This document shows, piece after piece, positions 1 to 64,000 of a stretch of DNA of 64,000 bases. The DNA is from Lepidodermella squamata (Eukaryota; Animalia; Gastrotricha), in the NCBI GenBank assembly GCA_047495785.1, contig JBLDXI010000046.1, positions 682,001 through 746,000 of the forward strand, in the 5' to 3' direction. The notes beneath the pieces are model-generated. The model worked only from the letters and a program-made list of their open reading frames with translations, was not told where the DNA came from and searched no databases. Position numbers and translations under genes: made by a program. The stretch's first letter is position 1, and every line of letters begins with the position of its first letter.

Positions 1-1491
1 CAGTTTCGAGTAGTCAAAAACAACCAACGTGCTCTTGTGAAATTGGTAAACCGTCAACTTCTGATCGTTCGAATCATAAGTAAGGCCGATGAACTTCCAA
101 GCCCAGCAGAGGTTCGGGAGAGCTAGAGAAGCTGCAACGCTGCTGGTTTTCTTGTCATAAACTTTGACGTTAAGCATGAAGTCCTTTTCGCAATAAACGG
201 TCAAAAACGAGTTTTCCAGCTCCATCTCAAATAAACCGCTAGGCCGACCGTCGCCCCAACTGGGATCGCCGTTTTTGTGGTTCAAACTTGAATAGAAAGA
301 GACTGCAAATCCTGACGGCTTCAGAGGTATCATCGAATTGTAGTACGCCAATGTTCTATTGTCGGTACGGTCCATGTCAATGCAGCATCTACCAACAGTG
401 AAGCTTGAATACCAAGACATTTGTCCGTAGGGCGAATCAATATCCAACGAGGCGCTCAGCGATCGGTCTGAAGGCTCGACTCCGCAAATCTTGTCGTTCA
501 TCCTTGCGATTTTGTCCATATACGGGGCGAATACCAGAGATTGAGGTGCAGGCCATGGAACACCGAGTTGAACTGTAAAGTAATCATCAAAATTTCAGAT
601 TTTGGCAAAAGGAGATGATCGAATTTACCATTTCCTACGCGCTTGCAGTCAATCGTGGAAGATTTCTGGGGAGCTTCGCGGCAGGATTCCGGCAGCTGGC
701 TAACTTCACTTGCGCTTAAGGCGGCGTTGAACATCGAAAAGCAGAAAAAGTTCTGACCAGGTCTGGACCCATATTCTCGGTAAACGTCCCTATCCAAAGC
801 ATCACCAAGCGTTATTTGACTACAATCACCCCCAGTCTGAAATTGCTTGTTAAGTTTTCCAGTTGCCGACTTGGTTAAGTTGGTCTTGGGATCAATGGCA
901 TAAGCTGTAAGTAGATTTGCCGAACTGTCGTGGGAAATCGCTAAAAATCGCCAGTTGGCATCACACGCGCTTGAGACATTGAGCTTGACGGTAACGGTAA
1001 TATCTTCCTTGTCAAAAACCTTGACAATAAAGTTATTCGAGAGGCACGCAGCAGTTAGGAAGGACTTGTCAGTTTCAATTTCCAGCAAACCAGAGGCAGC
1101 GTCGGTTTCATTCAAAGACTTCAGGTAGAATGATAGCGTGAAGCTTGCCTTTATCGGAACAGGACGATAAATCGTGAGGAAGTCCCAATTTTTGCCGATG
1201 CTTGGATTCAGAGAGTATGAACCAGTTCGATCGCCAAAAGGGTTGTTTCCACCGTCGAATGAGGCGTAAGTGCTTGTGTTCTTCGGGGCTAGGTTGCAAA
1301 TTCTGTCATTCAAATCGTTGTCTCGGTTCATGTGAGCATGAAATACTAGAGCATCGAGTTTTGGCCATGCGGTGGCTGCTGCACAGGCTGTAAAAAGGGG
1401 GACTGAATTTTAATTTTTGATTCACGCTTTCGACTATACCTGACACAAAATACCCGATCGCTAACAAGAGGAGGTTAACTGCCCTCATCAT
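1..1491 (-). CDS. Secreted tandem LamG/concanavalin-A-like double-domain protein (3' end runs off window); paralogue of 32438-34297
   Basis: Signal peptide MMRAVNLLLLAIGYFVS, then a short GT-AG intron, then an exon ACAAATAWPKLDALVFHAHMNR joining ORF 498-1331. A second short intron leads to VQLGVPWPAPQSLVFAPYMDK (domain 2). LamG-like motifs FTLSFY, WRFLAISHD, ITLG, FSMFNAALSASEV. Confidence 0.75.
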
Positions 1492-3154
1492 GCTGTATTT
1501 GAGCGAGTCAATAAAACTGATGGCCAAGCTAAACAGATTTGGTAAAATAAGGCGTTATAGAGGCCTATTAAGAACAGTCAGAGCATAAAACTGGCCACAG
1601 GTATAATCACAACACAAAATTCCTATACGAGAAGGTAAGCAATTATTATTCATTTGCCTGCAAGAATGATATCCCAGGGGCACATCAGAAGAATTCCCGG
1701 AAACTCCCACTTCCCAATCATATCTTGTTAAAAGCTGCAGCAATTATACGCTTTCCTAACACAAGAGAACAGAGAATAGCCGCTATACAAAAAATCCCGT
1801 TTTCTATTCCGGTTATGATTATATCTAATTCGAGCACCAACGGTAGTTGCATGCGGTTTTTTCCCCGCGAGCTGCCAAAGCCATTCATTTGGCTCGAAAT
1901 AAGTAGGCTACAAATAAAAAAATCTCGTAGCATCAGTCAGGCCAAGTCTCAAATGAGCCGATTCATCCAGAAGATAAGAAAATTAGCAAGTAATCAACCA
2001 GAGGTTATTTAGTCATCGGCAACGGATGGGCTATTATTGTGCATCAAATTTACAAATTAGTCATGATATCTGAATCTGAAAACGTCATAAAAAATATCTC
2101 TATACTTATATACTGATAAAGTATGGCTTTTTCTCGATATACAAAAAGAATCAATATGTGCTACATAATCACCCAGTTGTGAGTGTATATGTATTGAGGG
2201 TGTGGTCGTATATCGTATTTTTTATACCGAGGAAAAAAATGAAAATATTCTGCGCGATATAAAATATAACAAAGCATCGTGCGCTCTTTTACTGAGTAGA
2301 TCGCGCTTGGCTCTGAGGCAACGTGAGGCAACGTAGCTCCTCTGGGTTTTTCTCCTGGAGTTAGTTTTATATTGGAACGAAGAAGTGATATATAAACAAA
2401 AATCCTAAACTATTATTCCTTGAATCACTTGCTTCTTGCTTATTGTTTTTTTAAAGAAAACCCAAGGAAGCTTCTGGTGTGCTCCGAAATTGGGGAAGGA
2501 GCCTATAATCAACTTTTCGCCTAAATTTGGAGGAAAAACCCTGACAACAAGTAATGAAGAATTTAGCCGATAAAAGATACGCCCTGTCAAAAGTATGTTG
2601 CAAGGCAAAGCAGGCAGAAATGAAGCTATGCTGGTGCTGTCAATAAAGACAGGACAAGAAATACTCCTGATTTTTGATATGTGCGTAGTAAATGTGTTTG
2701 AGCTGTGCCAGATGCGTAGTAAAAATACAGTGCCAATGATATTTATAGTTATGCTGGGTTTTTTTCGATCACGGACCCATATTTCCCAACGCAAGACCAC
2801 TAGCAAGTTAAAAGTGGGACTGGGGCGACACCCCTCTATTTTTTACATCGTGATTGTTGTTGACGGCACCATGATACAACCGTATAATATCGTGCCAAAT
2901 AGAGGAGTGCAAGTCCAATTACCGCATCTCTTGCATCGGTCGCATTCGCAGGAAAAAACAGTGCCGGAATATGCTGCGATAGGTGTCTTCATTGCTCACT
3001 CCGAAAGGGTTACACATACGTCATTTCGGCTAATTTATTCTTTTATCAATTATATTTTCTGCGATTTATTAACAAAATAAGCTGGCAATTTACATACTTT
3101 CGTTATTATTATATGTTCGGATGTTAAGTGTTGTGTCAAGCCGCCAGAACTTCA

Positions 3155-3742
3155 TTATTCTGTGGTGGCGCTTCGACCGGCACAGCAGCTTAGCAAACGA
3201 GCTAGTCTTCGAACGCCGACAGCATCTCGCTTGAGCTCAACAATCAGTTTCTTATGCTGCATGAATTACGGCTATAAAAATGTGTTCAATCAGAATTAGT
3301 TCAAAAACTTACGCCCTGAAGCTCAGTCTCAAGCTCTTTGACTTTGTCCATTACCATTTGAATCTGAAATAATCGAAAAACGATTTCAAAAAAGTTCAAC
3401 TTTGCGAAAATTACTTTTTCACGCGCTGCAGCTTCGACTTCTTCGACCTTGGTTTTCATTTCCGCGACGACCTCTTGAGCTTTTGCAATCTGGAGGAAAA
3501 CGAGACTGAGAGAGTTCACTTTATGAAGCATTTACAAACGTGTTCATCCGCCACTTTCTGCAAGTTATCCACTGTTTCCTCCAAATTCGTGATTTTTTTC
3601 TGCGCATCCTCAATCTGAATAATTATTGAAAGTTGAAGCGAAGCTCGCTGAAAATGGGGTGAAAACTAACTTCCTTCAAGACCGTTTTCCCAAGGTCACT
3701 GTTCTTCGCCATTTTCGTCGCAAAGCCAGTTATCTCGTCCAT
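3155..3742 (-). CDS. Small 5-exon coiled-coil protein of unknown function
   Basis: Phase-0 short introns join MDEITGFATKMAKNSDLGKTVLKE / IEDAQKKITNLEETVDNLQKVADEH / IAKAQEVVAEMKTKVEEVEAAAREK / IQMVMDKVKELETELQG / HKKLIVELKRDAVGVRRLARLLSCCAGRSATTE. The last acceptor is ambiguous (two AGs; the first gives an immediate stop). Confidence 0.65.
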
Positions 3743-4137
3743 TTTCGAGTGCTAAATGGTGGTCACTATATGGCAAAATGTGTAAAGACGAGTTGAAGAG
3801 AGTAAGTATCGCTTGCGAACAAAAAACGTGAGTAGTTTTTACCTGCTGGCAACACTACTACTACGACTACTACTTGACCCGGCCGGGCAGTTCTTCACGC
3901 GAAGTTTTTTCATGATACTGTTTTGGTAATAATGTACAAGCGGCCATTTACGGCGCGATGCTATCGTGTGACCGGTGTTTAAGTAATGAACGCGACAGAG
4001 TGATGATGAAGGGTCGACATTAAAGTGGTCACAGTTTCGCATCGCGGTTTCTGGGTTTTTTTTATGAACGTGACTATAGACTATAGAAAGTAAATTTTCT
4101 CACCGCATAAGGAAATCAAGTACTAGTTCTGAAAAGA

Positions 4138-4794
4138 ATGAGGAGTTGGCATTTTCTAAAAGCCTTTTTCAAAGTTTTTTAAGGTGGACTACTTGAAGAT
4201 TTTGAGACTTCCCAGTCATTTGGAAAAGTGGCCAGTTACAAGCTCAATATCAATGTGAATCAAAGTATCTAGTTCCGGCCTAGGAACCGGTTCGATGTTA
4301 ACAATTTCGAAGGCTTTTACGATGCGCACTGCCCTCAGGATTATTGCCAATCAGCTATCGAGCATAGAGAAGGAAGTTATCTATGCTATCGACCATAAAC
4401 TCTTTCTACCTGAAAATGCTTGGGGGTTATAGCGTGTGCGTTCTTATTCTCAGTTCTCATAGCTGTTGTTGTTTTTACCGGCCCACGCACGGTCATCAAT
4501 CAGCTGATCGCCTCGTTAAAGAGTTTCTCACAGCACTCGGCTTTCTCATCATGGTATTAGCCACCAGCGTGCTGCTTATCTTTAGTCCAATTCTGTAACA
4601 AGATTTTTCTGCTATAGCCAAAAATCGACTCATTTTTCAGAGGCCATTTATTCATAATTAACGAAAACCTTTCACGAATACAAAGCATGCTAAGAAGATT
4701 TAACAAAAATTGGAATTCACATGGTAGAAAAAGCGACGAGATGAATGCAGGAATGTCAGTCACTGAACGAAACTTCAGATCTCACATTTTATAA
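4138..4794 (+). CDS. Possible small multi-exon gene, unknown product
   Basis: Can be spliced with short GT-AG introns into MRSGLLEDFETSQSFGKVASYKLNIN/AFTMRTALRIIANQL...ENAWG/...CCCFYRP...FLIM/PKIDSFF...RSHIL. No recognisable domain and the splice choices are uncertain. Confidence 0.3.
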
Positions 4795-4933
4795 TATCAA
4801 AAACAGAATCGTAGGAATAATACATAGTTGAATGATGTTCGAAAATTGAGGTCAAAGAATGACAAATCTCAGGCTGTGGTGATTCATGGCAAGATCAGAT
4901 TTGGCACAGCTAATCAATCGTTTCACTGCGAAA

Positions 4934-7900
4934 TCAATCCTTTGGCTTGATCAGCATCGCGCTAGATTGGTACTGGAGGCTGAAGCTGAAAAAATAAAGA
5001 CAAACAATTAGGTGATATCGCTTAATCTTTGAGCGTGAAGAACGTCGAAAGAAATGTCCTGAAAATTTGCTTGATCCACTAAAATAAACCTCGAATCTCA
5101 AATCCTCAAATCCTCGCCAAAATAAGTCAATTTTCCAACAAACACTAATTTCAGAAAATGCTTTCCGAATGCCATAGAGAAAAAATGACCAGAGAAAGCA
5201 CTCAAGCTAAAATTTCTAAATCCTCATTTTAATTCAAAGTTGACTTTCTCAAAACGGATATCTCCGTTTTCTACCAAATTTTGCATGCCTATAGAACGCG
5301 AGCTGCTCTTTCACGTGGTATAAGATTTGAGGTGGGCAACCCAACCGTTGTTACGATACACAAACCTCGTTTTCACCATGGTTTTACTTATTTTGATGAT
5401 ATCAAGACTGAGCAGCAATTGCCCACCTCAAATCTTATACCACGTGAAAGAGCAGCTCGCGTTCTATAGGCATGCAAAATTTGGTAGAAAACGGAGATAT
5501 CCGTTTTGAGAACGCACTTCTATAATAATGGAGATCAATATTTTAGCTTGAGCGCTTACTCTGGTCATTTTTTTCTCTATGCCGAATGCAAAGAATAAGC
5601 CTTTGCTCAAAAATTCAGCAATTTGACTCAAAAATTGGGCAGTTGGTAACTGATTTTTCTGCAAATTTTGAGAATTATTTGACCATTTTTCTAAATCTTC
5701 GGTAATTTAGAACGGGTTTGGCTATCCAGCCGATTTTCACAAGTCGGAAAATTGCCGAAGACTTTGGGGCCAGGGAACCCAAGCCCGATATTGTCAATCG
5801 TCAGTGCGTCGTTTACAAGTTTAAGTGTGCCCAGTGCGACGCTGGGTATATCGGTATGACGACGCGCCATCTCCACCAACGCATTGATGAACACAAATTG
5901 GCCTCGAGTTCCATCGGCAAGCACCTCAAGTCACATGATCTGCCGGATAACTTCAATTTGCACACCTGTTTCACCATATTGCGCAAATGCCGCAGCAGGT
6001 GGGAGTGCCTCTTGCACGAAAGTCTTCTGATTAAGAAGACGAAGCTTAAAATCAGCCTTAATGTGCAGACGGACTCGATCAAATTGAAGCTATTTTAGAA
6101 TTCTTGTTATGTTTTTTCTTAATTGTTGTGATTGTTACTGTAATTCCTTTTCTTTTTTGTTTTAGAGTCTGATGATGGTACGAGCTAGTACCGAAACGTC
6201 ACTTTCAAATAAAACTGTCAACAGAATATCGCTCTCCTTTTTGTTAAAGGGTTTGGCACGTGTTTGAACTTGGCAGACCATTAAGTTTTGATGATAGCGG
6301 ACCAGGTTTAAATCGAGGTAGTGCAGTGTGACATGACATACATATATTGATCAGTTAAAGTCACACCCGATGGTAATATTTCCAGAACCATCCGAAACAG
6401 TGTCACACGGTCCGCATGGGGTGGTCTGCCAAGTTCCAAAATGACCAGCTTTTTGGAAGTTGGCAGACCATGTGACAACGGACCAGCGTGACACCTGACA
6501 GACCTGTGTGACATCGAGTCCTGAGTCGTGACATGTATTTCATTTTGACATTTGACCTTATCATATACATGCCATACTTGATAGAAAATCAACATAGATC
6601 GTGATGAAACTCAGGAAATGTAGAATTAAAATGAAAGGTCTTCTAGCACTGAAAACGGCTTGAATGAAGAATCCAACATTCCTGCCCTCAACACCGTTAA
6701 GGATTCCCTATATAAATGGCGCCGGAAAGTCAGCGCATGCTACAATTGCTACGTGTCACCAATGAAATCACGACTATCCATAAACGTGGCTATCGAGCAC
6801 GTGGCATTTCAAGTGGCTTAGCCAGCTTGAACGCCAGGCCCTCACCGAGTCCAGACCGAGCCGTAGGCCGCCTGGACGTCCAGGCCAACAACGATCACTT
6901 CGCGTTTTCTAGAGCGGCCAAGGTGAACTGTGTGATCGATGTAGAGGAACATCGGGTGCAGAGGGTGAGCGCGGAATGCGTACTGGTTGTCGGGTATTGC
7001 GTGTTGGCTCTCCAAAAACTCTCCGAGCCAGCGCGCCACGATGGACTGCAACTGCTTGCCGTCGACGGGCAACAACGAGATCGGCCGCTGAGACGAGAGA
7101 CGAGACAGATCCTAGCAGCTTCCCAGCTTTCGGCACCGGTATCACAGCAGGGTCCTTCCATTCAGGCAGCACAAAACGCGATCCGAGGCTTAGGTTGAAC
7201 ATGAAGTTGGCGTTGCCGCACCTTCTCCACTTGTGGTAGATTGGACTGATGCCATCCAACCCAGGGACTTTGAACGGCTGGAGGCGAGACACAGTATCGG
7301 CAACTATGCGCTGACTGACGGAGAACTCGCCCGGCGCTGGAAGCTGAAGGCGGTCAGCCCGTTGGAGATCAAGTGTAGAGCAGGCGACAAACTGCGCCAT
7401 GTCAGCCCACTGTTGTTTCAAATAAGCATCGGCAGCGGGGTCGGTGAAAGGCGCCGTAGGCTTCACAAATTGATGAGTACGACATCGGCGAGCTCGACCG
7501 ATGGCTCGAGGACACGACCATCATCAAGCTTTTGACAAGACGGGAACGGAAACGGGTCGCCTGGAACAGACAGAGGAATGGCAATAAGCTGCTCGATCAG
7601 CGTTCGCGAAAACCCAAGACGGTCGGCACGGAGACGGAGGCACGGAGCGGGAAGCTCGACCGCAGGTGTTCGTCTACCAGGCGGTATGTTGAAAGATATC
7701 GAGTCACAAAATGATCGCTTGTGTACCGGTCGCCAACAAGTATTCCACCGTGTAGCAGGCGCAGCGCGGCGGCTTTGAGTACCCACCAGTGTTGACAAGG
7801 TGCCCGTGGCTAGGTGAAGTGAGTCGGTTTCGATGAACGAGATCCAGGACCCAAGGCCACGGGGAAGTACTACCAACCGAGGCGACCGGATCCTGTTTCT

Positions 7901-10900
7901 TTCAAGCTGCAGATATTTCCAATATACCGATTTAAATTGTTGGGACTGAAGACCATCGCGACAAGGACTAAGGGCGGAAGCGGTTATCGCCGTCTTCGTG
8001 GCCCAGTTTCCTCGCTCACAATCAACCGGCCGATGAGGGTCGAGCGATCTACTTGAAGCTACATGGTCGCCATTAAGAACCGGTGATTTCAATGAGATTT
8101 AGTTGATGAGGTTAAAATGAGATGAGAAAGTAATAAAAAAAGTTAAAAAAGGTTGATAAATCCTAACAAACCCCAAACTGCCCAGTGATATACCATGGAA
8201 GATAATACGTGTATAATAACGACTTGAAGGTCAATTTAAATATCGGATAGCATGTATATGATAAGGTCAAATGTCAAAATGAAATACATGTCACGACTCA
8301 GGACTCGATGTCACACAGGTCTGTCAGGTGTCACGCTGGTCCGTTGTCACATGGTCTGCCAACTTCCAAAAAGCTGGTCATTTTGGAACTTGGCAGACCA
8401 CCCCATGCGGACCATGTCACGACACTCCGCAGCCATAAAATTTTGATGCCATTCGATGTGACACGAAAGTCACCTTAATAAAATCATGTGTCACACTACA
8501 TTGGAAGCTGTTAATGCTGGTCCGTTTTCAGTCACAGAAAATGGTCCGCCTAGTTCCATCACGTGGGTTTGGCTATCTTCTTTCAATGACAAGAGGGAAA
8601 TTTTGGACATCAACTTGCACATTCATCGGTCTTGAGAGTTTCCAGATCCGGAATTTTTTGTATTTTAATAATTCCAAAAAATGTTTGAATTTTTCCACGC
8701 TAACTTTGCAATTTTTTGCCATTTTTTCCGAATATTTCGATGATCCCTGCGTTACAAATTCATTCGTTTTGCTTTTTCTTATTTACAAAAAAGATTAAAA
8801 AAATATGGTCAACTTACTTGGTTCCTTCATTGCCAGTTTCATGCGCGCTGTCGTAGACAACGCGGCCGATGAAAGATTTCTTCCAGCTGCTGACAAACCG
8901 AACCGGACCTTTGTTCCTGTCGAAGTCGCCGTTATCAGCCAGCGTGAAAGAATGCAACAACTCGCCCTCTGTTAGTTGGTCTACATCGTCCCGATTTTTC
9001 AGCTTGGCAGACTTTCCGTTCCGTCCACGCTTTAGGCACTTTTTCAATCGATAAATCTAAACAAAAATCAAAATTTAAAATAATTCATGGATTTAATAAT
9101 CCAATTAAATTGATTAAAAATAAATTAAAATTCATGAAATTTTTCCGAAGACTTTGTTTTGGTTTGCCTTGCCTTCGGTTTCCTCAAAACCCGAAAGGGT
9201 ATAGACGCTCAGTGTCGCGGGGAAGTGAAACAATAAAATCATTTTCATTTTCGAATTTTTCCGAATTTCTGTAAGAACAAATTGAATTTCAAGCCGAATT
9301 TCGAAAAATTTGAATACTACGAATCAGATATTTAAAAATGATGGAAATGTGTTGCCTCGGGCCTCGGAATTCGGACTTTCCTATTGCGGTTTACGCAGAA
9401 TGACAAGTTCGTAAGGAAACTTATCAGCCTTTCATCTTTCGCTTCTCGGACCCGAAGCGGCTACGTCACCTTTGTCTCCATGGCATGCCGAAATGAATGT
9501 CTCGGGGATAGCAGTCCGATGGATTGTCAATTTCTTGCCATTAGCGACCAAATGTACGGAAAACAAGCTCATCACAACGCAATCCGAAAGAATATCGTAG
9601 ATTTCATGCTCGACAACCCTGTGGCTTCTTTGTTGACTTCATACCGGCGAGTCTTGGCCTCGATGGCTATTGTAAACTTATGCGGCAGGCCAAGTGCTGG
9701 GGCGATAGTGTTACTCTTATGGCGTTCGTTGTCGTGCTATCGACTGGTCTACATCTGTTAGCACCGGCATTACATGAGCTTGAGGCCAGGCAACAAAGAA
9801 ACAGAGTGCTTGAGAAGTGCTACCCTGTGCTTGAAAAGTGAAAAGCGGGATTTGGCAAAATTTGACATCGTGTCGATATTTCGATGTCGCTTTCAAGATC
9901 AATTAACGAGGAGTCGAACGATATCAAAAAGATGTTGATAGCCATCAGGGTTGCTGAGATATCGGACTGCAAAGTATATCGGTGGAAAATGCTAATTACG
10001 AAAAAAGTGCGCCTTAATATTAAAAACTTTTTATTGCGTCGATTAATAATCCTCACGCCTCAATTTCTAATGCTATTTTTGTTGGCAATGCACTGTAAAC
10101 GTGTAAATAGGGTAATCTGAAGTGAGGCATCTTGCTAGATATTCCATAAAATTGTTGAAATTTTTCAGAAAAATACAGAAAATTCGCCAAAACCCACATG
10201 TTAATTTTTACCAGTCATTTTTCATTTTAAAAAATTTCTCTATTTTGCACGACACGGGACCAAAGTTCAAATTTCAGCGAAAATTTTCGAAAATTTCATA
10301 AATATCAATTTTTAGTCCGAATTCCGATATTTTAACAATTAATTTTCAAATAAATTGAAGAAAAATGAATGCAAAATTGAGCGAACCTCGAATTCAGTTT
10401 CTCCAATGCCATCGATGAATTCCTTGTAGCAATCGAGCGCCGCATCGCGGTCGTCGGCATCTACCGAGCTGCCTTCGCCCTCAGCTGAGACCGAAATCGG
10501 CGTCAGTTCAACCTCGAATTTGCCACTCGACATAATCGCGTCATAGAATGACTTGTCGACGCCCTTGAGGATATCATTCTCCAACGAATCGAGCGCGTAT
10601 TTGTGCTGAAGGACAATGCCTATCGCTTCCTTCTTCTTCTTCGAATTTTTAGCAGGTTCCAATTTCCAGAGGTCGAAAATTCGGCACAGCAGTGACTCGA
10701 GGCGGTTCTCCTTCGACTCTTTCGGAGGTTTCGGCAGTTGGCTATCGCTTTCTTGCGAGGATTCGTAGAATAAATTGTAGGATAACGTGAGGCGATACCC
10801 GCTAGTAACTGGCATGACTTCATGCTCGCAATCGGTGAAAAAAGCGACAGCATGGCATCTAGAATATGAGACAACAAATTTGAAGCGAGTTTTTACCTAA

Positions 10901-13900
10901 TTTTGTCTACATTTTTTTTTTAAATTTTATCAGCTATAAAAAATTTCAGAACATAATTTGGTGAATTTCTGTATATTTCCGGACAATTTTTTTAATGATT
11001 ACAATTCTTTTAAATCAAATTTAAATTTAAATATTTTCGAATATAAAATCATTCGAAATTTTTTAAATCTAATAATTTGATAGTTAAATTCCATCGAAAA
11101 TTAATTATTTGCATTCGCCTTTAGTTCAACTTCTTCAAAGCTGGCAAGACTGGTCCTGCGCCACCTGGTTTTTCGCCCGCTGGCGGGCCGACTAGACGCA
11201 CTGGTGGCCCGGTACCTGGTTCTACGCCTCCTGGCTTTGCTTCTGGTTCCACCTGCGGCTCCGCTGCGCCTCCTGGCTTCGCAAGTTCTGGTTCCGCCAG
11301 CGGTACTCGTGTCTCTGGACACCTAGCGATACTAACGCGCCCGGTGGATCTGCTCGCCGCGGTATAGTGGTGCTGCCTAACGCAACCTTTCGGCTCAACA
11401 CCCGCTGGCTTCTCAGCCTATATTCCACCTTAACTTAACCAGCTGATTGGTCCCAACCAACAAGGTGACGCAAATGCAATGTTGGCGGACGTTCATCAAG
11501 CGAAACTAAGAACTGACGAGATTTACGAGATTATTGAGGTCTTGAATAGGTGCCGGGCGGACCCGAGATTCCCGGCACGTTGCTCATGGCACAGGAAGGC
11601 CGGAAGATCGAGTTCACGCCGCCGGAGCTCGAAAAACGAAATATGAACGGATTCAAGGCAGGTTGCGGGGAAACCGTTTTACCCGAGCTACAACTCGACC
11701 TAGCAAAGCTGGGGAAAATCAACGGAAGGTCCAATTTCAACATTTTTGCCTTTAATTAACTTTAACTTCACTGATTTCATCTGTCCGGTTCAAACAGAAG
11801 CTGTTAGACACGCTTTCAAGCTATCAACTGAAGAACTCGTCAAGGTCCAGGGTCCAGGAAGTTAACGTTACGCTAGAGGCCGTTGCGATCGAATTACACG
11901 ATGTTGAAACGTGGGAATTAAGGTGGTTCACAATTTATCTCATGGTGCCGAAATTGGGGACTATTGTCTGCTGACTCCCTAGTCATCTGCGGTTCATCAA
12001 GAAAGCGTTCAATCTACCAATCTCCACCAGTCATGATTCACTTGAAATCGAGTTTAAATTCATCTCCCCCGCTCAAGCTCCTGTAATTTAGAAGTGCCCG
12101 AAATTTAGAACTCCTGTAATAGTAAATTTACCTATACAGTTAAATCCTATTTCCACTGCCAATCATGTGACTTGGTGGGTTATTTTTGTTCTCGTCGATT
12201 TCAGCGCTGCTATTGCCTCTCTTTTTGTCTTCTCTCAATGTGCTTATTTTAAATTTGCCGCTTTTTTTATCTGCGCCACCCCTGGCATTTTTTGGCACTA
12301 GCTGCAATGAACATTTTAATAACCCCATCAACTTCAACAAGGGCAGAACAGCTGTTTTCTCAGAACACGGTTAATCGGCGGCCCTTTCCGGTTAACCCGG
12401 CCAGGTCCTTGAATTGACGAGGACCGAACCCAACGGACCGGAGGCTCTGAAATTAGGACCGTCACAGCTCTAGCAGGGGTCGGTGCGCTTTTTTGCACTA
12501 GTTTCGATTACAACACCATTGACGATTTAGAGTGCCGGGGTATGGAAATAAATGGATTGTATTGGATTGGTAAGTAAAGACGATTTATCTGCAAATTTTG
12601 ATGATTTTAAGATTTTTTTACTTGATTTTTGGTGATGGGAATTTAAAATAAAATAGGGTAATTAGCGAATAATTTTTATAATTTTTTTTCTTAAAAAAAG
12701 ATAAAGAAATAGCAAAATGCCAACCTCATCGAATGTTCGTACAGCCCGGGGTTCGAATAGCTGAAGTTGAAAAACCGATCCTTCCCGTTGTAATTGACCC
12801 GCAAATCGCCGCCCTCGTAAATGCACGGCAAAAACACGACAATAGACCCGAAATGGTTAGCATCCCGCTGCGTGTCGCGATGCGGCTTGAAAAACGACCC
12901 GGGTTCATAGACTAGCAATTTCGAGAACTGGGCTCGGATTCCGCGGCAATGCGGCGCGAGTTGCAGCCGAATGTTCTCCATCAGCGGGCTGTGGTCCGAG
13001 AACGAGAACATCTCTAGCCAATCGTCGTTCATGATGTTGATTTTAGACTTTTCGATTTGCCAGCCATTTCGGACAGTCTCGTCGATGAGTGTTTCGGAGC
13101 CGCGGCCGAAGCATGCTTTCGAGGCGGCTTGGTCGATCAAACGGCGGCAGGCGGTTTCAGAGCTTGGGTACTCGAGAAACCAGCCATCTTGAATCTTGAT
13201 CAATGGAAGGCAGTTTACCTAAAAATTGAGCGAAAAATAGCAGTGTTGAAAGAAAAAATGAGCTTGAGAACCAAAAATGAACAAAATTATCTGAAAAATC
13301 GGGTCCCCTACAGAGCAGCAGGCTTCAAAGCAGGATAAACTCAAAAAGCGGTGCAAACGCCACGCAACAATAAATCGAATTAATTACGATAAAATTCGGC
13401 GTAGTTTTCTGAATATGGACTCATCATAACTTAAGTAGTCCGGCTTATGAATTTTGAAAAAATTTCGAAAAACGACTTTTTCGACCAAAGTGAGGTCTGA
13501 GGTTTGATGACTTATGTTCCTCAATTTTTGGTGTGAAAAGCTAGAATAGCTGACCATCATGTTAGTCGATTGGTTGAAAATCAGAGGCTAAGCCTGAGCG
13601 CTTGCTGAAAGGACTGTTTAGTGCGTTTTCCCTGCTTTGAAGCCTGCTGCTCTGTGGGGGACCCGAAAAATCTGCTTAAATTATATTCGAACCTAATTAA
13701 TTATATTTAACTTGAATCGTGCTATGGCGACATGATAATTCCAAGTCGCATGAATCATGTGATTTATTTCAAATTAGCATCACGTGATTCCGTCATTAAA
13801 AGTGAGGTACATGAAGACGAGAAAATTGATTGGTCATATGATTTGTAATTATCAGTACCCCGCTTTGAATTCGGCTGCTGCACCCGGATACTTAGTACCA

Positions 13901-14927
13901 GCCAGCAGTTTGGGGGACTAAATAATTAGTCATAAATCAATGAAAAATCGTCCGGACTTGCGGATATCGGCATTGAATAGCCTAGGCCTTGAATTCAGTT
14001 TATGCCAATTATTTTATAAAAAATCCTGAAAAGTTGAAAAAAACCCAAAAGTGGCCGAAATTAGGGCGGGGTGCTCTACGATAATAGGAATTCAGAATAC
14101 TTTTATTCCCCGCCCCCTAGAGTGACCATGAATAGTTTTTGAATGGTTTGAATTACTTATCAGGCAAATCAGGCACAAGTAAAAATTGAGACCAAAAATC
14201 GTTATTTATTCTTCTAAACTCGAAAAAATAATTTCGGCAGAAAATTACGACAAATTTTACAAAATCCCCCTTAAATAAAAATTAGCTCATGATTTTTCCA
14301 CTTATTGCGAGCTTGGTCTTCGGATCACCTCTTCGGGGCAAATTTTCATAACAAAAAAGCGTTGAAGTTATTCGAGGAACACGCGAAAAATAAGCTGGAA
14401 AAGACGAGATGAAGTTTTTGCTGTTCGAAACAGCACTGTGAAAATTTTAATTCAAAATTTAATAGAGAAGAAATTTGTAAAAAAAATTAGAATAAGATTC
14501 TGGAGAAATTGGGCAAAATACCGGAAATTACTGAACCGGTTACTATCGGGGTTTTCCGAGTTTCCTCCGGCCTCCGGTAAATTTGTCATTTCTTCAGTTA
14601 AATTGCAGATAAAAGATGGAATATTCTCTCGGTAGGTTCAATTTAAAAGAAAATTCCTATAAAAAAGTTGCCAAATTGAAAAATAGTTGCGCAACTTCTG
14701 GGACACGCCTCTCTGGGACGTGATTAATAAACTTGTTCGTTAATTCTTACCGGAAATGACGTGCACCAGTTGTTTTGAGCCTCGCTTTCATCGGCGTCGA
14801 AAAATTTGCGCATTCTCCGCAGAACTTGAACCTCTGTCATCTCACTAATCGATACAGCATCATCTTCATCGGACGTGTAATCACCGTATCCATCTTCGGA
14901 ATCCGACATCTTCCCAAATCCAAACAT
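4934..14927 (-). CDS. 2-oxoglutarate/Fe(II)-dependent dioxygenase (microbial-type 2OG-FeII_Oxy), 5 exons: ~14927-14751, 13218-12725, 10858-10387, ~9056-8818, 4985-4934
   Basis: Motifs KLLVYEPGSFFKPHRDT (HxD), FGSIVVFLP..EGGDL, AFFTDCEHEV (distal His), GYRLTLSYNL (2OG-binding Arg), later ETGNEG and a last exon NFSLQYQSSAMLIKPKD*. All junctions are GT-AG and in frame. Confidence 0.85.
5171..5583. mobile_element. Foldback/MITE with long inverted arms (copy 1)
   Basis: Ends CATAGAGAAAAAATGACCAGAG..AAGC.CTCAAGCTAAAAT and its reverse complement; the internal arms are also inverted. A near-identical inverted copy lies at 62380-62790. Confidence 0.85.
5700..6215 (+). mobile_element. Penelope-like element 3' fragment (GIY-YIG endonuclease plus terminal region)
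   Basis: ORF 5718-6098 reads CVVYKFKCAQCDAGYIGMTTRHLHQRIDEH..IGKHL..H..FTIL..ESLLIKK...LN, the PLE GIY-YIG with its CxxC/H/H signature. It is followed by a hammerhead motif and AATAAA at about 6208. Confidence 0.9.
6164..6205 (+). ncRNA. Minimal type-I hammerhead ribozyme of the Penelope element
   Basis: AGAGT-CTGATGA-T-GGTAC(GAGCTA)GTACC-GAAAC-GTC-ACTTT. Conserved core, 5-bp helix II, palindromic ACGT helix III, helix I AGAGT/ACTTT with one G-U pair, GUC cleavage triplet. Confidence 0.8.
6409..8413. mobile_element. Element bounded by ~164-bp perfect inverted repeats (6409-6572 / 8250-8413) enclosing a LINE relic
   Basis: GGTCCGCATGGGGTGGTCTGCC...CATATACATGC is the reverse complement of 8250-8413. 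Confidence 0.8.
6840..8050 (-). pseudogene. Degenerate non-LTR retrotransposon ORF2 (RT; I/Jockey-like) fragment
   Basis: Frameshifted pieces KVPGLDGI..FNLSL..LPEWKDPAVIPVPKAGK, RPISLLPVDGK..IPDNQYAFR and VGLDVQAAYGSVW. GC-rich relative to the flanks. Confidence 0.8.
9500..9780 (+). pseudogene. OTU cysteine-protease domain relic (probably TE-derived), antisense within an oxygenase intron
   Basis: CQFLAISDQMYG...H..IRKNIVDFMLDNP, then a frameshift to FFVDFIPASLGLDGYCKLMRQAKCWGDSVTLMAF. Matches the OTU pattern DGNCxFRA.S..LYG...WG...L.A, with the DGNC codons disrupted. Confidence 0.7.
13301..13664. mobile_element. MITE with ~35-bp TIRs (GGGTCCCC.ACAGAGCAGCAGGCTTCAAAGCAGG) and 8-bp TSD GAAAAATC
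   Basis: TSD at 13293-13300 and 13665-13672. GG termini with an 8-bp TSD are compatible with Merlin or Mutator-type elements. Confidence 0.85.
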
Positions 14928-15096
14928 ATCAAAATTTTGAAAAAAAAAATCCACCTAAAAAAAACGAAAATATTTCAGATTTTTCTTTCAATTTTTGTAT
15001 GACCGAATCGAGGTGAGAGAGAAAAATAAAATCGATCACGAGGTTGGATGAAGACGATAAAGAATTTTTGATGATTCAATCGATTTCGATAATTTC

Positions 15097-18000
15097 CTAC
15101 CACGAACAAAGACCAGCTTCGAGTGATTCTTTAATGTCGACAATAGCTATGTAGCTGCCGACAAACATTGCCGCGATGCCGATGCAGATGATGATTATAG
15201 CACGAATAACCATGAAAGAATAACCGACCCTGCCAACCGGTTGCTTAACCTGAGCAACAGCACCACCATTTTCCGGCCCATCGTTGCTGCCGTGTAGAAA
15301 TCGCTGCATAACAGTGGGCTGGGGTTTCAGCGCAGATTTCGGGCCGAAAGTTCGTAGCCGAATGTTGGTGCGGGTTGTCGTCACAACTGGGGCAGATTTA
15401 TCCGGTAGATTAGCGACCAATTCGAGGATGGGCGGGAAGACGAGGGCGAGAGATGACGTGGCTAGCGAGCCGACTAGAGCGATCATTTGCTCGAGACATG
15501 GCACGGATGATGCCAAAATAACTAAAACAAATTAAATTCATGAAAATTCATAAAAAAAGTCGAGCAAATGTTGAATATTTGTATTTTAATGAATTTTGGA
15601 AATAGAAAATTTGATCTACAGAAAAACGAAAAATTTGATACATTCGACAAGGCCATAAAAAGCCTCAAACTGGCCCAAAACGGTGCTTTGAAGAATTATT
15701 AAGAAACGCTTTTGAGGAACTGTTACCAAACTGTTTGCTACTGTGCGGTCGAATCGATTGTAGAAATTGAACATTGAATGCCTCGCCGAACTCGATTTCA
15801 TCAAACTTTCTTAAAATTTCACCAAACTTAACTAAGACATTTCTTTTTCTTCCTTCTCATAAACCATGAACGAACGTATGAGCGATATTATTTGGGTGTT
15901 TAGTGACGCCGAGGGACGAAGCGAACGAAAAACTAATCACGAGTATCGTTTCCTGTTACAACGACCGCGAATTGGCAGATAAGACTTCAAACAAAATTTG
16001 AGCTTGGCGCAAGAAAAATGTCGGAAATGCTCACGGATTCAATTCGCAAGAACTCAAATTGAAAGATGCGTTGAGTAAAATTATCACTTTGCGCGGCCAA
16101 ATCGCGCATGGATCTCCGATTTCGGTTCAGATTGGCAAATCTTATCTGGATTGGGTCGTTCGACCTACTGCAAAGCTGTTGAGAGTTGGACTAGAAATTT
16201 GAATTTCAGTCGGTCCAACTAATCTTTTCTCGATTATAGGCCAATGTCGGCCAATAGAGCGAATGAAACTAATGATACTAGAAAGCTCGGCATGCGCTGT
16301 TTACCAAAATATGGTCGCTATCTTAGTCAGGCCTTCTTGGGCATTCTTGGAAAAAATTCCTAAAAACGATTATTAGGGGCACGGCAGTCTCGAGTACCTA
16401 ATTTTCTAGATCAAAACAAGCGTCTCCACGAGAAGAATCTTAATATGCAAGAAGCAATAAGGAAGTCCGGTCTGCGGGGGTCAAAAAGCGAAAAACCAGA
16501 ATTCAGTATATATTAAACCTGAAATAACTGAAATTTCAAGTCGGCAGAATCTTTTTCTTTCATGAGGCGGAGCCGTGAGACACAAGGGATTGGCAATTTC
16601 AATAAATTAACACGGGCAGTATTACTTACACAAGCTTTCGTCATTACAATGTAGCCCTGAATTTTCAAGTTTTGCCGATAAAAAAATCGATTTTGATGTT
16701 TCTCAAATATTTTTCGATACATTTCTAAGAAATTGATTTTTTATTATTATCCCGATTAGTATCCGCATTTTTTCTTCTTAATTTAGCCATTAACGTCGAA
16801 TCACTGCGAATTTTTTCAATTTCTTTTTAATTATTCTCAGCTGAAAGGCTCTTTCTTACTGTGCGGTCGAATAGATTGTAAAAATTGAACATTGAATGCC
16901 TCGCCAAACTCGATTTCATCAAACTTTCTCTAAATTTCACCAAGCTCAACTGATAAATGTCTTTTTCTTCCTTCTCATTCAAGAATATGAACCATGAACG
17001 AACGTGAGCGATATTATTTGGGTGCCTGATGACGCCAAGTGCTGGAGCGATCGAAAAACTAATCACGAGTGTCGTTTCCTGTTTCAACGACCGCGAATTG
17101 GCAGAAAAGACTTCAAACAAGATTTCAGCCAGGCGCAAGAAAAATGTCGGAAATGCTCACGAATTCGATGCAACCTTGCTCCAATTGGAAGATGCCCTGG
17201 GTGAAATTATTACTGTTCGCGGCCAGATCGCGCATGAATCTCCGATTTCGATTCAGATTAACAAATCTTATCTGGAGTGGGTCCGTTCGACCTACAGCAA
17301 AGCTGTTGAGAGTTTGAGATGCGTTGAGTAAAATGATAACTTTTCGCGGCCAGATTGCACATGGTTCTGAGATGCCGAATTGGATTGACTCTAATCTGGG
17401 CTTTAATGACTTCGAGAGCCTGCATCGCCTCACCTCAGACCCCAGAATAGTACTAATAGGATCGATAAATCGAAGTTTAAGAGCTTTATGTTGGTACCAA
17501 AATCACGCGGCGCAATTTCAATAAATTAACACGGATAGTATTACTTCTACCAAGCTTTCGTTCACTACAATGTAGCCCGAAATTTCTCAAGCTGACAGCC
17601 TTTTCGCCAATAAAAATGATGACAAGATCAAAAAAGAAATCGATTTTGATTTTTTCCAAATATGGATCGATTTATTTCAGAGAAGCTGAATTTGCTTCAA
17701 CTCCATTTACGGGCATCAACGTCGATTCACTGCAAATTTTCGAGAGAAAATGTTTTGAATTATTCTCATGGCTCTTGTTAAGTTTTTTACCTGAATTAAC
17801 AGGTTTTTTTAGAAAATTTTCCCTAGAAAATTGCGAAGGATCCGCTAACAAAAAAACGTGGAAACTTACAGCTGAGAACAACAATGCCAGTTCGCAGGAC
17901 GTATTCGCCGTAGTTGAGCAGAAACGGCGTCGAGCTGACACGTCGTTTGATAGACGGCCACAAAATTTCGACCGGGATGTACACCATGAGGCCGTAAGAC

Positions 18001-19667
18001 ATGAAAATCGACGTGGCGTACACGATTCGAACCGCGTCGTACAAATAGTTTTTATTCGGCAAATTTCGCAGGATCATCTGCGCTTTTTCGCCGAACGCCA
18101 GGTAGCCGTAAAATGCGAACGCCGTGTAAATTGTAATGATGAAAACCATCGCGAGAGACATTAAACCGTTCCAGTAATGAAAAGCTCCACCTTAAAAAAT
18201 ATTTGAAAAATTATGAAAAATTATTTCTTTTTTTTTATAAAATTAAAAATGAATTTTTCAAATTTTTTCAAAAACGAAAAGCTCAAAACGTCGAAAGGTT
18301 CAACGGACCATTTCTTGGCGGACCACACTCACCACCCGCGTCTCTCTCTCTCAAAAAACATTTCATTCCAATTTTTAAAATTCAAATTTCTTGTTTGAAA
18401 ATTTAAAAATGATTGTCCCAATTTTCTAATTTTTCATGTTTTTTAAAAATAAAAAGCTCCACCTTAAAAAATAATTATTGCAAAAATAGCTCCAATTTAT
18501 CATGCTTTTCAGAAAATTTATAAATTTAAAACATGAACTTACGGTCTTTCATTTTAGTTTCAAACGGGAGAACGAAGGTGATTGATTCATAAGCAAACAT
18601 AATTGAGCCGAAAAACATGAAAAAATCGCCGCCATTAGTCGCCAGCGGTAGGCGTTCCCAAGATTCCAGATGCCGAAAGACGTATTGCAAAATAACACAA
18701 ACAGAACCGATGGCGAGGAAATTAGCGATTGTCGAGAAGATTGCGAGAATTCGCAGCGTTCGGACGAAACAGTATGGAATAAGAAGAGCTGCGGTTACAG
18801 CCTGGTACCAGACCAGTTTAAAGCGAACATCGGTATAAGTTTCCACGACAAGGCGAATCATGCTGAAAAATAGTAAACATTTTAAAATTTTAATTAAATT
18901 TTTCATTTTTCATTTTTATTTGAAATTAATTTGAAATCAAAATTAGAAAATGTTATACAATTTCATTTTCTTAATAAAAAAAATGGAACTTACTCGGGAC
19001 AAAAATTGAGATAAACGCAACAAGTGCCGATTTGAACGACGACCAAGAAGAAGTTGATTGTGTATTTAGCCACACCGGCAAATTTGCGGATTTGAGGGTA
19101 GGCGGCGTCGCGGAAACACGCCTCGGCGACATCGGCGTAATCTAGCTCTTTATTCGGCCGAGACCGCCGCACTTTGCGGTAGACACTCAACAGCTGGTGC
19201 ATGCAGAAAGTGCATAGAAAACCGGCGGCTAACATGCCGACGAGACCGACGACTAGACCCGCTTTCGCCATCGCATAGGGCAGCGACAAAATTCCTGAAA
19301 AAATGGGCAAAAATTGACCATTAAATAAATTTAAAAATTTAAATTTAAATGTGCCTCAAATTAAAAAAATTATCAATTAATTTTATCGGAAAAATAATTA
19401 AATTTTTTTACCTGTGCCGATGTTGCTTTTGACCAAATTAGCAAAAGTAGCTAATTTAGATGTTCGACTGCCGTCATCTTCCTGTTCCGGCGCCATCGGA
19501 GGCGGGTCTGGGTCGTGTTGAGCGATTACAACGCCGTCGTCCAGCTTTCCGTTTTCTTCGCCAAGCATCAACACAACGGGTTTGTTGCCCCGATAACTGC
19601 TTGAGCCGTTGTTAATTGTCGCGATTTGGACCGGTTTAGCACCGCCAGCAGTGATTTGAGCCGACAT
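15097..19667 (-). CDS. SLC36/PAT-type proton-coupled amino-acid transporter (Aa_trans), 5 exons: 19667-19412, 19294-18994, 18862-18543, 18190-17870, 15521-15097
   Basis: Motifs NLVKSNIGTGILSLPYAMAKAG, QIGTCCVY, FFGSIMFAYESITFVLPFETKMK, GYLAFG, LVGSLATSSLALVFPPILE. In-frame GT-AG junctions. Confidence 0.92.
15740..17770. repeat. Diverged direct duplication of a repeat unit inside the transporter intron (about 15740-16190 vs 16857-17315; 16596-16830 vs 17514-17770)
   Basis: Shared blocks such as CTGTGCGGTCGAAT..GATTGTA, GACCGC.AATTGGCAGA and CAATTTCAATAAATTAACACGG. Confidence 0.75.
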
Positions 19668-21216
19668 AATGTTCGATCAAACAGTTTAAAACCGCAAAAA
19701 TTCAGGAATAAAATTATCACTAAAAACAGTAAAACTGGTGTAAGCTCTTCACTCTAGGTGAATTAACACTCAGAATGAATAAACAATGGCGGAAAGACAA
19801 AGATCTAGCGGTCTCAAGCGAAATTTGCAATAAAAAACATGAATGAAAATGGTCATTAAAAACGCATTTCGCACTCTGTCTGCCTATTGCGTGAGATGGA
19901 ACAAAAAAATTAATAGCAGCTGGCTCAATTACCTGAGAGATGTAAAACATGCCGGAAGGTAGACAAAAACAAAGCGAGGGCAATTCAAGAGCGAGTTTTG
20001 AAAAAATCCTCCTTAATAATAAGAGTTCGCAACAAATCCGTTTTGTTTGAAAGTGTGCGGCAATAAAAAGCGGTAGAACACACACAGCCACACACACTGC
20101 TCACGTCGGCTTAGGGCGGTTTTAATGAGAGCCGCTAATATAATTGCAACGTGACCCAGACGCAGCGCACACCACGTGCAATTCACACTGCGAGTAGTAG
20201 CGGTGCGCGGTGGACTAATAATAAAACTTGTCAGCGAGCGGGCAGGCTGTGTTTATCGATGGCATCTTTCACGGGTGTACGTTGAATATTGGGTAATAAC
20301 CTGGTTACGAACGGTAAAAGTAGAAAGAGCCCAACAGCACGTTACGTTTAATTACTAGGTGTAAAAACCACGTCTTTCGCAATAAATGATAATAATAAAA
20401 TACCAATTTAAAGCAGTCAAGAATTATTAGGCCATTCAAGAAATCGTAATTCCTAATATCAATTCAAAATCGCAAGAAATATAAGAACGACCAAGAGCTA
20501 AAACACGTGCCGTTCGAGTGGCTATTCGAGCATTGGGAGATGAACCCACTTGACCCTATCACGTGAACGCAGTTGAAATTTCTTGGCACTGACCCGCAAT
20601 GCACTGACCATGCAGCGAATTTATTGAAAAATAAACCAGTCATTGTAGATGTTTCAAAGTCTGGAATATTTGGATGGAATTTCATTAAAAAAATTATAAA
20701 AAATATCTAAAATTTCTGCGCTACAATTTTTAATTAATGCTTTGAAATTTGCATTTTTATTTCTATGCCAAAAAAATCAATGGAAATAACTGAATATTAA
20801 TTAGGAATTTTCGCATTGATCTGTACTGTTCCATGAGCCAATTTTGGTTTGTTTATTTGCAGTACTGTTTTATACCGGAATACTTATCGCAGTATGCCAC
20901 ACGCCTTATAAGAATACTTGCTGCCTTTTCTATACTAGAAACCGGAAATAAGCGGCGATGTTTACCTAAAATGCGCGTAAAAACCAGCTGTTGTTTTCTT
21001 CCACGTCAATGACCAACAACAGCCAAAATCATTTATTATAAATTCGCTATACCTACGCACCAACAAACCTTCTGTCAAATCGTGAAGGATCAGTGGAATG
21101 CTGTCAGAATTAATAATAATTTTCTGTCAAAAAATCAGCGTGTTTTTTAATAGAAAAATTTATTGCGTAAAAAACATCACAATTTTCAGGTAGAAAAAAT
21201 AATACAAAAATTATTT

Positions 21217-21981
21217 TCAATTATCAGCAAATATTTGGACGAAATAATACAAATTAGGACTGTTGGGAACTCCGACGAATGCGAAGCCGAATAATTGATA
21301 GTCCTCATTTAGAACGTTAGCCACTCTCCTTGTTGATTTCATCGCCAATTCATGAGCTTGCTCCAAACTGGTGGCAATCATTAGATTTTCCGCGAAACGT
21401 CCGGCTTTAAATCCGGATTCCCGTAATTTCTGGCCCAAACTTGTTGAAAGCTTCGAATCCGACAATACAGGTGAGATTAGATCAACTGCGGAGAGTAGGG
21501 CGATCTTGCCAAGATCTTCGTTGTACTCCAAAAGAGTCAGACCCCACATACTTCGAGCTTCGTTGATCATTTCCAGCATTTGGAGGCCTTTCATGTTGTA
21601 CCATTGCATCAAAGACTCTGGCGATGAGGATAGGGATGAGAGAAGTTCCGCATCCAAAGCATGAAGGTAGGGTTGATCTTCGATGGATTCTCGGGCGACT
21701 CCGCAGATGCTGATTTCGTCCGCTTGAGATTCAGTTGCGTCAGATTTCGAAATGAGGCCTTGTTTCAAAATGCATTGGCCAGATGATTTCCAGGTGAAGT
21801 GGGAGCAGTCTATCCCTTCCAGGCATAGCTTAGCACATTGGTCTGCGCTGATATCGGATAGAACGGATAGATCTTGGTTGTTATCGAATGTGCAGGAAAA
21901 GGCCCAAATGCCATGCCATGTTATCGATTGGGAGCTGACTGCAACGGCAGATAGAGAAGCGAGAATGAGATGAGTAAGCAT
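21217..21981 (-). CDS. Secreted PAN/Apple + CAP (SCP) domain protein, copy 1, intronless
   Basis: Signal peptide; WAFSCTF..DL...CAKLC...CSHFTW...CILK (Apple/PAN_4); MLEMINEAR..L..AENL..AH...NVLNEDYQLFGF...YFVQIF (CAP). Confidence 0.8.
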   Translation of the reverse strand: MLTHLILASLSAVAVSSQSITWHGIWAFSCTFDNNQDLSVLSDISADQCAKLCLEGIDCSHFTWKSSGQCILKQGLISKSDATESQADEISICGVARESIEDQPYLHALDAELLSSLSSSPESLMQWYNMKGLQMLEMINEARSMWGLTLLEYNEDLGKIALLSAVDLISPVLSDSKLSTSLGQKLRESGFKAGRFAENLMIATSLEQAHELAMKSTRRVANVLNEDYQLFGFAFVGVPNSPNLYYFVQIFADN

Positions 21982-22054
21982 CTTCGATGTAGTATTGAAG
22001 TTTCTTTTATGGATGAATCGAGTTGAATGGTTGAAAGGTCTTCTATGGGCGGGT

Positions 22055-22064
22055 TTTTATAGCC
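22055..22064 (-). promoter_or_regulatory. TATA box (GGCTATAAAA) of PAN-CAP copy 1
   Basis: About 75 nt upstream of the ATG; the same motif lies upstream of copy 2. Confidence 0.55.
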
Positions 22065-22816
22065 ATGATCCATTTTCAGACTTGAATTTTCTCTGTAAAC
22101 AGATTTTTTCAAAATCATCGTAAACATGCGTAACAACCGTGTTTACATGGCCAGATTGGCATCAACACACGTATTGGCTTGGGTGTAATGAAAAAGCTGT
22201 TCATTGACGAAGGTTCCAAGAGTTTTTGCCTGACCACGGTGAATCGTTTGCTGTTTACAAGACTTTAATGAGTTCGTGTTATGACGCGAACTACTCTTCT
22301 TAGTCATGCTAACGTAAATTGGCATACAGTGACGTTAAGGTAGCTTATCCTGCTTGGAGACATGAATGGAGAGATGACCCCTTGGGCATACGCAATAAAA
22401 AACGAATGTTCTCAAAATGCACTTTTTAATTGCATTTTAGCATTCCAAGCTTTTTCCTTTTTGATGCTTTAACCTGGTTTCCAAGAAATGCAAATTACTG
22501 GGTCGCCCAGAGGTTGCGAGGATTCAAAATCTGGAGTTGTGAATTGGCTTCGGCTGGTTCGTCCTTTTGTTATTCCAAGATCTAAGATATTCTTCAGTCT
22601 TTTGGCTCATTCGAAACGATGCATATTCGTTATGGCTGAACAAGATATTCCGGTACATTTGAGATTGCTACGGTTCAGAACTTCAATATGCTCTATTTTC
22701 TCAAAAGAGCCGAAAACGCTTGTCCCTTGTGTGTCGCCAACAAGTTTGATAGTTTACAACGTTTCAGAGACTATCACAACTTTCGATCATTCAGCGGATT
22801 TTTTCTCCTTAGCATA

Positions 22817-22925
22817 CAGGGTGTTCAAAAAATAATAGGTAGTTATAAATAGCTTTGCTACTTTTGGCACGCGATTCAGCGTTTTCGAGCTAAAAGCTGG
22901 ATATTCTTATTTAACGAACACCTTG
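22817..22925 (+). mobile_element. Tc1/mariner-type mini-MITE (CAGGGTGTTC TIR), degenerate copy
   Basis: Near-identical to 37048-37153. Confidence 0.75.
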
Positions 22926-23251
22926 GAAAAGTATCGAAAAAGTGTAAGAAAATGACCTAACAGGTTACAGGAATATTTCTGACAAAATTATTATTCGCTG
23001 GCAAAAAGATAAGTATATGTGATTCTTCAGCAACTGTGTTAGTTCTCAAATTCACGTTCGACTCCTCGTTTGATATTTCAATATGAACAAAATTTCTCAA
23101 ATACAAGCATTTACTAGTTAACTGCCATTTATTTTTTCCAGTCAAACATTTGATTCTTCAATTAGCCGAATAAACTCCGTCATACAGAAATCTTCTTCAT
23201 TAAATTTTCATATAACAAAGACGAATATCTTCAGTATTAATGTTTTCCGTT

Positions 23252-24067
23252 TCATTGGCCAAGAATTTGATAGCTTTGATCGACAATAGACGTGTCATTA
23301 GTTGCAGCGTAAATTTCGCTGAAGATGTAAGTATCCGCTTGGCTCATTATCGGTACCAGTGCGAAGGCAAACAGCTGATATTCATTGCTCACTAAAGTGT
23401 TAAAGCTGGCTGGGTCTCTTATAAAAGCTTCATGAGCTTGTTGAATTCCATTGCTGACCACCAAATGCTGAACAGCTTTCGTAGCTTTGAATGAAGATCG
23501 TCCAAGCTTTCTGACCAGGTCAGGGACAGGTTGAGGTGTTCCTTGCCTGAAATTCTTTGGTAGGGTCCTGATTGCAGCCATTTGGAGTAATCCATTAGAT
23601 TCCAACGGCATCAAGCCTCTAGCTCGGCGGAAATCGTTGACTAGTCTCAACAGCTTGTAAGACCAACGAATCTGCTGAGCTACAAACGCATCGCCACCGT
23701 TGAAAACGGATAGCAGTTCTTTATCCAGTTCGGGAAGTCGAGCTAAAATCGGCCCATTTTCAACAAGTCGCACAACACCGCAGATACCACTGCCCACGGG
23801 TGAGGTGATAGCTGTTGCATTTGCTCGCGAAATTTCACCTCGCATCAATTCGCATCGAGCCTCTTTTGAATTCCAGGTGAAATGAGTGCATAACATTTCG
23901 TCGATGCACATTTCGACGCATAGCGATGCAGCTACCCTAGCCAGGCCTCGGTACTGGCTATTAGTGTCACTGAATGTGCACTCGTTACTCCAGATGCCTC
24001 GCCATTCCAAGTCAGCAGCACTGCACAGGGCAAAACCTCCAACCAGTAATGCAAATAATTCAAACAT
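23252..24067 (-). CDS. Secreted PAN/Apple + CAP domain protein, copy 2, intronless
   Basis: Signal peptide; WSNECTF..CVEMC..CTHFTWN..CELM; LLRLVNDFRR..L..AHEAF..YQLFAF. Paralogue of 21217-21981. Confidence 0.8.
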   Translation of the reverse strand: MFELFALLVGGFALCSAADLEWRGIWSNECTFSDTNSQYRGLARVAASLCVEMCIDEMLCTHFTWNSKEARCELMRGEISRANATAITSPVGSGICGVVRLVENGPILARLPELDKELLSVFNGGDAFVAQQIRWSYKLLRLVNDFRRARGLMPLESNGLLQMAAIRTLPKNFRQGTPQPVPDLVRKLGRSSFKATKAVQHLVVSNGIQQAHEAFIRDPASFNTLVSNEYQLFAFALVPIMSQADTYIFSEIYAATNDTSIVDQSYQILGQ

Positions 24068-24122
24068 TTTAGTATTTAAGATTTTCCTAAAAAATGCTTC
24101 TCGACGATGGCTATATGAGCTG

Positions 24123-24132
24123 TTTTATAGCC
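24123..24132 (-). promoter_or_regulatory. TATA box (GGCTATAAAA) of PAN-CAP copy 2
   Basis: About 56 nt upstream of the ATG at 24067. Confidence 0.55.
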
Positions 24133-24515
24133 TCGCTTCAAGCACTAACCGCGCCCAAAACGCTAATCGTCGTAAACATACGTCATGGTTTCGTGACGTA
24201 AACGTGTTCGGAGCGTTTAAAGTTTTGGAGCAGCTATAAGCTTTTTCATCATAAACAAAACACCTAGGTGCAAACCAACATCATTTTTAATACATGCACT
24301 CAAAATTCCTAAATTACGCGGTCCGGCGGTTATAGCTTTCAGGGGTTCTTCCAGACAGATACTCTTTTAACGATAATGATTCTGACGCGTCATAAGCTAG
24401 GAACTCCGAACAAAATATATCCAAAGATTTTATAAGTTGAATTATATCAAAACTCGTAGTCTTTTTAAGTCCGCATAGGTTTGAAGAACGAGGCTGCGTA
24501 TTCCGGCGTAATAAA

Positions 24516-25029
24516 TTATCGCTTATTCGGCCTTACTTTTCCTTCCATAATATTTTTGGCGAGAATCTGAGCCCAAATGAAGAATGTCCCTTTTTGCTGG
24601 CGGATCCATGCATGATCGATACCTTCGCTTATGTTGCAGCTTCTCCACGAAAACGCGCAAGCTGTATAATTGACTTGAAATGAAACGCTGTATATTGCTG
24701 CAATCTACAACTGTTTCGGGGCTTGAGATTTTCTTCATAGATGAAGGAAAAAGAAATTTTCCAGAAGAAGAACTGATGGAGAGGTTGGGCTCATCGTAAT
24801 AATCCGATCTTATCGAGTCATTATTTAAGGTAGATCCGCCGCTAATTCGTTTTGACCTGGCTTTTACATTTTCAAGGTTTTCGCAACGTTTGCGGTACAG
24901 ATTAGTCAAAGCGATAGCCGTAAGCTTTACAAGCGGCATGTTTAGCGGGGCTTTAGGGTCGGCAGTAGTTGTGCTAGTAACAGCGCAAAACAATGCAGGT
25001 ATTGCCAATGTTAGAACTGCAGTATTCAT
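24516..25029 (-). pseudogene. Secreted 4-Cys helical family, copy 1, frameshifted by a 20-nt deletion
   Basis: Homologous to 26561-27076. After RSCM the conserved QQKGTFFIWAQILAKNIMEGK lies in another frame. Confidence 0.75.
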
Positions 25030-26560
25030 TTTTTGCTGAAATCCTTGCAATGGATACTTGCAAGAATTCGAAGTTCCAGGTTAAGCCGAGTAAATATTTT
25101 TACCTTGCTTTCTCTTTAACAATTCCAAATATTTTTCGCCAGGGTCAAGTTACAAAGCATAGACTGTCCATATTAGTTAGACCAAAAAATGGCATAAAAA
25201 TGCGAGGGCGCTACGCACATTTCAGTGCACTCAACGCTCGATTTCCGAACTGTTCGCGGAAAATGTAAAACTCCGCCTCGTTCCCGTACAAGTATGAACC
25301 AGAAACGTGAAGTTCTTCCGGCTGTATCAAATATGGTAAAATTTTAGGTTCGAATATTTGAACATAGCAGGATCTCGAGATGAATCCATAGCCATGATAT
25401 ATTACTATTTCATTATTTTGCTCTAGTTTGTTTGACCGAGATCAGACCATTAGAATTCTTTCCGGCGGTCGATGATTACTATAGCGAAGATCCCTAATCT
25501 GCATGAATCTAGGTTAATCTGTCAACCTTTTTTGCACATAGGCCCATTCTCAAATAGACGCCCAACCAAATAAAGGATAAATTTTCGATGTGACTTGTAT
25601 GGCAATCCGTATTAGGATGATTCAGATGGCGGAAGTAGAATTAACAGTTAAATGGATTAAATTAGCGATAAAAGAGTTATATTTCATCCGAATAGCGCTA
25701 TTATACTGATCAATAGCTCATCAACGATCGGAGATTTGAACTGTTTGAACGCGCTTTAAAGTTCCAAGTCAAATACAATGAAGGCTCTTTCGCGTGCGTC
25801 TCAGTTCTCAGTCCAATAGCTAATAATTGCAGGGGCGATTGTGGGCAGTCCCAGCGATAGGGAAGGCTGAAGGCTGGAAAGAATTTCCGCTAATGTTGGT
25901 CTCATTCTCCCCCACCTTCCGCTGCATTTTACGAACTTTCCCATAGTTCGTTCCCCTCTTCCGCTAACATTTGTGCCGGTATGTAGGACACCTTTCCCAG
26001 CCCTGATCGTCGGCTATTAACGAGTGAAGGGGCTTTGGCGACGAAACCGTAGCTGCCGAGATGTCACTTCATAAGAATATGAAGGGAGTATCCTGAAAGG
26101 GAATAAACAAGATCAGAACGGCATTGATAAAAAAAATGATATTCATTAGAGATTGGACTTCGATTTGAGGCATTTTTCGAAATCAAGGGAAATGGCCCAG
26201 CCTTTTCTCTGAAATTCTGAACTAGAAAGGCGGGAACCGCATCATTACACCGAAGTAATACTCATTTCGTGACATCCTTTTTTAGCGTAATATTAAGCTT
26301 AGGATTCTAAGGTGATATGATCCGCTGTTGAATAATAGGGTGCTGGGACGTATTTTATTTATAATTTCCAAGCAATTTCACACCTGCAATAGTATTCAAT
26401 AAAATGCTGAAATAAATAAGGGAAGGGCCATGCTCGACATGGCGTTTACGGTTCGAAGAAACGGTCGCAAAAGCTAAATAATGTGATCATAAGCTTAATT
26501 TATTCAAAATGACACGTGTAAATTGAGTGTGTTCGGTAACATGAGTTTGGATGGAGGAAA

Positions 26561-27076
26561 TTACTGCCGACCCTTCGAAATTGTTTTTCCATCCATGATG
26601 TCTTTGGCCAGAATTTGAGCCCACATGAAGAAAGTTCCTTTTTGCTGGCAGATCGTCGCTGAGCTGAAAAGTTCCATGCATTCTCGATACCGTCTTTTCT
26701 GCTGCTGTTTCTCCGCGAAATCATACAAAGCGTCCAGATGGTTCGAAACCAATTTCGGTATATTGCTGCAATCTAAAGCCGGTTCAGTAGTTGAGACTTT
26801 CCTAGTCCTCGCAGAGGAAGGAAACCTGTTGGAAATTCTAGGATCAACAGTTTGTGAAATACTCGGTCGTGTCGTCACTCTGTTCGGGCCTGGCGTAGCA
26901 ACAGTAGTGATCACCTCTTGGTACTCGCAGCGTTTACGGTACATGTTAGTCAAAGCGACAGCGGTTAGCCTCACCAGCGAAGTGTTCGGTGCAGATAGAG
27001 GTTCGAAATGACTATCGCCAAGACCAACATTGAGCTGGAGTATCATAACAAAAATTAGAGCTATTGTCGAAGTCAT
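26561..27076 (-). CDS. Secreted 4-Cys helical family, copy 2 (family not recognised)
   Basis: Signal peptide; LVRLTAVALTNMYRKRC - P/T/S linker - DCSNIP...QKRRYRECMELFSSATICQQKGTFFMWAQILAKDIMDG. Confidence 0.85.
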   Translation of the reverse strand: MTSTIALIFVMILQLNVGLGDSHFEPLSAPNTSLVRLTAVALTNMYRKRCEYQEVITTVATPGPNRVTTRPSISQTVDPRISNRFPSSARTRKVSTTEPALDCSNIPKLVSNHLDALYDFAEKQQQKRRYRECMELFSSATICQQKGTFFMWAQILAKDIMDGKTISKGRQ

Positions 27077-28153
27077 CGAACTCAGGATATGAGCATGAAT
27101 TCAGATTACAACTCGATGTGCCAGCCCAACCACTCTTTCAGAGGTTAATATATATCCCCCTTACCATGATGATCGCGTCTCAAATTCCCAAGCATTTTAG
27201 GCATGTGATGTTGGCATTTACCAAACTAATAAATTGAGCTAACAGGCACGATGCAGGATATCCGTTCAAAACCTACTTACTGAATGACTGAACTCCCCCT
27301 CCCTCCTGCGCTTATTTTGAGCGGCAATAAGTACTTCCGATTGACTCATATCCGCATGTTTCGTTACAGTTGCTCGCGCAATCGGACCCTTTGGCTGTGA
27401 GCGAGGAGGATTGTTGGGATTATAGCTTCATCGCCCCCTTTGTTATTTATTTCCAGTGCGCTAAGTAAAAAAGCTGACCCCTCCCACCTTCCGACAGGCC
27501 AACTTCCCACATGGGGACACTGAAAGACGAGCCTATAGCGTAAAATAGGCTGAAGCTGTATCTTATTCGACTGCCAAGCGGATGACTTCCGCAGTACTTC
27601 CGAGATCGATGGCTCCAGTAAATTCTTTAGTCACCCCGTTATTTCCTTTGCCGAGTCTCGCTTACATTCTATCTGCACCCACTATCTAATAGTGGCATTG
27701 GAGAAGCCTTTACAAGCGATACAGTATCTATTACAATGGAACTGATGCTGAAAGTGCCTATAAATGATAACCGAAGCATCTCCTATTTATACGAAATCAG
27801 CAGAAATTAGCTAAAAAAATGCGGAAGATGTGAGAAGTTCAGGACTGACGGGAGCCTTCTATACCAGTTCACCGTAGCAAATGTTCATCTATCTAATCTG
27901 AACTGGCTTTGCATATTAGCCCTGGATTCAAGTGCTACTTTCGAACTTTCGATAAATTCGAACTGCTCCAGGATTCTGCACGAATGTAGATTTTTCATTA
28001 CTGAGTACTTATCGTCTTTTTAATTAGCAACAAGAAAATAGATAATATTATACTTAACTAATATTCGGTAAAGGTGAAATGAATGCAAGATTCAAGGTCG
28101 AGGCAAAATTCCATAGTAATTTATTGATATTAGAAATTAAGCAAAAAGGCATT

Positions 28154-28657
28154 TCAAACAGCAGCTGTTTTCCCGTCTAAAATATCTTTAGCTAGAAGAT
28201 GAGCCCACATGAAGAAGGTTCCACGTTGATGACAAATCGACGATGAACCGAATAGCTTCATGCACGTCTGGAACCGTTGTTTCTTTTGAATATTTTCCAA
28301 GTAGCTATAAATCACGCCTAGCTGGCCCGTAATCAATGCAGGAAAGTTTTTGCAGTCTATGACATTGTTTGCGTTACTCAGCAGTGGAAATGGTGATACA
28401 TTGATGCTGATTGGGGAACGTTTATTAGCCATGCTCGGTTCGAACAGCGACGGAAAAACGGTGACAGGGGTTGCCGAAGTAGGAGCCAATACTGGGACGG
28501 CTTCTTTCAAGCATAGTGTTCGGTAAAGATGCCGCAAGGCGACTGCTGAGAGTTTCATGATGGAGAACTCCTTCGTCGCTCTATCTCCGCTATTTTTCTC
28601 AGCCATTATGATCGGTATAACGAGTAGCACAGCCGATAAAATAGTTGCAATCGCCAT
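28154..28657 (-). CDS. Secreted 4-Cys helical family, copy 3
   Basis: Signal peptide; IMKLSAVALRHLYRTLC...DCKNFP...QKKQRFQTCMKLFGSSSICHQRGTFFMWAHLLAKDILDG. Confidence 0.85.
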   Translation of the reverse strand: MAIATILSAVLLVIPIIMAEKNSGDRATKEFSIMKLSAVALRHLYRTLCLKEAVPVLAPTSATPVTVFPSLFEPSMANKRSPISINVSPFPLLSNANNVIDCKNFPALITGQLGVIYSYLENIQKKQRFQTCMKLFGSSSICHQRGTFFMWAHLLAKDILDGKTAAV

Positions 28658-29887
28658 GTTTTTAATAGTAGTGAAGTGATGTGAGAGTGTTTAGTTGTTT
28701 AGTTTGAATCTGAAGTCAATACGCCTTTTTACTTCTCACATTCTAGATAAGAGTCGTAAAGGTCATTTTACATGTGGGCGACCTGATATTCGTTCGCCTT
28801 AGACATGGCTTCCGGCCAGCACAAGGCTTTCCTTCTGTGACCTTCTGTGAACGCCTATGACGCTTTATCGAGTAGGGAAAGCAGTTTTTTGTATTCGAGA
28901 TTCGTATGCGTGCGACATAGGATACGTAACATTTTGCTGATAGATATGGATGTGTCCATTTGCACGATCCATATCCTCATCGTCATTCATCGATCAGTAA
29001 ATTCCAGTTGAATATCTTAATATTTCTTAGCTGAATAATTTGAAACAATACCTTAAGAGATATCGCTCTCTTGGCAGTTTGAACATGCTGGCAATTATGC
29101 AAAAGGTTTCAGATGATTTTAAAGATTTTACGTCAGTTTTACAATAGGTGTAAGGACGAAAATCTATAATCCTCTTCCGTAAATTTCAAGTTTCTCCGGA
29201 AATTCTTCACGATTACCCGAGAATTCCAGATACGCCGTCGTCGTTCTGTCATGGAATTAAAGTATGGATAATCCCCTCATTGAACAACTCAGCTTATTCC
29301 CTGAGTGTATCTTGGTACATATAGCTTGTGGCGGAAACCAAAGAACATGATCGTGGAACAGGATGAGCATTTCCGAAGAGCTAGTGACGAGAATATGCTC
29401 ACGCGTTTTTGAGGAAGCTAGGAACCAAATGCCGGATGTTCATATGCTTTCTATAGCTGTTTTATAGATCGAAAACTACTCTTGTGTTCCATCCGCTGTG
29501 TCTGCCGCAACTTCCTTTTGCTAACACGTGACAACAGCAAAGCCCACACTCTTGCACCACAGAAAATGGACCGAGCACTGAGCGAAACTCCCCACAGGAC
29601 GAAACAGACACCTGAAAGGCATCTGCTATAGCCTTAATGAAATTTTTATAGGCCATGGGAATCGCAAAGAAAGGTATAAATCGTCCATAAAGCTATGGGA
29701 TCAATTTTAGGACGTTGGATATCGTTTGATGTTCTCTGCTAGTCCAAGGATGAAGGCGAGGCTGCAGCGTTCCCGCAGCAGTAAACGACCAGCCCGAGCC
29801 CCGTATATAATTGGCTCAAGGCTTAAGAATAAACTCGTTTGATCTGGAAGAACACCACACTCATAATGAAAAAACACTAGATCATTT

Positions 29888-30366
29888 TTATTCTGAAATA
29901 CTTTTCTGAAAAATGAAGATTAGAATGAATGCTGAGGATATTAGCGTGAGACTTTCCTTGCGTTGTTTGGCACCAGAAGTGTCTAGTTTCGGTTTCCCGT
30001 TGCAATAACTCGTCCTACAACACCGCATATTACTGAGAACAACATCGGCTTGATTGTGGTCATCGGCCTCCGAGCAAGTCGCAAAGCTATTTAAACATCC
30101 TTGAATAATCGCGCCTCCTGTTTCCGTGGTCTGTAATGTATGGATCATAGTTAGCGAATGAAACAAGGTTTCGAGCTTACATAACAGAAAGTTCCTTGGC
30201 AGAATGGTGGCAGCAATTCGCCGGTTTGAACACTGATAGCGTTGTAGCAGTAGACAACCTTTGGATTGCTCATATCGGGTTCATTCATGCCCGAGGTCTT
30301 GCCGATGCTAAGAATAAAGAAAACGACCGTTGGCAAGAGAGGAAACATGCTTATCCAATAGCTCAT
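29888..30366 (-). CDS. Ly6/uPAR three-finger-type protein, probably GPI-anchored (2 exons, intron about 30131-30180)
   Basis: Signal peptide; VYCYN...C..TFCY|TTETGG.IIQGC....C...CCRTSYCN; hydrophobic C-terminal tail LISSAFILIFIF. Confidence 0.8.
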
Positions 30367-31429
30367 ATCTTCGATTAATTTCAAGTTAACTACAGCAGAA
30401 AGGAAAGAAAAAATGCAGATGTAAATTCGGAGACAACATTATTATTATCATATTATATCCCAGAAGTATGTAGTAAATAGTTTGTTTGGATGTTTTTTTA
30501 GCCCTGGCGTGGCGCTGCGCTATAGAGCCTTGTATATACCTCACGGTGGGGCATGTATAATACATTTTCTATTTGTTGTTGATTGCTTGTGTGTATGCGG
30601 TATGCGCTACAGCAGAGTTCTTTGTCAAGGATGTTTTTTACTTATTGAGTTGGTTTCGCAAGGGCCTGGCCGCGCATTCCCTTTGTCCCAGTGCACACTA
30701 GCATTAAAAGTCGGCGGTTTTCGCTCGAATTTTCTTATGTTGTTCGTACTTTGTTTCACATGGATGCTCACGATTCTCGCGAAAACCTGCGCATGTTTCA
30801 TTGAATTTTTTATCCGATTCGTTTGTGTAACCACAGCCGCTACATTTGCTAATATTTTCAGTGAACGGCATACAAATTAATTGTAGCAATCCAACCTAAG
30901 TTTCAAGTCCAAAGTTGATTATCGATTTCATCGCTATAAAATTAGAACATGGACGCTCCGACAATCTTCCGAGAATTAGGAATGTTAAAAGGGCAAAGAA
31001 TTTCCGTCCGTTAATGCATTCTACTTTCTGGCGTTTCGACATCCTATGTAAAAAATGCAATTTTTTGAACGTCTCAGGTTTTCTCCTAAATGAACTTGAA
31101 ATCGCTCAGAAATGAATTATTATAGACAAAACGCCATATTACAAAAGCTGATAAATTTATATGGAAACAAGAAAAAAATCATTATCTGAGATCAGAATAT
31201 CGGCAGAGGCAGGAACATGATGGCCATTCAATTGGTTTCGAAGCGAAAGAACCATAAGAGCAAAAACTTTACCACCACTAGTCACTGTGTAGCATTTTAT
31301 CGGTAACAAGATACTGATTCCTATATTTCGGTAATATGTAGTGTCTTCTAAGGAATGTATTCATCATTTTATTATTGAATTCCTATTAACGCTGCTAAAA
31401 ACGTCATAACAATGAAGAAATGAAGAATT

Positions 31430-31984
31430 TTAAGCAGCTACAACGGTGTTACCCGACATTATGTTCTTAGCTATCATATTAGCCCATATGAAGAACGAGC
31501 CCCGCTGATGGCAGATATCAGCCGAGCTGAAGACCTTCATACACGTTTCGAGCCGCTGTCTTTTCTGAATATCCTCCAAAAACGTTTTCACTGCTTGCAA
31601 TTGGCCTTTTATCATGTCGGGAATCTTGCTGCAGTCGAATTTGCTCGTCCGAGATCGCAAGAGAGGTTCTCCGTGGAGATTCGCAGGTTTTGGCCGTAAC
31701 GGACCTTTCGCCGGTTGATGAAAAAGCGGGAAAACTGTTATTGGGCTTGGTGTGGTGGAAGGAAGGACCGGAGTTTGGTTAACACATCGTTTTCTGTACA
31801 AATTGGTGAGAGCAGCAGTTGATAGCTTCAACAGTGTCAACTGCTTGTAGCCATTCGAGTCAAAGTTCGCAAAGCTAGACACAACATTCGGCATGAAAAA
31901 CGCGCCGGTAGTTGCCAAGATTATAAATTGAGATTGCATCGATGTAATGAAACTGCGAAGTGATAATTGTGATATGTCCATCAT
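31430..31984 (-). CDS. Secreted 4-Cys helical family, copy 4 (probable start at 31939)
   Basis: LLKLSTAALTNLYRKRC...DCSKIP...QKRQRLETCMKVFSSADICHQRGSFFIWANMIAKNIMSG. Confidence 0.85.
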   Translation of the reverse strand: MMDISQLSLRSFITSMQSQFIILATTGAFFMPNVVSSFANFDSNGYKQLTLLKLSTAALTNLYRKRCVNQTPVLPSTTPSPITVFPLFHQPAKGPLRPKPANLHGEPLLRSRTSKFDCSKIPDMIKGQLQAVKTFLEDIQKRQRLETCMKVFSSADICHQRGSFFIWANMIAKNIMSGNTVVAA

Positions 31985-32437
31985 GCCACTTCACCGCCGC
32001 CGTATGATGTTCGTGGTTGAAAAAAATGTTTCAATCAGGAAGTAATTCTGCACGCCTACTCTTCATTTTGAGATGATTTGCAAGTTCATCGAATCGTAAT
32101 AAAAACGTACTGTCCTTAAGTAAAACTTTGATAGCACAGAATTCGAGTTCAGTAATTTTGTCTTTTCTAAACCAAGAAAAACTGACTGAAACTAGTGTAT
32201 ACTCACTCGCTCACTAATTAAAATTGTCCCTCAAAGAGATCACGAATAACAAAAAACATTCAATTAGGATAAAACACGGGAATTATCCGCAATAATTCAT
32301 TCAAAACATATTTTCGATATTTGTGAGTCAAACGCTGAAAAAATTAAAGACTCGAGCATCCACTGGATCATTTATTCGAGTGGTAGATAACTAGGCGCCT
32401 CCGAACTGAGCATCGATTGGAAGCATAAAAACTATTA

Positions 32438-34297
32438 TCAAAACCTGGTCATCAAAGTCATGAAACTGAGAAGTGAGACTAAGGATTCAACTATTCCGGC
32501 ATTGTTAGCTTTTCTGTCCGTTTTACTGTCCTTCGTTTTCAGTGCCATGTTCAGCTGCTCCTTTACATCTCGATTGCAATTTCGACCAATAACGGGCAGT
32601 GGCTTGGTTCGGCAGGCTTCTGTTAATTGTCTTACTTGCTTAGCCGATAGCGGCGAATCATAAACTGAGACACAAGCCATGTTATCGTTTTCAAACAATC
32701 CATACTGGGTGTTCGTCTCATGATCGTAAGCTCCGCCCACTGAGATTGAGGTTGTAGCCGATGAGAAAATCTTAGAATCGATTTTAGTCCAGTTCGAATA
32801 CAGTGTATTCATATCAAACGGCAACTTTTTGCCTGGCCAGGCAACAACAGTCGGAGTTTTATGGAAATTATAGATCGTAAGCCGTTGACTCGAAGAATCG
32901 TACGTAACAGCGTAAAATTTCCAATATTTACAAACTTGAGAAATTTCCATCTTACCAGCAACGCTTTGTTTGATCTTATCGAATACTTTCACTACGAGTA
33001 AGTAGTCTTTCGAGCAATGAAGTGTTAAGGAGGCTTGGTCGAATTCCATACTAAACAGCCCAGTCTCGCGGCCTTCTTTCCAGATCGGATCCCTCTCAAC
33101 TGCTGAATTCACTGAAGCGTAAAACGCAAACGTGAACCCTGATGAAGTAACAGGAATGTTGTTGTAAGTAGCCAGGGTTCGATTTTCATCTCTCTTCATG
33201 TTGATGCAACAGTAGCCAACTGTGTAACTGAAGTAGCCAACAGAATTGCCATAGGGCGAGCTTGCTTCAACCAGGGCACTTCCAGACTTTTGAGCTGGTT
33301 CAATCCCGCAGATCGAATCGGTAAATCCACTTGTTTTATCGAGATGTGTTTCGAAGACCAACGATTTTGGATTAGGCCACTGAATTCCAAGTTTTACTAG
33401 AAAAATCTAAAATTATCAAAAAGTTTGATTTAGGCAGTAACCAACCTTCGCCGTCACGTTTGCAAGCAGTAGAATCGCCAAGCTGTCCAGGCGGCATCAT
33501 GCAAGATTCCGGTAGTGACTTTACTTCATCAACATTCAATGCAACGCTGTAAATTGAGAAACAGAACAAGTGATCCCCTTTTCGAACGCCGTATCTCTTG
33601 TAAGTATCCCTATCCAGGGCATCACCCAGGGTGACCTGGGCCCAACCTTCGCCTTGAATGATCGGCTTATCCATCCGGCCAAAGACAGTTTTCGTCAAAT
33701 TTGAGCTATTGAAGGCGTAAATCGTGAGTTGATTTGAAGCACTGTCATGAGAAATCATATAAAATCGCCAATAATAACCGCATACGTTCGAAACATTGAG
33801 TGATAAGGTGGCGTTTATGTCCTCTTTATCGAAAATTTTGACCAGCAAATTGTTGGCCCAACACACAGCTGTAAGATAACCAACATCTGTTTCCAGCTCT
33901 AGCAAACCGACTATTCGATCTGCCGTTGTATTTGCGTAGAATGAAATGCTGAAATCCGATTTCAATGGAATTGGTCGATAAATCGCGAGGTACTCATTTT
34001 GGTCACTGATTTTCGCCGTTGAAGTGTAAGAGGCGTTTCTATAACCAAACGGGCTGTTGCCCTGGCTTAAAGTCGCCGACTTACTAACATTTACCGGGGC
34101 TAGATCGCAAATGTTATCATTTAGGTCGTTGCTAGCATTCATTTGGACATGAAAAACTAGCGAATCGTTACGAGGCCAGTTGGTGAGCGCTGCAACTATC
34201 AAATTGGAAAAATTAACTGAAATCACACGAGAAAGATTTTACCAGTATTTAGACATATTGGAAGCGTAATGAATAGAATAAACATGTCCCAATTCAT
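32438..34297 (-). CDS. Secreted tandem double LamG/ConA-like protein with a GPI-like tail (3 exons)
   Basis: Signal exon MNWDMFILFITLPICLNT and an intron lead to ORF 33372-34226. A 49-nt intron (GTTGGT...TTCTAG) gives VKLGIQWPNPKSLVFETH and joins ORF 32438-33361. The C-terminus is NNAG plus a hydrophobic tail. Confidence 0.8.
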
Positions 34298-35135
34298 TTT
34301 TTTAGCTGCGGAGAGGTAAATCCTGAGTATAACTGGCTCAGTGGTGACGTATTACGGTATTTGTGAGAGAATTGCGTTGCACAAGTGTAACAGATTCACA
34401 ATTGGAATAGAACCAAGTACGCATGCTTTCTGTGTATCACAGGTTCTAATTAAGGCTGCACTATTGTTACCTTCAAGATACCATTAACAAAAAATTAAAC
34501 ATTAACACTTTGTCTTAGTATCAACTGACAGCTTGGAAGTTTAGATGACTTTTCTTTAAATAAATGAGGATGCCGTAAGCTTTCAGGTCCCAAAAGAAGT
34601 CAGATACTCTATTCAGACGATGTCAGATTTGCCGAGATACGACCACTTCCGGTCATGATTTTACTTTATTACCCCAGCCACTGTCAATGGGTCATCCACC
34701 ATCCAGTGACACATGTTCTAGGGTCATTTTTCACGAGGAATTCAGTGGTGATGTTCCTTTCTTCATAGCAGTTTGACTGAAGTTCAACGGTAAATGAGTA
34801 TGGGAGTAAAAGGATTAAGCTAAGACAGTCATTCATGGGCGCATATGACGAAAATAATTGGCATCTCCACCTGACTAACTAGCCTTTTAAAAATACCGGT
34901 TTTTAGAAAAAATAACTACCGGTTAAAACGTTATTGGTTAAAACGGCTTTCATTCACTTCCAATCCCTGCGCACCAGTCATCAGGCTTGCTACTTAACAA
35001 CCCAGACAAATCCGGCAATAACAATCTGATTAAGAGAATAACCAACGTAAATGATTAATAAATGCAACCATTTCAAAATCAATTCCACATAGTTTTTCAA
35101 AATAGCAATATCTGAATCGGAATGAGTTGATTATT

Positions 35136-35945
35136 TTAATAGTGCTGACGGGCTTGGAAGGTAATAACCAAAGTTGTCATAGCCAGGAGCTTTGAATAGC
35201 TTAAAATGATGGATCCATTCGAATCCTCATCCTCATCGCACTGGCACATGATGTTGCCATCGTCGTCGTAAACCAAATCTGGCGTTGACTCGCACTCATC
35301 TTCGCAGTCAGCACTACAAACAGGCCCAGCACGGGGATCGAACTTGTTCACGAAGACAGCCCTTCCGCAGCCTGACCTCAGGTGATCTCGCAAGGCATTG
35401 CCAAAATGCTGGCAGTTGTTATTGACGACACTGTAACTTCCTTTTCGTTGGCGGTAGGTTTTTACAAATGATACAACGTCATCACGCGTGCATGCACTAG
35501 TTCCATCCAAATGCCACGTAATTTTCGTTCCTCCTGACTTGTACTTGTATTTGGGATCGTCAATGTCTAGTTCTGCATAACCGTACGATTGTCCCAATTC
35601 ATACGTGAATCCGCGATATCTCACTGCTAAATGTTTCAGCTTATAATTCCACTTACGGCTACTGGGTGAGGACGACGACAACTTTGCCCATCCATAGTAG
35701 TAATAATACCCACGTCCATCACCCGCGGCATTACACGTATTGGCTTCGTTTTTACAAATAGTGCTGTTGCTGTTGCATCTGTTGAATGACCTCATCGAAT
35801 CGCAAGATGCACTTCCAGGTGTTGGATCTTTGCAGTAAAACTTGTCGCACTTGCATGTATTTTGGCAGGTATCAAATGGAGCCAAACCGCAGCTGGATAA
35901 GCCAACGATTGATAACGCAATTAGTATTTGAGCAATCAGCTTCAT
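35136..35945 (-). CDS. Secreted, possibly GPI-anchored PPPDE/DeSI-like (permuted papain-fold) cysteine peptidase flanked by Cys-rich modules
   Basis: Signal peptide MKLIAQILIALSIVGLSSC; Cys-rich N-module; HLAVRYRGFTYELG ... YSVVNNNCQHFGNAL (His, then NCxHF); acidic Cys-rich module; SNG plus a hydrophobic tail. Intronless. Confidence 0.75.
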   Translation of the reverse strand: MKLIAQILIALSIVGLSSCGLAPFDTCQNTCKCDKFYCKDPTPGSASCDSMRSFNRCNSNSTICKNEANTCNAAGDGRGYYYYYGWAKLSSSSPSSRKWNYKLKHLAVRYRGFTYELGQSYGYAELDIDDPKYKYKSGGTKITWHLDGTSACTRDDVVSFVKTYRQRKGSYSVVNNNCQHFGNALRDHLRSGCGRAVFVNKFDPRAGPVCSADCEDECESTPDLVYDDDGNIMCQCDEDEDSNGSIILSYSKLLAMTTLVITFQARQHY

Positions 35946-36006
35946 CTTCAATAAAAACTTCAAACACGCCTGGCGTGATGCCTTTCAAGATGGGGGCGAA
36001 TTGTGT

Positions 36007-36918
36007 TTAATACATGTCTGAAATAAAATCCGCCTTCGCTCCAATTTCAGACAGTGCGTCCTGCTCAATGATGGATTAATTTCAGGCAGGCCGATTTTTT
36101 GATGTCCTGCCTTCCTGACTTCAAAAATCGGCCTGCCTGAAATTAATCCATCATTGTGTCGGACACGCTGTCTTAGAGCCCAAAACATCTCGAGAAAAAC
36201 CTTTTTTACCAGATGTTATGACAAGAAGCAGCTGGTTCGATTAGTGACAAATGAAAAGTGGGGTTTGGACAAGTATTTTCGCGCGAAAAGGAATTTGGGC
36301 AAACTAAGAATCAAATCAATAGGGTATAAGAAAATCAGCCCATAGCCCTCGATACAGCTATACTGTGAGTACCGCAGAATTTAAACAAATCGATAGTAAT
36401 CAATAAATCGAAGTTTACCGGCGCAAAATAACGCTGATAAATTTCTCAAAATTGTTGAAATCAGGCCAATCTTATTGCCTAAGTAAGAAATGATTGATTT
36501 TAGCAAAATAAGGCCTATCGATTCTTCTGGGAACGCTTGAAAAAGAGTCAAACTTACTTTAGTAGCACATCTTGGTCACTTTGAATGACGTGACGACGCT
36601 CGATTATTAACGAAATTTGAATGCCAAAATGTGAGAAAAATAGCTGGTAGCATTCAAAATTAATAAACGCCAAATGAGATGACTAGTTAAGCCAAGCGCG
36701 GGCTTTTCATTATCACTAGACCAACATGCCGCCTGCTTAACCTTGTCTTAATCGGACCACTCGGACATGTGATTTAAAACATGGAAACAATCGACGGTGA
36801 CTAATCATTAAATAAGCCGGTGTCATTTTGTGAGAGCCATTTCTTGGACACGTCCAAAAATACAATCTCGGAAATTGATCTGTCCTGCTCAGCGGATTTT
36901 ATTTCAGACACGTATTAA
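36007..36918. mobile_element. TIR element flanked by TTAA (TAC(A/G)TGTCTGAAATAAAATCCGC termini)
   Basis: 36007-36033 is inverted with respect to 36892-36918; internal hairpin at about 36072-36149. Confidence 0.6.
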
Positions 36919-36919
36919 A

Positions 36920-37038
36920 AAGTACAACGCCTGAGATCCAGTTTCATCCAGCTGGCGGATTTTAGAGCGCAACGGCCTTCGGCCTAGCGCCCTAAAATCC
37001 GCCTGCTGTCTAAAACCAGATCTAAGGCGTTATACTTA
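36920..37038. repeat. Palindromic hairpin mini-element centred on GGCCTTCGGCC
   Basis: AAGTACAACGCCTGAGATC...GGCGGATTTTAG...CTAAAATCCGCC...GATCTAAGGCGTTATACTT. Confidence 0.7.
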
Positions 37039-37047
37039 ATTTATATA

Positions 37048-37153
37048 CAGGGTGTTCAAGAAATAATAGGTAGTTATAAATAGCTTTGCTACTTTTGGCA
37101 CGCGTTTCACCGTTTAAGAGCTAAAAGCTAGATATTATTTAACGAACACCCTG
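37048..37153. mobile_element. Tc1/mariner-type mini-MITE, TA TSD
   Basis: TA|CAGGGTGTTC...GAACACCCTG|TA. Confidence 0.85.
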
Positions 37154-38787
37154 TATGTTGTACGCCTTAACCCTTTAATGGCGAATTATTCATCTAAGGG
37201 AAAAATATTTGAAGGCAGTTCTAGGGGTTTGCCAAAGCCCTGCTGATCCGTTTGTCTTTATCTATCACCGTTAAGGCTCTACAAAAACTGGCCGAAATTT
37301 TCCTGTCCGCCTAGCTGATTGTAGGCGATTTTTCGGGTACCCTAATTTCTGTGTCCAGTGCCATCAGCTTTGAAATTTAGATTATAAATTACTCCCATGT
37401 ATGTCCCTAAGGTTCTCCCTTACTTATTACACAGAAAGTTATAGAGGCTCAGCATTGGGCGAATAGGACGAATTCGGCCGGTTTGATTAAATTTCAATAG
37501 CTCTCAGGTTGGCTATTTTCCAATTGCTAGAGTATATGTCCTGAACATGCAAGATAACGGCGCCCTGGTCCCAAAACCTTTAAGCCAACATCGAAAAGTG
37601 ATATTTCTCAAAAGGGCGATCAAGAATTCATCAAATTCAATTTTCTGCGAATTTTCAACGTCGAAATTCTGAAATCGTCCTTCCCGCCGTTAAAATGGAT
37701 CTAAGCTGATAATGCATAGGCTTAAGCCTATACGGGATAAGCGATATTTTAATAGCCGTAAGGGGCTAAACCGTGATGGTTACATTTCGGCACACGTTTT
37801 GGCCAAAAAAAACGCGAATATGCGCATTTGTTAAGCTTCGAAGGCAAAAATCATATTCCAAAAAGTTCCTCGCGCAATTTTATTGGGCGCTAAGCGATAG
37901 CCGATAGCCCTGTATTACTGTAATCGATTGATATAAATGATGATCCATAGTGACGTCACGGATCGGCAATGATTTTGGCGAAATAATATGCTTATACCAA
38001 TACCCTAAACCCTAAAGCCTTAAATCCCCTCCCTATATAGGCGTACAGCATATACGAATCTTCCATATCTAATTCCCGAATAAGTTTCTACCAATCGGAA
38101 ATTGTATGCAAGCCAACTTGATAAACCGTAACTTCTAAAATACAAGACCAAAAAAGACAAGACCATGCAGCACTACAAAGAAGATCAAAGTGCTTGCGAA
38201 GAGGTGCCGCCTGGGCTTGTATTTGAGCATTTACGTTATACCCGTAATCACGCACTGATAAATGTTGAGCACAGGCAGATCGGATGTGAAAATGGTTCCA
38301 AGTTCCAAGTAAATGTGGCATCGTATCTTATCTTATTTTGGAACTTACCCCAAAATTTCACTTTCACGTTTCATTATCTCAGCGGCAGACAAAAAAGGAA
38401 GGAAATAGGCGGCTGATGACTGCAAGAACCGTCTCAGTGTAATTAAAAGTGCAATTATGAGCTCTAGAAATGCAGGAGTAATAATGCAAGCTGGAACCGA
38501 GGCCAGATGTTCACAGCTTTCCAGCTTAGCACCCTCTAAGTGGTGCCAATTTCGAAGCTCATCCTGTACCAAAAAAACGTCTTAACGATTAATGCCGCAG
38601 GATGAAGTTGAACCTTGTCTTCTGTGGCTTTTTTCTGGCGTATCCTCCAATTTGTGAACTGTCTAGCTGAAAATAACTGGGCAAAAATAAGGCAATCGTG
38701 CAAATATTTTTATTTCAAAATTCGCTATCTTAGGAGTAGCTTATAGTAATAGAAAGTTCCGGTCTTTCGAACCCAATATCATTGATA

Positions 38788-40234
38788 TCAAGCAAGATTA
38801 GCAGGCAGGCCAATAACCGGAGCAAATCCATATCGCATATTGCCGACATCGAAAACGTTGTAATAGCGCTGAATGATGGGCTTGCCAACTACGACTTGAT
38901 TTTCTGCGGATTGAGACGCAGACAATCTAAAAATTCCCCGTCCTAATGAACACCAACCCCGAGTCTTGGTAGTCTGGTGTGATCCGAGATAGACAATCGG
39001 CGGTACGACCATCTTTCCACTCTCGAAATCCAGCGAAAAACTAGGAAGAGATGCAGCGAGATATGCACCACATGGCCAGCCCCAGTTAGTGCCATTCCAA
39101 GAGTCTGCAGTGTCTTGGCAATTGGCGCAAGCTTTTGTTGCACCGAGAGCTGTTGCAATAGTTGTGACGACATCTAGAGAAGGGAAAATAATTGCCGCAG
39201 TCGTGCCGGTATCAACGAGCAGATAGCAACGCCCTCTTTGACAAGCTGTCGGAGTTCCAGCAACCTTTAAATAGAATTATTGATAGGTACGTTTTGAAGA
39301 ACTCGAGAACCAATACTTACTGAAATTCCAGTCATATTCACATACCATTTTAAATCGCGGATCCCCTTCTGAGTCATAGGTATGTAGACTAAAGGTCCTG
39401 AGTATTGCGATGAATCAATAGCTCCAACATTCATGCCACCAGTAGTAAAATCGGAGCTAGCTGTGAGGTAAAGACTCCACAGAGGTTGGTTACCGCTTGA
39501 AACTGCGGCTCGCATTAGGCCTGGTAAAATGCAGGAAGGCGAGGTTCTTGCACACTCTCTTTGATAGTTCTGCCACCCTAAACCTAGGACACCTGAATGA
39601 CCTTTAGGTGGATTGCCCGATGGGCATGCATATGTGACAGCTATCGTTGTATTCGTCACCTTAAAATTGCCTAAAGCAACGTTTTCGTAGCCAAATGTGC
39701 ACGATAAAGAAGTGGCGCTGCCGTAGAAGATTTCGCTCGCTGGAATCGCCCCGGATCGTGTGGCGTTAATCCACGAGGAAGATTGATCTTCGTCAAAGCC
39801 TCCGATCCCGTTGGCTAGGGAACGGGCATAACGAGAACTTGCAACTTGCAATGCCTTCGATCCAGAGTCTACCATCAAACGGAAGGTCTGTGGAGGTGTG
39901 CCGAAGGACACATCAACGAGATAAGCCGATGGAGACTATTCCATGATATTTAAAAGAAATAAAATGTTCTGCTCATCTCATACGTTTAGACCACCACTTG
40001 TGACATCAGCCTTGTAGACTACGGCATTTGCCGCATATACTGAAAAATTTATGCTAGTTATTCAAGGAATTACTCAGATTCAAATTGCCTGCAATATTCA
40101 GGAGAAGATAGATCTCGCTGGATTTTATTGAATTGGCCATTATAATAAGAAAAAGCAGGATTACTTCAACTAGTAAGCATTCAGCCTAAGCCTTTCAGCA
40201 ACAAGTGTAATTGGGGCATGACCTCCTTCTCCAT
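38788..40234 (-). CDS. Pepsin-like (family A1) aspartic protease, multi-exon; 5' exons uncertain
   Basis: YLVDVSFGTPPQTFRLMVDSGS, flap YGS, GVLGLG, then after an intron CYLLVDTGTT, and VVGKPIIQRYYNVFD..NMRYGFAP. A hydrophobic N-terminal stretch LLVEVILLFLIIMA lies near 40140-40180. Confidence 0.85.
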
Positions 40235-40458
40235 TGTATTATCGGCTGCAAAACAACCACGCATCTTTCTACCTGGGAACCCTTTTGTAAAAACTCTTTC
40301 TCTTTTAGCAATCGTGCTTACGCGCCACACGACAAGACGATTGTTAAATCCCGAGGAAATTACTTAATTATTCCAGTTTTTATGACATTTTCTCTTCCAA
40401 TGCGGTCATTCCTTCCATTTATTTTTCTTAAAATCGTGAGAGTGCTAATTATTGAAAA

Positions 40459-41868
40459 CTACGCTTCAAAGTTCATTACTTCCAATATTTTAAGTTTCGT
40501 CATTGAATACTGCAGCTGATCCGCAGCATCGAGAGGGCTTTCATTCATATAATTGTGCACATTGATAAGGGGCGGCGCTTTGTGAACCAGGTACTGAACG
40601 GCATCAAACTGACCATTCGCGGCAGCTAGATGCAAAGCAGTCGATCCAGTGATGTAATCCCTACTGAAAAAATCAGCGCCGTGATCTGCGAAGAACCGAA
40701 CAGCCCATGAGTTACCCCGAGCCGCTGCAACCATCAACGGCGTAGATCCATAAGCACCCCGCGTATCGACATTTGAAGACATGTTTAGAACTAGAAACTC
40801 GTAAACGGACGGAGCTCCGATGAAAGCAGCAATATGAAGGGCTGTATTGTTGAATTTGTTCTTGCTATCGATAAGCCAAGGTGCTCGAACGGAGAAGTAC
40901 CGCACAAAATCAACTCGGACCAAGTGAGCCGCGATATGAAGAACATTATCCCCTGTGCCAGGTCGAGTAGCGTTGATATCAGCCCCGCATTCCACCAGAA
41001 AACGGCCTATTTTGAACGCTCCAACCTCAACAGCGACCATAAGAGGGGTTGTACCGTCATTTGTCACAGCATTCACGTCAGCCATGCCATTTATCACTAG
41101 AAACCCCACAGCATCTCTTTGATCGTTGTAAACAGCGTTATGCAGGGCTGTAGCATTATGAATATTCCTTTCGTCGATCAAAGATGGGTAGTGAGTCATT
41201 AGGTACCCCAAGACCTCTAAATGGCCGTTAAATGCCGCGAGGTGAAGGGCTGTCGAGCCGACATCGCCGTCTTTTGCTTGAAAATCAGCCCCGCTACTGA
41301 GGAGTAGCCGAAGGATTGCTAAACTTCCCCTCCTAGCTGCGATGTGAAGAGGGGTTTGTTTCGAAACGCCACTTTGCTGGTTAAGATCAACTTTATGGAT
41401 CTTTATAAGGTATTTCACCACGTCGAAACGGTCGCCTGAGACAGCCAGACTGATAGGTGTTGAGTTCAAGCTGGTTTTCAAACGGACGAGATTGCGGTTG
41501 ATCTCGGCAAAAGCTTTGACAATATCCAAGTGGCCTCGTAGAGCTGCCAAATGGATCGGCAGAACTTGGGTTTCCTTCCCATTGTCCAAAGCTGATTCGA
41601 CGTAAATATCTGCCCCTGCTCTCTCGATAAGGTAACGAGCGACCTCAATGTTGTCATTTTCGATAGCGTTGATGAGAGGAGTTTTGCCTTTTTCATCGCG
41701 ACTTTCCAAGAGATCGGTGAAAGATTTCAAATCTGGGGCAGAAGCCAGAAGAGTTCGAACTTGATTGAGGTCTCCCTTGATTGCTGCCTCGTTAATTGGG
41801 TGGGATAGTACCACGCTTAGGGCCAAATAGGCCAGAATAACAATTCGCCCTAGATAATAGAACATCAT
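40459..41868 (-). CDS. Ankyrin-repeat protein (~12 repeats) with an N-terminal signal peptide, intronless
   Basis: MMFYYLGRIVILAYLALSVVLS-HP, then repeated TPLH/TALH..A..G repeats to the C-terminus. Confidence 0.9.
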   Translation of the reverse strand: MMFYYLGRIVILAYLALSVVLSHPINEAAIKGDLNQVRTLLASAPDLKSFTDLLESRDEKGKTPLINAIENDNIEVARYLIERAGADIYVESALDNGKETQVLPIHLAALRGHLDIVKAFAEINRNLVRLKTSLNSTPISLAVSGDRFDVVKYLIKIHKVDLNQQSGVSKQTPLHIAARRGSLAILRLLLSSGADFQAKDGDVGSTALHLAAFNGHLEVLGYLMTHYPSLIDERNIHNATALHNAVYNDQRDAVGFLVINGMADVNAVTNDGTTPLMVAVEVGAFKIGRFLVECGADINATRPGTGDNVLHIAAHLVRVDFVRYFSVRAPWLIDSKNKFNNTALHIAAFIGAPSVYEFLVLNMSSNVDTRGAYGSTPLMVAAARGNSWAVRFFADHGADFFSRDYITGSTALHLAAANGQFDAVQYLVHKAPPLINVHNYMNESPLDAADQLQYSMTKLKILEVMNFEA

Positions 41869-42007
41869 TTACTCGACAGTGTAAAAGACAATAAATGCGT
41901 GATTTTTTTCAATTATTTATTTTTCAGTTTTTTCGCAGAATTTTCTTCATATTCACCAGGTGTATGCATACAAGTCTTTTTCTTGTTACGTGTTAGCCAG
42001 TGCAGTT

Positions 42008-42946
42008 TTACGCGTTTGCAGTAGCGACTGGAGCAGTTTTTTTCTCCTTTGCGACTACGTCGTTAATTTTCGCCTGCAGCTGTCTGTCGATCTTGTAGTT
42101 GACCCATTTCGGGTAAATTCGGCTTCTCAAGTAACCATCGATGTCATGCTTGATAGCTCCACAAGTTTTGTCGTAATGGCCGACAGTTCGAAGAGCCTGC
42201 TTAGCAAATTCCTCAGGGCTAACCACCCAAAATCCATCGACATAACGAGCCATTTTCGTTCTGACAACATGCGACTCAACAGCCTGGACCGTGATTCCGT
42301 GGCGAGAATTGTCGTATTGAAATGTCAGGCCCTCGCTGAATCGCGAGACAAAAGTCTTAGCGGCGTAGTACATCGGAGCAGTGGCTGGAAGACTCGCAAC
42401 GCCTGATGAAACATTGATAATCACCCCTTTTCTCTGATCCGCTATCATTTTCCGTAGAACAATATGGCTCATCATCACCATAGATGTCATATTGATGTTC
42501 ATCATTTTGACAAGGTTAGATCGGAACATTTCGTGAAGTTGCTTCTGGACGTTGATATTTGCCCCGACGTTGTTGACCAGAACGTCGATGTCCTTGAAAT
42601 CACCGAGTTGTTCCTCAATTCGTTCGTAAATATCAGTTCGCTGGAAGTCGGCAGCAATAGTTCGAATGGTGACTTGAGGGTAGGCGGATTTAATTTCTTC
42701 CGAAACAGCGTTGAGACGTTCGGGATTTCGCGAGATCAAAACAAGCCGCTTCATCCCAGATTTCGCCAGCTCGAAAGCGTATGCCTTGCCGATGCCATCT
42801 GTCGAGCCGGTTATGACTGCTGTTGACAATTTCGAGAAATCGACTTTGCTACCAATAGCGTGAGAATGCGCGAATTTAGCCAGGCGATAAGTGCCTCGGG
42901 CGGTGAAAAACGAAGCTAAAGCCAGACCGATTTCAGCGAACACCAT
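42008..42946 (-). CDS. Short-chain dehydrogenase/reductase, HSD17B12/KAR (3-ketoacyl-CoA reductase)-like, intronless
   Basis: AVITGSTDGIGKAYAFELA, LISRN, VLVNNVG, IINVSS, YxxxK (YYAAK), V.TKM. Confidence 0.9.
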   Translation of the reverse strand: MVFAEIGLALASFFTARGTYRLAKFAHSHAIGSKVDFSKLSTAVITGSTDGIGKAYAFELAKSGMKRLVLISRNPERLNAVSEEIKSAYPQVTIRTIAADFQRTDIYERIEEQLGDFKDIDVLVNNVGANINVQKQLHEMFRSNLVKMMNINMTSMVMMSHIVLRKMIADQRKGVIINVSSGVASLPATAPMYYAAKTFVSRFSEGLTFQYDNSRHGITVQAVESHVVRTKMARYVDGFWVVSPEEFAKQALRTVGHYDKTCGAIKHDIDGYLRSRIYPKWVNYKIDRQLQAKINDVVAKEKKTAPVATANA

Positions 42947-43665
42947 TTTTTTTAAGAAATTGCACCTCTAATGAATTGATGTAGCGAGTCTAGAATGTGA
43001 AAGTAATGTTTGCTTTGAAAATACCGAGTGAATATTATTTCACTCTGCCCTGTCGTGGTTCACAATAATTATCAGAATCTGAGCTAAAAAGACAATAAAG
43101 CTAGACAATCTGCAAAATAAATAAGCAAGACAATAAATACACTGCCAGCTATTTACTTCCCGTATATAAGGTTAAAGTATTTATTGGAATCTGAGCTAAA
43201 AAGACAAAAAAGCAAGACAATCTGCTGTAATAAATAAGCAAGACAATAAGAGTAGCAAGTTCTGAAAATTCAAGGTATGAAACTTGGTACAGGGTATTCC
43301 TTTCGAAACCGAGCAACCTGCCGTAGTCGCGAAAAAAAATCTGCCGGTTAAATAGTGATGCGCGCCGATTACTTTTTCGTTAATCGATTAAATTAAATTA
43401 ATGTATTAAATTAAAGTAAAATCATAATCAGGTAGGCTTTTTTGTAACAATTATTTGAACACGCTTCTAGCATTACCATCAAATCGTATCCTCAATCTGA
43501 CAATCCCACGAGATTCTACGCAAAAACTGAGTAATTCTAAGTGTTACTCGATCTAAATTGGTTTTGGTAATGCAAAATAAATTGAGTGCAATAAAGCAAT
43601 AATTAGTTTATGAATTATCTCTGGAAGTATGACTGCTATTGAAATTCTGAAAGCAGATTCAGATT

Positions 43666-43775
43666 CGATAAGTGCCTCGGGCTGTGAAAACGAAGCTAAA
43701 GCCAGACCGATTTCGGCGAAAACCATTTTCATTTAAGAAATTGCACCTCTAATGAATTGATATAGCGAGTCTGTC
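43666..43775 (-). pseudogene. Duplicated 5' end and upstream region of the SDR gene (truncated)
   Basis: Close copy of 42885-42990 including the ATG region, with an indel in the coding part. Confidence 0.75.
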
Positions 43776-44505
43776 AGTGAATATGAAGTCGGCCTCGAAT
43801 ACGATGACTACTATAATAACTGGGTGGACTTTCACGAGAACTTTCCGTAGAAATGAAACGCAGCACGAGCGTGCATTTTTTGCTTATAGTTCTTATGTGC
43901 TTTTCAAGAAAGCGGCAAGGGCATCGTTCTTGCCCTTGAAATTAATGTTGGCTTTAAAAAACCGTAAGAATATAATTGCACTCTGTCCTGTCGTAGTTCA
44001 TAATAGTTACCGTCATTTGGGGTAATCTGGGTCATTGGGCCTATTCGGACGAGTGTTCATGCAAACAGGAGAATGGGCATGGCTCAAAAACTACCCGGCC
44101 GTTGGCGATGAAATTTTGCACGGAGTTAGGTGGAAAGACGACCCATACACCGTAGAAATTTCATGACCTGAGAGTAAGTGGCTGTGGAGAAATGAGCTTA
44201 CCTTTCAGGTGTAAGTTTAACTCAGTTTAAGCACTGTTCTGCATTGAATTACCTGGACCGAAGAGAATTTTGCTGGACCTGCGCCCAATTTTTCCTGAAT
44301 CTACAGACGCTGAGGCACCCATGACAATTGAAAACGCCCCGATCCGACTCATACTTTTGTCTAATTAATTGCGTCCTTTTAGCCCCACGAAAAAATGATG
44401 TTGCGGGGCTATTTGGTGTATCATCTGAATATGCTAATGAGCTGCGTTGTTCAAAAGTTCCTCGCTGATTAAAGTGGTCTTTGAATTCATTAGCTCTTCA
44501 AACTT

Positions 44506-44874
44506 TTGAATAAACTGAAAGGTCAGCAAAAGACTAAGATGACTAAGATGGTCGAACTACCCGGCAAACAAGCTATGTGCGAGCTCAACGACTACGATCT
44601 TGCTGAAAATTGCGTGAAAAACGGCCTGATTTGCAAGCCGTTCATGTTACGATTCCGATGGTTTATTGTCAAGCAATCTGATGTTGTTCAATGTTTCAAC
44701 TGCCAGCGATATGGTCACCTGGCTCGAAACTGCTCTGATGAGACGCGATGCTTACGATGTGGTCGCAAACACGACGTGAAGACTTGCTTGCGGGGTGTTC
44801 GTTGCTGCAATTGTGGTGGCGAGCACACCGCAAACTCGAAGGATTGTCCTATGCGCCGGCCTTCGGCTGGCTGA
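44506..44874 (+). mobile_element. Non-LTR retrotransposon ORF1 (gag-like) zinc-knuckle fragment
   Basis: QCFNCQRYGHLARNC - CLRCGRKHDVKTC - CCNCGGEHTANSKDC, the triple CCHC of I/Jockey-type ORF1. Confidence 0.85.
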
Positions 44875-45325
44875 AACGAAAGTTTTATGGGAAATTGCAA
44901 TGCAATTTCAAGACGGGTCGGGGGGTAACTGGGACTTCTAACGAAATCCTAGTTGCCCATCCACTCTAAATTTGGGAAAATTTTTAAGGAACGGGATAGT
45001 TTGGGTCCCAAGGGGCGGGTTCTGGGTCTAAGTGGTGACGGCGGGTGGTCAAGTTGGTCCCATTTTGGCTACATGATGAATCCGCTGCCAGGTCCGTCTG
45101 TGATCTTCCATCACAAGTGACGCTGTAGGAGCAACTTTGATAGCTCGATCGGCGCGGCTCTGAGCCAAATTCCCCAGTAAGTTATGGGGGGGGCAGCAAA
45201 AGACTAAATTTTACGTGCAATACGATTAGCCAATTAATCACATAATTCAACTAGAAATCAGTGCACTATATTGTTTAAATCGTTGTGCATAAAAATAATC
45301 GAAAGCTTTTGCGGACAAAAAATTG

Positions 45326-45409
45326 TTTCGCGGCGTGGACTCGAACCCTGCTTTCGTACTTTGCTATGCTTTCTAGGATAGCATATCCAAAGCCACTCGA
45401 CCACCGAGC
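45326..45409 (-). other. tRNA-derived sequence (SINE head or tRNA-Ser(AGA)-like pseudogene)
   Basis: GCTCGGTGGTCGAGTGG (A box) ... CTAGAAA (Ser-AGA-like loop) ... GGTTCGAGTCC (B box). The stems are imperfect. Confidence 0.45.
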
Positions 45410-45725
45410 ACAACATATCAGTAATATTTGAATTGAGTATTTATGTATCATTAATAGCCCCGCACCTGTCAGAATAGCGGAATCCTGTTCGGAATCCTGG
45501 TGCCATTGGAATCAGGACCTTCTGTAAAAATGCAAAAAAATCAGGGGGTAATTTTTTTTCGCCGTCTGGATAGCCCCAACTGACAGTATCATAATCTGAG
45601 CTAAAAAAGACAATAAAGCTAGACAATCTGCTGTAATAAAAAGCAAGACAATAAATACACGTGCCAGCTATTTATTTCCTGTATATAAGGTATTAGTTAA
45701 AGTCATTGCTTGCCCCAATTCAGGC

Positions 45726-46005
45726 TCATTCATTGCCGGGAATGCATCTCCAAATACGCATAACAGCACCGGGCTTGTGGTTTGATGGGACCACCGTAGA
45801 GTAGCAAGTGCTGGAAATTCAAGGTGTGAAACTTGGTAAGCAATTTAGGGAAAACTGGGTCTTACTGTCCATCGCAGCACTTCGGCCCGGTCCAGTAGTC
45901 GCACTTGCTGCCGGAAGGGAGGCACTCTTCGTCAGCAAAAGCAGTCATCGCGAAAATAGTGGCAACGATAGCCAGGGCAATAATCAAATTCTTAGCCAAG
46001 GTCAT
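45726..46005 (-). CDS. ICK/knottin toxin-like secreted peptide 1 (2 exons, intron 45811-45865)
   Basis: MTLAKNLIIALAIVATIFAMTAFA-DEECLPSGSKCDYWTGPKCCDGHTCYSTVVPSNHKPGAVMRIWRCIPGNE; cysteine framework C-C-CC-C-C. Confidence 0.85.
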
Positions 46006-46703
46006 TTTTAGTCTGAAATATCTACAATATAAGGCGAACATGGAAACTGAGACTGTGCAAAAATATCGATAAAAGCAGAGGGATTCTGTTAAGATGGAAA
46101 TGGCTAGAGCATTCGAGCATTCGAAGAACCAAGGGAAGCGATGAAATCGTCGCAAACGCCACAGCTTTGTCGTATTACTGAATAGTGAGTGTTGATTTGC
46201 GGGTTTAAATAAGGTGGCTCTTCATTGCAGGTTACAGACCTGGATGGGAATTTCTTCACATTCGTTCTTATCGGTCTCAAAACGGACAACGGAACGCCCT
46301 CAGCCTCAATTTACCCACACCAAAACTCAGGTTCCGAACAACCTTAATTCTCATCACAGATTATAAACGATGGTTATATCGGCGCGCCAAGGTTCATTGC
46401 CTGGAACAATGTTTTTTCGACCATCCAGAGATGTCAGCGATAGTGGCATCGAGAACCATCTCAAATCTCCCATCATACTTTCTTGTCTTTACGTTTTCCG
46501 AAGCAGGTGGTACCCTTTATCATTCGAAATATCATTGTTTTTTCAGCTGTTAGGTTCGATGTAAACTTGTCGCGACAACCAGCGCTATCGAGCGTTATCG
46601 CTGAGAACCACCCAGGTGTTACGCCTTAGGTTTCTCACTGATCATTGAATCTCACACAGAAACCCAACTTTGCTTTCGAAGATATCTGTCATTCAAGCTA
46701 AAT

Positions 46704-46963
46704 ATGCCAAACCGACTGATTTTCCTGGTTTTTGCCATTCTTTGCATGTCACTTTGCGCTCATGCCGCTACTGAGTGCCTGGCTCAGGAATCGAAGTGCA
46801 GTTACTACAGCGGCCCCAAGTGCTGTGATGGGTTGTATGTAAATTAAGTTCATTTTTTGCCCTCCATTCCAAAGATTTTCTTTACAGGACCTGCTACGGC
46901 GTGTTGATACCTGGCCCGTCTCCTGGAAAAGTTACCAAAGTCTACCGATGCATCAAAATTTGA
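46704..46963 (+). CDS. ICK/knottin toxin-like secreted peptide 2 (2 exons, intron 46832-46887; not in ORF track)
   Basis: MPNRLIFLVFAILCMSLCAHA-ATECLAQESKCSYYSGPKCCDGTCYGVLIPGPSPGKVTKVYRCIKI; AATAAA at 46981. Confidence 0.85.
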
Positions 46964-47028
46964 CCTGCTTAAATTGCCGCAATAAAAACTCGGACTTCAA
47001 ATGACTTCTGTTTTATTGAATCAGTTTT

Positions 47029-47538
47029 TCAAGGCCACCATTTAGGGTCTTCTGGATCACAGCGTTCTAGCCTAGACACGGCAAACAACTCGACGTAGTA
47101 ATTGAGCCTCCGATCGTCCAATCGATGTGCTGATCCGAAGCCGAATAACTTGTAATCACCCAACATATTCGCCTCATCGTCCTCGGATTTAATCCAAGCT
47201 TCATGCGCACTTTCCGGCGTCTCGCCATACGCGATATTTTCCGCCAGCAGACGAGGTCCTTTGTCCGGCCACATGAAACCAGCCCTCAGTACGCGCTGGA
47301 TCGGTCTCGAGCCATCCGAGCCGAAGCTGTCGAGGAATCCATGCAAAGCCATGTCCTCAGCATGAGACTGAGCGGCTTCTTTCAGCTTCGAATTTAAACA
47401 CAACTGCCGTGACGTAGCATTTTTCGACGTCCGGTATTCGTTAACCAATTTCACCATTTCCTTAGCCGGATCACGCCTCCAATCAGCATTGCATAAAGAG
47501 CTTAGGTAAAATAAAGTAACAGCCAAAATTTTCAGCAT
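47029..47538 (-). CDS. Secreted single-domain CAP/SCP protein 1
   Basis: Signal MLKILAVTLFYLSSLCNA; LCLNSKL.EAAQSHAEDMA..GSDGSRP..R..RAGF..AENIA..ANML..YYVELF..ERCD. Confidence 0.88.
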   Translation of the reverse strand: MLKILAVTLFYLSSLCNADWRRDPAKEMVKLVNEYRTSKNATSRQLCLNSKLKEAAQSHAEDMALHGFLDSFGSDGSRPIQRVLRAGFMWPDKGPRLLAENIAYGETPESAHEAWIKSEDDEANMLGDYKLFGFGSAHRLDDRRLNYYVELFAVSRLERCDPEDPKWWP

Positions 47539-47596
47539 AACAAAATCAGCTAATAAATAACATCTAAAATAAAAACAAGTAAATTTATGTAAAATT

Positions 47597-48100
47597 TTAA
47601 TAATTTTCAAAATCGTCGCAAGTTTCGCTGGCAGAAGACGCAAAAAGTAGTACAAAGTAGAAAAAGCCGGGTTGATCTATCAATTCTGCCGCTCCGAAGC
47701 CGAAGAATGCCAAATCGTGAGCCATCATGTTTTCGTAATGTGGTACCGAGTTCGTCAAAGCTTCATGGGCTCGCCTTATCCCAGTGTTGTAGACAAGATT
47801 TTCAGCGAGCCGCGAGACCCGGAAACCAGCACGTCGAACTCGATCGACTGGCGACGTTCCGTCAGAGCCTGTGTCGTCCAAAAAGCCATTCCTAGCCATA
47901 TCGATTGCATGGGCTCGAGCTGCTATGCTTAGGGTTTCACTTAAACACAACAATGGTATGGATTTCTCGCGACGAGCCGAGTTGACCAAGAGTAACATTT
48001 CCGCTGCCCATTCTTCGTGGCGAAATTTCAAGCAGTAACAAATCGAATTGAGAAGGCAACAAGTGATAAGTAGCGTAGATGCTGTACGAACGGTGATCAT
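47597..48100 (-). CDS. Secreted single-domain CAP/SCP protein 2
   Basis: Signal peptide; LCLSETL..AARAHAIDMA..GSDGTSP..AENL..HYENMM..ETCD. Probable 5'UTR intron at about 48137-48189 and TATA at about 48342-48350. Confidence 0.88.
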   Translation of the reverse strand: MITVRTASTLLITCCLLNSICYCLKFRHEEWAAEMLLLVNSARREKSIPLLCLSETLSIAARAHAIDMARNGFLDDTGSDGTSPVDRVRRAGFRVSRLAENLVYNTGIRRAHEALTNSVPHYENMMAHDLAFFGFGAAELIDQPGFFYFVLLFASSASETCDDFENY

Positions 48101-48380
48101 TGCTTTTTGTTGGCATCCAAAAGCTTGAAACAACTCTAAAACCACAGGAAAACATGAGCAAAATAAGGATATGCGTAAGCAATGTTTACCTTATCTGGAT
48201 ATCGCCTCGCACCATTTGGCAGCACAGACATTGAACTTATTGAAGCGGCGAGAAAAGCCATTCGACGCACAAGTGAATAACAAAAAACTTCGGAGATCTA
48301 GGGAATAGATGATTGTTCCTATTTTTAAGGAGGATTCCTTCTTATATATAGATTTTATTTAGCTTTTATAATTTCGGGTA

Positions 48381-48896
48381 TTAATCGCAGTATTCTTCGT
48401 CGGAAGTTGCGAAAAGTTCGACGTAGCAGTACAGTCCAGGCTTGTCAGCCATTTCAGCCATTCCGAAGCCGAAAAAGCGATACCTCTCTCGAAGCATATT
48501 CTCGCGATGGTACTGCGATTCCATGAAGCCTTCGTGAGCTCGATTGAGATCGTACTCGTAACCACCGCTGAGTAAGTTCTCGGCTAGAAGTCGCGGCTCA
48601 AATCCGGCCCGGAGCAACCGTTGGTCAGGCCTCGAGCCGTCAGAGCCTGAATGATCGACGAAACTGTTTCGAGCCATGTCTTCCGCATGTGACTGAGCGG
48701 CGTCGTTTAATTTCGCATTTGAGCAGAGCTGGCTTTTCACGCCGTAGTCGAGCCGAGCATGGTTAACGAGGCGTAGCATCATTTTCGACAAATCATCGTT
48801 CGAAAAGCTGGAAATCACGTTGGCAAATGAAAGGCCAAGAAAATACGAATAAATAATGGTAATGAGATAACAATGTTTGCTTGTTAATTTTTGCAT
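48381..48896 (-). CDS. Secreted single-domain CAP/SCP protein 3
   Basis: Signal peptide; LCSNAKLNDAAQSHAEDMA..DHSGSDGSRP..AENL..HRENML..YVELF..EEYCD. Confidence 0.9.
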   Translation of the reverse strand: MQKLTSKHCYLITIIYSYFLGLSFANVISSFSNDDLSKMMLRLVNHARLDYGVKSQLCSNAKLNDAAQSHAEDMARNSFVDHSGSDGSRPDQRLLRAGFEPRLLAENLLSGGYEYDLNRAHEGFMESQYHRENMLRERYRFFGFGMAEMADKPGLYCYVELFATSDEEYCD

Positions 48897-49828
48897 ATTT
48901 TTAGCGTTAAGTTTATTGACATAGAGGCATTGCTATGCAGTCGTTATTTTGCGATTCACCTTCAACAAAGCAGCCTTTTGGATAACGTGCAAAGTTTTGA
49001 TGTAAACACGCGCTGTTTTCAAAACATTGCGCAAAGTTGGTCATACAAATAAGCCGGCTTTTGTTCAAGGGATAGGAATCTAAAATTGGTAAATAGATGC
49101 GATTTATTGAAAACGCCGCAAATCATTTGCAAATTCGTTGGGGTTGTGTATGTTCTGTTTCATAATAAATCATGCGTAAATAATTGAATAATGACGGGTC
49201 AGTCAAATTTCGCGTTTTTTCAATAAAATTCCTGAAATCATTGTTTAAAGCAGTTATGAGTACGCCATTTATCATTGAGTCTCCAACAATCTCGCCCTGG
49301 TATCTATGATAGAAAAAGCGAGGACAGCAACTATTTAAATTTTTCATCAAACTGTGATCTGAACTCAGGTGAATGCTGCTCTTCAACCCCAAATATAGAC
49401 AACCGCGTCATGTTTCTGCTATTCAATCTTCCTCGTGCGTTACGCGCAGTGAGATTTCACAATCGAAAACGGATGAGTGGCTCGTCGTTTGGATTAATCC
49501 GAGAGGTAATCTTGAGGTAATCGTAATCCGTTCTCAAAGAGCGGCAAAAATGCTGAAAAAAACAGGCGCATTTTCCGAGCCGGAAATCAATAATATTTCT
49601 ATTATTTAATTCGCGTTTGATTTTTCGACTGACGCAAAACACGTCAACAAGATATTTACGGCTGATGCTCCTTTAATAGCCTGTTCTTAGGTAAAAAAAT
49701 ACAGCTCTTGTATTATTGCTGATGATTTCAATTAATCTATCGATTTCTTGTTTTTATTTTTGAACAGTCCTGATTCTCTCCCGTGAATCACGATTAAACA
49801 GGCCGAGAGCAAGATAGCATTGGGGCTG

Positions 49829-52057
49829 ATGGCATTGATTTTCCCCCTTATCATTTCCTCGATAGTTTGGAACGTTGTTGATGGTTCCAGCGTACAAGAA
49901 CTAACTTTCAACAATAGTCAACTTGAAAACAGTAAGTTTCGTGTTTGGAAAGTCCAGCCTTCAAATATTTAACAATTTCACGCAGCCGCTTGGCGATTGA
50001 TGACCTTCCCTGTGGAGGCCGGAGTTACCCTGAATGCTCTTGCTGCGACGATACCGGTAAATTAACTTAATTCGAGACATTTCTACCCATGCTTTTTCAG
50101 GTTTCGAACGACAATGGTGACATTCACGTTGTCGCTTCGATTCAAATGCATGCAACGGGTTCGGTTGTAGTCAGCGTTACCAGCCAGGCTATCGAAAATG
50201 CTATGAGCCTCAATAGTTTGTCTTTCGCTTATCTGCTTTCATTTGAATCCCAATTATTTCATGATAGATGTCACGTTTTACCTGGCTGAAAGTGCGCCTC
50301 AAAACAAAACCTTGGCCCAATATTGCACAGAGGAGGTCGAGCCTCCTGGTCAGACTATTACGCTGGAGTTGGACTATTATGTCGGGAAATGGGTGGTTTC
50401 GAGGGTAATGATCCAATTTTGTCCCCATAATTTATACTCAGTGTAAGATCAGATAGCGAATACGACATTTCGATGCTACGTCGAAGTGCCGAGCGTTGAG
50501 TCGTCTCAGTTCTACCTCGTAATTCTAGTAACATCGAATGATACGGCGATATTCAACCAAGTTTCGGTTGAAATTCTCGATAAAAACCGCACTCTCCCTA
50601 TCTCGGACGTTTCAACTCCTGATACAATGACTGGAATTACTGCTACAGAACCTCAAAATCCGAAAATTTCTGGTGAGGGGGCGAGTTTGAAACCATCGAT
50701 TGGTTCTTCGGCTGCAACCACCTTGCATCCGCAACTACCCGAAATTCTAGTTCGCACAACAACCTCGAGCTATTTAACGAGCTCTACTACGTCAAGAAAT
50801 GTCCCGCTAGGACTCTCGACATCGCCAGAACAGTCCACCGAAAAACCTGAGATGCCGAATGAATCACCGGCAGCCACTTCCTATTCGACTCATTTAGATG
50901 AGATAACAACTTCAACTGGGCTAATAGGTTCAAGCAATGACTCTTCAAGCTCAGGTACAACGACCGAAAGTTCGCCGCTAGAAAATAGCACTACAACGAG
51001 TAAATATCGAGCAGAAACTGCTCCTGGAATTTCCTCTTCAACGGAAGGTTTGGATCGCGATTTAACCTCAGAGAATACGCCAATTGTCTCAGCTCAGAGC
51101 TCAGTAAAAGTGGTGACTGAATTTATCCAAAAAATGAGCTCAACCTTGCCGACTACCTTGCCAGAACATTCGACTGATCATGCTTCAGGCCATGGGTCTG
51201 ACTTCGAAACATCCCCATTGCCCTTACTTAATTCTACCTTTCATAGCAGCGCTATTTCGAAATTCTCTGAATATGGTACAACGGAAAGTAGTCTTCCCTC
51301 GGAAAATAATGTGAACACCTTTCTTCCTTATTTTTCCACGCGAGGCGAGCTCTCATCACTTACCACCTCAGCTGCTGATACTATCGAAGTCTCGAATGAC
51401 CCGCTCACCACCACTCCCTCTTCGTTTTCGACCACCAAAGAGGTTTCTTTTAAAGCTGGAACTGAAATGACTGGTCAAGATCATCACTTCGCTAAGACAT
51501 TTGCTAACGCGATCAATCGAAATTCGTCTTCAATGCTTGAAAAATTTGCAACAACCAGCGTCGTAGATGTTAAAGCGGACATCACCACAAATATGCCAAT
51601 TATTCTCGAAGCTAGCTTAACAACTGAACGAGAAGCAGTAGAGCTAACCACAGTGGTTCCTGGTTCTTCAATAAATTACGCAACAACCGCGATGGAAAGT
51701 GCTCCATCCTTGGTGGTTGTAGTGAGTGTGGAGGTCGGCCAAATCGATCCAAGTCCCCTCGATAACGAAACAGTTGGCATTACGCCCAACAGCGACCTGA
51801 ACCAGAAGAGTAACAGCAATTCGCAGCCTTACGTCGTGCCGAGTAGTGGTGGCGGCTCTTCAAGTAATGGAGGAAGTGCAAGCGCTCAAACAGGGTCTTC
51901 GCAACAACGAAATTCCGCTATTAGGCACTCTTGCTCAGGTACCATTTTCGAAGTTTTAACAAATTCCTTTCGAAATATTTTATTTTGATTAGGACAATCC
52001 TCAATGGTAGCTGTGTTTACTGTTTTAGCGTTCCATCAGCATTATTTAAATATTTAA
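49829..52057 (+). CDS. Mucin-like secreted/GPI protein: N-terminal globular domain plus Ser/Thr-rich stalk (multi-exon)
   Basis: Signal exon MALIFPLIISSIVWNVVDG; short introns link to ORF 50486-51988 (S/T/E-rich). A probable final intron gives the hydrophobic tail GQSSMVAVFTVLAFHQHYLNI. Confidence 0.7.
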
Positions 52058-52261
52058 GCCAGTGTTTTTCGATGCAAAAATCTCATTTTGTGTGTTTGAG
52101 TAATAGTAATAAAACAACATCGTTTTAATTTATATCGCAGTGTTTCACGAAGAAATGAATAATAATAGGCTAAATGCATTAGCGTATTCGCCACTGCATC
52201 GTCATAAAAACTTGTAACACCGTGTGCTCAAGTAATGAAGTAACATTGGCATGCCGCGAAA

Positions 52262-52980
52262 ATGTTGGCTCAATTTATTTTGGTTTTTTCAGTTATCCTC
52301 ACGGTAAGTGGCCAAGCAAATGATCGAGGTAACCGAATTTTTCCTCGTTTCTTGGTTATTATTGCTTATGTTATTTTAAGGTTACTGTGGACTTGATAGG
52401 TATATCTACCGGCAAGCAGACCAATTTCCAGGCCGAAGTAGTAAATTGCAGATATTCTCAACTCCGATGATTTCATGCGATGGGTTACTCCGCGGATGGC
52501 GATTCTTAGCAATGGCAGATATTATCGAAAACCTGCGACTTGCTGTCTTTCGCCTTGATCGCAACGGCGTCTTCAATGTGGTGAACAGTTCTTATGTCAA
52601 CTTGAATTTGGTCATGTCGACGCGATGGGGATATAGCCCGGTTAAAACTTGGATAACTGTTAAGCTAGGCGAGCCGTATTATGTCAGAAAAACGGATTTT
52701 ATCGGTATATTTCAAACGCTCTCTACTTCCAAGTCTTCATTGGTTTCTATTTTACTTAGGGGTCTATTATGACAGCATATTCACAGAGCAGAGTATGCAG
52801 GCAATTGGAACTAGAGCCTTTGATCCGCTAACGGACAATGCAAATGGGGACTACACTTGCTATACATTCAATGTTGATGCTGGTGCCCTATCTCGGCGTA
52901 AGGTAGCATCTAGAGAAGCAATTACCGAGAGAAGGATACCTGCTTTGTTGCCGCTGGTCGTTGACTCGGCTGTGTCATAA
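52262..52980 (+). CDS. Secreted uncharacterised beta-rich protein (3 exons)
   Basis: MLAQFILVFSVILTVSG..; ISCDGLLRGWRF..LRLAVFR..DFI|GVYYD.. joins ORFs 52446-52772 and 52681-52980 through a short GT-AG intron. Confidence 0.7.
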
Positions 52981-53264
52981 ACCCATTTGTTGATTGACTC
53001 CTCACATATGCATGTATTTAACGAACTCTTAATTAAGAATAAATTGCTAACAGCTAACAGGAACAAAACGTCTTGAGAACGGTATTTGATGTCTTTGGTG
53101 ATTCTGTTGAGCAAGTAGAAGGAGGCGGTATCGTTTTTGTATGGTAGTTGCTGCCAGCTTGATTGAACCTGGAAGCAAATTCAGCAGTTTTCTCGTTTGA
53201 GATCTTTTTCAGTCAGATCTTATTTTGCGAGGGTCAATAAGTCTTCCGTTCACGCCATCATGTT

Positions 53265-53303
53265 TTGGCTGATGATGGCCTCTGTGAGGTCGAAACGTCG
53301 CAT
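53265..53303 (+). ncRNA. Degenerate Penelope-type minimal hammerhead motif
   Basis: CTGATGA-T-GGCCTC(TGT)GAGGTC-GAAAC-GTC; helix I pairs poorly. Confidence 0.55.
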
Positions 53304-53329
53304 CTACATCAATGTTACACCACGATTCC

Positions 53330-53830
53330 TCAAATAAACAAACTACTTGAATTATGACCGTGGTCACACTCAAACAATTTCTGGAGTCCATGAATAGTTT
53401 CAAGGCTCCGGGTCCGAGCGGAGTGATTCGATAACCCCATCTGGTTCAAGCAAGTCGAACGCTTTTGACAGATTACGGCTGGCAGTTGCGACTTACTTGT
53501 TTTGTGCTGCAACTACGAGCCACTTTTCAGCAAGTGCTACCAGGCAGCCGCTTGTCGAGGGGTGTTTGCGAAAGCCGAGCTGGTATTTTAACAGGAAGCT
53601 GTTCAAGTGAGGTTTCAGTTTCAGTTGTTCACCGAGGCAACGTTCGAAGAGCTTCAGGCAGCCAGATAGGATCGAGATCAGTCGATAGTTTTCAGGTAGT
53701 TGTTTCTCGCCAGACTTATGGGCAGCTAATGCTGTCTCGTAGAACACATTCCGGAACGCCATCGTTTTATTGTTCGAGAGCTTCTTTGCACTTTCAATCG
53801 TGTCTTCTTCCGTGAATTTGCGAAACTCGA
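53330..53830 (-). pseudogene. CR1/L2-like non-LTR RT fragment
   Basis: KSGEK..PENYRLISILS...KLFER...YQLGFRKHPST, then frameshifted (D)LSKAFDLL. Confidence 0.8.
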
Positions 53831-54059
53831 AGGCACGTCCGATACTAGATGCGCGACGTTTCACTGTAGGCTGCAGGCTGTAGGCTGTAGGCGATTGTAG
53901 CTGGGGCCGCACTGCATTATGTAACGTCGTCATAGAGATCATACAACAAATATCAAATTACTCAGAAATTTAGTTTTATTACATTAAATTGATTTTGAAA
54001 TTTGTATCGGTCAACTTTCAGTTTGTTGATATTTCTTACAGCATGCAACAGGTGATTTT

Positions 54060-54680
54060 CCACAGCTGGCTGATTTCTCGTTTCGTTTCGTTCAAAGAGA
54101 GAAATCGCCAGGGAAACACGTCAAAAAGCCCATGGATGCCTTCCCGTTGACCACAGCAGCACCACCACTAGTCAACGAACGGATCTCTATCGTGGCACGG
54201 CAGCGTGGAACAGCGCAACCGAATTCATTGAATGAGCTCGTCAAGCTGCCTATATCGTCGAATTCGATAAAGAACACTCCTTTGTGCCACTTGGCCCGTG
54301 TAAAACATCGCTACAGCGGTGACTCGGGTTGTAAACTCTCAAACTGATGCCCAAGCATTTCGTCGGGCAACTGGCGATTGGGCTTCAAAATCCATCCATT
54401 CATCCAACGACTGAGATGATGTCATTACAGAGTGTGTATAGCAATTCGGGTCATTTGCGGGTCTTGCGATACATTGTGATTTGTAGGAATGCGTCAAAGT
54501 CAGATCTTCTCGATCCATATGCGTCGAGCTGCCTAGATGTCGACTTTTTGAAGCAAACAACTCGGAGATTTTATTTTCTCAGATCCTTAATCTTTTTTCT
54601 TGTTTACTATTGTATTCGATTGTATTGATTGTACTGCAAGACCCGTGTAAACTGCGGTGACCCTAATCCTGAAACTGATA
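54060..54680 (+). mobile_element. LINE 3'-end relics (two similar tails)
   Basis: RRFYFLRSL is L2/CR1-like. The motif CCCGTGTAAA..GCGGTGAC..AAACTGAT recurs at about 54294 and 54641. Confidence 0.4.
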
Positions 54681-54975
54681 CCTAATCGTATCGTAGAGCT
54701 ACTGGGGATTGGGCGTTTCAATCTAACCATCCATCCTTGTGTGTTCTTCCTTATTTCTATTCAATTCATGAGCAGGTCTTGATGTTCCGCTTTTCTCTGC
54801 GTTCTTAAAACTTGGCCTTTGAGAATCTCCGGGCTTTCGGAAGTTATCCTTGATCTTGCGGATCAGTGTTCTCGAGGGTGTGCTGAGCCGGCATTTTGGT
54901 CAATGCTGTAGCCAAGAACTTTTTGCGGCTCGGTTACGTTGCATTATTGTTTCCTGTCTAGTCGAGCTTTTAAAT

Positions 54976-57900
54976 ATGAGCGGTAACGCCCCGGATTGTA
55001 CGGTGATTATAACTAAAACGGACGAGGACATAACAGTGAGTGGCTGTCGTGCCAACTCTTTGGTAAGTAAAATTAATTATTTCATCAATCACCGTTGAAT
55101 GCGTTGTGCATAAAATCAGTTCACGGCCTCGTTTATTGACCCGCCTTCAGATCTCACGCCTTCAAGTATCAAGGTATGTTTGAACAGTAATTTCAAATTT
55201 AGCCGAAGGAGATTTCTGGTAGGTTTGTTCAGATCAGGATATTTTTCCTACAGCAACAGGTGAAGCTGTCATGAATCAGTGTCGTGTTGATGTTTTGTAT
55301 TTTGTGCTCCGTTAACGGTCGCATTCCTTGCTTCTTACGTTCTCCTGTTGTTGAATACTATGCTTGTTGATTTTACCGCTAACTGATTATGTGTTTTTTC
55401 AGTATGTGGAGCAAACGGTCGTATATGGAAATAAAAACGGAAGTGAAACCAAGAGTAAGTTTTTGACAAGTTTTGATAGCGAGATTTTAAAATTGTTCGA
55501 TTTTCAAGTTTCAAAGAAGTGGTATTCTGCCGAGGCAAAGGACTTGCAGACCTCTGCTCATTCTGACTTAGTGCGAGCTTTTATCAATCATATAATTTGA
55601 TTTGATTTTTTGTTATATTTTACAGCCTGGCATTGAGTGCATTAGTGCACCGGTATGTCATGAGCATTCTGTTTTCTCAGCAATTTCAGTCTTGTCTCTT
55701 TTAGCTGATGGCCGGCTCGGATGCGCCGCGTAATCTGGAAGAACATATTCAACCCGACGACTTGAACTTGACAACTGTTAGTTTTTATCTGATCATCAAG
55801 TAGTTTTGACGCACTAGTTGTAAACTTCAACTTGTAGGACGGAACTTCTGCTGCGCCGTTAAATACTGATGGGCGTGATCAAACGGTAAGCTATTCGAAT
55901 TTTTTCATGTTGGAATATTTTTCATAATTTTGCGGTGAATTCTTTCATTCAGACTGAAAAAAGCTGCCATACTTTGGATCATCCCTCGAAGGTAGCTAGA
56001 CTTTTGTTGCTGACGATGCGTTTTATATCCATTATATCCCGATAGGAGCCGCGAGCCGCAATGCCAAGGGGCCAGTCGAGCCTGCTCTATCAAGCTCCAT
56101 CGACCAGCCCTGGGGTAAGTTCTCTCTTCAAATCTCTCTCCAAATTGAAGAGCCTTGCAATTTTCTGTAGTCTTTTAATATGAAAAAGCAAGTTGGATGA
56201 TTGTAGTCACATTTTTGATTGTTGGAAGAAGCAAGACATTGGTCGGATGAAAATAGTTTCCCCCCATTAACAGTTAAAAACGCTAAAATACCACAAAATT
56301 GCATATTTCCCGAATTTGACCAAAGGTGTTAGCACGTTTTGAGGAGATGAAAAGCAATCATTAAACAGGCCTAGATGTCGGCTAGGGTCTGAAAAAACCG
56401 ATTCTCAAAAATCGCACGTTTTTAACTCGAATAAATTTCAATAATTTGACCTTGCCAATAATTAATTTAAAGCATGCCGAAATGGATTATTTTTTTTTGC
56501 GGCACAGGAAAACACTCTTGAATTTTTAGCCATGTGTCCCTTGTTAACGTCAAATGGAAAATTACTAAGTTTTCCGTATTTTTACCTGCTGGTTACTAAA
56601 ATTAATTTTTTGAGGCGGATTTTGCCCGCTAAATGGCCCTCGATCGTTCGAAAATGCTCTGTGCTCAAGTAATTTATTAATTGAGGAAATGGGGCTTCGA
56701 CGCCGATTTTTAAACGGCTCGTGAAAATTGCTGCTTGTACTTGGTTTTTCTATCATTTATTCCATGTCGGTCAACCCGTTATTCTTAGCCCGATTGGTCG
56801 AATTTGTTGCATGCGATTACTCGAGTTATATCTAGCCTATAAAAGCCTATCTAGCCAAATGAGCAAGTTGAGAAAAATTACAACGAAACCCACTAATCAG
56901 GTCTTCTACATACCGTAATTTTCGTTATAACAGCCGTGACTATTAATTTTTCTGTTTTTCGAGAAATTTCAGTAATTTAACAGGAAAAATGGCGGTGCAG
57001 TTTAGAAAATTATCGGAAAACTGTGAGAAAAAGAGGTATTTTTTTAATTTGATCCCTTAATTTTGGCCTCTACCCAGGTGGGCAGGAAGATGAGGCTAGG
57101 GGGCCGAAATAATGCCTAAGCTGGTTTTTTTACTTGAACATGAGATAATGTGCTTGATGAATAGTTTTTTCCTTGATTTCTTGCTCAAATTTGCTTTCCA
57201 CTTGAAAATGAAGTGTATTTTATTTTTTATTTTTATGTAGCTGGTAGACGACAGTCCTAATTACAGTGCCTTTGTCCCGGAGAGCGAGGATTGGGTAATT
57301 GTATTTGCCTGGCTAATGCGTTTTATATATGTATGTAGCAAATTTCGATAGGGGCTACCATTCCAAGAAGTAATGGTTGAAACGCCTAGCAGCTTTGAGG
57401 TATGTTGAACTTGATCTTTCATCTGTTTTATCGGAGACGTTTGCGCAATTTGATTTAGTTCAAAAATTTAGTGCGTGATCTGCCAACATATTTGGCTTAA
57501 TTTTTTAATTTAATTTTCAGAACGGCATTCATGGAGCGGTATGTCATTAGTTCCAGTTCCAAGATTAAGGGCGATTAAATCTTGCCCGTTGTAGCTCGAC
57601 GAGGGCGTTGAGATGTTGACGAAACAAACTGGAGCGGTTTTTGATGTGGAAAGCCGGGTTGCACCCGGTAACCCGAACACAGTTCGTTTTCCTGCGATTT
57701 TTTGTTTGTATTTAGAGCGCTTGTTTTAAACTTGTAGACCGTCGATTCTCATGTGCTGCTAAATTCTGAGGGAAACGCTGGAAATGAATTGGTATACATG
57801 TTCAACATTGCAATTAATTTCTTTAAATTTTCAATTTTTGCAGGCTGAAAAGCGCTGTGACTTCTTGGATAATGTTAAGGTAGCTTGAATATTTTTTCCT

Positions 57901-60900
57901 GGAGGCTGATTTTATTTGACAATTTTTTAGGAATCAGAAAATGGCGTGAAGCCCGTTGATCCGTCGAGCCTAGTTGAACCGCCGACCAGCTTTGAGGTAC
58001 ATTAAGCTTGATATTTTTAGCTATTTTTATGATCTTGAGAAATCAGAGAGCGAGCTTGAAATATTTTACATAGTTTGGGTTCATAAATTACCGTAAATAC
58101 CGAACTATTAGGCAACAAGTCGAATGTGGGTTTTGGCGAATTTCTGAATTTTCTAGCAAATCGCAAAAATATGTTCACTCGAATTAGTACGATTCGTGGA
58201 TTCCGAGATGTTCTCACTAGGATTTTCTTGATGAATCAAAATTTTTCAATTTTAAGACCTAAAATGAGGTTCTAGCACTGAATATCAATGAGGCTTTGAC
58301 ACAGATTTGTAAACGGCTCGTGAAAATCGCTGCTTGTTGATGTTCTCCATCATTAATTCATATTTTTCACTAAAAAAATCAACATATCGTCAGAAAATTT
58401 TCCGCTAGATCTGACTTGACAGCCGTGTCCGCCAGGGTCTCATTGACTACCTGCTTCGTTTCTATGATTTTTAATGAGAAAATGGCGTAACAGTAACCTG
58501 GCTGGCTAATCGTTTGAATTCATTAGGATGAATCTATATTCGAAAAAATAGCGCGACTGAAATTTAGAACATGATGCGCCTTAGTACCTATTTGGGTATA
58601 CGTATTTCGAATTTTCCGACCAATTTCTTCATTCGCCGGAAAACCTGAGAAATTCGATTTTTTGGGTTGGCTGAAAAAAAATCGGCCATAAAAGGGTTGA
58701 TGAAAATTTTAATTTAATTTAACACTTTAAGCGCCGGGGTTTTTCACGTGTACCATTCCTGCAGCGCCGGGGTATTTTCGATGTACCTACCAAAACATTC
58801 GAACCCCAGATTATTATATTTTCTTGAAGTTCATTGAATTCTAAGATCATTGGTCAATCGTCGCATTTACACTACACTGTAAAAAAAAGTTCGCTATTTA
58901 GCACTTGGAATTTAGCACGGCCGGTTATTTAGAATAAAAAATAAAACAATTTCGAATCGCTAAATACCAGAAAAATATTTAGAATAATCGGGGGTTATTT
59001 ATCCTGAGTAAAATAGGGCAAAATGGGGTTTAGAGAGCTCAAAAATAGGTGACTAAGAAAACAGGCCTTTTTATACTTTTTACCCAAAATTTGGTATTTA
59101 TCACCGATAATTTCATTTTTCGGTAATTAGAAGCTTCAATTTAAATTTTTAGGCTAAATAGGAGGCTCCCAGGGTCCTAATTGCCCGAGTAAAAGTCGGT
59201 TATTTAGCGGCTAAATTGCGAACTTTTTTTTATAGTGTAGACTACCCATAATTATCCAAGTTAATTATTTTCACTGTTGCGCAATCATTTTTCAAGAAAG
59301 CGTGGTTTTATCCAATTTTAATTCAAATTTAAAATATTTACCAAATAAGCGAGTCTGCTCGAAAAGAATTACCTCAAAATTAGCGCGATTGAGGTCTATG
59401 CGTACCTAGAACCTTGGTTGAAATTTGCTGTGAAAATTATTCGAATTTTTGACAATTTTTCCCGAGGAAAATTAGTGAAAGAAAATTCGAAAATTGAAAT
59501 TTAAAATCGTAATTTGACAATTTTAGATTGCGCATCAAAATTGATGAAATTGAGGTGCGATGTTGTCATATTTTAGGCAACATTATTAGACCAAACTTTA
59601 ATAAAATTCGATTCGTTTGGCTGCGCCAAACTCACTCGGGGTTCCAGATCGGGGGGAAATTATATTTCTCCATGGTTTGCCATAGAGTATTCCCTTATTC
59701 CCTGATGCCGCTAAATGTGAGTTTTAAACCGCCTTGCAGTGACTACGTTACAGGGCCCAATTAAAATTCACAAAAATAAAAGCAGTAGCGCTCGTTTGAG
59801 TTTTAGTAAACATGATGACGCAACAGCCAAAGTAATCAACATCGATAATTACGAAGTAGCTCGTGTAAATGCGACGAATGTCCCGAATTTTTCTGACCCA
59901 TCCTTATTACGTAATAGCTAAAAAACGCTTACTCACCTATGAGTATATGGCATCAGGCTCTTTTAATGAATGCCTTTTGAGCTTTAAGGCCATATACTCA
60001 CATATGAGTATATGGCCTTAAAGCTCAAAATTACTATACACACCTATGAGTATTTAGCGCTAGCTTGGAAACATTACAAAACTAAATTTTGCAGCAATCA
60101 TGTGGTTTTAAGGTTTTTCTGTTGAAAAGACACTACAAGAGATTTTTTGGAATTTTTTCCCTTGGAAAGCGTGATCTCTAAAAATAGGCTGATATACTGA
60201 AAAAATACTTTGAAACATGGCGCATCTCATGGAGGAGAAATAAAAAAATTGGCTAGTTGTAGAAATCGATAATCGATAGATAATCGATGATCGATAATCG
60301 ATAATCAGTGATTTCTTCGGGAAGGAATGAGTATAAAGTGATTTTGACTTCAGATTTGAGTTCTACGGGTGTTATTTGGTCTTGTTGGAGCAACGACGGA
60401 TTTTTTAGAAGCACAGGTCTCATGCAAAAAAATCGCAAAAAAGCAACACACTCGCCTAATCACATATGAGTATACGGCGATATCCTGCAAATTTGAGGCT
60501 ACTCATATGCGAGTATATGGCTATATTCTGCAAATTCGAGAATACTCACCTATGAGTATATGGCCGTTAAAGTGTTAAATTGTCCCAGGTAATGATTTAA
60601 GTAAACTATGTATATCGCGTTCAAGATTTTCGTTGGATAAATCTGATAGGCTTTCAGATCTTGAATATTTACTTGAGTGATGACACTTGGCATTTTTTAT
60701 TTTTCTATAGCCTCCAGCAGCGTCAGATGGCAGCGAGGACTACAGCTATTCAAAGGATAAAGATCTAGCATTTCAGACGCAATTTGCGGACGGCCAAGGT
60801 GTTCTGGTGAGTTCCGAGACCTCGCCCACATCTGCTGGTTTCCCTCCGATGATCGGGTTACCCGTCGCGCAGTCGAACCCCAGCCAACCTGGGCCGTCAA

Positions 60901-63900
60901 CTAGCAAGCCTTCAACATTGCTACCCGTTCAGAAGAAAGTCAGAAGCTTCCCGAACAAGCGCGGCTCGCAAATGAGGCTCGGGCCGAAGTCTCACGCGCC
61001 TTCAAAATCGCAAATCAAAAATCACAAATCGCCGCGTCATCGGGCTAAGGCGGTTAGTTTTCTTGTTCAGCTTCAACTCATTTGAGTAATATATATTTGT
61101 TATTTTTAGGCTGTACTAGACAACGGCTCGGCATCATCGAATTCAACTTCAGGGGAAGAGTGCACGGTTCGTTTTTTAAGATTTAGATTTTTAGATTGCT
61201 ACTCGCTGTTTTCGCCGTTTGGACGCTAATTAACCGACTTTTGCTCGGGTATTTGGGACCCTGGGAGCCTCTTATTTAACCTAAAAATTTAAATTGAAGC
61301 TTTTTGTTACCAAAAAAATGAAATTTGCAGTGACGAATTGCAAGTTTCGGGTAAAAAGTATAAAAAAGCCGGGATTACACGGGATCCGGGTATCGCTTCA
61401 ACCTGGGTGTCCGGTGGTTACTGGTTGACGCCCCTGTCTTGATCTTGAGACTAAGACAGTAAGGTCTTGATGAGCTTCTCTGCCAAATTGCGCAATTAGA
61501 GCGTTGATTACGTAATAATGGCGAACCCGGCCGGTACTCGCCAGCCCTGCTTAAAACGTGGCGGAATCGTTTTACCCAATCGATTAGACGTCTTTACACA
61601 AGCCAACAATGTGCTCAAATTCTAACTATTATTTAAAGTTATTAGCTCTAAAATGGGTCCAAAGGTCACTCGCAAAACATGGGTCAAGTTTAGGCCTGTT
61701 TTGTAGAATTTATAGAAATTCAACGTGAGCTCATCAATTAATGAAAAATATACAGGTAACCGTGGGATACTGATATCAAGCCCCAGGATTTTACCTGAAA
61801 TTTTCAGAGTTCACCCTGATTTTTGAAGAAGTTTTGCAAGTCGGCCTCGTTTGTCAACCGTGATACATTAGTGAGTAATCAAGCAGTGAATTGTGGTAGC
61901 TACTAAGGTGTTGGAAACCCATTGATATGCAAGTATAACGTGTTCAAATTTTGCAAGATTTTACGCGTTGATTGGCAATTTTCTCGAGCTTTTGGTTTTC
62001 ACCGCCAAAACTGAGTAAACATGGATCTAGAGACGTGTCTTTTTTGCAAAAAAATATCACGAGTTGACGCATTCGTTCTAACACGAGTCGGTCCGGTAGC
62101 TAAATTGTCAAGACTGTGCGAGAAGTGGTCGAAATCGTCCTATCGGCCCAGCTGATTTCAGGCGATTTTTTTAACACCCTGATTTCTACATCAGATGCTT
62201 TTAACTTGGGATTTTCTGATTCTAAATTACTCCCGAGAGGTCGCTAACATCCCTCGTCACCGATGACACTGACAACAGCCAGCCTAGAAAGTTTTCAAAA
62301 GTCAGTATTCAGATCAGAATTCAGCTTTCTGCGCGAGAGTTTTGAAGCTCAAGAACGCGCTCCGACTTTGTAAGTCTGGGCCATAGAGAAAAAAATGACC
62401 AGAGTAAGCACTCAAGCTAAAATTTTGATCTGCATTATTATAGAAGTGCTTTCTCAAAACGGATATCTCCGTTTTTCTCCAAATTTTGCGTGCCTGTAGA
62501 ACGCGAGCTGCTCTTTCACGTGGTTTAAGATTTGAGGCGGGCGATTGCTGCTCAGTCTTGATCTCATCAAAATTAATGAAACCATAGTGAAAAAGAGGTT
62601 TTTGTATCGTAACAACGGTTGGGTTGCCCACCTCAAATCTTATACAACGTGAAAGAGCAGCTCGCGTTCTATAGGCATGCAAAATTTGGAGAAAAACAGA
62701 GATATCCATTTTGAGAAAGTCAACTTTGAATAAAAATGGAGATTTAGAAATTTTAGCTTGAGTGCTTACTCTGGTCATTTTTTCTCTATGTTCTGGGCCT
62801 ATTTCGACCATATAACTAAAATCAGGTTGGCGCTGTTATCTTTTGTCAAAAGCTGAAACAAATGTGCGCATTGTCAATGAGACTATGCCGGACTGCAGTA
62901 TTTTTTTGTTTGACCAGATTATAAAATGGGGATACCTTAATTTAAATTTGAAAAAAATTGAGATTTCCCTCCTTTGGTTCAAAACGGTGTGAGATAACGG
63001 TCTGGTTGTTTAAAATTCTTGTCCATCTTAATATACTATTGGAATAATATTTGTTATTTTTAGGCTGATTCAGGACAAGGCTCTTCATCATCGAATTCAG
63101 CCGGAGGTTCGGACAAACCGGTTCGTTTTTTCTATTTTGACTTTTTTTTAAATTGTGTCACATTTCGAGACAAGTGCATGAAGTGGCCATGATATCTGGG
63201 GTCTATTGGTGGAAACATCAGAATGACGGAGATATCGTAGATAGAAGAGACAATGTTTGCTCATTTTGAGAAATATTTGAAATTTAAAAAAAAATTCGCC
63301 TAGAAAAAATAATTTGTAAACGTCATTGACGCAAACAATCGGAAGTTCTTTACGGCTATGCCCCTTCTAGAAAAGTTTGAATTTTCCAAGAATTATAGAA
63401 AGATTGTACGAATTGTAAATAATTCGCACGATGTTCCGGGATTGATCAATGATTATTTATCAATTCTAAGAAATCCAGACAGGCAAGAGTAAGCCTTGAG
63501 CTCGCTTTTCCCGTCGCTGCAAGTATCCGAAGGTTTCCGAAGATACACTATTTACTTTGCGGCGGTCATGTACCAGCGAGAGATCTTCTTGAAAAATTCG
63601 AAAGTTCGCTCTTTGCTAATGCCCTTATCTCTTTTTCAGGTAGGCGACTTCGATGAAGAATACGTGCACTACAGACTGCACCTTGAGGAATCTCCATCTC
63701 GTTTCTATCCACACACTTGTCTCATTTTGCCAATGATCCTCTTCCTGGCTCAACAAAAAAAGCTGAAGGATTTCTACTACAAAGAGATCCAGATGCTTGT
63801 CATAAAGATCGACAAATGTGTCAGGAAGAAGCACGGACAAAAGGAAGGCAAGGAGTACCCTGATTCGGCTTGCCTGCCCAAAGACATCAAGAAGTATTTC

Positions 63901-64000
63901 CCATCTCTGGCGGTTAGGGAAGCAAGAGGAACAGGTAAAATGGGTCCCGATACTTCGCGCCTGGCGAACATCGCTACTGATGAAATGATGGCTCAATATT
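54976..64000 (+). CDS. Uncharacterised multi-(micro)exon gene, runs off the window; 5' exon chain unresolved
   Basis: Many short AG..GT-bounded open segments, e.g. 57241-57294, 57845-57879, 57931-57997, 60710-61052, 61110-61166, 63064-63120 and 63640-64000 (VGDFDEEYVHY...). I could not close the frame cleanly around 55150-55400. Confidence 0.5.
58723..60574. mobile_element. TTAA-flanked (piggyBac-like) non-autonomous element with internal palindromic repeats TACTCA(C)(C/A)TATGAGTA
   Basis: TTAA|CACTTTAAGCGCC ... GGCCGTTAAAGTG|TTAA; repeats at about 59930-60055 and 60460-60560. Confidence 0.65.
58875..59237. mobile_element. Nested MITE with CACT(G/A)TAAAAAAAAGTTCGC TIRs
   Basis: TA|CACTGTAAAAAAAAGTTCGC.ATTTAGC ... 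GCTAAATTGCGAACTTTTTTTTATAGTG|TA; an internal part recurs inverted at about 61230-61370. Confidence 0.75.
62380..62790. mobile_element. Foldback/MITE with long inverted arms (copy 2, opposite orientation)
   Basis: Same termini and interior as 5171-5583. Confidence 0.85.

What the first reader, a model, noticed from the sequence alone, without database searches (positions are those of the whole stretch)
21217..52980. Dense island of secreted effector/toxin-like genes from about 10 unrelated families
Seen: about 18 genes in 32 kb, and all but the SDR carry a signal-peptide-like N-terminus. Fifteen are on the minus strand, they are intronless or have only ~50-nt introns, and several are tandem paralogues. 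Established: CAP, knottin, three-finger, protease and mucin families are repeatedly recruited into venoms and gland secretions. Inference: this is a co-regulated gland, defence or predation secretome locus in a small invertebrate.
Basis: partly seen in the sequence, partly recalled or inferred. Interest (0 to 1): 0.75.

Follow-up and report, generated by a model that had tools for sequence, protein, structure and literature searches.

The report
Cluster of exported-protein genes, gastrotrich
A 32-kb stretch of a small freshwater animal's genome (probably the gastrotrich Lepidodermella squamata) really is packed with 18 genes for exported or surface-anchored proteins from about a dozen families. 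It looks like a duplication-prone neighbourhood of ordinary extracellular proteins, not a toxin arsenal.

Summary
Window 21217-52980 carries 19 genes plus one retroelement remnant, and 18 have a signal-peptide-like start (all but the SDR). Sixteen genes are on the minus strand. Introns are 26-55 nt.

- The two 'ConA-like' ORFs are one two-domain gene.
- At least three products end in GPI-like tails, so they are surface proteins rather than toxins.
- One copy of the 170-aa family has a broken frame.
- That '4-member' family gives at least 150 matches genome-wide.

Density of signal-peptide ORFs is about 5 times that of 160 kb of random samples from the same genome, and about 18 times if multipass receptors are left out. 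Counted by family, the excess is only suggestive. Secreted genes continue about 35 kb upstream.

Most island families are large expansions found only in this animal's lineage. Their paralogues lie scattered elsewhere, and the other arrays I looked at hold one family each.

The 'effector/toxin, co-regulated gland locus' reading is untested here because I had no expression data. The protein families give it no specific support. Two short operon-like runs are the only hint of shared transcription.

The scan's first readers flagged one other 'secretome island' in this genome, not followed up. I file this as a new member of a known kind, the multi-family expansion cluster of secreted genes.

The parts
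21217..21981 (-). PAN/apple + CAP fusion protein, copy a (254 aa, single exon, signal peptide)
   Evidence: Pfam CAP 33.5 bits and PAN_1 25.0 bits, both above their cut-offs. YkwD-type model E 7e-8.
23252..24067 (-). PAN/apple + CAP-like, copy b (271 aa, signal peptide)
   Evidence: Pfam PAN_1 25.4 bits. 32% identical to copy a over residues 15-252. A third copy lies at C46:1.358 Mb.
24523..25029 (-). 170-aa four-cysteine helical family, copy a; reading frame breaks after the third cysteine
   Evidence: The conserved C-terminal motif continues in another frame, and the stretch with the fourth cysteine is missing.
26561..27076 (-). Four-cysteine helical family, copy b (171 aa, signal peptide)
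   Evidence: No Pfam hit. At least 150 matches genome-wide. AF2 model is helical.
28154..28657 (-). Four-cysteine helical family, copy c (167 aa, signal peptide)
   Evidence: Alignment A1.
29888..30366 (-). Ly6/uPAR-type three-finger protein; 2 exons, 50-nt intron (30180-30131), signal peptide and hydrophobic C-terminal tail
   Evidence: Eight cysteines ending in CCxxxxCN, read. Pfam UPAR_LY6 E 0.009 on exon 2, below cut-off.
31430..31984 (-). Four-cysteine helical family, copy d (184-aa ORF; signal segment after an internal Met)
   Evidence: Alignment A1.
32438..34297 (-). One gene: signal exon, 26-nt intron (34242-34217), ConA-like domain A, 49-nt intron (33445-33397), ConA-like domain B, GPI-like tail
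   Evidence: Splice sites read. Single-ORF 555-aa paralogue in L003. AF2 pTM 0.74, beta sandwich. Foldseek finds the ConA-like jelly roll. Atlas gives Laminin_G_3.
35136..35945 (-). PPPDE/DeSI-like (Peptidase_C97-like) protein with signal peptide, Cys-rich N-terminal part and GPI-like tail; single copy
   Evidence: Pfam PF05903 21.8 bits, below the 29.2 cut-off. His and Cys motifs read. Only one match in the genome.
38788..40140 (-). Pepsin-like aspartic protease, 4 exons (introns 34, 48 and 26 nt), weak signal-like start, no obvious prosegment
   Evidence: Pfam Asp 83.6 bits. DSGS and DTGT motifs both present. Exons read. About 18 paralogues, 79-81% identical to three copies at C2:2.67 Mb.
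40459..41868 (-). Ankyrin-repeat protein (469 aa) with a signal-peptide-like start
   Evidence: Pfam Ank_2 349 bits. N-terminus read.
42008..42946 (-). Short-chain dehydrogenase with N-terminal membrane anchor; the one non-secreted gene. It lies 140 nt upstream of the ankyrin gene.
   Evidence: Pfam adh_short 132.5 bits. Spacer read.
44506..44874 (+). CCHC zinc-knuckle ORF, a retroelement gag remnant, not part of the secreted set
   Evidence: Pfam zf-CCHC 26.2 bits.
45726..46005 (-). Knottin-type peptide A, 2 exons, 55-nt intron (45865-45811), signal peptide
   Evidence: C-C-CC-C-C spacing read. Pfam Toxin_7 21.9 bits, below the 27 cut-off.
46704..46963 (+). Knottin-type peptide B, 2 exons, 53-nt intron (46835-46887), signal peptide; head to head with A
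   Evidence: Read. It is the only other match in the genome.
47029..47538 (-). Compact CAP protein 1 (signal peptide); starts 59 nt after the stop of CAP 2
   Evidence: Pfam CAP 41.9 bits. Spacer read.
47597..48100 (-). Compact CAP protein 2 (signal peptide)
   Evidence: Pfam CAP 46.9 bits.
48381..48896 (-). Compact CAP protein 3 (171 aa, signal peptide)
   Evidence: Pfam CAP 50.7 bits. YkwD/DalA-type models E 1e-15 to 1e-17, below their cut-offs. Seven matches in the genome.
49829..51988 (+). Mucin-like gene: 5 exons (introns 54, 44, 52 and 48 nt), signal peptide, about 150-aa N-terminal domain, then about 470 aa rich in Ser/Thr
   Evidence: Exons read. ORF. No Pfam hit.
52262..52980 (+). Secreted protein with an unnamed beta-type domain, 3 exons, signal peptide
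   Evidence: Exons read. No Pfam hit. At least 38 paralogue matches, mostly at C7:188-374 kb.

Best explanation
This is a real local concentration of genes for proteins that leave the cell or sit on its surface. It was built by old tandem duplications and by insertion of single members of large families found only in this animal's lineage.

The gene-dense, transposon-sprinkled neighbourhood runs from about 647 kb to 735 kb of contig C46.

The products most likely work at the animal's interfaces (gut lumen, epidermis or cuticle, mucus):
- protein digestion (pepsin-like protease)
- binding of sugars or microbes (ConA-like, PAN, CAP, ankyrin, knottin)
- surface coating (mucin, Ly6, GPI-linked proteins)

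They are not a venom-like arsenal. Some neighbours may be co-transcribed in short operon-like runs: CAP3-CAP2-CAP1, and SDR-ankyrin-protease. A single shared programme for all 18 is not shown.

Shown: the gene models, domain identities, family sizes and local enrichment. Inferred: where the proteins act, and any co-regulation.
For: - Gene models and signal-like starts for 18 of 19 genes.
- Enrichment over 160 kb of random samples.
- More secreted genes upstream: Sushi-CTLD x2, three more two-domain ConA-like genes, LamG-like x2. None downstream.
- The families are multi-copy and scattered: four-Cys family at least 150 matches, ConA-like 47 matches, protease 20, last-gene domain 38.
- The other four-Cys arrays examined hold mainly that family.
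- Paralogues within the island are 31-52% identical, so the duplications are old.
- Signs of turnover: one copy with a broken frame, a duplicated fragment of the SDR 5' end, and a gag remnant.
- GPI-like tails on three products.
- Operon-like spacers of 59 and 140 nt, with AATAAA (SDR-ankyrin) or a variant signal (CAP2-CAP1) followed by an AG acceptor just before the next ATG.
Against: - No expression data were reachable, so neither tissue nor co-regulation is known.
- Signal peptides and GPI signals were judged by eye.
- The background sample is only 0.13% of the genome.
- The family-level excess is modest (P about 0.01) and uncorrected for genome-wide scanning.
- Most intergenic gaps are 450-2800 nt, too long for nematode-style operons.
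- The functions assigned to the domains are generic.
Confidence: 0.5

Rival explanations
1. The island is a co-regulated secretome locus of one gland or defence cell type, and its products are released together as effector- or toxin-like molecules.
For: - 18 of 19 genes carry export signals.
- 16 of 19 genes are on one strand.
- Two operon-like spacers.
- CAP, knottin, protease and mucin families recur in gland secretions of other animals (my own knowledge).
Against: - No expression evidence.
- At least three products look membrane-anchored.
- The knottin hit to a toxin family is below cut-off.
- The CAPs lack a CRISP-type tail.
- Strand bias counted by family is 10 of 13 (one-sided P about 0.05).
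- Other arrays of the same families are not accompanied by the same partners.
- The probable host feeds on bacteria and algae (my own knowledge).
Confidence: 0.2
2. Chance juxtaposition. The genome simply holds very many secreted-protein genes in tandem arrays, and several small arrays happen to abut here with no regional cause or shared function.
For: - 818 of 5278 scan notes on this genome mention secretion (unchecked).
- Random samples also contain secreted and receptor arrays.
- The like-for-like family-level excess is only 5 against about 1.4 expected.
Against: - The gene-level excess is 5- to 18-fold.
- About 12 families in 32 kb with a single non-secreted gene among them.
- The enrichment continues about 35 kb upstream.
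- First readers flagged only two 'secretome' islands in 1980 windows.
Confidence: 0.25
3. Artefact. Gene models or the assembly are wrong, for example chimeric joins from whole-genome amplification, so the island does not exist in the animal.
For: The probable source assembly was made from amplified DNA of a single animal (PMC11660948).
Against: - Long intact ORFs with Pfam domains above their cut-offs.
- Consistent GT-AG introns that restore the frame.
- Diverged paralogues side by side rather than identical copies.
- No second near-identical copy elsewhere.
Confidence: 0.03

Closest known systems
Strongyloides 'expansion clusters' (astacin, CAP-domain and acetylcholinesterase genes; PMC10575991)
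   Same: Genomic regions where members of several expanded secreted families, including CAP-domain proteins, lie interleaved. They are repetitive and fast-evolving.
   Different: - Those clusters hold three families and are tied by RNA-seq to the parasitic stage.
- Here about 12 families sit together, with 1-4 copies each.
- The animal is probably free-living.
- No expression link is known.
Clusters of rapidly evolving secreted or immune-response genes on nematode chromosome arms, e.g. C. elegans antimicrobial peptide and lectin clusters (my own knowledge, not checked here)
   Same: Lineage-specific secreted families in tandem arrays, in regions rich in duplications and transposon remnants. 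Some are co-induced.
   Different: Those arrays usually hold one family each. Co-induction there is shown experimentally, and here it is not.
Venom or gland toxin gene clusters of snakes, spiders and cnidarians (my own knowledge)
   Same: The CAP, knottin, three-finger and protease folds recur.
   Different: - No gland or toxicity evidence here.
- The three-finger protein is of the Ly6 type with a membrane tail.
- The CAPs are compact YkwD-like domains without a CRISP tail.
- The knottin match to a toxin family is below threshold.
Spliced-leader-resolved operons (nematodes, tunicates; proposed for this genome by earlier notes of the scan)
   Same: Same-strand neighbours 59-140 nt apart, with a poly(A) signal followed by a splice acceptor just before the next start codon.
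   Different: Only two or three gene pairs fit. Most gaps are 0.45-2.8 kb. No polycistronic RNA or leader was seen here.

Membership tests
CAP superfamily (PF00188) | Match to the family profile above the curated cut-off | tested here: met
   Four proteins score 33.5-50.7 bits against a cut-off of 21.1. PAN+CAP copy b is recognised only through its paralogue.
Venom-type CRISP / antigen-5 CAP proteins | Large eukaryotic CAP domain followed, in CRISPs, by a hinge and a cysteine-rich domain | tested here: not met
   The proteins end right after a domain of about 120 aa. Their best profile matches are bacterial-type YkwD/DalA models (E 1e-15 to 1e-17, below those models' cut-offs).
Inhibitor cystine knot (knottin) peptides | Signal peptide plus six cysteines spaced C-C-CC-C-C | tested here: met
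   Both spliced peptides show the pattern. Disulfide connectivity was not testable.
Spider-toxin family Toxin_7 (PF05980) | Profile match above the cut-off | tested here: not met
   21.9 bits against a cut-off of 27. Only the first 20 profile positions match.
Ly6/uPAR three-finger domain | 8-10 cysteines ending in CCxxxxCN, usually with a GPI signal | tested here: inconclusive
   The pattern and a hydrophobic tail are present by reading. The Pfam hit is E 0.009, 16.8 bits against a cut-off of 24.8.
Secreted three-finger toxins | No membrane anchor; soluble mature peptide | tested here: not met
   A hydrophobic C-terminal tail follows the last cysteine.
Pepsin-like aspartic proteases (A1, PF00026) | Two catalytic Asp motifs (D-T/S-G) in two lobes | tested here: met
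   83.6 bits. DSGS in exon 3 and DTGT in exon 4.
Pepsin-like aspartic proteases (A1, PF00026) | N-terminal prosegment of about 40 aa (zymogen) | tested here: not met
   Only about 20 residues lie between the signal-like segment and the first conserved block.
Concanavalin A-like lectin / Laminin_G_3 | Jelly-roll beta sandwich | tested here: met
   AF2 pTM 0.74. At least 500 Foldseek matches at E<=1e-3; the rows shown are mainly the ConA-like (HCN) sub-domain of clostridial neurotoxin binding domains, plus a CBM40. Atlas gives PF13385. The Pfam sequence hits are below cut-off.
PPPDE/DeSI peptidase (PF05903) | Profile match plus His and Cys catalytic dyad | tested here: inconclusive
   21.8 bits against a cut-off of 29.2. 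His- and Cys-containing motifs are present by reading.
Multi-family 'expansion cluster' of secreted genes (sensu Strongyloides) | Four or more genes of expanded secreted families within one genomic region | tested here: met
   18 genes.
Multi-family 'expansion cluster' of secreted genes (sensu Strongyloides) | Shared up-regulation in one stage or tissue | not testable with these tools
   No transcript record was found for four island proteins.
Spliced-leader operon | Same-strand genes with short spacers, a poly(A) signal, then a trans-splice acceptor | tested here: inconclusive
   Fits SDR to ankyrin (140 nt) and CAP2 to CAP1 (59 nt). No RNA evidence here.

The most novel reading that the evidence does not exclude
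The island, perhaps together with the secreted genes upstream of it, is a unit expressed in one secretory cell type of a gastrotrich, such as an adhesive, pharyngeal or gut gland, or a defence epithelium. Part of its transcription would run through spliced-leader operons. That would make it the first mapped gland or defence secretome locus in this phylum. It would also bring in two undescribed protein families: the four-cysteine helical family with at least 150 copies, and the beta-domain family with at least 38 copies.
Probability: 0.2. Interest if true: 0.6.

Novelty: new member of a known kind. Interest (0 to 1): 0.4.

Why it matters
Gastrotrichs have almost no functional genomics. This is a curated map of 18 neighbouring exported-protein genes, several from families with no name. 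It gives concrete probes for finding the animal's gland, gut and surface cell types. It also offers a test case for whether unrelated secreted genes are kept together by regulation or only by local duplication. The surprise is modest, because clusters of expanded secreted families are already known in other small invertebrates.

Tried and rejected
WHAT LED NOWHERE.
- Scripted signal-peptide scoring and permutation could not be done, because the script machine was lost. I replaced it with eye calls on ORF listing output.
- Exact-protein look-ups for transcripts of four island genes found nothing.
- The word-index search found no relative of the four-Cys protein. It found one weak hit, 35% identity, for CAP3.
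- The Atlas found nothing for the four-Cys protein.
- Foldseek and VIA-align on its helical model gave only generic helical-hairpin matches.
- A PDB sequence search with the ConA-like profile found nothing.
- Pfam found nothing for the last gene's domain, even in larger paralogues.

WHAT I CONSIDERED AND REJECTED.
- The two ConA-like ORFs as two genes.
- The four-Cys family as a four-member family.
- The Foldseek hits to clostridial neurotoxin binding domains as a toxin relationship. They are the generic ConA-like sub-domain at 12-18% identity.

WHAT I LEFT OUT. Joined (spliced) protein models were never sent to any search or fold. Only single exons or single-exon ORFs were used, by reference.
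Full report
WHERE THIS IS. The window is G000:C46:682001-746000, mid-contig on a 1.82-Mb contig of a 121.2-Mb, 151-contig genome. Earlier notes of the scan name the gastrotrich Lepidodermella squamata (unchecked leads). The published assembly of that species has 122 Mb, 157 contigs and 43% GC (PMC11660948). That fits the size, the contig number and the 40-45% GC seen here. I could not test identity directly, so I treat it as probable.

GENE MODELS. I read ORFs and splice sites by hand, because the script machine was lost. Coordinates for every gene are in the parts list.

Minus strand:
- Two PAN/apple+CAP fusion genes (Pfam).
- Four genes of a 170-aa four-cysteine family with no Pfam match.
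- A two-exon Ly6/uPAR-type gene with a 50-nt intron, eight cysteines ending in CCxxxxCN, and a hydrophobic C-terminal tail.
It has a signal exon, a 26-nt intron, a first ConA-like domain, a 49-nt intron, a second ConA-like domain and a GPI-like tail. A 555-aa paralogue just upstream carries both domains in a single ORF, with the same linker.
- A PPPDE-like protein with a signal peptide and a GPI-like tail.
- A four-exon pepsin-like protease with both catalytic motifs.
- A 469-aa ankyrin-repeat protein with a signal-like start.
- A membrane-anchored SDR, the only gene without an export signal.
- Knottin A.
- Three compact CAP genes.

Plus strand:
- Knottin B, head to head with A.
- A five-exon mucin-like gene whose signal exon starts at 49829.
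- A three-exon gene for an unnamed beta-type domain.
- A CCHC zinc-knuckle ORF, a retroelement remnant.

Thirteen introns were measured at 26-55 nt, all GT-AG and frame-restoring. Two more, in the last gene, were mapped but not measured. There are 19 genes, not about 18 separate secreted ones. One four-Cys copy (24523-25029) changes frame after its third cysteine and lacks the stretch that carries the fourth. Several products look anchored to the surface rather than released.

IS THE DENSITY ABOVE BACKGROUND? I fetched sixteen arbitrary 10-kb stretches from eleven contigs. I listed their ORFs with the same tool.
- ORFs of at least 110 aa that begin with a signal-like segment: 11 in 160 kb. Eight are multipass receptors: four class-C-GPCR-like and four Cys-loop-channel-like. 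Three are soluble or GPI-type proteins.
- The island has 11 such ORFs in 31.8 kb, none of them a receptor, plus seven more genes whose signal sits on a short first exon.
- Like for like, that is about 5-fold, or about 18-fold without the receptors.
- Tandem copies are not independent. Counting each family once per locus gives 5 here against about 1.4 expected (Poisson P about 0.01). This is not corrected for the roughly 3800 possible windows of this size.
- These are eye calls on a sample of 0.13% of the genome. The enrichment is clear at gene level and only suggestive at family level.

WHERE THE ENRICHMENT STARTS AND STOPS. It extends upstream:
- 672-682 kb holds a class-C receptor gene and three more two-domain ConA-like genes, one of which runs into the window at 498-1527.
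- 662-672 kb holds two signal-Sushi-C-type-lectin genes.
- 642-652 kb holds two more LamG-like secreted genes.
- Downstream, 746-776 kb is transposon-rich or gene-poor.

WHAT THE FAMILIES ARE.
- The ConA-like call is now solid at fold level. The AF2 model has pTM 0.74. Foldseek gives hundreds of jelly-roll matches. The top ones are the ConA-like sub-domain of clostridial neurotoxin binding domains and a CBM40, at 12-18% identity. That is a shared common fold, not a toxin relationship. The Atlas points to Laminin_G_3.
- The CAP domains match bacterial-type compact YkwD/DalA models better than the general Pfam model. They have almost no close relatives in the word-index search.
- The four-cysteine family is not a four-member family. 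Its C-terminal module of about 60 aa gives 150 scored matches out of 254 candidates across the genome, in arrays on C33, C42, C3 and C30.
- A profile search of 1.84 billion representatives found 54 distant relatives. All are small signal-bearing proteins from unnamed ENA or Logan assemblies, without Pfam domains or names. One lies on a eukaryote-like 77-kb contig.
- The model of that family is an all-helical hairpin or bundle with a disordered linker, and no informative structural match.
- Match counts for the other families: protease 20, about 18 paralogous genes, with the nearest three at C2:2.67 Mb 79-81% identical; ConA-like 47; last gene's domain 38, mostly at C7:188-374 kb; compact CAP 7.
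- The PPPDE-like gene and the knottin pair are unique to this locus.

HOW IT MOST LIKELY CAME ABOUT AND WORKS.
- Paralogues inside the island are only 31-52% identical, so the duplications are old and the arrangement has been kept.
- The region also shows turnover: a copy with a broken frame, a duplicated fragment of the SDR 5' end at 43553-43732, and retroelement pieces.
- Other arrays of the same families are not accompanied by the same partners, so the island is not a recurring cassette.
- My best reading (0.5) is a duplication-prone neighbourhood where genes for interface proteins accumulate and are retained.
- Its products would serve digestion, sugar or microbe binding, and surface coating in the gut lumen, epidermis or cuticle.
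- Two spacings look operon-like. The SDR stop is followed by AATAAA and then an AG acceptor 3 nt before the ankyrin ATG, 140 nt in all. CAP2's stop lies 59 nt before CAP1's ATG, with an acceptor in between.
- If the spliced-leader system proposed by earlier notes is real, these pairs may be co-transcribed. That is inference, and most gaps are 0.45-2.8 kb.

RIVALS.
- Chance abutment of arrays in a secretome-rich genome (0.25) is not excluded by my small background sample.
- An assembly or model artefact (0.03) is unlikely, given intact domains and diverged neighbours.

COMPARISON WITH KNOWN SYSTEMS. The closest described thing is the Strongyloides 'expansion cluster': genomic regions with interleaved astacin, CAP-domain and acetylcholinesterase genes linked to the parasitic stage (PMC10575991). 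This island shares the structural definition, but it has far more families, few copies of each, and no expression link. It is a new member of a known kind.

PROCEDURE NOTES. Spliced models were searched exon by exon, by reference only, and the joined step was left out. The copy with the broken frame was only described. First readers of the scan flagged one other 'secretome island' elsewhere in this genome, which I did not examine.

Noticed in passing
window 24523-31984; G000 C33:793-830 kb, C42:4.25-4.30 Mb, C3:907-951 kb, C30:766-777 kb: The '4-member' four-cysteine helical family has at least 150 matches in the genome (254 candidates). It has 54 distant relatives in unnamed environmental eukaryote assemblies. 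No Pfam family, no name and no structural match. It looks like a large undescribed family of small secreted proteins.
   Followed up: partly
window 34242-34217 and 39290-39265: Two GT-AG introns of only 26 nt, one in the ConA-like gene and one in the aspartic protease. Both restore the frame exactly. This is unusually short for an animal.
   Followed up: partly
window 21217-24067; G000 C46:1358320-1359054: A PAN/apple domain fused to a compact, bacterial-type (YkwD-like) CAP domain, in three copies on this contig. I have not seen this architecture described. The origin of the compact CAP (ancient transfer or divergence) is open.
   Followed up: partly
L003 204-4375 (C46:672-676 kb); L006 337-7428 (C10:1.50 Mb): A class-C-GPCR-like gene sits next to LamG/ConA-like secreted genes at two unlinked loci. 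Class-C-like receptor genes also turned up in 4 of 16 random samples, so that family seems very large.
   Followed up: no
window 40459-41868: An ankyrin-repeat protein with a signal-peptide-like start and no Sushi module. It adds a simpler architecture to the secreted-ankyrin genes that other notes of the scan report for this genome.
   Followed up: no
window 38788-40140: The pepsin-like protease seems to lack a prosegment. It belongs to a family of about 18 genes. Its nearest relatives (79-81% identity) form a trio on another contig, so this copy arrived by a fairly recent dispersed duplication.
   Followed up: partly
window 43553-43732 (-): A short ORF repeats the first 14 or so residues of the neighbouring SDR. 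This is a partial duplication of its 5' end.
   Followed up: no
window 52262-52980; L031 1258-2775 (C7:360 kb); L032 240-929: An unnamed beta-type domain, often joined to Thr-rich mucin-like linkers, gives at least 38 matches. There is a large cluster at C7:188-374 kb. No Pfam match.
   Followed up: partly
window 5718-8092, 44506-44874, 53465-53942; L001 4126-8023; L002 936-3728: Retroelement pieces (reverse-transcriptase-like and gag-like ORFs; a full LINE-like ORF of 1134 aa in L001; a GC-rich element in L002) bracket and interrupt the secreted-gene neighbourhood.
   Followed up: no

Follow-up and report, generated by a model that had tools for sequence, protein, structure and literature searches.

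The ALKAL or augmentor proteins (FAM150), the ligands of ALK/LTK, are small, cationic, secreted proteins in which a poorly conserved and largely unstructured N-terminal part is joined to a conserved helical C-terminal domain with two disulfides. The saposin-like antimicrobial proteins, such as the amoebapores and the caenopores of nematodes, are likewise small, secreted, helical and disulfide-stapled, and in bacterivores they have undergone multigene expansions. We know of no secreted signalling or defence molecule that has been described from a gastrotrich. The first gastrotrich genome was published only recently (PMC11660948).

Here, we analyze a group of genes in a window of 64,000 nucleotides (the entire stretch of Lepidodermella squamata DNA under study) and propose an explanation that we hold, taken as a whole, with moderate confidence. 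The window would contain a tandem cluster of three genes predicted to be working and one recently inactivated copy; these four would form part of a "4-Cys long" sub-branch within an undescribed family of small exported proteins that is large and restricted to its lineage; and their products are best read as intact, cationic, disulfide-stapled secreted proteins that could serve as effectors or ligands.

The four copies in the window

The family is represented in the window by four open reading frames, all on the minus strand, of which three are intact and one is broken (ORF list and translations). Copy A (28154..28657) is a single-exon gene of 167 amino acids (ORF and alignments A1 and A2), with a signal-like segment at residues 1-19, a first cysteine (C1) at position 49 within helix 1, a linker from 50 to 101, and the remaining cysteines C2, C3 and C4 at 102, 132 and 142. 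Copy B (26561..27076), also intact and single-exon, encodes 171 amino acids with cysteines at 50, 103, 133 and 143. Copy C (31430..31984), the third intact single-exon gene, encodes 184 amino acids when counted from its first ATG and has cysteines at 67, 118, 148 and 158; because its hydrophobic signal-like segment begins near residue 20, the true start may be Met16 at 31939. A poly-A signal lies 29 nt downstream of the stop in copy A and 57 nt downstream in both B and C.

Alignment of the four ORFs reveals invariant Cys, Y-R, D-C, Q, R and C-M columns, and the paralogs match one another with E values of 1e-28 to 1e-36. Copies A, B and C share an N-terminal helix of the form K/R-L-S/T-x-x-A-L..L/M-Y-R..C and, after the linker, a D-C pair followed by the block Q..R...CM..F.S..IC.Q+G.FF.WA...AK.I..G. 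The linker is 50-52 residues long in the three and contains 35-40% Pro/Ser/Thr; that of copy A (28355..28510, minus strand), which runs from C1 to C2, has 52 residues, is 35% Pro/Ser/Thr and is modelled as disordered. The N-termini are hydrophobic (mean Kyte-Doolittle values of 2.0-3.2 over 10 amino acids) and candidate signal cleavage sites have small residues at -3/-1. From this hydropathy and the -3/-1 rule we infer that the products of A, B and C look secreted, and they are decidedly cationic (pI 9.6-10, net charge +8 to +12). A first-pass annotation had attributed this general layout to all four ORFs; it stands for A, B and C and fails for copy D, whose 20-nt frameshift had been passed over.

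The lesion in copy D (24516..25029, minus strand) is apparent from DNA alignment A4, the translations and the raw sequence. Directly past the codons for C3 and the adjoining Met, the 27 nt of the other copies are reduced to 7 nt (24600-24606) in this one, a 20-nt deletion that shifts the reading frame. The first frame (24600-25029) runs from the signal peptide through ...SCMDP, and the old frame (24516-24599) still encodes QQKGTFFIWAQILAKNIMEGKVRPNKR*. CGC now stands in place of the former C4 codon (24600-24602), and with this loss of the fourth cysteine the copy is without the C3-C4 segment and the C4 of the two-cysteine module that defines the family (DNA alignment A4). There is no poly-A signal within 232 nt past the stop of its present ORF (24523).

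Synonymous divergence (dS) is saturated among all three intact copies, and hence pN and pS were compared by region in place of a dN/dS ratio. In the core, pN is 0.26-0.36 in the copy comparisons, well under the pS of 0.62-0.85, while in the linker it rises to 0.47-0.63 and is close to pS. The core is therefore under purifying selection and the linker evolves in a near-neutral manner. The selection pattern also led us to reject a family of chance ORFs. That the frames are non-functional in a wider sense, either decaying remnants or chance products, might be suggested by the fact that one of the four copies is broken; but three ORFs of 167-184 codons have stayed open despite saturated synonymous sites, the core pN is far below pS, and relatives in other species have the same invariant Cys, Trp and Ala; we consider this reading very improbable.

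A large family and its relatives in other species

The four copies had been taken for a four-member family, but they are a sub-branch of something much larger. A profile search of the organism's own genome (121 Mb) gave 295 candidates, of which 150 places were scored, all with E<1e-6, and the size of the family is accordingly to be read as a lower bound of at least 150 matching places. The full four-cysteine layout is found in about 20-22 genes; the other places match only the last ~50 residues, which constitute the two-cysteine module. This module lies near the C-terminus and has the form R-x3-C-x9-C-x5-8-[FY]-x-W-A-x3-A-x2-I-M-x-G, and A, B and C all carry it. In the short branch, which is much larger, C3 and C4 are the only cysteines of the scheme and stand at a nearly fixed x9 spacing. 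The four-cysteine type, with a spacing of C1-x52-C2-x29-C3-x9-C4, has an additional pair, of which C1 ends the N-terminal helix and C2 lies ~29 residues ahead of C3; in alignment A2, C2 is invariant and C1 is kept in at least 90% of the sequences. Among members with a signal-like N-terminus the number of cysteines is mostly 2 or 4.

A search of 1.84 billion proteins yielded 58 relatives, and all 30 of those that were looked up derive exclusively from ENA or Logan, as metagenome or read-archive contigs. A literature search on the run and sample accessions behind the public relatives brought up nothing. One of the relatives, P0002, reaches no more than 46% identity with the Lepidodermella squamata genome. 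The contig with another, P0015, also encodes a VWA7-like protein that is 48% identical to that genome and at most about 35% identical to any named protein (25-27% over most of its length). On these sequence comparisons the sources of P0002 and P0015 appear to be species other than that of the window, and the nearest sequenced kin of the P0015 contig would be the Lepidodermella squamata genome itself.

The first-pass annotation had assigned the proteins to no known family, and this was borne out by every search. Pfam gave zero families at E<=1 for the four proteins and no consistent match among 23 family members. A word-index protein search with copy B had no match, and with alignment A3 it found only six ENA proteins. 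A family profile produced a single chance match against the PDB sequences (E 1.2), hence no relative of solved structure, and the best ESM Atlas score (0.83) was under the meaningful level. The titles and abstracts of the literature on gastrotrich neuropeptides contained nothing relevant.

In the phylogenetic tree the four-cysteine type forms one clade of 24 rows (support 96/87) that includes A, B and C as well as the public proteins P0001 and P0002 from other species, and the public protein P0014 groups with the L028 genes (97/91). The maintenance of such subfamilies across species fits conserved, paralog-specific roles, as would be expected if each paralog were an intact signalling ligand, of the cytokine, growth-factor or pheromone type, that acts on a receptor via its conserved C-terminal domain. 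The cationic character also favors such a role, as does a variable N-terminal part combined with a helical C-terminal domain that is small, conserved and stapled by disulfides. However, a set of ligands with more than 100 paralogs would be unusual, neither Foldseek nor VIA-align found a fold match to helical cytokines or other ligands, and a Pfam scan of the larger ORFs in the window showed PAN/CAP, protease, ankyrin and dehydrogenase proteins but no receptor gene. We regard a ligand function as rather unlikely.

Predicted fold and the question of processing

The AlphaFold2 model of copy A has helices at residues 26-53, 102-136, 139-144 and 148-160, with C1 near the end of the first helix and C2 at the start of the second; the linker between them has block-mean pLDDT values of 52-63. 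A model of the C-terminal domain (28157..28366, minus strand; residues 98-167), which contains the family-defining module, has a pLDDT of 88.8 and helices at 8-39, 42-45 and 53-63 in domain numbering. In this confident model the domain is predicted to be a long helix, a disulfide-closed turn at C3-x9-C4 and a short return helix. With either model, Foldseek gave nothing in the PDB at E<=0.001 and the best VIA-align scores (Z 6.9 and 4.3) were to unrelated, generic helical hairpins. Modelled helices and hydrophobic N-termini sustain the original view of secreted helical proteins; its suggestion of a cytokine-like helical bundle finds no fold match among the solved structures compared. The disulfide pairing that had been proposed, C1-C2 and C3-C4, is the favored one, because there is a short branch with only C3 and C4, because members with a signal-like N-terminus mostly have either 2 or 4 cysteines, and because of the positions of C1 and C2 in the model.

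The same annotation had noted conserved basic clusters and a G-K past the conserved end in three of the four copies, and had raised the possibility that the proteins are precursors of an amidated C-terminal peptide. Cuts at the basic cluster ahead of C3 and past the conserved Gly would release a disulfide-looped, amidated peptide hormone of ~35 residues. A basic residue does lie four positions before C3 in all 20 long-type members, all 43 short-type members and 49 of 54 public ones; the site reads KRR in copy B and KR in copy C; and 19/20 long-type members have a Gly past the last helix, with K/R next in 14/20. But of the supposed clusters just the single Arg four before C3 is fixed: most long-type members have Q-R at this site, and a dibasic pair five and four residues before C3 occurs in only 7/20 long-type, 22/43 short-type and 19/54 public sequences. 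The G-K holds for copies A and B and in copy D exists solely in the old reading frame; G-[KR][KR] is found in one member of each set (1/20, 1/43 and 1/54), GSE, GN, GQ and GL tails are common, and some members have no Gly. Moreover, in the domain model the basic motif is within one continuous helix (block pLDDT 87-96), and in the 81-sequence alignment A5 conservation does not stop at this motif but passes through it. The absence of conserved dibasic sites and the G-basic-basic signal in 1/20 make the amidated prohormone a weak reading, and on these cleavage-site statistics we rejected it as the main one; in its full form we think it improbable, though the lone K/R past the conserved Gly in 14/20 long-type members leaves room for monobasic processing.

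Returning to the intact, secreted protein, we envisage a product that begins with an N-terminal signal peptide and an amphipathic helix ending in C1. There would follow a fast-evolving P/S/T-rich loop of 50-52 residues, probably disordered and possibly glycosylated, and a conserved C-terminal domain of ~65 residues in which a long helix starts at C2 and is closed by C3. C4 would lie ten residues beyond C3, after a short turn stapled by C3-C4, and the last helix (F.WA...A..IM.G) would pack back onto the long one, while C1-C2 would tie helix 1 to helix 2 and so close the variable loop. The outcome would be a compact, cationic helical protein that acts outside the cell as such, and not as a cut-up hormone precursor. 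In alignment A5 (copy A domain numbering) C35, C45 and W54 are invariant, and R31, S41, F51, A55, A59 and I62 are kept in at least 90% of the rows. The fixed residues are mostly of the core-packing kind (Cys, Phe, Trp, Ala, Ile), and hence the paralogs would differ mainly in their surface and loop; judged from the sequences, a conserved core with a varying surface and loop fits a diversified binding or effector set.

What such a set might do can be suggested only tentatively. That they act as defence effectors, antimicrobial or digestive, in an animal that feeds on bacteria is a real possibility, a structural or other role is slightly less probable, and defence, ligand and structural roles would fit a cationic conserved scaffold equally well. 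More speculatively, and with considerable doubt, the C-x9-C helical module might be a previously unseen fold family, limited to the gastrotrichs and their nearest relatives, that has been amplified into a varied set of more than 100 genes for extracellular effectors or ligands. The four-cysteine genes of the window would then represent a derived state: a second disulfide would close off a hypervariable loop, possibly glycosylated, that the conserved scaffold displays.

Comparison with known secreted proteins

With more than 100 copies, relatives only in environmental contigs and no Pfam or structure match, the family probably ranks among the larger lineage-specific expansions of the phylum's secretome. 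A short recognisable module, a domain modelled with confidence and subfamilies with orthologs in different species offer a handle on defence or signalling in a microscopic bacterivore.

The class I helical cytokines are also secreted and helical, with few disulfides, but the model for the window proteins has two long and two short helices and a disordered loop of 50 residues in place of an up-up-down-down bundle; this class was rejected, since there was no fold match (Foldseek against PDB at E<=0.001; VIA-align best Z 6.9, generic hairpins). The calcitonin/DH31-type prohormones and the CRH/ELH type, with its amphipathic helix, share with the family a signal peptide, a Cys-Cys loop, and a conserved C-terminal segment that has basic residues ahead of it and a Gly past its end. 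The window family differs in that its dibasic and G-basic-basic signals are not conserved, its C-x9-C loop is predicted to sit inside a folded domain with a helix on either side, and conservation reaches ~30 residues further upstream than the point where cleavage was supposed. A caution follows for similar cases: a folded helical domain can mimic a prohormone through its basic cluster, Cys loop and Gly-Lys, and here the statistics across the family do not back processing.

The likeness to the ALKAL proteins is one of general design, in that the window family is also small, cationic and (as predicted) secreted, with a variable N-terminal part and a conserved helical C-terminal domain. Unlike them, it is without a Pfam match at E<=1, a PDB sequence relative or a fold match to a solved chain; its cysteine spacing is different; and there are more than 100 copies here as against one or two in vertebrates. 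Saposin-like proteins are built of five helices with six cysteines, whereas the window proteins have four cysteines and neither a SapB Pfam match nor a structural one. It is as a functional analogy that we favor the saposin-like antimicrobial proteins.

The reading frames of the cluster and their surroundings

Copies A (28154-28657, 167 aa), B (26561-27076, 171 aa) and C (31430-31984, 184 aa) are intact single-exon minus-strand genes that run from ATG to stop, and a poly-A signal (AATAAA or ATTAAA) follows each stop codon at a distance of 29-57 nt. Since the hydrophobic segment of copy C begins near residue 20, its true start may be Met16 at 31939. The three proteins share 34-42% pairwise identity, and all have the layout described in the first-pass annotation: a hydrophobic, signal-like N-terminus, an amphipathic helix closing in Y-R-x-x-C (the first family cysteine, C1), a linker of 50-52 residues that is 35-40% Pro/Ser/Thr, a D-C (C2), and finally a conserved block, Q..R...CM..F.S..IC.Q+G.FF.WA...AK.I..G, that contains both C3 and C4. 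The predicted mature proteins are cationic (pI 9.6-10, net charge +8 to +12; core alone, pI 9.2-9.5). That annotation had counted four copies, but copy D (24516-25029, minus strand) is broken. Directly after its Cys-Met codons it has 7 nt (24600-24606) where A, B and C have 27, a 20-nt deletion past which its present reading frame enters a foreign frame; the former C4 codon is CGC. The old frame downstream can still be read (QQKGTFFIWAQILAKNIMEGKVRPNKR, then a stop), and no stop interrupts the 143 codons upstream, which makes the damage look recent, although it may instead be an artefact that arose because amplified DNA was assembled.

Genes for secreted proteins are plentiful around the cluster, which is adjoined by minus-strand reading frames with PAN/apple and CAP (cysteine-rich secretory protein) domains (21217-21981) and with a PAN domain (23252-24067), and a further CAP domain lies at 47029-47655, also on the minus strand; other neighbors encode an aspartyl protease, ankyrin repeats and a short-chain dehydrogenase. 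Two more minus-strand frames gave weak Pfam matches below the gathering score, to Laminin_G_3 (32438-33361, E 0.015) and to PPPDE peptidase (35136-35963, E 1.9e-4). The L. squamata assembly that we searched (121.2 Mb in 151 contigs; 122 Mb and 157 contigs in the published description, PMC11660948) is a compact animal genome, neither human nor prokaryotic.

Family size, relatives in public data and the age of the four-cysteine layout

The family is far larger than the four members first proposed. With copy A as the sole query at least 150 places in the L. squamata genome were matched, and a profile of 20 members scored at least 150 places, all at E below 1e-6, among 295 candidates. The whole profile, and hence the four-cysteine (long) layout, was matched at about 22 of the 150 scored places: the copies in the window (D, a partial match in two pieces, falls outside the 22), four at 766-777 kb of contig C30, eight at 793-805 kb of contig C33 and one, with two internal stops, at 900 kb of the same contig, two each in the near-identical pairs at C33:925-929 kb and C58:356-360 kb, two at C60:354-356 kb, and one on contig C1. 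At the remaining 125 or so places the match is confined to the last ~50 residues. The short-type sequences extracted are reading frames of 70-150 aa, closely packed in tandem (contigs C3, C42, C43, C54, C19, C29, C25/C26 and others), and they end in R-x3-C-x9-C-x5-8-[FY]xWA...A..IM.G and a short tail. Identical or near-identical scores recur on different contigs (C25/C26, C43/C103, C33:925-929/C58:356-360 kb, C33:345/C28:1695 kb); these pairs have the appearance of haplotypes left uncollapsed or of segments duplicated very recently, so the distinct genes per haploid genome must be fewer than the places, though clearly more than 100 if the unscored candidates are similar. Among the 22 long-type reading frames scored for their N-terminus (copy D, whose shifted frame lacks the module, was skipped), 16, such as 84-575 of locus L007 and 1246-1713 of locus L008, lack a hydrophobic N-terminus and begin at a Met that lies within helix 1 or immediately ahead of it; any signal peptide of theirs must be on an upstream exon, unlike in the single-exon window copies.

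A word-index protein search with copy B gave no match. HMMER, run exhaustively with the 20-member profile against 1.84 billion representatives, recovered 58 proteins at E<=1e-3 (E<=1e-10 for nine), which carry the same module and, in most cases, a signal-like N-terminus. All 30 relatives looked up are present only in ENA metagenome or Logan read-archive assemblies; none had an NCBI, UniRef or JGI record, and none is named. One of them, P0002, has at best 46% identity anywhere in the L. squamata genome; its contig (Logan SRR23086389, 1201 nt, 53% G+C) has two family genes head to tail, P0002 and a partial one at the 5' end, so a tandem arrangement exists also in another, more GC-rich species. 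A second, P0015, lies on a 77-kb ENA scaffold (ERZ23486787 scaffold_401), a stretch found again in three other ENA assemblies, beside genes for Egalitarian-type, sulfotransferase, MFS and VWA7-like proteins. The VWA7-like protein is 48% identical to an L. squamata sequence over the best-matching ~270 residues, whereas against any named protein, rotifers included, its identity peaks at about 35% and for the greater part of the length is 25-27%; L. squamata is thus the bearer's nearest sequenced relative. To judge from these comparisons, P0002 and P0015, the two tested, come from species other than L. squamata, and the bearer of P0015 is probably another gastrotrich or similarly unsampled kin.

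Our tree of 81 module sequences has only 71 columns, and many of its forks are therefore unresolved. Nonetheless, the four-cysteine type forms a single supported clade (24 rows, support 96/87) of A, B, C, 18 other L. squamata genes, P0001, P0002 and the long-branched P0006; the nearest neighbor of copy A, with weak support, is a gene on contig C30. On this tree, the four-cysteine layout is a derived sub-branch of the two-cysteine family and predates the split of these species. The read-archive run that yielded P0002 also has one short member, P0014, which clusters with the genes of L. squamata locus L028 (support 97/91), and at least some subfamilies thus appear to be maintained across species.

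Predicted fold, disulfides and selection

The proposal of an unrecognised secreted helical family with two predicted disulfides stands: the proteins match no Pfam family, a PDB sequence search found no relative, and ESM Atlas gave no match. The full-length model of copy A (20 sequences, mean pLDDT 70) has helices at 26-53, 102-136, 139-144 and 148-160, with block means of 81-87 over most helical stretches and 52-63 in the linker, which is predicted to be disordered. The last 70 residues, modelled with 81 sequences (pLDDT 88.8, pTM 0.67), form a helix of 32 residues, a single helical turn lying between C3 and C4, and, past a loop, a return helix of 11 residues. The alignment columns conserved at 90% or more are R31, C35, S41, C45, F51, W54, A55, A59 and I62, and, Arg and Ser aside, these residues would hold the return helix packed against the long one. 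Neither model has a specific counterpart among solved folds, and the cytokine suggested at first is not supported: Foldseek returned nothing at E<=0.001 for either model, and the best VIA-align scores (Z 6.9 and 4.3), short of what the program's documentation counts as meaningful for a helical model, were to unrelated helical hairpins.

Cysteine counts are mostly two or four among members with a signal-like N-terminus. In the short branch C3 and C4 are the only cysteines, separated by nine residues in 42 of 43 L. squamata and 45 of 54 public members; they most likely pair with each other, leaving C1-C2 as an extra disulfide of the long branch. In the copy A model helix 1 has C1 close to its end and helix 2 opens with C2, an arrangement that would suit two antiparallel helices joined as a hairpin through a disulfide bond.

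For the suggested comparison of linker and core no dN/dS ratio is given, since A, B and C show saturation at synonymous sites (pS 0.62-0.85). Non-synonymous differences are 0.26-0.36 in the core from C2 to the end, 0.34-0.39 in helix 1 and 0.47-0.63 in the linker. The core is under purifying selection; the linker changes almost freely in sequence, yet its length and composition are maintained in A, B and C, while over the whole four-cysteine clade its length is anywhere between about 15 and about 100 residues.

Processing and presumed function

The basic clusters had also suggested a prohormone classically processed into an amidated peptide. A basic residue does stand four positions before C3 in all 20 long, all 43 short and 49 of 54 public members, and in the long type a Gly past the last helix (19/20) is often followed by one K or R (14/20). 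But a dibasic pair occupies the pre-C3 site in just 7/20, 22/43 and 19/54 (the majority of long-type genes have Q-R there), and G-[KR][KR] occurs in a single member of each set; many tails are GSE, GN, GQ or GL, or lack the Gly. Furthermore, the domain model places the basic motif within an unbroken helix (block pLDDT 87-96), and conservation runs across the motif uninterrupted. Together these observations make such processing quite improbable.

Several features suggest that these are extracellular binding or effector proteins that have diversified as a set: a conserved scaffold defined mostly by the core, a free linker, sequences that diverge widely apart from the fixed columns, tandem paralogs in great number, positive charge and a bacterivorous host. 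Within that reading we tentatively prefer a role in defence or digestion, itself somewhat short of an even chance, to the rather unlikely alternative that the proteins act intact as signalling ligands. Although new to description, the family is of a familiar sort, its members being small, cysteine-stapled and presumably secreted proteins, expanded in tandem and restricted to one lineage.
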